A stretch of DNA of 48,196 nucleotides from Seison nebaliae. Taxonomy: Eukaryota. The notes beneath the pieces are model-generated. The model was not told the origin of the DNA, did not search any database, and was given only the letters and a program-made list of their open reading frames with translations. This document shows positions 1-48,196 of the stretch, one piece after another (the first letter of the stretch is position 1; every line of letters begins with the position of its first letter). The DNA lies in contig JALJEE010001140.1 in assembly GCA_023231475.1 (NCBI GenBank), forward strand, positions 1 to 48,196. Direction: 5' to 3'. Position numbers and translations under genes: made by a program.

Positions 1-35
1 AAAATACGCAAAATTTAACGTTAAATTTTTTTCTT

Positions 36-150
36 GGGTGACGAAATCACCGAAATACTCTAAAAGGGGTGACGAAATCACCATTTTATGGGTGACGAAA
101 CCACCGGTTTTCACTTAAAAATTATAGGGTGACGAAATCACCGTGTACCG
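36..150. repeat. Array of four 16-nt palindromic repeats GGGTGACGAAA(T/C)CACC, probably the subterminal array of a DNA transposon cut by the window edge
   Basis: Copies at 36-51, 67-82, 90-105 and 127-142 with unrelated 15, 7 and 21 nt spacers. Each copy folds as GGTGA-cgaaa-TCACC (one mismatch in copy 3). The array ends at ...CCGTGTACCG (150), then plain AT-rich DNA. Confidence 0.8.
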
Positions 151-1818
151 TAGAAACATATGGAGATTAATAATTCATTTAGGAGAATTCATTTAATCAT
201 CTCTCAAAATGAACCAGCTAATTATTCATAAATTTGAACATACAATCTCTTATTAATCATTATCTCCATAGTAAAGGAAACATGATTTAAAATCATTGAT
301 TTTTTGGGTAACAAATGAGAGACAATTATGTTTGTTGAAACTTTATTTTTTACAATTCGTCTTTCAGCCAATTAAAGTCTGCCCAAATATTTATTAATAA
401 TAAATTAAACTATAATAAATAATTATAAAATTAGAGAATGATTAAAATTTCAAATATGTAATTCCATTTAATGAAATTCATATGAGTGAATTAAGTTTAT
501 TTATAAATTAGGTGATTCACAATGATTGTCAGTGGACATACGTTAACACATAGTATACTATATTCTACAAGAATTTTTAGTGAAATTATTAAAAATGACT
601 TACTTTATATATTATTTATATATTGATTTATATCTCTATTATCTCTCTCTATTTAGTTTTCTGTTTTATATTTTGACATTTTCTCGTTTCGTTGGAAACA
701 CAATTTCCTTGAACAATAATAACAATAATTACGTTCGAAATTGTTTTGAAAGTTTATAAACTTATTTTTAGACCAAAAATATTTTGTTTTTGAGATATTC
801 AAATAAACTTTTACCTTTGTAAATTTTTAGAGTAGTGTAATTTGTAAAACTAGTTGTATATTGGTATTTAATATTATAATTTGTTGATCTATATAAATAT
901 ACATATATACATATGTTAGATACATAACTAAAAATTAACTGTAAATGGTTTTATTTGCATACCTATAGGAATGTAATTCTAACCAAGTTTAGTTTGGAAA
1001 GTAATTAATCCGTTTGAAAAGTAATTAAAGTAATTATGATCAGATAAATGATTCAGTTATACATAATTATGATGAATCTTGACCATTTCTACATGTTATG
1101 TTATTAATGTTATTAATTATGTATTGTTGTTAGAATTTAAGATTATTAACTTTAACTATTATTAATATTCTCCATTTCTATTGAATATTATGAAACAAAA
1201 AGAAAATGGAAAAGACGTTCCAACCAAACAAGTCATTACTTCTAATTGTTTATCGGATTATTTTTCCGTAAAATTTTCACGAAAAAAAATAAAAATCTCG
1301 AAAATTAATCATGAACAACTTATACATCTGTATAACTATTTGATCATCTGATCGATGTATGGTAGAGAGAAAAAGTTGAGGATTTCTCTATTTGTTACAA
1401 ACGATATTTTATCCGTTAGCCGATATTTCATTTCTTACAGATGAAAAGGTTATTTTTTAAAATTTTTATAAATTCATAAGAAAATGAAAATTAATAATTT
1501 TAGATTAAAAATAAAATAAAAAAGAGATAAGTTAAAAGACGGTATTGTTTGACAGATGGTGTTGCGAAGTAAAACTCGTTAGCCAAATTGAAAATAAAAG
1601 TGGGGATGAAAATAAAATATGGTAAATCTTTCCTCCAACTTATAATGGAAATAATATGAGACATAATTAAATTAAGGATCTGGAATAGAAAAGAGTCGAA
1701 AATAAAACGAATAAAATTAAAAAAAAAGGAGAGACAATAAAAAATAGGGTTCACGTTGAACTATTCTCAGATATTTGTTTTTCATTTTCATTTGACTTAA
1801 AAAAAAATGGGTTTTTTC

Positions 1819-4800
1819 TCATCGTTTGTGATTCATGTTTCCTCCAGATGATGATTCTCTTTCTAATGGAATAACTTTCGGCTCATTGGCACATTGATTT
1901 GATATCATTGTTCTAGTATCGCATGGTGGTGATTCGGCACTCATTCCACGATCGATTCCGAATTGATCATTCGATAATGATTGACGATGATCAATATCGC
2001 CATATTGATCGGTCATTGGAGGGAATTTCCCGTAAGAATCTGACGGAATATAATCATCTTTATAAGAATTATGTGGATTCTTATTATATTCTCGATATAT
2101 TGATGATTGATGTGATGATGATACTCCACCAGAAATTATTGGTTGTTGAGAAGGACCGTCCATAAATGTGGAGGGATTGTGCGGATTATAGAAACGATTA
2201 ATTCGATGAGGTTGATTATACATCATTCGATTATTGTTGTGATTATTGAGAGGATTATTATTCATCATTTTGTTGTTATCGGAAACGGTCGGACGATATG
2301 GTTGATTAGGACGATGTGATGACAAACGATAATTGGGACGTGATGGCATATTATAAGGATCGTTATACTGATTAGTCGGCATATATGACATTGATGGTTG
2401 TTGTCCAATGAAATGTGAACGTTGTTGTGAAGATTTTGGTTGTTGAAATTTCTGAGAGGAAGATGAAACTAATTGTGATTGTTGTTGTGGTGGACGATGA
2501 AGAGAATCCTTCTTTTTTGGAATGAGAAACTCTTTCCTCATATTGTGATTATCTGATTTGTTTAATAAACAATTTGTTGTAATTTTCGAATCTCGTTTCG
2601 AGTCTTTTATTCGATTCAAATTGTTACAACTACTCGGAATGGGATTCATCGGTCTCTTCTTCTTAGAGAGTCGTTGTTTATCTTGATGCATCATCTTTCC
2701 ATCTTTTTTCAATTTACTCATATTATCAAAACTTCTCTTACCATGTTCGACGAGTGATGATGAATTATATGAATGGTCAATGACTCGATTGATAGGAGGT
2801 GAACTGATTAATGGAATAGATGGTCTATTTCTTTCTACATTATCCACTTTTGGAGGTGGATCCTTTTGATGATTATGTTTGATCACTTCCTCCAAACACT
2901 GTGAGATGTCGTCGATGGATAAATCATCAATATCAACATCATTCAATTCCTGAACATTAATACCTTCTTCTTTCGTCGAATTTTTTGTTGTCACTTCAGT
3001 TTTGTTAGATTCGTTCGATTTTATCGGTGGATAACTGAAATTATCAATTCGAATATTTTCATTAATCTCTTGAATAATATTTTGTTTCACATTCGTCAAA
3101 TGATAAGATGATGACGATTCAACATTTGTCGATAATGTTGAATTATTTCCCGTTAGAAGAATTGGAGAATTGTCTCTCGTTTTCATTTGGGAAGTGGATG
3201 GAGGTGATAATAATTTAATGACTTCAATATCCATATCTTCATTTTCTTTCTTCCTCTCTTCCGGACTATTAACTTTCGACTGGTTTCTTGATGAACTTTG
3301 TCTCCTACTAATTTCATTCGATTGAGATTTCATCGTTGTATTCGGAGTATAAATGAAAAAACTTTTAACGTCATTTTTTCGCACGTCATTCAAACCACAA
3401 CGATTTATATTGAAATTCTTCAAATTAACAGGTGGCAAACGATCTTTGGAAATCATCTTCCTCCAATTAATAAACTCTCCACCAGTTCCCATTTTAACTT
3501 TTTCCTGAAACTGATAATAATTTTGTGGCTGCCGATTATTTGGTTGATAAATGTTACCCTGTCGATTGGGATTCTCAATCGACAATGGTTTCTCATTCAA
3601 AGTCTCATCTTTCCCTCCGCAATTATCCGTTCTGACTGGTGCACTTAACGGGTAAGATGTCTTTATCATCATTCTTCGTCTCTTAATCATATTCCCGGAT
3701 TTCTGATCTCCTAATCCAATTATATCATTCGGTTGAATGGAGAATCGACGTATATTATCTCCATTCTTTATATCTCCCTTTACATTCACATGAATCATTT
3801 TTGATTCATCTAAACATTTCACTTCTTCCTTTCCTCTCAATAATTTTTCTTCAATTTTTTCTTCAATTTTATTCTCTGATTTTTCTTCAATTTTATTTTC
3901 TGATTTTTCTTCGATTTCATTTTGGGAATTTTCTTCGATTTCATTTTGGGAATTTTCTTCGATTTCATTTTGGGAATTTTCTTCAATTTCATTTTTGGAA
4001 TTTTCTTCAATTTCATTTTTGGAATTTTTGGAATTTTCTTCAATTTCATTTTTGGAATTTTTGGAATTTTCTTCAATTTCATTTTTGGAATTTTTGGAAT
4101 TTTCTTCAATTTCATTTTTGGAATTTTCTTCAATTTCATTTTTGGAATTTTCTTCAATTTCATTGTTGGAATTTTCTTCATTTGTTTCTTTTGAGCTTTC
4201 TTCAAATTTCTTTTCTGAATTTTCCTCAATTGTTTCCTTCGATATTTCTATTGATGTTTCACTTACAACCTTTTCCACATTTCGATGAGCGGATTTTTCG
4301 ATTTTCTCATCTTCCTTCGGTCCATTAATCCCAATTTCCACAATTGATAATGCTTCTTCTTGTTCTTCTATCATTTCTTCCGATCGAAGATCTTCTTTAA
4401 ATGAAACTTCATCGATTTTTTGATAAAGTTCTTCCGTTAAGTCTTTCGACAAATTTTCAGACATAGAAATATCTTTGAATGAATTGTTAGACATGGAAAT
4501 ATCTTTCTTCATTTTCATCTCCCTCTTCAATCGGATTCTCTTCTGAAGACATTGAAAATTGGATGTTAAATTTTGATGGAAATCCAAAACATTCGACATT
4601 AATTTCTTCGAATCTTTCTCCTCGAACAACCAATTCTCTTGTTCATCATTCGAATTGAATAACTCTTTAAATGATTTAATCATTTGTCGATAATTTTTCT
4701 TATCCTCCGATAATACAATATTCACATCCTTATTCTGTTTAAATGATGTACATTTTGTGATTAATTCATTTTTAAATGATTGCAATCCCATCTCTAATTT

Positions 4801-7800
4801 CTCCTTCTCTTTTTTCATGGTCGTCTTTAATTCGTCGTTGATGGAAGAATGTGATGGAATAATAGACAAATCTTTCCCAATTGAATGGTCATAACAGAAG
4901 TTCTTATAATATATCGTCTGATAATTGTGGAACCAGCGATATGAGAGATTCATATCTAATGAGATTTTTGAGAAAATGTTTAAAAAATATAAATTATCAT
5001 TTCCAGTGGGATAGCGTCGTAGATTGTCGATGGAAATGAATTGTAAATTTGTAATTTTCGAAATTAAAAGTGAGAGATGTTGATCTTGATAGAATTCACT
5101 TAATATTTCTTTGATCATCTCATGCAATTGTTCTCGAATTGAATTCATATTTCTCAAACTTTCATTATTCCAATTTTTCTGATGATTTTTCTTTGGGAAT
5201 TGTCTCATTGCGAATGATTTCCTTCTGAAACAATTCTTCAAAATTGAATTTCGCGTAATTCCTTCAAAAATGATATTTCCTGTCTCATTTTCAATGAGTT
5301 GACATTCCCCATACCAAATAGATTCGAATGATAAATGAAGATCGATAATACATCGACAATTGTATTTGGTGAGAAATCGAAATTGAATATGATCTAGAGA
5401 AATGAATCGACAAATGATTTGTGTGACGATATGATCGAATGGAACGGAAGTGAATGAATGAAAATCATATGTCATTGGAATGTTCAATCGAAATAATTCC
5501 ATAAATAAATTATTCGTAGCCATTTGTCGTTTGAGAAGGAAGAGAATGAAAATTAAATGAAATGGATTAGCCACTGCAATCTCATTAATTTCCATCGATT
5601 GAAAATAAAAATTCTTTTTAAATGAAACATTTTTGTCAATTCTCTTCTTTAATTTTCTTTCATTCCATTCCATTCGCCAACGATCAAATAATCTGTCGTT
5701 TTTCATCTTTAAATCTTTTCTTTTTATTCTCTTTCTTCTTTTATCATCAATTGATATAAAACGATAATTATTTTGTGATTTTTTCAAATTCTCTTCAAAT
5801 ATCGATCGATTTCCTCTTTTCATTTCCTTCAAACAATTCTTAAGTTCTTTCCAAGAAGTTGACGATTCTATTAACTTCTTCTCCATTTCTCCATCTGCTA
5901 AAATTGATGTGGAATTGGTTGTTGATAACATGAAAGTTTCGAGGAATTTGAATAAAGTACGAATTGGAAATGGTTCTTTTTCATTAATCAATATCTGCTC
6001 GTCAAAAAGAATATCATCAAAATTCCATTGTTGTAAAATAGACAATGGATGAGAATTATCAGATTCATAAGGTGATTCATTCAATTTATTAATAATCTGA
6101 AAGAAAATTTTATTTGTAAAGTGAAAATTTTGAAAATTTTGAACGGTCAAAAATTGTCGTTCGTTTATGAATTTGTCTCTGAAGAATTGTCTCATTCGAC
6201 CAAAATAAGAAATGGGGGTAATGTCACCAATTAATGGAATTCCTTTAAAAATAAAAATTTATTAGAAATTATATAGAATAAACACCTGTCAATCGTTTCA
6301 ACATGATTCCATAATCATAAAATAAAATAATCGGTTTGGTGAGTTGCAAGAAAACGGTTTGATTTCCGTTCGATTTCCATCCGTCATTCATCGTCAGCCA
6401 ACTAAGACTTTAAAATTTGAATATGTTGAAAAAGAAGAAAATATTTTGAAATTAACTATTTTGATGTTGAAAGAGAATTTGAAGTGAATTCTTTCCCTGA
6501 TTGAATTGAATTGACAAATTCTTCCAATTTCTCTCCAGATAATTCATTCCAAATGGAATTTTTATAAACATCTGGAACATTCTCCATTTTCGTTGTAACG
6601 TCGTGTCGAATTCGAAGGATAGCTCTCTCACCAAACGAATTGAACGATCTCATCAATGATTCGATGGAAAGATGAGAATTTGATGATTCTGTGAAATGAT
6701 AAAATTATGAAAAATCGTATGATGGAAATATGAACTTTCTTGAATATTTTTCAAATGAATTCGCTCTTGAGCATTTAATGAAATGAGAAAACTGGATGGG
6801 AATGCTGATTGGAATGAACATGAGAAATCATCAAAATTAAATTTAAATGGAACCACAGAGTCGTGGAATTATCAAGCCAAAAGGTGATTTTTCCATTATC
6901 TCGATAACATTTTCCAATGTATAGGTTTGTGGTTGATAAGTTTGAGAGGATGAATTAGATTTAATCATGTTGTTAAATGGAAGAAGAGAATGGTTTATTT
7001 CCGTTAATTCTCCCATTAAATGAGAGAGAAGATTTTCTAGGAACAAAAATTTCATCGGCAAATCCGAATAAGTTTGTTGATTTCTGAAAGATAAATTTGA
7101 ATGATGAAGAGAATGAGAAGAAAAGGAACTTGAAATTCTTTTCATTGAATTCATCCATCAAATGTAATTGGAACAATATTTGTTGATTATTTCCTCGTCT
7201 AAATTTGGAAGAAGAAATTTTGATGATTATTGAGAAAATAAAGAAGGAAAAAAAATGAACGATAATAATTGATTGAAATATTGAGAATGAAATGAATGAA
7301 TTGGTCCGAATTGGATATTGACACCTCTCTCGTAATCATAGAATGATAAAGAGAAAGGAAATCCAGATAATTTAAGGAAATTCTCTTCCTTACATCGTTC
7401 GACTCGCCAATTCTTATGAGAGACGTTTGATAAGATCATTTTCCAATCAATGTGAATTGGTTGAAATGAATTCAATGAGAATAAATGGTCAGCGAGGAGA
7501 TTGATGGAGATGGTGGCGATATCATCATCTGATTTAATGATGGAATTCATGAATGATTTTGAGGGAATGACTGATGAGGATGATGATATTCGATGATATG
7601 AAGAATGATATTTATATCTCCGATATTGATCATCTGTTAAATGATTAATTTTCATCGATTTGAATTGAAGAGAATCCATTCGATCAATTTCCATTTTCCG
7701 TTTTTTATCATCATTATCATCATTCTCATTATCTGACCGTTCAAATGATTCGAGACATGACTCTTCTAATTTGATTTTTAATTTCATCTCTTCTGACATG

Positions 7801-8252
7801 TGGAAATCTTTCAATAATTTCGGAGGTGTTTCTTTCTGATGTTCAACAGAAATAGATGAAACACTTCCTGAAGTTGATGTTGATATTGAAATATTATTAT
7901 TATTATTATTGTTGTTGTTGTTGTTATTATGAGAATTATCGTGAGAAGAATTATGTTGAGAATTATTCGTCATATTCACACCTGATAATGATGGTTGTGG
8001 AGGAATTGATGTTGTTGTTATTGACATTTTATTGATGATGGTTTTTGGACGTAGATCCTTCATCGGTTTTACCATTTGATTACATGGTTGTGGTACGACG
8101 GTTAGATTGTAATCGCTACCGATTGGAATCATCGGTACCATTTGTCGATGACGATACACAGCTGGATGGAGAGGTGGTATTGGAGGATGGAATTTGTTGG
8201 GTGGCAAAGGATTAAATTTCATGGGGACAAAAGAAAATCCTTCCATGGTCAT
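1819..8252 (-). CDS. MED1: Divergent Mediator subunit 1-like protein, 7 exons, about 2045 aa
   Basis: Exons 8252-7261, 7198-7130, 7083-6854, 6804-6736, 6688-6457, 6407-6286, 6242-1819 join in frame (6138 nt) and link six ORF-track fragments. Three motifs resemble the MED1 N-terminal domain in the right order: PFGLIIPR, VFLQLTKPII...LKRLTGIPL (spans the exon 6/7 junction) and EIAVANPFHLIFILFLLKRQMATNNL. A long S/N/Q/P-rich disordered C-terminus follows. Confidence 0.6.
3881..4180 (-). repeat. Coding minisatellite (24/33-nt units) encoding (NEIEENSK/Q)n within the MED1-like gene
   Basis: + strand unit TTTTCTTCAATTTCATTTTTGGAA repeated about 10 times; three copies carry an extra TTTTTGGAA; all unit lengths are multiples of 3. 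Confidence 0.95.
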
Positions 8253-8497
8253 TAATTCTTTTTTTTTTGGAAATATCTCTCGATTTCAATTTAATTGTTC
8301 ATCGATTCGATGAAGAAGTTAAATGCGATAGAAAAATTAGGAAAACATTAATTAATAAAAATAATAAATTTGAGATAAGCTCAAAATAAAAAAAGAATCT
8401 TCCAATTCATTTAATGATGGAAAATGGTTTGAAGGTGAAAAAAGTGCATAAATGAAAACCGAATAAATGAAAGCGAATTGAAACAATTTCATTATTT

Positions 8498-8511
8498 GTT
8501 GTCATGGAAAC
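8498..8511. promoter_or_regulatory. Candidate RFX X-box
   Basis: GTTGTC-AT-GGAAAC, 18 nt upstream of the MAP10-like ATG; fits the imperfect X-box palindrome GTTNYY-AT-RGNAAC. Confidence 0.5.
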
Positions 8512-8529
8512 CAATTCGGTTTAACTGGA

Positions 8530-10767
8530 ATGGCTAATTTATCCAAAGCGCTCTTTACTTTCGACGTGTTCGTTCGATATATTCAATTGGAACAACGACA
8601 ACGTATCCGTCGTCCCATTGTCATTTATAAGTTCCTCGATTATACACCACTTCGCATCAACTACTTGTCAGAAAGTAATGGTGAAACGGCCATATCAACT
8701 GATACAATCGTCTCACCCAATCAACCGTCCAATCAAGTTATTTATTTCAATGAAGGGAAATCTTCTGCTTTTTATGATGATTTTAATTGCATCACTAAAC
8801 GATCGGAAGTACTTCCATTATATATTCTCGTTAGTGAATCATATGATGAAGCATCATTAGTCACTTACGCAACCACCAACATTAACATCTCAACCTTGTT
8901 CGATAGCATCCGCCAACGTGTCTATTTGACAAATAGCACGTCAAGTCCCGTTGTCGCGGTCTATCCTCCATCGGTCATTGTTCTCTATAATTTAATGGGG
9001 AAAGAAGTTGGTACGATATCCATGTCTCTAAGACTCGTTTATTTCGGAATGGAGTTCCTTAACGAAGTTCAATGGTTGAATGATAATGATGGTAGCGGTG
9101 ACGGTATTGCGATTAAATCATCCATACGATCATCAAGATATCCAATTGATAATGGTCATTCTCATCGAATGTCACGAAGAGATTCCGTATATTTATCACG
9201 AAATGATAATCCATATCATTATGATTCGACCTCCCATCAAATGAACAAATCTTTAATGATTGACGCTTCAACTCAGATATCTGATTGTTCTAAAAATAAA
9301 CATGGTCGTTTTGATGAGCCACAACCATCTTCCCAATACCATGATAATGGTAATTGGATGCGTAATAAAATTAGACGATATGATGATCAATTTTTAGAAA
9401 GTAATGAAATTCCAGTAGATAATCTTCGGAAAACATCGAATATTTATCAACCACGACCAATCATTATCGGGAATGAAATACATCAAAATCACAACAACAA
9501 TAATCAAACGGTTAGTTTCTTGTCTGAAAAGCGAAGTAAACCAGCAGATTCATTCGATGACGGTCATACGAAAAAGAGCAAGTTACCTAAACGGGAAACG
9601 GAGTCCATTTTAGCTGAATTTGCCAAACTTCGATTAGGAAGTGCTACGAACATTCGTCGTAATGGTCGATCGATTGAGCGGAAGAATCGCAGAATGATAA
9701 ATAATTCGCGAGATAACGAATTTCATGGACGTGCAATAAGAACTGGTTTTCGCAATACATCTAGGCCATTGACAGCCAAACAATTACGAGAAGTTACTGA
9801 TCGACTAAGTATGACTCATGACGAAAGACGACGGCACGAAAAACATCATTCTTCCCATTCGAAATGTTACGAGGAAACGATGGTCACTAAAGATTGTTGT
9901 TCTAACGATATTTTGTATACGATTAAATTGCAGAAATGGCGGCAAAAAATTATTAAGAAATTAAACGCAACGGACAATATACACGAACTTCTCGGCTTAT
10001 CATATCGAACAAATCGAACACATATTCTTCGCTTATTTTTGCGCGAACCAATTTTAGCTCTACGATATTTTAATATTACTCCTCCTTTCGTTTTACCTCC
10101 AAATAATTTAAAACGATCAAAATCATTCCATACAATTATATCGGGAAAAGAGACGATCGAACCGGAGAAACCACCACCTCGGAAATACTTTTCACCTACT
10201 CCTTTAGATAAACAACAAGGTGTTAATAGTATTCAACCATTTGTTGAACGTATGAACTCACCACCAAAACCGATGCAACGCAGTCCGACACGTCTGGAAA
10301 TAACTGACATTAGTCCATTTGCTTCCAAACGATTGGTATCGGATATGACATCATCATCGCCGATGAAGAAATCACTACGATCAACCACCGAAGAAAGTGA
10401 TACGAGTTATGAAGATTATTCCGAATCAACGACACTCAGCAAAACGGTACAAACGTCGATTGATTTAAATTTGGAGAGTCAGAGACTTTACAACAAGAAA
10501 CCATCAGAGGCCACTTTACGATATATGGAGAAGAGTCTTGGTAATACCATTTCTTATAATGGACGGTCGAAAAAGTTAGTTAAACGTCGAAGTACTCAAC
10601 GGAATATCGTAAGTTCTGATGATAGTTCAGATTGGGATTCGGATTGGGATAACGATAAAGAAATGAATTCGGGAGTAGCAACTCCTAAAGGTAAATCATC
10701 ATCGTCTGAAAGTTCATCACAGCTCTTCGATCCGACCAGTTCTATGTCGACCGAATATGATTTATAA
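8530..10767 (+). CDS. MAP10: Microtubule-associated protein 10-like, single exon, 745 aa
   Basis: N-terminal motifs LFTFDVFVRYI, YKFLDYTPL, FNEGKSSAF, PLYILV and LYNLMGKEVGTISMSLRLVYFG parallel the MAP10 N-terminal domain (LFSLELLV, FRLLDFPTL, FGRGKSCLF, LHNRVGERTGDIALAYRLTDLG); the rest is low complexity. Confidence 0.65.
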   Translation: MANLSKALFTFDVFVRYIQLEQRQRIRRPIVIYKFLDYTPLRINYLSESNGETAISTDTIVSPNQPSNQVIYFNEGKSSAFYDDFNCITKRSEVLPLYILVSESYDEASLVTYATTNINISTLFDSIRQRVYLTNSTSSPVVAVYPPSVIVLYNLMGKEVGTISMSLRLVYFGMEFLNEVQWLNDNDGSGDGIAIKSSIRSSRYPIDNGHSHRMSRRDSVYLSRNDNPYHYDSTSHQMNKSLMIDASTQISDCSKNKHGRFDEPQPSSQYHDNGNWMRNKIRRYDDQFLESNEIPVDNLRKTSNIYQPRPIIIGNEIHQNHNNNNQTVSFLSEKRSKPADSFDDGHTKKSKLPKRETESILAEFAKLRLGSATNIRRNGRSIERKNRRMINNSRDNEFHGRAIRTGFRNTSRPLTAKQLREVTDRLSMTHDERRRHEKHHSSHSKCYEETMVTKDCCSNDILYTIKLQKWRQKIIKKLNATDNIHELLGLSYRTNRTHILRLFLREPILALRYFNITPPFVLPPNNLKRSKSFHTIISGKETIEPEKPPPRKYFSPTPLDKQQGVNSIQPFVERMNSPPKPMQRSPTRLEITDISPFASKRLVSDMTSSSPMKKSLRSTTEESDTSYEDYSESTTLSKTVQTSIDLNLESQRLYNKKPSEATLRYMEKSLGNTISYNGRSKKLVKRRSTQRNIVSSDDSSDWDSDWDNDKEMNSGVATPKGKSSSSESSSQLFDPTSSMSTEYDL

Positions 10768-11649
10768 GCATATTCTAAACGAAATTGAATTTTTCTAATG
10801 AATTTCCAGTTTACAACTTTTTTGAAAGAAAAAACGTTCAATGATAGATTTAGCTCTTCCAAATTCTTCCAAAAGCGAAAACTTTCTAGATATTTAAACT
10901 CGTATCATTTGAACTAATAAAATTATTCTTATTAATCGTATGAACATAAAAACATGAAATTTTCAAACATAGAAGTTCTATATTGTTCATTTTTCATCAT
11001 CTTTTATTCTTTCCGTTAATCAAATCGCTTTATTATTCGTTTTAAGTCATACAAACATTAAAAGTCTGACATGATTGGAATTAGTGCAAGGCCTAATCGC
11101 AAAATTAACGATATGAATTAATCATAAATTTCAAAGAAATTTAACCTTACTGAAATTTGAGAATGTGACAATTTCAGACGAATAAAAGTGAAGAACAAAT
11201 TATCATGGAAGCAACATAATTGGTCGTCAAATAAATAAATTAAATTCATATTAAATTAAATTGTTAGTTTTCTCTTGTGATGAATATTTAAAATTTGCTA
11301 ATTTGGATTAAGTAATTTATTGTCTATTGTGGAAGGTTTGAGAATCTGTATAATCATCATATTATGGAAATTTTATGGAATCAATTCAATTGTCAGAGAT
11401 GAAAAGATATTATTAAATTTTATTTAAAAAATAAATTTTGTTAGATAATTTGTTAGAAGATGAAAAAGATGAAGAGTTGGAAGATGAATTGGAGATGTTT
11501 AGATTGGAATGAGAATGAGAAGAATGAAATTGAGTAGAGTGAAATGGAGGATGATAAGGAAGTGATAGAGTAGGAGAGGTGTGACATGAAAGAATAAAAT
11601 GAATAGAATTTAGTTAGGAATGAATTGATAGCCGAATGAGAAATTTGGA

Positions 11650-14472
11650 ATGATGACGGAGAGTGATGAATTATTGAAGAAAGAATTAATTGTTGATGAT
11701 CATCATCTCCAATTGCCGGAGGAAGTAGCTTCTACAATTAATGAAATTCTTCAGTCAGATGATGAATTTGATTCGGATACTTTCGATTTGATCTCTCATG
11801 TCAATCGTCTCTTTCCCACTCAACAATCACTCTCTAATATTGACGAGAGGATCGAACAGATTGAGAATAACATCGAACATTTAAACGATGAGATTCGCGA
11901 ATCGATTCGAGTGCAAAACGACATCAGTCAACAAGGAGAGAAATCATTAGAATTAGCGCGACGTTCTGTCGATACGTTGGCAGATCATGTGGAAGAGATA
12001 TCGAAGAAAGCGAAAACATCTGGCGATGTTGTTCGTGATTTGACGAAAGGAATTAAACAACTCGATTTAGCCAAACAGAATATCACTCAATCGATAACGA
12101 TTCTTAATCAACTTCATATTCTCGTTGATGGAGCGGAGAATTTGAGAGTTTTATGTCGCGAGAAAAAATATGATGAAGCAGCTCCATTAATTCAAGGTGT
12201 CGTTCAAGTGATGAAAGAATTCCAAACATTCCGTCAAACCATCTCTTCCATCGACGAATTATGTTTGACGGTGGAGAATATTCGAACGGATTTAAGTGAA
12301 CAAATTATTGAGGAATTCGAACGATTGACATTAATGCATATGTCGAAGAATAATATTTCGAACACACAAGGAAGTGAAAGATTTCAGTTGTTGAAGAATG
12401 CGGCTAGAATTGCTGATTGTCTTGATGATAATGTTAAATTGAGAATTATCACCACATTCATTAAACATCGATTGGAAGAATATTCGATATTATTCGCTGA
12501 TAATCAAGAATGTGCATGGCTTGATTCGATGGAAAAGAGATATAGTTGGATGAAAAAAAATTTGAATGATTTCGATGAGAGTTGTATCTCACAAATCTTC
12601 CCACCTCATTGGGATATGAGTGAGTGTGTGGCCGTACAATTTTGTAATGAGACTCGTGAACAATTCGAAAGATTATTGAAAGAAAGAGCAACAGAAATCT
12701 CCATCGATTCATTAGTGAGTTGTGTAAAAAAGACGAATCATTTCGAACAATTACTCAATAGTCGATTTAATGGAACATCAATTCTCTTTCAAAATTATTG
12801 TACCACTGTTAATCGATCAATTGACGATATTGGTGAAAATAGTTTCAATCAAATCATCTCATCTGTCTTTCATTCATTCTCTTATATCTTCATCGAATTC
12901 CAACAAAATAAATTGAAAATTCTTCTCGACAAACAATTAAAAGAATTGAATGAATTAGAACTAATCAAAAAAGATGAACAACAACAACAACAACAACAAC
13001 AACAGACACAGCAGATGCAACAAAATGTTGAGGATGAATCAAATTATGGATTTAATATCGGTTCATCGTCATCATCATCGACGGATTTGAAAGATCATAA
13101 ATTGAATGGCACAATTATCACCGATCAAGAGGATAAGAGAAAAAAGAAGAAAGCGGATGATAATATTGACATCATTATGGATTATAGTGTGGAATTATTT
13201 CTTCAATTTAAAGATTGTATTTTAGAAGCGATGGTATTCGATAGTGAGAAATTACTTATCGATCTTTCATCCATTTTCCGATTCTTTTTAGAAGATTTCT
13301 CTTGTCGCATTCTATTGGCATCATTACCAGGATGTAAATCAAATTGGAATGAAGCGATGTCATCCACCGATTTAACTCGAATAAACAATTCTTTCCGAAT
13401 GGACATGACAACATTGAAACCGGAGAAGATGAAAGAATCAGCTTATCAGGCAATGGATTTCGCCTCTACTTTCTTCCAGAACATCATCTCCAATACTGCA
13501 GCTGCTACTGAATCGTTATTTGTGTCAGCGAAAGAAAGACAGAAATTATTGAAAGATGATATTCAACAAATCTGTCGAGTTATTTGTACAGCTGATTATT
13601 GTATTGAAACGACACAACAATTAGAATTGAAAATGAAGAGTAAAATCAATGAACGTTTACATTCCGAGATTTCCTTCGCCAAAGAAGATGATGCTTTCAT
13701 TTTTGTTATACAACAAGCTCATCTAATTCTCGTTGATGAACTAATCACAATGTGTGAGATGAATCTATTGAAAATGAGTCAAATGTTATGGAGTGGAAGG
13801 AGTGGTAATGGGAATAATCAGATGAAAATGCCAAATCAAACGAACAATAACGAAATGGTTTTAGATCAAAGTGCTTATGTCATTTCTATTGAAAAATGTG
13901 TGAGTGAATTCATTCCGTTAGTTCGAGAATCATTATCTGCCTCACGCAAATTCTTCACACAATTTTGTATTCGATTCATCGATTCCTTCCTCTCCAAATA
14001 CTTATTCCATTTATATAATTGTCGTCAAGTATCGACGGAAGGCGCTGAACAATTATTATTAGACTCTCAATCAATTCGTAGTCTTCTCGTATCGTTACCA
14101 ACAATCAAGTCACCATGGCAACGGAAACCACCCATCAGCTATTTGAACGTTCTAAATAAGAAGATGTCGAAAGTGGAGATCATCATCAAATGTGTCATGT
14201 GGCCGACGGATAATGTCACCGTATTCATCGATAATTATATTCGTCTCGTTCAATTGGGAACGACATCGATCGCTGCCAATTTAAATAAGACTTCCAAACA
14301 TAAACAAATGACAACCTTCGCCGACGAAGATACTTTCAATGTGACTAATTTCCAGAAAGTCATCGATATGAAAAGCGTCAAGAAGAATCAAGCATCTCAA
14401 ATGATGGACGAATTTTGCAAGAAAGCCAAACAACATCTTAAAGCAACTATTCCAAATATTCAAAATTTATGA
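11650..14472 (+). CDS. VPS53: Vacuolar protein sorting 53 (GARP/EARP subunit), single exon, 940 aa
   Basis: FDLISHVNRLFPTQQSLSNID, IKQLDLAKQNITQSITILNQLHILV, AWLDSMEKRYSWMKK, FPPHWDMSE, TADYCIETTQQLE and GAEQLLLD match VPS53; internal poly-Q insertion. Confidence 0.95.
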   Translation: MMTESDELLKKELIVDDHHLQLPEEVASTINEILQSDDEFDSDTFDLISHVNRLFPTQQSLSNIDERIEQIENNIEHLNDEIRESIRVQNDISQQGEKSLELARRSVDTLADHVEEISKKAKTSGDVVRDLTKGIKQLDLAKQNITQSITILNQLHILVDGAENLRVLCREKKYDEAAPLIQGVVQVMKEFQTFRQTISSIDELCLTVENIRTDLSEQIIEEFERLTLMHMSKNNISNTQGSERFQLLKNAARIADCLDDNVKLRIITTFIKHRLEEYSILFADNQECAWLDSMEKRYSWMKKNLNDFDESCISQIFPPHWDMSECVAVQFCNETREQFERLLKERATEISIDSLVSCVKKTNHFEQLLNSRFNGTSILFQNYCTTVNRSIDDIGENSFNQIISSVFHSFSYIFIEFQQNKLKILLDKQLKELNELELIKKDEQQQQQQQQQTQQMQQNVEDESNYGFNIGSSSSSSTDLKDHKLNGTIITDQEDKRKKKKADDNIDIIMDYSVELFLQFKDCILEAMVFDSEKLLIDLSSIFRFFLEDFSCRILLASLPGCKSNWNEAMSSTDLTRINNSFRMDMTTLKPEKMKESAYQAMDFASTFFQNIISNTAAATESLFVSAKERQKLLKDDIQQICRVICTADYCIETTQQLELKMKSKINERLHSEISFAKEDDAFIFVIQQAHLILVDELITMCEMNLLKMSQMLWSGRSGNGNNQMKMPNQTNNNEMVLDQSAYVISIEKCVSEFIPLVRESLSASRKFFTQFCIRFIDSFLSKYLFHLYNCRQVSTEGAEQLLLDSQSIRSLLVSLPTIKSPWQRKPPISYLNVLNKKMSKVEIIIKCVMWPTDNVTVFIDNYIRLVQLGTTSIAANLNKTSKHKQMTTFADEDTFNVTNFQKVIDMKSVKKNQASQMMDEFCKKAKQHLKATIPNIQNL

Positions 14473-15084
14473 TAAACCCTTTTTTTTCTATTATATTCTA
14501 TTATTATCATCATTATTATTCCATTATTATTTATTTGTTTATTTGACATTTCTGTCAACGTTGTAGTCTGAATAGAACTATTTTAATGTTTATTATTTCT
14601 CATCATTTTTCCTCAATAAAACATTTTATTTATTGTCTCCAAAAAAACATTTGAAAATTTGTTAAAAATTTTCTTAAAATTCAAAACGTTCACGATAATA
14701 ATTCCGTTTAAAATTGTTCTACTTAAAAAGTCATTTCTCGCATCAACTCATCAATTACTTTTAAGTTCAATTTCAATTGTTCCTAAAAATTGCCATCAGT
14801 ATTTTTAATTCAATTGAACCTTACCAATGTATTTGAATAATTAACGATTGTGAGACACTCAAAGACAATTAATTCAATTCACTTCTCACCAAACCGATTT
14901 ATTTTCATTACAGGACAATGAGAAAAGTTGATTGAATGAAATAGTTAGTACCTAATGAAATTTTTCACAAGCAACCATAAAGTTCTTCTAAAAATCGTTT
15001 AATTTTCATAGAGGTAAAGAGCAACTATGAGAAATAGTCGAACTTTCTCATAATATTAAAACTGCTACTACATATATTCAAATT

Positions 15085-15099
15085 GTTGCCATGAGTAAC
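15085..15099. promoter_or_regulatory. Candidate RFX X-box
   Basis: GTTGCC-ATG-AGTAAC, about 150 nt upstream of the DUF229 ATG; perfect GTTGCC half-site. Confidence 0.45.
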
Positions 15100-15252
15100 A
15101 GGAATAATTACGCATGAATCGAAATACTTCATCGAATAAATTGACGAATAAAGAAAGAGAAATTTCCGTTTTTACCTTTAATATCTTCTTTCTCACTTCC
15201 TAGAACATTGTCGAAATAGAATAATTGGGTAATAAACATTAATAACATCGTT

Positions 15253-17418
15253 ATGAGACAACCCAGGAAAGTGAAATATATCATCATTCTCTTCTCAACA
15301 ATTATACTCTACCTAATTTACTCATTATCTAGGCGCGTTTATCTATCTGACAAATATCATCATAATTTCGATGACGACGATAAATGTATTATTAATGATG
15401 ATATTCATGAGTTGTGGTCGACTGAAGCGAAGAAACATTTGAATTTAAGTGGGAAACAATTTGTTGATGAGAAAGATCGTTGTGAGCGATTAGATATTAT
15501 CGGACATCCAGGTCGTTTACTTATTCCACAAGATGGAAAAGATATTCTCAATCCAATTTTCTATTTCAATGAAACTCGATTAATGATTTTACATCATGTC
15601 GCTTTCCTCAAAATGCCGAGAAGCACAAATTTTAGTAAACCTTTTAAATGTCGAATTATTTCGTTCGAACGAGTCACCGACTTCAAAATAAAACGAGGCG
15701 AACATCTTTATTCATTTCCTTTATCTGATGATTTATCTCCAATATCCAACATGAAACGAATCGTTGATCGATATCCATTTCTTCTCATTCCACATGAATA
15801 TTTCATAATAGAATGTGTAAATTTCGCTAGACGAAATCCGATTTTCTACCAAGAAGTTTATTATAATTTTAATTCCGAAACAATTTTCCGAATGTACAAA
15901 GAGAAAGAGAAGAGAAATAAAGACGATTTGAACTTCTTAATCATCGGCATCGATTCCGTCTCATCAACACAATTTCGAAGAATGTTACCGAAAACGTTCG
16001 ATCGTCTCACGAAGAAAATGGGAGCGATTTGGATGAAGAATTCTTTCGTTGTTGGTGAGAATACTCGACCGAATCTTTATGCGCTACTTGCTGGATTGAT
16101 GTCGAATGAAATGCTCTATTATGATGACAATAATCATCGTGTGGTGAATGAGATGGCAGATGCTCATTTATTTGAGAAAGAAGAATATACTGATCCCTTA
16201 CCAACGTTATGGCGATTATTACCCAAACGTTTTGTGACTTATTTTCAAGAAGATTACACGAGAATTGGAATGTTTAAATTTGCGAAAAAAGGTTTCCACT
16301 CTCCTCCCGTCGACATATTCCTCACTCCATATTATGTGATGATTGAAAACGACAGAACACCAGTTAACATATGTAATCAATCGAAAGAATTCTATTGGAC
16401 ATTATTGAGTTTCTTAAAGAAAATGATATTGATGGAGAAATCATTTTTCGCTCTCAATTATTTCGATATGGTCACACACGATTGTATCGATGACGTGGTG
16501 TTGTTGGAGGAATCGTTAAGTTTTATTTTCGATTATTACGAAGAAAATTTAAAGAATAATACCGTTCTTATATTCTTCGGTGATCATGGCTCAAGGTTCT
16601 TTTAACAATCTTTTTATATTCTCATTTTATCTCACATTTCCAGAATTGGAAGTTATTACGATACTGAACGAGGATTGAAGGAATCGAGAAAATCAATGAT
16701 GTTCCTCAAATTGCCACAATCATATATGAAAGATCGAAAGAATGAAATGGAAAATTTGAAATTTAATTCAAATCAATTAATCACAATGTTCGATGTACAT
16801 CATACTCTTGTCTATCTCATCCATCAGTTATGGGAGAAAGGCAGTGTGAATAATTTCTATATGGAAATGATGTATCAATTCTATTTCATGAACATACAAA
16901 AAGATCTTAAGAAGATTTTAGCGGAAAGCAAATTAAGTTGGAGATCGTTAAACAAACGAGGAAGGAATTTGTTGAGTGAGAAGATTCCACAACGATCCTG
17001 TATTGCCGCCACTATTTCCATTATGTTCTGTCCATGTGAACGAGAAATGAACGTTTTTGAATTGAATGGAAAACAATTAAATAAATTATATGAGACGATT
17101 GTTGGACAATTAGATCATATATTGTCAAATCTGAAAAATTCGAGTGTTCGATGTTTATCGACAGGAAAAGTGAAAATGAACGAAACTTGGTTAGGCGATC
17201 GAGTAAAATTTGATGGGAATACACAATATTTAATAATAGGAATCAAATTCCGTTTTGGTGAGATAGGCAAATTCCTCACATTCATTTTCATGAAATATTC
17301 ACCAACTGAAATATCAACTAAAATCATGACAATGACTCGTCTCGATCGATATTCGAAGACGAGTTCATGTCTATCATCTTTCGAGGAACGATGGGAAGCA
17401 TATTGCATTTGTCGCTAA
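15253..17418 (+). CDS. DUF229 family protein (alkaline phosphatase/sulfatase-like fold), type II membrane, 2 exons, about 705 aa
   Basis: Exons 15253-16595 and 16644-17418 (48-nt intron GTTCTT..CAG). N-terminal TM, IIGIDSVSSTQFRRMLPKT, VGENTRPNL, GF..PPVD, FFGDHGSR|IG, N.NQLITMFDVHHTL, R.C..A.I...FCPC, terminal YCICR. Confidence 0.88.
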
Positions 17419-18522
17419 TTATTCATCATCACAACACTGATACGATGGTGATTGTGATGAATATAAATTTGATTTGAATTCTCTCGACCCAAATACCGTC
17501 GAATTTCTTATAAATTTCGGACAACAGAATCCTCTCAAAAAACTGATGATGAACAAGTTGATTCTCGACCGGTACATGGTAATTCCAAGTAAGAAACTTT
17601 CTCGAGACAATGTGAAAATGACTGTAGATTTAATATGAAAATTTGTTTTTGAATAAAACCTGATAATTCGAGGACAACATATCGATCGGGTATGATGTTC
17701 AATTTTTATGAAATTAATTTCTTATTTAATTTACATAAAAATATCATTACCATAAAGAAGAATTAAGAATATGTGATGGAGTTCTTCTAAAGAATATTCA
17801 ACAGAGAGCGAACGTGATGGAATATTAAAAAAATAGGTCACATTATATTATAATTCTTCATTCGAACTCACTCGAATAAGAAGTGATATATTGATCATTC
17901 CGATGTCTTCCCATCTGTTGCATCCACTGACCCTCATAAAACAACTATAAGGAATTGGAGTTTCATTTCAATAGAAAATGAGAGCTATAAATTTTCGAGA
18001 TGATTTTATTGTCAACAACCAAGATGTAAAACGTTCTAACTATTTCTCTCAATATTAAGGGACAAATTCCATCTATTGACAATTCATTCCCAACAGTTTT
18101 TTTCTATAATAAATTTGAATTGGGGAAAACGTATAAGAGATAAAATGGAATGGAAAAAGTGTAGATGACGGAATGGAATGAGTAGAATAGTGGAAGAATT
18201 GTCATTCTGAATAAATATCCACATTATCCATCTGATTTCCTTTTTTAGCGATTCTCTTTTTTTTTTGAGTAAGAAATTCTATAGTAAAAAATGATAATGA
18301 AACTTTATAAGAATTATTGGGAAGAAAAGTAGAAAAAAATGAAATTCATTTCTCTTCTTCTGATAATGAAATGGAAATAAATAAATTGATTGAAGAGATT
18401 GCGCAAATATCACAATGAAATAACAGAAGATCGATTCCATTGTTAGATTGATGAAACAGTATTGTTATTTTTTTGAAGTAAATTAAATTGATATGATTCC
18501 ATCATCTCCAACTAGAAAACTA

Positions 18523-18554
18523 ACTGACTGACTGACTGACTGATTGATTGACTG
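18523..18554. repeat. (ACTG)n microsatellite
   Basis: ACTG x5 followed by ATTG ATTG ACTG. Confidence 0.85.
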
Positions 18555-21475
18555 TGAAATAACTTATAATGTACGTATTATGATGCAATTCCTATTAATC
18601 TATTTAATTTAAATCGATCGTACAAATGTCATATGTTTATCATGGTTGTTATTGATGGAGTGAATTTGTCTGTAGAGTGGTTGGTAGTGATGATGTTGAA
18701 GAATGATGATGATGTACGTATCAAAAAGGAAAGATGAATTGAAATTATTTTCCACATATTTCCACCGTTTCCAATTGGCATATTAATATTGAAATAAATT
18801 TTTCAAATGTTTCGTAAACTCTTTCTTTTTTTATTTATATCATCCATTCACTGATTTCCGTCTATACATCCACTTCTCCATACTTTTTTCTTCCCAATTC
18901 TTCTGTTTGATTTTTATATTCTACTTCTCGTTACATGGGAGGCAGAAATGTGGAATGATATAAACTTCCTCCTTCGAATGTGTACGATATGGCTATAATT
19001 GTTCGCCATTTCACATGTGGGAATATAGTCGGAAATATTTTATTTTCTCAAAGTAAGTTCCCTTTCGATATGGGCGTTGAGATACGCAACTGTATGAAGT
19101 GTCTATAGTCGTTCTGTGAAACGATTAATAAGATATTAAAATTTTACGTTCTCCTCATACAGATCTCGTTTGGGTGAGCCTTGACTGTAGAAGATAAGTC
19201 GGTTGAGATGCAGTAGATATATATGATTGCATCCGTCCTTCCAGTTGGGAACTGGAACAGCCGCCAACAATAACCCAATCGGCATGTTTCCCCCGACCAC
19301 TTCACACTACTCGTAAAGAAACAATCCCAACAAATTATTAATTCACATTTGTTGACTGACAGTGAACATCAGAACAAAAATAATTCATTCTTCGACGTAC
19401 CTTCGATTATTCGAATATTCGACAGATATGTATCCGACGCAGATGGAATGAATGAAATGGAATTGAAGATATTAGGCTAATTCTCATCTACATGTTTCCA
19501 TACAATAATTCGTTTATTCGACTTCTATAAAGTAATCGTAGAGACTTTCGTATTTGGAAAGAAACGATGTCAAATCATTTTCATTTTAATCGATGACGTT
19601 CGGTTATGCCGATGGACATCATCTTCTATCACCTTCAACAAATTGACAATAAATCCTTCTACTACAATTCTTAAATAAACGGATGGAATTGATTCTATGA
19701 AATTTCATTATTCTTTTCAGATGAAATATCTCACTAATAAACAGACACACACCATCAAATGAACATCATTACGTGACGATATGCTGTTCTCTTATTGATA
19801 TGTATATATGAAAATATTGTTAGAAAAAATAATTTATTAAATGTAATTTTAAAAAAAAACTTAAATTACTTTCAAAATTTAGTTTCATTGAAAAGAAACC
19901 AATCGACTAAATACGTCAGTGGATAGATATTTAAAAATAACGGGAAAATCCATAAAAAATTTCACAAGTGTATTAATTGGTGAAAAGACGACGGATATGT
20001 ATATCATCGTGTTATTGTCTGCAAGTTTTCAGTTTTTGTTTTATGATATTATTCGATTCAGATATTATTCTAACAATGTAAGGAGATAATTCTACTAACT
20101 ATTTGATACTAACAATTTCAAATATTATTCTAAGGTGAGTGTTTTCGTGAAATGATTTCAATTTTATTAGAAAAGGAAATTTGTTAGAAATATGCAAAAT
20201 GAAGATTTTAAATTTAATGTTAATGTGACGAATGTGAATAGTTTGTGTATAATTCAGTAGATATTGAAGTCGTTTTATTGAAATTATATTTCTCATCAGT
20301 GAAATAATGGTATGTAATTACGTACGTAAACCTTTCCCATATATCTCAATACATTTTACGCAATATTTGTATGATGAAATGTCGAAATGGAAATTGATGT
20401 AGAAACAATTCACCAGAAGATCAACGTGTATATGCAGCAACTAATTAAGAAGAAATTTGACATGATCGTTTATAATAAAAAATATTAATTCTTTTTGATC
20501 TTATGTTGATTCTCTTATTTGTATTTACTATACTTACCATCGAGGTCATCCGAATTTGTCCTTAAATCGAACGAATGAGAACATTCGTCTCAATTATTAT
20601 TTTATACGGCATATACACTCTGGATGTTGATGAGCCGTCAAAATTATAACATGAATTCTCTTCTTCTCTCCTCAAATTATCTTTCTTTTCCCAATAAAAT
20701 AACAATAACATGAAGGAAAATCATCATAGCCACCATTAAACGTCAATCGAAAGTATTCTACTCGTTTAATGATGAAAGAATGCTTTGTTTCGGCTTTCTT
20801 CCAATCTTCTCACTAATTCATAAAACGATGAATCGTCATATCCTTCCTCTTCTCCAATCATAATTCTTATCCATATCCGTTTCTTAATTAATAATAATCG
20901 ATTAATGATTATCATATCTCACCAAATCATTTCAATTCAGCTATTTGTTGAGATTCTTGTTAACTTCACACGAGCTTTGGCAAGATTCACAATTATAATA
21001 TTTTAAGAATTACACCACCTATTCTAAATGAGATTAAGTTTCTGGTGAGAGATTAGATGAAAAAATGAAGCACATTTAATTTCACAACAGAAATTTAAAT
21101 GGAACTTGATTGTAATTTTGAAAGAATTTCTTTGGAAGATATTCGATCGCAAACGGTTTATCGTCGTTTGTTATTAATATTACTATAATTTATTGTCATC
21201 ATGTCATCATACTCACTTAAGCGTTGACATACTATCTCTGTCATTATCATTTCACATCATAATAACTCTCGTTTTATGTTAATTAACCTTTATGATACGT
21301 TTTTGTAACCCATTAAAGATCATTATCATTCTGGTACATTCCAATTAGTTCATTCTTCTTCCAATATTCCTTCACCATATCATTTCCAATTAGATCTCTA
21401 ACAATATTCTAATTTTTCATGAAAAGCGAAAACGAATCTTCCTCGAACAATTAATCGTAGTAGAGAGTAGTGAGG

Positions 21476-22375
21476 ATGGCGTTAAACTTATCAATTCTAA
21501 AAGAACCTCGATGTTTCATCAAATTAATTGAAATCGTTTAATTTTATTCTAAAATTTCTCATAATCAATTTATCCATTCAAAAAACCAACTCAAGTTATT
21601 AGCAATTATTGCATTTTCGACGATTAGTGACGGTGGATTTGCATTTATTTATTCGGGTGTTCCTAATGGTCAAATTGTTGAGGAGAGACGACAATACTCT
21701 CCCGAATTCTCTTATCCATTCGAGTTCATTTTCTTCACATTATCTCCGAAATAATTCTCTTCTAGTTTTATGAAAGCAAATGCATCACACTTCCTACACA
21801 AAGACAAGACATTCGCATGTACAGCCGAATTCTTCGTTTTAGTTGGCGTCATCGCTTTCCTGACAGCTATCGGAAATATGGTGGTTTATTTAGTCTTTGA
21901 GAAATGTTACCGAGAGAAACATATTTGGTCATTACTAGTTTGTAATTATTTATTCTTATATTTTAATCGTTTAATTTCTTCCACAAATATTCAGGATACA
22001 TTTTTCTCGTTTCTCATCGCCATTTTATGGTTAGCCGGTAGTTGTGCATGGGCTCGTGCCGTCGTTCTAATAAAATCTTATTTCAAACTCGAATCAGTGC
22101 AATTGGGCAATCCTCAGATCGTTCATTCACCAACATTCACAAATATAACGACATCGGTTGTTGTCGGATTTATCAATTTCGCCGTTTGGCTCGGAAATAT
22201 TTGGTTACTGTATAAACATAATCCAATAATTGCCGACTTATTGGGACGGAATAAAACCAATCAACAATCCTCATCTACCAACAACAATAACAACAACGAA
22301 AACAATGAACCGAACCAAAATGGAATAGTCAATTCACCGCCATACACAAATATTCCACCATCTGCCCTCTCGTGA
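21476..22375 (+). CDS. Synaptophysin/synaptoporin-like MARVEL protein, 4 exons, about 246 aa
   Basis: Exons 21476-21535, 21596-21723, 21766-21937, 21995-22375. Motifs LKEPRCFIKLIE, FSYPF, AEFFVLVGV, LDTFFSFLIAILWLAGSCAWARA and SVVVGFINFAVWLGNIWLLYK are typical of synaptophysins. Confidence 0.88.
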
Positions 22376-22758
22376 GAAGAGGTTTTGGTGAGAGGTCAAT
22401 AAGGAGAAATTTGTAAGATGTCTAACATTTTCCATCATAATAATCAAATTTCCCTTATTGCGTTCTTATCTTAAAAACGTTTATGTATGCTTGCCAATTG
22501 CTAATTGTCGCTTTGGAAACCAATCACTGATCACTTCGTTATTGAATAATAAAACAAGAATAATATTTCAAAATCATTTTTCTCAAACTTTTTAAATTTG
22601 GTATCACTCCATTTCCCATAAAAAAATTTTGAAAAGAATTATTTAATTTAATTTAATATGGAAGTGAGAAATTTGATGAGAAAAGATCAGAAACAGAAAT
22701 TCTTCACTTTCTTCATAGTATGATTAGTATTAAAACCGGTAAAAAGAGTGAAGGGGAC

Positions 22759-22780
22759 GAGAGAGAGAGAGAGAGAGAGA
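22759..22780. repeat. (GA)11 microsatellite
   Basis: Perfect GA run just beyond the K2P stop codon. Confidence 0.9.
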
Positions 22781-22800
22781 AAATGTCAAGAAATAAGATT

Positions 22801-24281
22801 TCAATTATATTCGCCCGAATCATAAAACAGACCGAGTCGATTACCATATTTCCGGAATTTTACACGAACATCTTCTTGCATTAAATTGAAGCACATGCAG
22901 ATCATGGCTAGACCAACCACCAAATAGAGAGTAACGAATACTATGACATGATATGATTTCTCGATTTGATCCTTCTTTTCGTTGTTCAAGTCGACGGAGT
23001 TCGTTTTATTTAGGGCTGATTCGATAATTCCGTTCGTTAATGAAATCGATTGTCCCGGTACCAGATCGCCCAGTCCAATCGTACTGAGAGTGATAAAGCA
23101 GAAATAAGCGCCATCAATTGGTTCCCATTTCTCGTATCTGGAAAAGAGTAGACCTCCACCAATAATATAGATTGTTAGGACGAATAATGTGACACTTATT
23201 GGGACGGTAATTGCTCGATAATCGACACGTAACATTCTATCCATTCGTTCTCTCGTAATCTTCTGTTTCTTTGATGTTGCCTCATCTAGGAATTCACCAC
23301 CTAGAGGCATTGTGATCACTTTTAATGGATCGTCAACAATATAAGCATTCAATAATTGATTCTTCCTAATCAGATTACAATAAGCACAACAAATTCTCGC
23401 GTATACAAATCGAAAGATATCGGCCATTGTCGAACCGAGATTAGCAAGACATAACAACATGATTGGGATTCCAAAAACTGCATATGCTATTGTCACTAAT
23501 TTCCCATTAATCGTACGACAAGTCAATTGTCCATAACCTGTTCAAACAAAAAAATTTCCATCAAAACGATTTTTTATAATTTTTTAAAAAAATTAAATTG
23601 AACAAATTGATATTTAGGAGAAATGATAAAGACGAATAACTAACCAATAGTAGTTATTACAGTGATGCTATAGAGAATTGAATTGGCGAAATTGAAATCA
23701 TTATTATCATACTTATTTTCATTGTAGTCGAAAAGATATTGAAATTGATAATCCGTCAACAAATCCGTTAAATTTCTGTTGGATTTCTGAGAGAAGACAT
23801 TGTGAAGTAGAAGTTGTTGAAGTTGGAGAATGAAGTGATTACGACGTTTATCTCTCTCTTCCGTTTGATTTGCGATGAGTCGTTCTTTACAGAAGTTGCT
23901 CGTTATTGTCATTTCTAATTCGGCCACTTCCACACTATCTTCATTCTTTTCATTAATCTCATATAATTTATGTAATTCATCGCAATCTGTTTGCTTTTCT
24001 AATTCACGGAAACAGAATCCACCAATAATCGAATAAGCGAAAATAACGAGACATAATCCGATGCGGGAAAAAAGGAACGATACGAAACTTCGACAACATC
24101 GACGAAATTGTCGTTTATGGGACACAGTCTTCGTTCTAGTTCGAACTTCATTAGTCGTCTGTTTGACATTCTTTTCAATTTTCTTCTTCTTCTTCGACTG
24201 AATTGGAGTAGATGATTTTTTAGGCTTTTTATTCTTCGACTCGTGATCAGAACCGCTAAGACGGAATGTAATATTTGGCAT
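22801..24281 (-). CDS. Two-pore-domain (K2P/TWiK family) potassium channel, 2 exons, about 457 aa
   Basis: Exons 24281-23645 and 23537-22801; splicing (GTTAGT..CAG, 107 nt) restores pore 1 TTIG|YG; pore 2 YFCFITLSTIGLGD; four TM segments. Confidence 0.93.
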
Positions 24282-24641
24282 GATGAAATTCTATTTGAAT
24301 TCTATCAAACAATCATATCTTCCACATGAGACGAACTTATTCCAATTAAGGTCTAATCACTCAAATTTCTCTATGTATGTTGAAGAGATTTCATGTAATG
24401 AGAAATAAAGGAAGAAGAGATAAGAGATTTTGAGAATAATATTAAATATTTATTCTCGATAATTTATTAAGCGTACAACAATCTACACGAAAATAGTGAA
24501 ACATGGAAATATTTCCGTTCGTTCTCTCCTCTCCCTCACACAACTACCACCATCACCACCATCAACATCTTCCCATCATCTGAATAGAGGCAAGAGAAAA
24601 GTTAAGATAAAACAAGGGAAAAAATTTGACTTTCTCTCCTT

Positions 24642-25420
24642 TCACTGACTGATCAGAGATGGAAGGTTAAACTCGTCATATCCGTTCGATTTCAGATTGT
24701 TGCACAGCTGCAAAAGAATAAGAGAATATTCACTCATAACATTTCCATTAGAAAACAAGAAAGTTAAGGAATTGGGAAAAGAGGAAAAGGGAAATAAATT
24801 TCCACTACAATGAATTAAGCAGAGTAATATTTTCAAACTAACACTATGCGCCCATCGGTAGAGATGTACATATTTCGTGGAATCGTTGAAGAAGTTGGAT
24901 CTCTGTTGAAATATAATAAGTTTCTTTTCCTTTGCCGCTTCTCCCCACGCACTAACGAGATGTTTATACAAATATATGAAGAGTAGAAGATCCAATGTGG
25001 TAATTGACTGATAGCAAAGATAAGTATTCGTTGCCAATTCAACGTTTAACCACTTGACACACAAGGAAGAGTAAAATGAAATGAGAAAATAATTTTATGA
25101 ACTTCCAATAATAATTGAATATTTTCATGCTCCTTCAACTCTTTCAACAACATCTCTCTCACCACATTCTTCATTTCATTATATTTTCGATTTCTATCGT
25201 CTCCTTCTTTCACATGTTGCGATGAAGAGGTTTGTTGCACTTGTCCTAACTCATCCAACAGATCGATCAAATTCATAAAACCGATAACTTTCCGTTCTTC
25301 TACTACTATCTCAGGAATTGAGAAACCAATTGATGTTCTCGATTGATAATTGAGAGGAGTTTGAACATTCGAATAATTCTTCTGAACGAAATGTTCGATA
25401 TGTGTCGACAATTGAGACAT
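24642..25420 (-). CDS. GST C-terminal-like protein resembling EEF1E1/AIMP3 (p18), 4 exons, about 179 aa
   Basis: Exons 25420-25103, 25052-24957, 24902-24843, 24707-24642. WLNVELATNTYLCYQSITTLDLLLFIYL...KYVHLYRW resembles LNSYLEDKVYLTGYNFTLADILLY...KYLNVSRW of EEF1E1, and the size is similar. Introns 2 and 3 are in frame, so they are less certain. Confidence 0.55.
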
Positions 25421-25615
25421 AGTTACAATTGACGGATACGATTGACGGATAAAATTTTAAAAGGAAGAAACTCTATAAAAAATAATGAAAGGAGAAAAGA
25501 AAAAAGGGAAATTTATATTAAAAATCATCGATATGATTTTCATTTATAAAAAAGTTTATTCGAATCATCATTCTCCCAATTGATAATGAGTGAAATAAAT
25601 CAATGAAAAAATGAA

Positions 25616-26254
25616 TCATTTACTCATTACACTTTTAGGTAATGTGGTTGTGCCACTTTCTCTCTTTTGAATGACGACATAATTGTAGAAACGTGCCATA
25701 TTCACTTCCGTCGTATTGATTTGTTCGCGAATATAATCTTCCGTTTTCGTCACTTCGCCAAGTCCCTTTTCAATCTTCTCGATATTCACCTTAATCATTG
25801 CATGTGCTTCATCTAACGTATGTTCTACCATAATATTGCAACCGAGCCAAATTCCCAAATTCTCATAATCTTCGATTTCTCCATCAACGAACACGTTCGA
25901 ACTTAAAGTGAATCGAGTCTTTAACGGTTTCTTTTCATAGTCTCCCGAACTTCGATCCGAACGATCTTCGTTTCTTTTCAGCATGAGATGTTCGATCATT
26001 TTCACTGATGATAAGAAATCTGGTAATTGATCCCTCAATTGAGCACGTCGTTTTCTTATCGATTCTTGCATTATCTTATATTTCTGATAAAGTTTCTGAT
26101 AAAGAATAAGAACACCATCTGCTTCCATTTCTTCTTTCTTCAAAAATGCTGCGACATCTTCGATGAATATGGATTTGGGAATACCTTGATGTTTAGGTAT
26201 TCCATCTGCATCCTTCTCTGGTGGAATTGTCAATTGATCAATCTTCTCATCCAT
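25616..26254 (-). CDS. VBP1: Prefoldin subunit 3, single exon, 212 aa
   Basis: GIPKSIFIEDV, YQKYKIM, IWLGCNIMVEHTLDEA, DYIREQINTTEVNMARFYNY. First ATG is at 26254 (the ORF track starts at a GTG). Confidence 0.93.
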   Translation of the reverse strand: MDEKIDQLTIPPEKDADGIPKHQGIPKSIFIEDVAAFLKKEEMEADGVLILYQKLYQKYKIMQESIRKRRAQLRDQLPDFLSSVKMIEHLMLKRNEDRSDRSSGDYEKKPLKTRFTLSSNVFVDGEIEDYENLGIWLGCNIMVEHTLDEAHAMIKVNIEKIEKGLGEVTKTEDYIREQINTTEVNMARFYNYVVIQKRESGTTTLPKSVMSK

Positions 26255-26754
26255 CACACATAGAGATGGTTCAATTACTTGTCTTTATTTATTTGAAGGA
26301 AGAGAAAAAGTGTGAGAGAGAAAGAAGGAAAAGGAAGAAAACTTGTTCATTGAAAAGAAATGAAATAATCGACGATTAAATTTTATCGAATTAATGAACG
26401 ATTATTATGAATAGATTTGAATTATTAGAGATGACGAACAATTACTTTGGAAACGATGTAAATGTGGAGAACAAATTAAATTTGAATAACAGCTAAACAT
26501 TTATCTTTTCAATTATCATTCTCTTTTTCCAATTCTTTCCAAATCAAATTATTTTCTTTTACTTTATCACTATTCCCACTTTTTCTAATTGTCGGTGTTT
26601 TCTGAAAATTTTTCTAATAGAAGAGATAAAACATAGAAATATTTTAAATATTTCTTTTATTTTCTTATAACAGATTTTATTTTTATGAATTCAATTCAGA
26701 TTTTCATGAGTAAATAAAATTTAGTTAAAGATTCATTTGAGTAAGTTGTTGAGA

Positions 26755-27575
26755 ATGACGAGGAAGCGAGGGGCGCTCATTGTGTTCGAAGGTGTAGACG
26801 GGTGTGGGAAGTCGACACAAATCAAAATGGTCCAGAAACGTTTGGGGGAAATGAATATTGGAACGAGACTTTTCACTTTTCCAGGTTACTAATTAGTGTG
26901 ACGAGAAAGGCGAGGAGGAATCACTAAAGAATTCGGAATTGAATTTCATATGTAGATCGATCGACATTGATCGGAAAGTTGTGTAATGATTATCTGAAGG
27001 GACAGTTGGAAGAGAAGATGTCCGATGAATTTGTCCATATGATTTTCAGTTTAAATCGACGAGAGAAAAAAGAGGAAATGATGAGACTATTGGAGAATGG
27101 CGAAACGATTCTTTGTGATCGATACGTCTATTCTGGATTAGTTTATTCGGCCGCTAAATCATCCGATCTCTCTGTCGACTGGTTAAGTGCCTGTGATGGA
27201 ACGTTACCGGAACCGGATTTGATCGTTTATTTGAAGATCAGTGTTGATGATTTAAAAGAGAATAATCGATTTAAGCAAGAAGAGATTGTCGAAACGGAAC
27301 AATTCCAACGGAAAGTTTATTTGAATTATGAGAAATTATTTCAGAAAAACAATTCATCAAAACTTTTAGTTATATCATCTTTTCTTCTTTCTCATTGACG
27401 TAATTTTCATTCATAAAAAACAAAATAACAGACAATAGACGGAAGAGACTCTCCTTCAAAAATTACTGATTTGATCGTGAAAGATGTGTACTCTCGTTTT
27501 CCGGTAATCGAAGAATCATCCATCTCCTTACTCACTTTAAATTGGCATCAATTGACGTCATCCCGCACCAAATGA
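26755..27575 (+). CDS. DTYMK: Thymidylate kinase, 3 exons, about 228 aa
   Basis: Exons 26755-26884, 26956-27368, 27432-27575. RGALIVFEGVDGCGKSTQ P-loop, FP|DRST.IG, CDRYVYSG, LPEPDL, L|TIDG. Confidence 0.95.
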
Positions 27576-28615
27576 CCAATAGAACTAAACGAACAATTCA
27601 ATTTCCTATGACGTCAAATATCTATTGTGATTCGTTTCATAAATATGAGACATTGAACAAATTATCTATTCCATTCTTTTTCTTTTTTGGGATTAAATTA
27701 TTAAAAGAATTTGAATTGAATCCAAATAAAATTTTGACATTCTCTTTTAATTTATTTTTTGAGTGATCCATTATCAATCGATCTGACTAGTCGCTAGAGT
27801 TGTGAGTTGTAGTGCTCAAAGAAAAGAGTAGATTATTTCTCCTTCTTTTTCTTCCTCTCTCCATTCAGAGAGAAAGAGAAGAATCCTATTAAAATATTAA
27901 TTTTCATTTTTTCCCTTCGAACATATTTATCGGTATTTGTCGAAGTCCAAAATCAAATCCAGAGAACATCTCCTAATTGATAATCGAACTGATGGTTCTT
28001 CTGAATTATAATCATTGTTATCAAGAACTAATTTCAAAAGATCGAAAGAGTAATGTTGATGAGTAGGTGAAGGGAAAAAAATACCAGGAAAAAAGGTTGT
28101 TATTAAGGAAGAAAGTTCTGTTCAGAATGAGAATTTGTGAGGAATTTTGTTGATTAGTAGTGGGGAGAAAAGTTGTAATGGGAAAGAAAGGAAAATATTT
28201 TATAATTGATAGATAAATTATGAGAATATTGACTATTACTGATCAATGGTCTGTTACGAAGTGTCTTAATAGGAATTTTCTGTAGCAATCATATAATAAA
28301 TCGTCACTCTCACCATTTATTCTTCATTCTACTCGTTTATTTGTTTGATTTGCAGAAAATTTTATTTATCTTCCAGTTTAAACCGAATTTCAATTAAGTC
28401 CACTCATCTCTGCGCTCATTCTATTGTGTTTTCTCACATTTCAAACTTCTTCATTTCCTGCATGACAACAACAATAACAGACAACAAATCGATAGGTGAT
28501 ATCTATCAATTGGGAATTGAGAATTTCAGTTAAAATCAAAAACATTTTCGGATAATCCAATTTAATTGTGAATAGACGATGCGTGCTATCGATATCGATT
28601 GCTCTCGAAATTCTA

Positions 28616-29626
28616 ATGATTTTCTATTTGGGAATAGGAAGACGTTCATACGACTCTTTTCATCAATATCTCACAATTGATTTCCATCAGTATCATCGTC
28701 TTTGTCTTCGTCGTCGATATTTTCATTCGAAGAACAATCGGATAAAATATTTTCATTATTTTCTTGTGCTTCTTCTCATTATCGTATTGAGCGGAATGAC
28801 ATTGGTGAGAATGACCACCACATTCAAACAATCAACTTTAATGAATTCTTCATCGAATTCTTCATCACAATCAATTATCGAACGATCACGTCGCGCCATA
28901 CAACAAAAGAAGAATAATACAAAAAAATTAAATTATTTTGTTAATCAATTCATTGATGAAATTTATTTAAATAACATTTCATTCATTCAATCCGCTTCAT
29001 CTCATATCGACATCAACAACTTCCTCCTGAAATATATTTCGCTGCGAACACAATTTATTGACTCGAAATATTTCCTACGGAAACCATATCTCTCCGTCAA
29101 TCGTGGTGAGCGATTCGTCTTAAAGTATCACAGTTTTTTTTCTCTTCAGTCAAATGATTTCCATTTCATAATTGTTTTAGAGAAACCGACGAAACGTTTC
29201 ACACGAATTCCAGTTACTATAACTCGCACGGACAATTCGGAAGTTCGAGGATTTTTTTTCGGAATACATAACGAAAATAAATTAATCTGTTTCGATTTGA
29301 ACGGTCATCTCTCTATACAAGTTCTTTTCATTTCCTCATGTTCATTCAGTTAAAGATTTCTTGTAAAATTTCGAAGAATTACGAACTAATCAAACGAACT
29401 CCCTTCATCGTGTTGTGCATGTGGAATGAAGAGAGACGGTTGGTAAAGAACATCGAACATTATCAATTCTCGTCGTTGTTTGATAAAGATCTTAAATTCT
29501 CTTTCATTCCCTCGAAATATTATTTGACATATCCCTCAATTCCATTGTACTCACTCCGTCAAAATTACACAAGAATTCATCAAATCGTCCAAGATGAATT
29601 GAAATATTTCTTCAATATATCATCAC

Positions 29627-29711
<85 letters not shown>

Positions 29712-30180
29712 TTCATCATCGTCATCATCATCTTCTTCTTCATCAACGTCATCATTATCATTATTGTCTTCATCAGTATTCAATCATCGACAAAGGAGGA
29801 ATCATTTGAAACGGAGGAATCATTCGAATGAAACAATTAATAATGAAAAATTAATCGGTCAACAGGAAAAATGGAAAAGAAATTCTCTTTATGAATTTAT
29901 TTGGGAATATGAGAAGAATTATGATTCGATTGTCCAATATTACGAGGAAAGAAAAAGGAAACGACCGAGAAGTTACAAATTATTCATTTGTCAAATTCCT
30001 CCAGACTTTCATCACATACTCAATCGACAACAAGTGATGGATCGTAAGAAGTTTTGTAAGAATATTGAAAATGTTGATAGAAAGCAATTATCAAAAGAAT
30101 CTCATCGAAAGAGGAGGAGGAGAAGGAGAATACTTTTTCAAACTCTCATCACTAATTATTGGCGATATTTTCATTTTTAA
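28616..30180 (+). CDS. Uncharacterised putative type II membrane protein with poly-Ser tract, 2 exons
   Basis: Two long ORFs join in phase 0 at acceptor CAG 29349, using donor GTT at 29321 (29-nt intron) or 29243 (107-nt intron). Basic N-terminus, hydrophobic YFLVLLLIIVLSGMTLV, RSRR motif. No family recognised. Confidence 0.55.
29620..29760 (+). repeat. (TCA)n trinucleotide repeat encoding poly-Ser
   Basis: About 27 uninterrupted TCA units (29629-29709) plus degenerate flanks. Confidence 0.95.
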
Positions 30181-30383
30181 ATATTTTACTTTTTTATTGT
30201 CTTGTATTCAATTCATTTTTTATTCGAAGCGAAATTCACTTTATTCCGTAAAATCATTCGCATTCCCATTCCTTTCAATTTCCCCTTTACAGATTTTATT
30301 ATAAGAAGTTTATTCTAGAAAAATTTCATTTAATTTTCAGTTATAAAATTTTCTGAAAAAAATCATCAATTCGATCATTAAAT

Positions 30384-32276
30384 TTATTCTGTGACATCAT
30401 TGTCATTCTCACAATCAGAATTCGACGAATAATCAGTTGATCCGTTCGTACAACCCGTGGTGTTCCACATTCTTTTTGATAGAGAATTTCCTTCTGATGA
30501 AGCAGTTGGTATCCCGATATTGGACGTATCAGTAACCGAAGCAGTTATGATACTCTTATTCGCACTATTACAATTGGACCAAACAGGAAGTCGAAGTGTA
30601 GACACTGGACTACCATTCTTTGGTGAGGCAGTTGATAATGACCGAGGACTTGATGTGTTTGGAATGGATTCCAATAAACAACTTAATGTTGGACTTGGTG
30701 ATCGATTGGAACAATCGTTTTCAGAGAAATTACAATTTCTTGAATGTCGCTGTTCACAAGAGTTAGAGTTAGATGAACAAGTAAGTGCATGAGGTGGAAT
30801 GTCACTCAATAATTTAATAAGTGATTCACTTAACCGTTTACTAGTGATGTTACTACAAGGCAATTCATTCGTGGGCAATTCATAAGTTGATTTCTCCATC
30901 AATTTACTCGATCTTCTTACTAGTCTAGTACTTGATGGTGGTTTCGGTATTTTACATTCAGAAAATTTAACTTGTTTACTTTTCGAAGTTTTACTATCCT
31001 TACTTCTTGACGATCTCTCTGATAATCGATCCGGTTTCAACAACGAATTTCGACAACGTTCCGTGTACAACATATTATTACTCATCTCCTTATCTTTACT
31101 CGATCTCATTTTATTCTTTTTCGATTCCTGTATAATCCGATTGAGCACTTGTTTCGCTTCTTCAATAGCAGCAGCCGTCGAACTTTCTTTACTATTTGTT
31201 GATACTCGTCTAACTTGTTCGTCCATTTCTTTCTTCGATTTGTTACTCGTCTCTAACAATTTTTCTTTGGCTTTCCCATATTTAACAATTTCGGCTGTAG
31301 TTGAATTTCTCCTTCTCGTTTTTTGTTTTTTTCGACTTCGACCTCTTGATTCGATTTCTGATTCAATTTTCTTTTCCGATTTTGGTTTCACTTTCAATTC
31401 CGTTTCCGATTTACTGATCTTATCAACTTGAACTTTAGTTATTTCTCTCAACTTAATACTCATATTACCTTTCGAATTTGAATCGTTCGATGTGGTTGCT
31501 TTCGGTTTACGACTAAATTTTGAAACACCACTGGATTTTGACGAATGACTAGGAGGAGGAGTTGTACTGGGTGTGGTGTGTTCACCATCAGTATTCCGAT
31601 TTCTTCTTCTACTTTCACCTCTCAATTGGATTGCCTGGAAGACTTGATTGACAGTGATGATGAAATAATTCTTCGCATTTAGACAACGATCCATGAATGA
31701 AATGTCGTCATAAAGATAAGATAGATCGGTCGTATAGAAAATGAGATGTCCAGTGAGAATTCCCAAGATCTCGGTGACAATTGGTTGTCCCAATAGAATC
31801 GGTACGATTAATAGGACACATTGTAAGTGTGAAGCGGTGAAGGTGAAAACTCCCATGAAACTGAGAACGACATCAGGATTACGACGACTCCAAATATACA
31901 TGAGCATTACATTGAATGCAGAATTGAGAAAGATGATTTGTAAAAGACCGGCAGCTATCAGCAGGACGAAACCACCAAACATACAAATGAATAGAAAATT
32001 GATTGACGATGCAGATTCCTCTTCCAGATATTGAGCGTACGGATAAGTAAAAATGATATGGAAAAGAAAGTGAATGTCAATCGATCCCACATAACAGAAT
32101 GATGTAACCAACCTCCAAGGTTCTTTCCAAGCAATGGAAGGAGTATAATAGAGTTGGAAGGGTGTACATATTTCCATTTGACATAACAATGCTAACAATG
32201 CCGAGAGAGTAATATACGTTCGAGTGACAGGAGGTAATCGAGTGTACGTCTCATAAACAACGTCAATTAATGACAT
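30384..32276 (-). CDS. Derlin-2/3-like protein with a long low-complexity C-terminal extension, about 630 aa
   Basis: LPPVTRTY, PFQLYY, EPWRLVTSFCY, YLEE, MYIWSRRNP, GILTGHLIFY match the DER1 family in the first ~190 aa. First ATG is at 32276. Confidence 0.85.
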   Translation of the reverse strand: MSLIDVVYETYTRLPPVTRTYITLSALLALLCQMEICTPFQLYYTPSIAWKEPWRLVTSFCYVGSIDIHFLFHIIFTYPYAQYLEEESASSINFLFICMFGGFVLLIAAGLLQIIFLNSAFNVMLMYIWSRRNPDVVLSFMGVFTFTASHLQCVLLIVPILLGQPIVTEILGILTGHLIFYTTDLSYLYDDISFMDRCLNAKNYFIITVNQVFQAIQLRGESRRRNRNTDGEHTTPSTTPPPSHSSKSSGVSKFSRKPKATTSNDSNSKGNMSIKLREITKVQVDKISKSETELKVKPKSEKKIESEIESRGRSRKKQKTRRRNSTTAEIVKYGKAKEKLLETSNKSKKEMDEQVRRVSTNSKESSTAAAIEEAKQVLNRIIQESKKNKMRSSKDKEMSNNMLYTERCRNSLLKPDRLSERSSRSKDSKTSKSKQVKFSECKIPKPPSSTRLVRRSSKLMEKSTYELPTNELPCSNITSKRLSESLIKLLSDIPPHALTCSSNSNSCEQRHSRNCNFSENDCSNRSPSPTLSCLLESIPNTSSPRSLSTASPKNGSPVSTLRLPVWSNCNSANKSIITASVTDTSNIGIPTASSEGNSLSKRMWNTTGCTNGSTDYSSNSDCENDNDVTE

Positions 32277-33028
32277 GATCGAATGAATGGAGAGATAATC
32301 GTTCGTTAAATGAGAGAAATTCCTTTCCACGAAATAAATCGAATGTTCGATATGATATTCCTTTCCAGTACAGCTGAAGAATAAGCTATTGATCTGCCAA
32401 GAATAGAACTGTCCGAAATGAATTAGTAGATGAAATGGAGTTGTTCACTATTCGAAACGATGACTCGAACAGTTCACTATAGAAAGAGACGATTTCAAAA
32501 TGAACAATTTGATGATTAGAAAAAAAATATCTAATAAACTAAAATAGAAATAGAAATTCGAAAGATGGAAGGAATCGTTTCCTTTTATTTATGTTCGAAA
32601 ATGAAATTATTCCAAAATCCATTTCTCCTTTCCAATTTTTCAATTTTTTCAATTTTTTCAATTTTGTTTCGTATTCTCTTTTTTCTATTTTCCAATCATC
32701 AAAACTAAATTTCTTTTGAAATCATCAACTTTTTCAATCAATTCCACTTTTACCAAAAAACAAAAAATTTTTATGAGAAACACATAAAATTTTTAAGAGA
32801 TACTTAAAGGAATTTTTGAGCAAAAAAAAGAAAATTTTTAAGATAAAATTAAAAGAACTGTCTATTTTTCTTTAAAAGAAAATTGGTAAGAAGTTTTAAT
32901 TTTTAAAATTTTGAAGATTCAACTAATTAAAATTAAGTTAATGAATGTTTTTATTAAAGAAACTTGTTTAATGGAATCTCGATAAATAATTTTGTGTTTA
33001 ACAATAATCGATAGAAGTCTACATGAAA

Positions 33029-35395
33029 TCATTTCTTCGATTCTTTCAATGAAACAATATGATTGAAAATTATTTTATCATTCTTCGATTCTTTATCAAT
33101 GGCAAAATATCCATTTCTTTCAAATTGATAAGTCGCTCGTTCTTTCAACGATGTGACGGCTTCATTTATTTTGACATTGTGAAATATTCGATGAGAATCC
33201 TTCTCACAATCATTGACGAATCCACCTTCTTCCTTTTCCGGTTGAGCATGTTTGAACAATCGTTCATACATATGAATCTCACAATTGCGAGCAGTCGATT
33301 GAGAAACCCAATGAATGAATCCTTTTGGTTTATTATCTGATGTTAATGGTTCGATTTCACAATGAATCTCTTCAATTTCTCCTTTTTCCTTCTCCTTCAC
33401 TTTCACTACTTTCATCAGAATATTTCCATATCGTAATCCCACGGGTTGTTTAGGACTGAGTCGTTTATAAGATTTATCAGTGGGATTCATTTGGAAATCA
33501 GCTCGTTCGATGAAAATATAATTTTTTTCAAATAAAATTTCATTTTTTTTCGGATTCTCCATATCGTCAGGAAATAATGGAACTTGAATAGTACGTGCAT
33601 TCTCTTGATTGAGTAATTTCACTTTCAACGGTTCGATTACACACATGGCTCTCGATGCCGTTAGATTGAGAACGTCGCGAATACATGCATCTAATTTTAT
33701 GGGATCGATAACCGTTTGAGACATAGTAATACCAGATAATTGAACGAATCGATTAATAGCGATGGAAGGAACACCACGTCGTTTAAGTGCAGCCAAAGTG
33801 AAGAGTCGTGGATCATCCCAATCATTTACAATGTTCTCTTCAATTAATTTTTGAATTTTCCGTTTAGATACAACAGAATAATTCAAATTGAGACGACCAT
33901 ATTCCCATTGGACTGGACAATAAAGATCGAGTGCATTACACAACCAATAATATGATGATCTTCTCGCTTGGAATTCTTTCGTACACAACGAATGAGTAAT
34001 ATCTTCAAATGAATCACAAAGACAATGTGTGAAATCATATGTTGGATATATACACCATTCATTACCAGTACGATGATGTGGTGAATATTTAACACGATAA
34101 CAAACCGGATCTTGTTTACCATCCTCTAAAGTATGTTTCATTCTTAATGTCGCTTCTCCTTCTTCCATTTTCCCCTTTTTCATCCCTTCGAATAATTCTA
34201 ACGATTCTTTTATCGGTCGTTCTCGCCATGGAGATGATGGTGGATTATGTCCCTTAATCTCATCACTCTTCTGATGACAGACATAAGCCAAATCTCGTTT
34301 AATTAATTCGATAGCACATTCATATAATCGAGGAAAATAATCAGATGCATGAGTCACTTTGTATGGAGTATAACCGAGCCAATTAACAGCATCTAAGATT
34401 CCATGAAAGAAACGTTCTTCTTCTTTCTCCGGATTCGTATCATCATATCGTAGGAATGTTATTCCATTATTCACTTTAGCAAAAGCGAAATTAATATTAA
34501 TCGCTTTGGCATGACCAACGTGAAGAATTCCATTGGGTTCTGGAGGGAATCTCGTACGAACTTGTCCTTTCGTCCTCTCCAAATGTTCTTTCAATAATTT
34601 CATCGTCATATCTGTTATCACATAACCATCAGTCTTATAATTCTCTCCCGTTTTATGGAATCTTGTCGCTTCTCCTGATTCGATGAAATTTCTCCATGAA
34701 TTCTCTTCATCCAAATCTTTCAATGTTAATCGATTTTCATTTTTTATTTCCATTTTTTTATCCGTCTGAAAAATTGTCGTTTTTTCCACTTTTTTCACTT
34801 TCTTCTTATTATTCATTTTCAAATCGTCATCCGTTTTCCCACCTAACAATAAATGAAGTTTCACATCTAATTCTCCCTTAATAATGCGTCCATTTGCCCA
34901 TTTTAATCGATTTCGAATTTCCGTCATTAATCGATTCGTATTAAATCGATATCTTTCTTCTAACAATTCCTTTTTATGGAATTCGATAACTTCCGTTACA
35001 ACATCATCAATCTCGTCAGCTGTTACTATTACTCCAACACCACATACTTTCTCGAAAGATGATACATCAATCTTTTCAACATTCTCTACATTCTCTCTCA
35101 TCAAATAATTGATTGCTTCCGTCAATTGTAATTCAGTCGATAATTTCCCTTCACCGATATATCGAGTAAGAAAGGAGAGGAATTGATGGAATTGTTTCTT
35201 CAATCGACTACCCAATTGATATAAGAGATTACTCTTCACTTTTTCAATTTTTCCATCATCATCCAAATGACGAGAGAATTCTCTTTCAAAAATTTCAATT
35301 AATTCTAAAAGAATTTTCGTTAAATTCTTATTTTTCACCGTTTCACTAATCTTCGAATTAGTGAGATGTAAACGATTCAATTTCTTTTCTGTCAT
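33029..35395 (-). CDS. QARS1: Glutaminyl-tRNA synthetase, single exon, 788 aa
   Basis: TRFPPEPNGILHVGHAKA (HIGH), YDDTNPEKEE, YPTYDFTHCLCDS, VSKRK (KMSKS), WDDPRLFTL, FERNGYF; eukaryotic N-terminal appended domain present. Confidence 0.98.
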   Translation of the reverse strand: MTEKKLNRLHLTNSKISETVKNKNLTKILLELIEIFEREFSRHLDDDGKIEKVKSNLLYQLGSRLKKQFHQFLSFLTRYIGEGKLSTELQLTEAINYLMRENVENVEKIDVSSFEKVCGVGVIVTADEIDDVVTEVIEFHKKELLEERYRFNTNRLMTEIRNRLKWANGRIIKGELDVKLHLLLGGKTDDDLKMNNKKKVKKVEKTTIFQTDKKMEIKNENRLTLKDLDEENSWRNFIESGEATRFHKTGENYKTDGYVITDMTMKLLKEHLERTKGQVRTRFPPEPNGILHVGHAKAININFAFAKVNNGITFLRYDDTNPEKEEERFFHGILDAVNWLGYTPYKVTHASDYFPRLYECAIELIKRDLAYVCHQKSDEIKGHNPPSSPWRERPIKESLELFEGMKKGKMEEGEATLRMKHTLEDGKQDPVCYRVKYSPHHRTGNEWCIYPTYDFTHCLCDSFEDITHSLCTKEFQARRSSYYWLCNALDLYCPVQWEYGRLNLNYSVVSKRKIQKLIEENIVNDWDDPRLFTLAALKRRGVPSIAINRFVQLSGITMSQTVIDPIKLDACIRDVLNLTASRAMCVIEPLKVKLLNQENARTIQVPLFPDDMENPKKNEILFEKNYIFIERADFQMNPTDKSYKRLSPKQPVGLRYGNILMKVVKVKEKEKGEIEEIHCEIEPLTSDNKPKGFIHWVSQSTARNCEIHMYERLFKHAQPEKEEGGFVNDCEKDSHRIFHNVKINEAVTSLKERATYQFERNGYFAIDKESKNDKIIFNHIVSLKESKK

Positions 35396-35648
35396 CGTGT
35401 CCGTGTTTTCTTGTTGCGCTTCACTTCAATTGACGAGCTAACCATTAAAATTATGTGAATTATTCCTACTTATTCAACAATCCTTTCTCATTCACCATTT
35501 TTTTCTTTCATTTTCAAAATCTCTCATTCTCATCTCCCTCTATTTATTTTAAGCAACTTTACTTTCTGGAAAGTTACTCCATTCCTCACACCCGATATTT
35601 GGACAAAGAGAAATCGACAAGAATTCTCCACGATTATTCAGTCGAACG

Positions 35649-37071
<1,423 letters not shown>

Positions 37072-37191
37072 TACTAATCAAAATTCATTTTTTCTCAATC
37101 GATTCTATTTCAATTTAATTTATATAATTCTTGCACAATAAAATTATTTTAGAACTTCCACTTCTTCAAATTCATTCATCCACAACAAATA

Positions 37192-39775
37192 TTAAACGGC
37201 AATCTCATCATTTATTTTCCTCATCGAATTATCTATTCTTAAATCATTTTCCGTTTCTTCAGGAATCGGATCAATCGTTAACATATTCGATGAATTTTTC
37301 AAATTCTTTAATAATAATTCATCCCTTTTCGCCAAATCACTTTCCTCCAACATATCATCGTCTTTCTCTGATCTCTTCTCTCCCAATATCGATCGATAAT
37401 GTTCTCTCCATTTTTCAAAAATTAATCTAAGAAAAATTTTTGTGGAAATTTTTTAGAAACAAAAAATTTATCGAACTTTATTCTCTTTTTCACATTTAAA
37501 AGATCTTTCACATAAATATTCTTCTTTTCATGGTTCGATTGATCTTTCGTTTCCACCGTCGAATTATCAGCTATTGATGATCGCTATTGAAATGGATGAA
37601 ATATGAATGTAAATAAAAAAAAAACTTTTGATTTAACACTATTTGTTTTCGTTACAGTTCTTGTTCCACTTTTCAAAGCGTTTGATTTGTTTGATGGTTT
37701 CGCTTGGAATAATTGTCGTGATATATTTGAAGTTAATTGATATCGTTTTGTGGTTAAGAAACTTTTTGGAAGATTGTTAATTTGTGATATGGTATTTTGA
37801 AAAGAAGAAAGATCAGGAATTTGATCGAAATATGACGATGTTTCCATCACTTCACTTCTATTTCGACTATGTTCGACATTGGCATAAGAAAGAAGAAAAG
37901 TTGAACGATCATTTCCATCTTCAAACACCAAACGAATATATCTTGGATTGGTATAAATAATTTTGAGTCGATCACTTAAACGTATTTCGAATTGTTTCGA
38001 GAAATCATTTAAGGAGATAGAATGGAATTGTGTCATCGCTCCATTATGATCACATTGCATATAACCATTCTCTAAGAAAATATATTTGGAATGTCGATTC
38101 TCATTATTATAAATTACACCGGTACCATTTGGTGCCATGAAAGCTAATATCTTCTTTTTTATCCGATATTTCTTCCGGATCGATCGTCCCAATCCATCGA
38201 AAACATTATTCGAATTTCGACTACTTGTTAAACTTTTCCTCAAATTCATATTACTTCCTCGAGAGAAGGCGGTCGTTCTAATGATGTCCCATCGATCAGT
38301 TGTGCTGAGCGAATCGAAGATCAGAGTAGTAAATATTCCTGGTATGGATTGATTGAACGGTTCACGTATCATCAACAGATGATGATTTAATAACTCTTCA
38401 GCAACTTCTTCTGCTGATGTTAACATGTGATCGAAAGATCCATGTTCTGGAACAATTAATTTATAACTTAAAAAAAATCATTCGATAAATTTTTTTAAAA
38501 AAAAATTTGAAATAAAACAATGCCATTTGAGTGTGATCGATTAATTCGATGCGGAATAACGATTCTGTCCGTTCATTACTCACATTCTTCCCGCAACTCA
38601 CAAATCTTATCGGTTGTACAATGTTATTTCCGTTAGGGATCTCTTTGCGTAGGATGCTCATAGCGAATAACGATCGTCCCGTTCTCACTATTTTCCCAAT
38701 GGAAATTATTTTCAAAATTTTATTTTTCTCAAAATTCCTAACTTTTATTTTGGGTCTCTAATCGATTCCTTCCCTGTCGATAATAAAAGAATTGACAACG
38801 CAATTCGTACAATTTCTCTTTTTCTTCTATCAACATTTTCTTCCAATTGTCGATGTGTTGTCGGAGGAGATGTAGAGTAGATAAAACTTTTCTTTCATTC
38901 TCATCGATTTGTTCCGATACTTTCGTCCAACCATTTATCTCACTTATCGGATCAGATAATTGGAATGATAATATCGATGAGTTTGGAGGATTCGCTTGTT
39001 TATTTGTCGTATCTTCATTCATCTTTCTATCTATCGCTGATGGCGAATGTAAATTCTTCACTGAATTATTCGGATTAAGACTTTTCGTCGAATTCGATAA
39101 ACGACGTTCGTTCATCGTCTTATTTCCATCTGATGGTTTCGTTATTATTATATTATTCTTCTGCTGCTGTTGTTGTTGTTGCTGTTGTTGTTGTGGTATT
39201 GTACTACCTCGAAATTTCGGTGTGCCAGTTATCCATTTGAGTTTTTTGAGTTTGAGATAAACTTCCTGGAAAATACGATTACTTTCCGAATGTTTGATGG
39301 AATGCCAAGAATTCTCAAGAAAATCATTCAATTCTTTTGGTAGACGTATTGAGAATTCTTCTTCCATCTCCTCGTAATATGTTAATTGGAGAGAGAATTC
39401 TTCAAAAATCGATTCAGCTAATCGACGTAGAATACAATGAGGTAATCGAAATGATTCTTCGATTAATGTGGCCGATTTAACCGATCGTCTCGGTGTATAA
39501 CACACTCTCAAATTATTATCATTCGTCGACTGATGATTTTGCTTGCTTTCATCCACTATCCGATAAATTAATGGGGAATGTAAGGAAAGCAATGGTATCA
39601 ACGGTTTATACACGGCCAATTGTTGTCCATTCATCATTTCGCTCAAATCATCCGCTAACAACGAAATGGCGTCACCAGGTTCTCGATAGAGTTCACTGTC
39701 ACTGACGACCAATTTTCGTCGTTCATGCAACGGATAAATATCGTGGAAATGTAAAGAATCATGAAAGAAACTCAT
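37192..39775 (-). CDS. C3orf20/FAM194-like protein, 5 exons, about 794 aa
   Basis: Exons 39775-38743, 38687-38519, 38466-37626, 37583-37477, 37426-37192 join four ORF-track fragments in frame (2385 nt). LAFMAPNGTGVIYN...GYMQCDHNG...EIRLSDRLKI and KLIFEKWREHYR recall the FAM194/C3orf20 beta-rich domain. The gene is well supported; the family call is tentative. Confidence 0.55.
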
Positions 39776-42700
39776 TAACTTCTCTTTGACTAATGCAAAT
39801 AATTGATGGAAGTAGCAAATTCCAATTTTGTTTTCAAGAACTAGTATTTTTATTCAAAATACAATATTTTCCTATAACACTTCTCACAATTCTGTGGATA
39901 TGAATTTGTAATGTTTGTTTGACGAATTGGTATGGGGAAAACATGGAATAAGTTTTTATAGAAAAGAAATTTTGTCACGAATCAAATTTCATTGAAAACT
40001 TCCCGCACTCCCCTCTCTCCACACTTTCTTTTTTTTCTATGTCGATCAATCTGATTGAAATTCACTTTCGTTCCTTTCTCGATTATTCTCTAACTTCTTT
40101 TCTAACATTAAAATTACTTCTTGAATTACTTCACCAAGGACGCCTGTCTTTCCACTCTCGTCTATATGACTCGCGCACTATATTATGACCATGAATTGTC
40201 AGACTGATTTCTTTTCCAGTCATTCTTTGAACAATTTCCTTACAATGTTAGCACATTAAATAATTTTAAAGGACAATAACTAATTTCTTTAGATAACTTG
40301 TAGAACTGAATCGAAAATTTCAAAATTTCATTATTTGAACATTAAAATGCTTTATCTATTTGAGACGTCATATTTTAAAAATATTCAAATGTGACCAATT
40401 ATTCTCTATAGTTCCATATTTCACGTGGTTGCTATAGAAATCAGAAATGTAACATAAAATCCGACATTAATTTCTCTAAAATTAATGATAAGTTGATTGT
40501 AGTTTATTTTGTAAAATTATACAATTGCTTAGATTATTCTCAGCCCTCTGATAATTTAATGATATAACAATGACGATAGTTTTGTAATAAATTTTACTTA
40601 AGATAAAAAAACTTTTTATCATTTTAACGATTTGAACATGCGTCCGTGTTAGTAATTATTAATTTAGGTAATACATTCGAATTTCATTCACTAATAAATT
40701 GTTCGATGAAAGTGAAATAATTGTTACCTTAAACCTAGTTTAATGCTGGCTTAGAGTTTTATAAATTCAAACATTATCATTAAGTAATAAAATCAAATGG
40801 TAAAGATATTAATGGCATATCACTCTCTATTATAGAGTCTGTATTAGAGAATGTCTGACAAATGTTTAGAGAGTTTCTAAACATTTGTTTTTACTGTCTG
40901 ATGAATACACATGAATCTATCTTATGATCATCATATATCATCATGTTCAAAAATGTTTCATTGTTATTATTATTTGTTCAATAATGCCTAATACCTAATA
41001 CCTTAACAAATCTCCGTTGGGTTAATTACGGGAGGTTATTGGTTATACTCTTATGAGACTAGAAGCTAACCTTTTGTCACCCAAATTTAAAGAATTTGTA
41101 TTATTGGCGAGGTATGAATAGTGAGAAACACAAATAATTTTCAATTCTCTGGAATTCTGGAAAAACAAAGACTTTCCAAAAGTATTTGGGAAACAGTTGT
41201 CAAACGAAAACTGTTTAAGTACTCCGACATCGTTTTTAAATTATCAACAACTTTAAAATAATAATAACTCAACTAGTCAAAATTACGAAAGAAAATTCAT
41301 GGAATATTATAAAGATTCTTTATTAAAGAATATGCGAAATCTAATAAAACTTTTCCACTAACGCCTTATTATTGATATTCCCATTAGTTTCATTTGAATT
41401 GGCGATGGGTTTTGTTTTTCATAAATATTTTTCAGGAATTATTATATTATTATTCACCCGTATCCATTAACATTATTATTCTAATTATTTGATGATGTAA
41501 ATAAAACAACATTAAAAATTTCTTCCTGTTTTTCCATTCCCCTGATGAATTTATTAAAACAGTTCGTCAGATAAGCCATCGTGTATAATCGATCGACATA
41601 TACCTGAAACACATACGGATTGTGTTACACATGGTGCACAACCTGGTTCTCGGGGTCCATTGTGAATTCAGCGACGGTAACGAATCTCGATCCATCAACT
41701 ACTTCTTCTTCGAATATCGCTCAACTTGTAAGTTACACCAATCTAGAAGCCGTTAAGCCTTGACGTAGCACTTAATACTAACTTGTAAGAAGTGCAAGAA
41801 CTGTGATGAATCATCGACTATTCTTCGTTCTTTCATAATTGTGTGTAAGGAGAAGAAGTTTTCCGGAATCTTATAGGGCCACAAAATACATACACGTACT
41901 AGCTTTTTTCTTATCTTTCACTAATAATTTCCTACTGGAGCTGTAGTCAATTCCTCATAATTGTTCTCTACTTATCCCTTCGATAATTTACTCAACAAGA
42001 AATATGCAATAAAAAACAAGGATAAAATAAACAAAATTAATTTCCGTCCACTAATGTCGCATTAATGAAAATGCTGTGAATAACCAGATATATTCGAAAT
42101 ATTGACCAAATGACATAATATAGTAGTTTCCACATGGCTTATGAGTAACATTAATTGATAAAACAGAAAAATTTGATAATTATAAAAAAGGAATTTAAGT
42201 AAAACGAAATTAAAAGATGATAACGAAGAAATTTGTGTTGTAAGAATGGAATTTAACAAATGAGATAACTAAATTGCTCAGAACTTCCGTAAACAAATAA
42301 AACATAGGAAGAAGAATTTACATCTGATATTTCCTATCAGTTCTGATGGACGTTGGGAATATATGGAGTTGGAATGAGAAGCATGTCCAACAGTTCATCT
42401 TCATTATTTGTTTGAGTGGAAAATGAGTTGTTTCTTTTGTTTAGATAGTATCGTTAGATATGTTCACTTCTCATCTAATACGTTAATAATTCTTTCAATT
42501 TGTACACCAGTAATCTCTGACTTCGTCAGATTAGAATAGCGTTGAGAATTGAGCAAAATATCTATTAATCATTTCATTCTTCGAAAGAAGTCCTAAAGAA
42601 TTTTTATTCTTTTTTAAAATCGTTCACATTGAAATGGAAAAGAGAGAGAGGAAGAGAGAGAGAGGAGAAGAGGGGAGAGAGAATGAAGAATAAATCAACC

Positions 42701-43068
42701 ATCGACATTCAATTGAAAATGCATTAGATGAACGAGGTGAAATAGTGAACAACAAGAGAAACAATTTCACAACTGCTTCAGATAATGCAGTAAGGAAGAA
42801 ACATGAGATAATGCTTTCGATTCGGATGGAAAGAGCAGAGCACCATCCAAATACTGAAGAGTTTCATTCAACCATATTTAGTTATAAGACATCTCTCCCA
42901 CCTTCCACAACAGATAGAGACTAATGATGATCGAAAATAAATAGTTAGTTCCCATTAACTTTCAACTTTGTCTGATGCTCTCCGGAGAACGGTTCAAATG
43001 GTGATAGAAAGAGAATTCGTTTGCGTAACCGTCAAACACCGAGTTCCGTTCATTCTTCTTAGAAAATC

Positions 43069-43078
43069 CTATAAATAA
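43069..43078 (+). promoter_or_regulatory. Overlapping TATA / MEF2-like element upstream of the myosin light chain
   Basis: CTATAAATAA fits both TATAAA and YTA(W)4TAR, about 280 nt upstream of the ATG; weak because the genome is AT-rich. Confidence 0.3.
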
Positions 43079-43350
43079 GCAGTTCACAATTCTCTACTTT
43101 TAACAGTTTCCTACTTTCTACTTCATTCCTATTCATTCCACTCTCTATTGACTTCAGTGAAAAATTGACTTCATCACTAACTCACATATAAATATGACGT
43201 AATATCTAAAATGAGTTTATATTTATCTTCAATTAATATAATCATGTAAATTATCGATGAGTTAACGAGACAATTCATTCATATTCATCATATTCCATTC
43301 CACATCCAGAAATTTTATCATCCTTTTCATTTTGAGAAATTTAAGTAACA

Positions 43351-44064
43351 ATGCCAGACGTTAGTCCTTCAACATAAACATTCTAATTAGAAGTTAAAAT
43401 AAATGTCTTTAGAAAAAGAAGAAGGCTCAACGATCAGGAAGCAGTGTCTTCTCCATGTTCGATCAACATCAAGTGCAAGAATTCAAAGAAGCATTCAATT
43501 TGATGGATCAAGATCGTGACGGAATTTTAAGTGTAGATGATTTACGAGAAGTGTATGCATCTCTCGGTTTATTTTAATTCTTAATTTTTTAACTTATTCC
43601 AATTCCATCCAATTTTCAGGAGTAACACCAAAAGACGAACAATTGAAAGCGATGGTTGGCGAGGCATCAGGGCCCATCAACTTTACTCTTCTCCTCCAAA
43701 TGTTTGGTGAACGACTTGGTGGCACTGATCCAGAAGATACGATAGTCAACGCTTTCAAACTCTTCGATTCTCAAGGAAAAGGAAATTTAACGAAAGATTT
43801 GTTAGTTTTCTTCATTTTCATTTTTCATCCTACAAATTAATTCATTTCATAATAATAGTCTCAGAGAATGTTTGACCACAAACGGTCCACCAGACGATCG
43901 ATTAGACGACCGACTTGTTATTATTTTTAATATTAATTAATTTCTTACTTTTATTTATTATCCAGTTCAATCAAATGTTGGAGATAGCACATCCAGATCG
44001 TCAAGGACAAATCGACTATGAAGCATTCGCTCGTGTCATTAAGCGTGGAGAGCAAGAAGAATAA
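43351..44064 (+). CDS. Myosin regulatory light chain, 5 exons, about 166 aa
   Basis: Exons 43351-43359, 43413-43566, 43620-43800, 43859-43916, 43966-44064. [73 protein letters not shown]. Confidence 0.95.
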
Positions 44065-44445
44065 ATTGTAAAAAATATAGTGACAATTCTAAAATTATTG
44101 CTTTTCTTCATTCATTTTATATCTTCCGTACTTCGTCTACGAATCTCGGCTCCATGTATCCGTCATGTCTTGTTGTCCAATTTTGTCCACACCGTTTTCT
44201 AAATTAAAAGAAAATATTTATACCACCCAACATTAAAAAAAGTTCATCATGAATCATAAATCGAATTCCTCTTAATAAAATAAACACAATTCGATAAACG
44301 CTTTTATATCATCTCTACTATTCTTACAATTTTCATACTCAACTAATTTAGCGACCCGAATCATCCAAAAATTGGACTGTCATCTTATTACTACGAAATA
44401 ACACCAATTTTTGGTATTTTTCGAAATTAATAAAATTCTTGAAAT

Positions 44446-45402
44446 TTAACTAACAAATTTACTTTCTACTCGTTCGACTTTCTCCATCAATTTTCCCAAT
44501 ATTTCTTTGTTTTTCTTCTGTAAAATGTTTGACATTTCATTTTCTTCCTCCATCTTTAATTGAAAATATTCAATTTCATTTTGGAAGAGTGATAATTGAT
44601 TCTTAATCCGTTCCGTCAAATTATTCGCCATTTCCATATTGTTTATTTCATTTTCGATTTCCTGACAATATTGCACTCTACCAATATTCCTGTTCATTTC
44701 AGAGAGTTGTCTTTCCAACGTCTTCACAATTCCTGTGAATTATTCTCAACTTTTTCTTAAATCGATTTTTAACTTGAACGTTTCTTTCTTTTTCTGATTT
44801 TTCTTCTTTTTCTATCTCCAAATTCCGTTTCAAATTACTAATGAATACGTCCAATTCTAATATTTCCCTCTCAAGTATCTATCATGATTATCACAATTAT
44901 TATTCATTTTGTAACTAAATTAACTTCTGGTGTTTTTCCATTATCCAGTTTCGCTCTCAATTCGTCACATCTTTTTACACTTTCTTTCTAGACTAAGATG
45001 AAATGCACATTGGAAATAAGATGAAATGAAACAGATTTCTTTTCCAAATCAGCAAAATGTCCCACATCAAATTTTAAGTTTATTAATTCTACAAAATAGA
45101 TTAATCTCCAAATATGAGTGAATAAGGAAAGAAACTTTCTTGAAATTCGATCAATGTCGAACAGTTATTCAAGAATAGTTTACTGAAAGAATAGAGAATC
45201 AAATCGAATAAAGGAAATGATATTAGAAGAATAACTTGAGATGAAACAATTTCAATTGATCCCAATTCTCTTTATTATCAACTAAAATATTTGTCAGTTC
45301 CTCCGGCACACCTTTCTCGAATCTCAAATAATTCAAATATTTTCCAATTTGATTCGCATCGATATCCACCTGGTTCTTCGTTCTATATTTTATTTTCATC
45401 AT
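44446..45402 (-). CDS. Uncharacterised coiled-coil protein, at least 6 small exons; 3' part uncertain
   Basis: Exons 45402-45236, 45182-45136, 45088-45033, 44987-44925 and 44878-~44774 join in frame through four 45-53 nt GTT..AG introns, then an E/K/N/L-rich heptad ORF to 44446. The last junction is ambiguous. Confidence 0.6.
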
Positions 45403-46453
45403 TTCGTCACAAATCTCGTTTTTCTTCTATTTCTTTCTATGATAAATGTGAATTATCCTCAATAATGATCTTGTAAAGCTTAAAATCGGAAAGTTATTCA
45501 TTTGACAAATCGATATAATTTAACATTAACTTTTCTTCAATGTAATTTCGATTTCACCTTTTATCTCATCCTTTCAAAATCATAAAGTATTATATTCTCG
45601 TCTAAATACTATTCTATTTATTCCACTAGAATTTCGCTATTCTGGTAACATTAAAAGTTTGAATGATTATGGAATTCCATCTTTTTCATTTTTATAAATA
45701 TTACTATAAACATGTTAAGGTTATTATAATTCTATTATTTATTATTCTAATGATGACTTACGTTAACAGACGTTTCATCTCAATCAATTCCATTCAATTA
45801 TATTCAATTTTCCAATTTTCTTTATAGTTCGAGTGGAGGAATTAGCTTCAGCTAACTCTTGTCTACTTGTTCTCATAATTTAATTCTATGAAACTGTCCT
45901 AATATCAATAAGAATGAATAGTTTTCAATGAAGTTTACAAGTTCGTCGTGTCTCGAGTGAGCACGATGAATGTGATGACCATATGATATTATACATATTT
46001 CAGATTTACTAGGTAATTATTAATCGGAGAATAATAATTAAAATTCTCTACGAATGAAAGCAGAATTTGTGGAGAAATTGTTCCCGAAAAGACATTGGAA
46101 AATGAACATTAATGCACTAATCTTTATAATGTTGTCATAACGATATTGTATCTACGTTAGAAATTCCAAAAATGTATTATATAATAATAGACATTAATTA
46201 AATGTATTTAATGACTGAAAAATTTTCCAAATAATTAAAGAATGATTATATGATTAGTGGTATGATTAATGATATTAAAATATTTTCATGATTTATTTGT
46301 GGATGTTCATTGTTCATTTCTTAATTAAATGACGGAGAAAATGGGACTAACAAGATTTGTAAGAGATGTGAAATTAAAATGGGAAATAAGAAGAAAGTTT
46401 TACCGAGATCCATTTTCATTTGGACTGAAATGGAGTTGGAATAAATGATAAGT

Positions 46454-46798
46454 TTATGGTTGAGTACGAGCTTTCCTCTTCTTCTTATTACTGTTTTTAG
46501 ATATGTTGATGAATATGATATTCTGATAAATGTAGTAGCCCATGATTATGAGAAAGATGATGCCCATACTAAAAATGGCAGCTCCCACAATACCGATCGT
46601 CATACTTTTTGTGGTAGTTTTATCGTTGAAGTAAGCATCAAGAGCAATTCCACAACACACTAAACCCACGAGTATTGTGCCGCCACCAAGTACTGCGAAC
46701 AAGGTGTATAAGAATTCCGTTCTTCCCAACATCTTCCGATGGACTTCATTATCTGAATTTTGTCGAACGGTTTCGTTCCTTTTCTTATTGAAAATCAT
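46454..46798 (-). CDS. Small two-TM hypothetical protein, 114 aa
   Basis: ATG-initiated ORF with two hydrophobic Gly-rich helices and basic flanks; more GC-rich than its surroundings; no family recognised. Confidence 0.6.
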   Translation of the reverse strand: MIFNKKRNETVRQNSDNEVHRKMLGRTEFLYTLFAVLGGGTILVGLVCCGIALDAYFNDKTTTKSMTIGIVGAAIFSMGIIFLIIMGYYIYQNIIFINISKNSNKKKRKARTQP

Positions 46799-47862
46799 AT
46801 TTTCTATCTAACTGAATTGTCGTTCCAAATTGTTCGTTATGCGTGTAATGAAATCTGTAAAATGAAAAATTAACTTTGAAGTGGAACAATTTTTATAACA
46901 AATATTCCAGCAAATTATATTGATTGACTACAACGATAATAACAAACAATTTAACAATTTTTCTTTAAATTATCTTAAGTTATACTCTCTGGAACTCTTC
47001 AAACACCTTAGAGAACTATGTCACATTATATGATCATATCGATTATTTCTTTTCGAGCATTCTCCCACTCTCTTTCTCTGCCATTTCCCATATCCATCTA
47101 ATTTTATAAATATTTTATGATGTTATTAAAAAAACTAATTCGACTGCCTTCAAACAGCGATGTAATATAGACTCAATAAACCGAGTATTCTTTGTTCCTT
47201 TCTTGGAAATCATTTCCGGACATTTCAATTTCCGACAGAAGTGTTTCCGCGAAAACTCCTCCAATTGGTCTGCTTAATGAATTCTCTCTCCATCGAAAAA
47301 AGACATTTGTAATTTAATGAAAAAGTAAATTAAGTTTTATTCGAACAAGTTTCTTTCAACTACAGTTTTAACTACTTTGTAAGAAAACTTTTTAAAAAAA
47401 TGTTCGAGGTGAAATAAAATAATTATAAATAGCATAATCATAAAATAATCATTCTAGTTGTTCATGCACTTAAATATATTATGCGGAACACAACTTCCAG
47501 TTAACTGGGAATAAAACATTCAAATTTGTATTCTTCTTTATTAATTCAGTGAATTGTCCCATTTCTACTTAATGATAATGGTAAATTTAAAAAATTTATT
47601 AAGATTAAGTCTTTTTTTCTAGGTAAGAATTACTTGACGATTTGAACTAAAAAAATTTATTGTATTATTTGTGTTTAATCTTCTTGAAACGGTCAACTAG
47701 GAAGCGACAACACGAACGTCAATATGTAATGGGAAGAAATCGAATAATTTGAATTCTTCCTAATCGAACCACATATCCATTTTACCTAAATTACTTATTC
47801 TGTAGGATAAATATACGAAGCGTAAATTCTAATCATATTAATTCTAGTTATATACATATATA

Positions 47863-48070
47863 CCCTGTTAGCATTTGAATGTTTTTTTAACGTTTATAAT
47901 GCGTAAAGAAGGTGACGTTCAACGTTAGTAAATAAATGTTTTTATAATGTTCTTTAAACAGCATTTTAGAATAGCTATAGTAAGTTACTTTTTAAACGTT
48001 GGTTTTTATCGTTAGGAAAACGCTCTTTTTCCAACGTTAGATTATAGTTTTTGTGCGTTAAATTATAGTT
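47863..48070 (+). mobile_element. Possible left end of a non-autonomous CMC/EnSpm-like DNA transposon
   Basis: Starts CCCTGTTAGCA directly after a TA-rich run, followed by many AACGTT/AATGTT/ATCGTT-type motifs. This resembles animal EnSpm termini with subterminal repeats. The other end is not in the window. Confidence 0.35.
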
Positions 48071-48196
48071 CATTTTTTGAAATATAATAAAATTTATTAT
48101 TATTTAATATATATTATTATTGCGTGTTTTATTAATTTGTATGAATTTAATTTAATTAATTTAAAAAGAAATGTTTTACAATTTTATTTATTATAA

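Follow-up and report, generated by a model that had tools for sequence, protein, structure and literature searches.

Intron-bearing genes of the contig

The window analysed here is one whole 48-kb contig of Seison nebaliae. This minute marine animal is related to rotifers, and its genome assembly and RNA-seq are described in PMC8351084; NCBI lists two proteins encoded on the contig under this species. The intron set comprises 34 modelled introns in 11 separate intron-bearing genes: the 33 of an initial annotation, which lists 34 coordinates (29321 and 29243 are alternatives), and a new one at 6144 on the minus strand. Only GT donors were modelled; GC was also allowed in a donor-blind model, whose posteriors are quoted below as blind values.

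An orphan gene of approx. 2,000 amino acids occupies the left part of the window on the minus strand. Its intron 1 (7199..7260, GTTCAT..TAG, 62 nt; blind 0.93) is required for the frame, and introns 2 (7084..7129, GTTCCT..CAG, 46 nt), 4 (6689..6735, GTTCAT..CAG, 47 nt) and 6 (6243..6285, CAG/GTGTTT..AAG, 43 nt) are backed by the frame check and a blind value of 1.0. Intron 5 (6402..6456, GTTAAT, 55 nt, or 49 nt with another acceptor; blind 1.0) has a sole frame-compatible donor, while intron 3 (6805..6853, GTTCCA..CAG, 49 nt) has an in-frame rival donor at 6856, GTGGTT (blind 0.2 vs 0.8 for the rival). The newly predicted intron 7 (6097..6144, GTTCAA..CAG, 48 nt; blind 0.99) is in frame and stop-free. 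No homolog was found for the large orphan exon, and six guessed intronless ORFs, whose guessed start sites probably differ, had no exact match.

On the plus strand, a DUF229 gene carries one intron (16596..16643, AG/GTTCTT..CAG, 48 nt; Pfam PF02995 register 343/346, gap-free) and a MARVEL/synaptophysin-like gene three: 21536..21595 (GTTTAA..AAG; frame check and donor-blind model), whose rival donor at 21513 is also GTT; 21724..21765 (GTTCAT..TAG, 42 nt; frame check, blind 1.0); and 21938..21994 (GTTTGT..CAG, 57 nt; Pfam PF01284 register 74/76). The minus-strand K2P channel intron (23538..23644, GTTAGT..CAG, 107 nt) lies inside the TIG/GYG filter and has a sole frame-compatible donor (Pfam PF07885 register 39/41); against PDB, the longer K2P piece was matched and two short ones were not. 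A small Arc1p-N-like gene with weak Pfam matches follows, also on the minus strand. The blind model ended this gene early, giving 0.19 to intron 1 (25053..25102, GTTCAT..AAG, 50 nt) and no support to intron 2 (24903..24956, GTTAGT..CAG, 54 nt), the donor of which is the sole one for its acceptor; for intron 3 (24708..24842, GTTAGT..CAG, 135 nt) the acceptor was chosen by frame.

Thymidylate kinase (DTYMK, plus) contains introns at 26885..26955 (CAG/GTTACT..TAG, 71 nt; PDB register with the same +3 offset before and after the intron) and 27369..27431 (GTTATA..CAG, 63 nt; frame check, blind 0.91). An orphan gene on the same strand has an intron at 29321..29376 (GTTCTT, or GTTCGA from 29243; blind 0.57 vs 0.42) with an unsure acceptor. 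For the gene at 28.8-30.2 kb, a possible FGF-like identity was unsupported by Pfam, PDB and Atlas. The p38 MAPK gene (plus) has introns at 36087..36186 (GTTCAT..CAG, 100 nt), 36217..36263 (GTTAAT..AAG, 47 nt), 36427..36472 (GTTTTC..TAG, 46 nt) and 36545..36601 (GTTAGA..TAG, 57 nt), and the orphan SNEBB_009330 (minus) at 38688..38742 (GTTAGG..TAG, 55 nt), 38467..38518 (GTTTTA..AAG, 52 nt), 37584..37625 (GTTTTT..TAG, 42 nt) and 37427..37476 (GTTCGA..TAG, 50 nt); the spliced junctions of both genes are identical to those of the NCBI protein models.

The myosin regulatory light chain gene (MRLC, plus) is interrupted at 43360..43412 (GTTAGT..TAG, 53 nt; frame check, blind donor 0.9), 43567..43619 (GTTTAT..CAG, 53 nt; PDB register 60/63, gap-free), 43801..43858 (GTTAGT..TAG, 58 nt) and 43917..43965 (GTTATT..CAG, 49 nt), the last two by frame check with blind 1.0. 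In an orphan gene near 45 kb (minus), introns 1 (45183..45235, GTTATT..CAG, 53 nt; blind 0.8) and 4 (44879..44924, GTTAAT..TAG, 46 nt; blind 0.79) have rivals that are also GTT, intron 2 (45089..45135, GTTTCT..TAG, 47 nt; blind 0.99) has a sole frame-compatible donor, and intron 3 (44988..45032, GTTTCA..TAG, 45 nt; blind 0.99) rests on the frame check. A further intron of this gene, outside the 34 (44711..44779), has candidate donors at 44779, 44773 and 44750; all candidates with a posterior >0.04 or tried by hand are GTT.

All 34 introns have U2-type GT..AG ends and leave an open frame after removal. They are short (approx. 50 nt) and T-rich, without a clear branch motif: CTAAY occurs in 2/34 and YTRAY in 12/34 at 10-40 nt from the acceptor, as raw counts. 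The base at acceptor -3 is C in 14, T in 14, A in 6 and G in none; the acceptor side, T-rich without a sharp tract, was counted as YAG with a pyrimidine-rich tract. Minor (U12-type) introns were rejected, as the RTATCC donor occurs in 0/34.

Donor spectrum and placement of the boundaries

Animal introns usually start with GTA or GTG. Among the 34 modelled introns, by contrast with this norm, 33 begin with GTT, one with GTG and none with GTA; at +3, T is thus found 33 times, G once, and A and C never. The initial annotation had counted 32 GTT among 33 introns, and all 34 of its coordinates indeed read GT on their strands (33 GTT, GTG at 6285, 0 GTA). Its comparison of +3T with intron T content had been set beforehand as a possible refutation: 33/34 against an interior T fraction of 0.466 gives p = 2e-10, and neutral AT bias is rejected as the cause of GTT. 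Moreover, the absence of A at +3 in 34/34 has p 1e-6 against intron A content, and even with 6/34 donors taken as non-GTT the +3T excess has p = 2e-5.

The remaining donor positions are far less constrained. At +4 the counts are A 14, C 11, T 9 and G 0, with C enriched and T below background; the T share is 26% at both +4 and +5. G at +5 occurs in 9/34 (26% vs 6% background, p 2e-4), yet its frequency in true GTT donors is not above that of decoy GTTs in the genes (27% vs 21%, p 0.39). T is present at +6 in 24/34 (p 6e-3) and raised from +6 to +9; the excess at +6/+8 partly reflects the general T-richness of introns. GTTCAT and GTTAGT, with 5/34 each, are jointly the commonest hexamers, and these counts and the nine +5G agree with those first reported. 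Exon-side -1G is at background (7/34), without a -1G/-2A signal, which the initial annotation did not remark upon; the sole GTG donor (6285, minus) carries the full exon-side consensus, CAG/GTGTTT.

The placement of the boundaries was approached in several ways. NCBI models of p38 (P0121) and SNEBB_009330 (P0122), themselves predictions, agree with the GTT sites first chosen at 8/8 donors. For five more, homolog register sets the donor independently of gene models (MRLC 43567, DTYMK 26885, DUF229 16596, synaptophysin-like 21938, K2P 23644), and donors fixed by NCBI protein models or gap-free register are GTT in 13/13. The donor-blind model calls GTT in 20/21 confident cases. Non-GTT donors receive 20% of the model's posterior mass, two known errors included; the model errs at introns 1-2 of p38 and intron 1 of DTYMK, and it failed for the gene near 25 kb. 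These three lines counter the original caveat that donor choice might be biased toward GTT. For the conserved genes, an earlier tally of 15/15 GTT stands for nine fixed donors and five with a blind posterior >=0.9, and is weak at 21536 (0.28, with 0.68 on a GTT rival). The claim of a single non-GTT donor holds insofar as 6285 is GTG; at 6853 the blind model favours the GTG at 6856, and it also proposes an unlisted in-frame intron near 29106-29180 with GTG (0.61) or GTT (0.25), so that two donors of the contig could be GTG.

It is very improbable that the pattern is an artefact, whether of misplaced intron boundaries, of neutral AT bias or of a mobile, recently arisen family of GTT...AG introner elements. 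Such a view can point to the predicted status of the introns and NCBI models, to the non-GTT posterior mass and to a mean pairwise intron similarity slightly higher than in block-shuffles (17.1 vs 16.0); against it stand the five register-fixed donors and the GTA/GTG found in other genomes by a donor-blind aligner (9/10). Introner elements were rejected: the best intron pair lies within shuffle range (13/100 shuffles reach it), terminal inverted repeats are absent, and 25/34 junctions have no flanking direct repeat. In contigs of one sequencing run, which are DNA-like, no intron-skipping joint was found at these introns. In the 19,906 rows covered of the transcript-mapping table of PMC8351084 (supplement 2), a search with 24 exon/intron length patterns gave no fitting match, the few hits misfitting in neighbouring lengths or orientation; splice terms are absent from supplement 1.

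Candidate readers of the +3 base

The splicing machinery of S. nebaliae likely reads intron starts differently. Since +3A pairs Watson-Crick with canonical U1, its absence is hard to explain by canonical U1. When 1,136 decoy GTs from these genes are compared with the true donors, pairing with that U1 does not tell them apart (AUC 0.499), and GTA/GTG decoys pair with it better than the true donors do. A compensatory U1 with A opposite +3, for which Entamoeba provides a precedent, is the most likely of the causes considered, though tentative. Its base opposite +3 would be A instead of U, and the major spliceosome would pair with GUU through a putative 5' end ACUAAC in place of ACUUAC, of which GTTAGT is the exact complement. 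With pairing weak on the exon side and from +4 to +6, this U1 would contribute a third pair in the core; +3A (A-A) would be disfavoured, and +3G would be admitted chiefly next to a complete CAG exon end, as in the case of the single GTG donor. Recognition would probably proceed by intron definition, using the GUU core, a U-rich body of 42-60 nt and AG.

Residual +5G and +6T enrichment and the joint-commonest rank of GTTAGT favour a compensatory U1; the match at the six other U1 positions is also higher for true GTT donors (2.3) than for decoy GTTs (1.4; p 5e-6). On the other hand, GTTAGT accounts for only 5/34 donors, the +4C enrichment (11/34) is predicted by neither U1 form, +5G matches the decoy level, and modelling the compensatory U1 lifts the AUC only to 0.563. 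An Rfam scan of the contig for snRNAs gave 0 matches at the gathering threshold and at E<=1. In addition, the available parts of two studies (bioRxiv 10.1101/2022.06.08.495308; PMC10581693) indicate that most other atypical-donor lineages keep canonical U1, though their changes are at +4.

The low power of pairing to account for donor choice, with the canonical and the compensatory U1 alike (AUC 0.50-0.56), would suit a protein reader, namely a diverged U1 snRNP component (U1C, Luc7 or TIA1/Nam8-like) that recognizes GUU and the U-rich body directly beside canonical snRNAs. The raised T at +6 to +9, the very long branch of Seison GlnRS and, as far as the accessible text of bioRxiv 10.1101/2022.06.08.495308 goes, the highly diverged Entamoeba U1C agree with this; general U-binding, however, would not yield 97% at one position and 26% T at +4 and +5, and this explanation is unlikely. 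Rather unlikely, too, is enforcement of +3U at the U6/tri-snRNP step with U1 canonical, relaxed or lost, be it by G-U wobble of ACAGA with +3U, a U6 G-to-A change or altered Prp8/SNRNP27K/METTL16 contacts. According to the accessible part of that preprint, the canonical U6 sequence ACAGA is able to base-pair with GUU donors; Cyanidioschyzon is a precedent for U1 loss in the material available, and the -1G/-2A signal is absent. Yet U6 pairing would predict strong +4 to +6, and +5G is 26% and +4U (9/34) below background. Because +4U is below background, the METTL16-loss signature is absent, and a shift of that type was rejected on the +4 counts.

Relation to other lineages

As described in the accessible part of Roy & Bowser (bioRxiv 10.1101/2022.06.08.495308), Entamoeba has GUUUGU(U) donors with a co-evolved U1 (AACAAAC), and it is the only published +3U lineage found, its U1 being compensatory. 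Both Entamoeba and Seison are AT-rich, host-associated lineages with intron loss and a near-fixed +3U in GU-AG introns (Seison 33/34). The parallel drawn initially holds at +3 and fails for strict +4U/+5G: Entamoeba fixes the hexamer (88-90% GUUUGU in the same partial source), whereas Seison fixes only +3 (GTTTGT 1/34, +4T 9, +5G 9/34). Unlike Entamoeba, Seison is an animal and keeps approx. two introns per gene on the contig. Saccharomycotina share a lineage-wide change at one donor position; according to the available portion of Parker et al. 2023 (PMC10581693), their +4U shift (GUAUGU) is tied to METTL16/SNRNP27K loss, with U1 and U6 canonical, whereas in Seison +3 is changed and +4U unenriched.

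In humans, two classes, NN//GURAG (53.6%) and AG//GU (45.1%), cover approx. 99% of donors (PMC11732430); the Seison contig has 0/34 and 3/34, and 31/34 fit neither. GU-AG ends are shared with standard animal introns, and the single GTG donor belongs to the AG//GU class. A control was drawn from 32 metagenome loci, two of which (L030, L032) were spliced-aligned; only L030 was rotifer-grouping, genomic and intron-bearing. This monogonont locus, of equal GC, has 3 GTA and 1 GTT (Fisher p 0.002 at +3, control n = 4). Shifted donor selection at +3 is supported because AT content and reader bias fail to explain it and the monogonont control differs.

GTT donors are more frequent in nematodes and bdelloids than in vertebrates, and +3U might be a strong, non-universal preference derived from a wider rotifer (bdelloid/acanthocephalan) GTT drift, with the contig at its high end and the machinery unchanged. 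The basis of one contig compared with a single monogonont locus, the one GTT among four control donors and the two possible GTG donors would accommodate this; the agreement of 11 genes, the lack of GTA, the +3T excess over intron T content and the mostly GTA control at equal GC make it quite unlikely. Near-universal GTT is established on the contig, and from this one contig it likely extends across the whole Seison genome. A literature search, with most subscription journals outside it, found no report of a predominance of GTT donors in any animal, Seison included. It is conceivable, with more doubt than attaches to the compensatory U1 itself, that S. nebaliae is the first animal with a recoded donor: a U1 with A opposite +3, GUU genome-wide and both standard classes lost.

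The 5' splice-site code has been thought near-invariant across animals, and the Seison contig departs from it in 31/34 donors. Splice-aware tools trained on other animals are likely to mis-score Seison introns. Seison is a natural experiment on what reads +3, whether U1, U6 or a protein, and tests snRNA-intron co-evolution in a genome still rich in introns, a question that the available part of bioRxiv 10.1101/2022.06.08.495308 raises as open.

Donor sequences and intron anatomy

The initial annotation listed 33 introns with almost exclusively GTT donors, and all 33 are present at their reported positions (GTT 32/33, GTG 1, GTA 0). When a further intron at 6144 (minus strand) is included, position +3 carries T in 33/34 modelled introns and A in none; +3T thus lies far above background intron T content, with which the annotation had asked that it be compared (T share of intron interiors 0.466; p = 2e-10). 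Base composition fails to explain this, because T follows only 40% of GTs in the window and 17 of 40 inside introns. Moreover, p would still be 2e-5 if 6 of the 34 donor calls were wrong. With good confidence, GTT is the true donor pattern of this contig and probably that of the lineage as a whole.

The introns are 42-135 nt long (median 52.5), and their interiors are 79% AT. G at -1 (7/34) equals the coding background (p = 0.83); +4 is A in 14, C in 11, T in 9 and G in none; +6T is found in 24/34, and +5G is as scarce as first reported (9/34; originally 9/33). Acceptors are YAG (28) or AAG (6), and no clear branch motif was found in the 34 introns. No base is common to both flanks at 25/34 junctions, so the usual AG/G proto-splice context is mostly absent. 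In contrast to the animal norm, the donors of this contig mostly fall outside both animal donor classes: NN//GURAG fits 0/34, AG//GU 3/34 (one being the sole GTG donor) and neither 31/34, whereas human donors are given in PMC11732430 as 53.6% NN//GURAG and 45.1% AG//GU. Minor-type (U12) introns were rejected for the modelled set, which also gave no sign of a mobile intron family. Two features, a p38 exon of only 30 nt and the intron at the G/YG of K2P, presumably occupy vertebrate positions, in which case old introns would have been converted in place. A possible 5' UTR intron (46856-46908, minus), with GTTATA or GTTAAT as candidate donors by eye, lies 5' of a 117-aa membrane-protein ORF (46454-46807).

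Tests for bias in donor choice

The caution that donor choice in orphan genes may have been biased toward GTT is not borne out. NCBI models, which are predictions and not transcripts, reproduce 8/8 of the annotated donors in the two genes they cover, including four GTT donors in one orphan gene; on the other side, a donor-blind gene model, in which emission is kept uniform from +3 to +6, ranks GTG at 6856 above GTT at 6853. Gap-free homolog registers cross five further junctions, all GTT, in the genes for myosin regulatory light chain (43567), thymidylate kinase (DTYMK; 26885), DUF229 (16596), MARVEL (21938) and K2P (23644), and donors fixed by either approach are GTT in 13/13 cases. Enumeration of every frame-compatible GT-AG pair yielded few non-GTT rivals nearby. 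The donor-blind model, which is known to be wrong at some p38 and DTYMK introns and does not recover the small Arc1p-N-like gene near position 25 kb, places 21 donors at a posterior of at least 0.9 (20 GTT and the one GTG) and assigns GTT 28.2/35.4 of total posterior; it also proposes a possible extra in-frame intron ending at 29180, with its donor at 29106 (GTG, 0.61) or 29133 (GTT, 0.25). That the pattern is an artefact is highly improbable.

GMAP writes a gap as a deletion where the splice-site scoring built into it returns low values. In parts 1 and 200 of the 400 that make up supplement 2 of PMC8351084, many Seison transcript gaps measure 41-99 nt, the same lengths as the modelled introns, and of the 81 different gaps of 40-100 nt, counted by hand, 72 are recorded as deletions, not introns. 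This would fit atypical splice sites genome-wide, a hint only, drawn from a single species. The exon and intron lengths of the window's genes found no fitting match among the 19,906 rows of this supplement that were compared. In a term search of that paper's main text, 'splic' came up a single time, within a methods sentence on another subject, and 'snRNA' was absent. A limited literature search found no report of GTT-dominant donors in Seison or another animal.

Gene content, relatives and intron loss

The window, a whole contig of 48,196 nt (GC 31.7%), encodes two proteins with NCBI entries from Seison nebaliae, a seisonid rotifer: SNEBB_009329 (p38) and SNEBB_009330. Five of its 16 gene models are long and intronless: a MAP10-like gene (8494-10767), VPS53 (11668-14472), prefoldin (25616-26233), a Derlin-like gene (30384-32279, minus) and GlnRS (33029-35395, minus). 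Intron density is about 1.3 per kb of coding sequence, using approximate CDS lengths. Seison GlnRS forms a very long branch in the tree, with a best identity of about 55% among the 120 matches listed.

The rotifer control, a monogonont one, is a metagenome locus (L030, GC 0.31) that clusters with Brachionus (support 100/100, bootstrap not fully converged). Its donors in donor-blind spliced alignment are GTATAG, GTTTTC, GTATAT and GTATGA, i.e., GTA in 3/4 versus GTT in 33/34 in Seison (Fisher p = 0.002); the same aligner gave GTT 0/6 at an unrelated metagenome locus (L032). The L030 GlnRS carries four introns in 243 codons and that of Seison none, which, together with the five intronless genes, fits a loss of introns in Seison that was likely marked.

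The Derlin-like gene encodes a DER1 domain followed by about 400 Ser/Lys-rich residues in one open frame; a typical Derlin has about 250 aa. The genes for GlnRS (minus) and p38 (plus) are arranged head-to-head, with about 250 bp between their starts, and 35425-35649 is likely their common promoter. The p38 C-terminal tail (36990-37068) is unusually long, acidic and Asp-rich, also in the NCBI model. Tandem repeats of about 24-33 nt (3880-4170, by eye) encode Glu/Asn/Ser/Lys-rich units within an orphan protein of about 2,000 aa. Another predicted orphan (28787-30180, plus), membrane or secreted, has a poly-Ser run; a resemblance to FGF found no backing in Pfam, PDB or the Atlas. Low-depth (about 3x) DNA-like contigs from sequencing run X2 are about 80-85% alike to the window in coding parts (29009-29041, 31665-31892, 33202-33339, 35994-36023, 38991-39109) and are read as a second, diverged genotype or a relative within the same run, where a 21.6-kb contig also bears a paralogous gene for myosin light chain.

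Recognition of GTT donors

Canonical U1 pairing does not separate true donors from the decoy GTs of their own genes (AUC 0.499), and GTA/GTG sites that go unused outpair true donors; because of this, judged from sequence, such pairing cannot be what selects them. An Rfam search of the window gave no snRNA hit, even at E<=1. Within genes, 32 canonical-looking donor sites are unused. A U1 with A opposite +3 would be the proposed reader, since +3A, the preferred base of canonical U1, is absent and residual +5G/+6T persist. Such a change is described for Entamoeba, the one published +3U lineage found (bioRxiv 10.1101/2022.06.08.495308). The modelled Seison introns are major-type and resemble those of Entamoeba in their behaviour at +3, but they do not follow the strict GUUUGU type.

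The modelled U1 variant, however, reaches an AUC of only 0.563 and leaves +4C unaccounted for, and in lineages with +4 shifts snRNAs are reported to stay canonical (bioRxiv 10.1101/2022.06.08.495308; PMC10581693). For these reasons, we infer that intron definition, i.e., recognition across about 50 U-rich bases, must be the main source of donor discrimination. A U1 change is a plausible cause of the GTT donors themselves, though short of probable. Read-out of GTT by a protein, enforcement at the U6/tri-snRNP step and a milder inherited GTT preference acting through unchanged machinery would each be an unlikely cause, nearly equal in weight and falling slightly in that order. Whether through altered U1 or otherwise, the mechanism behind GTT donors in Seison is directly testable.
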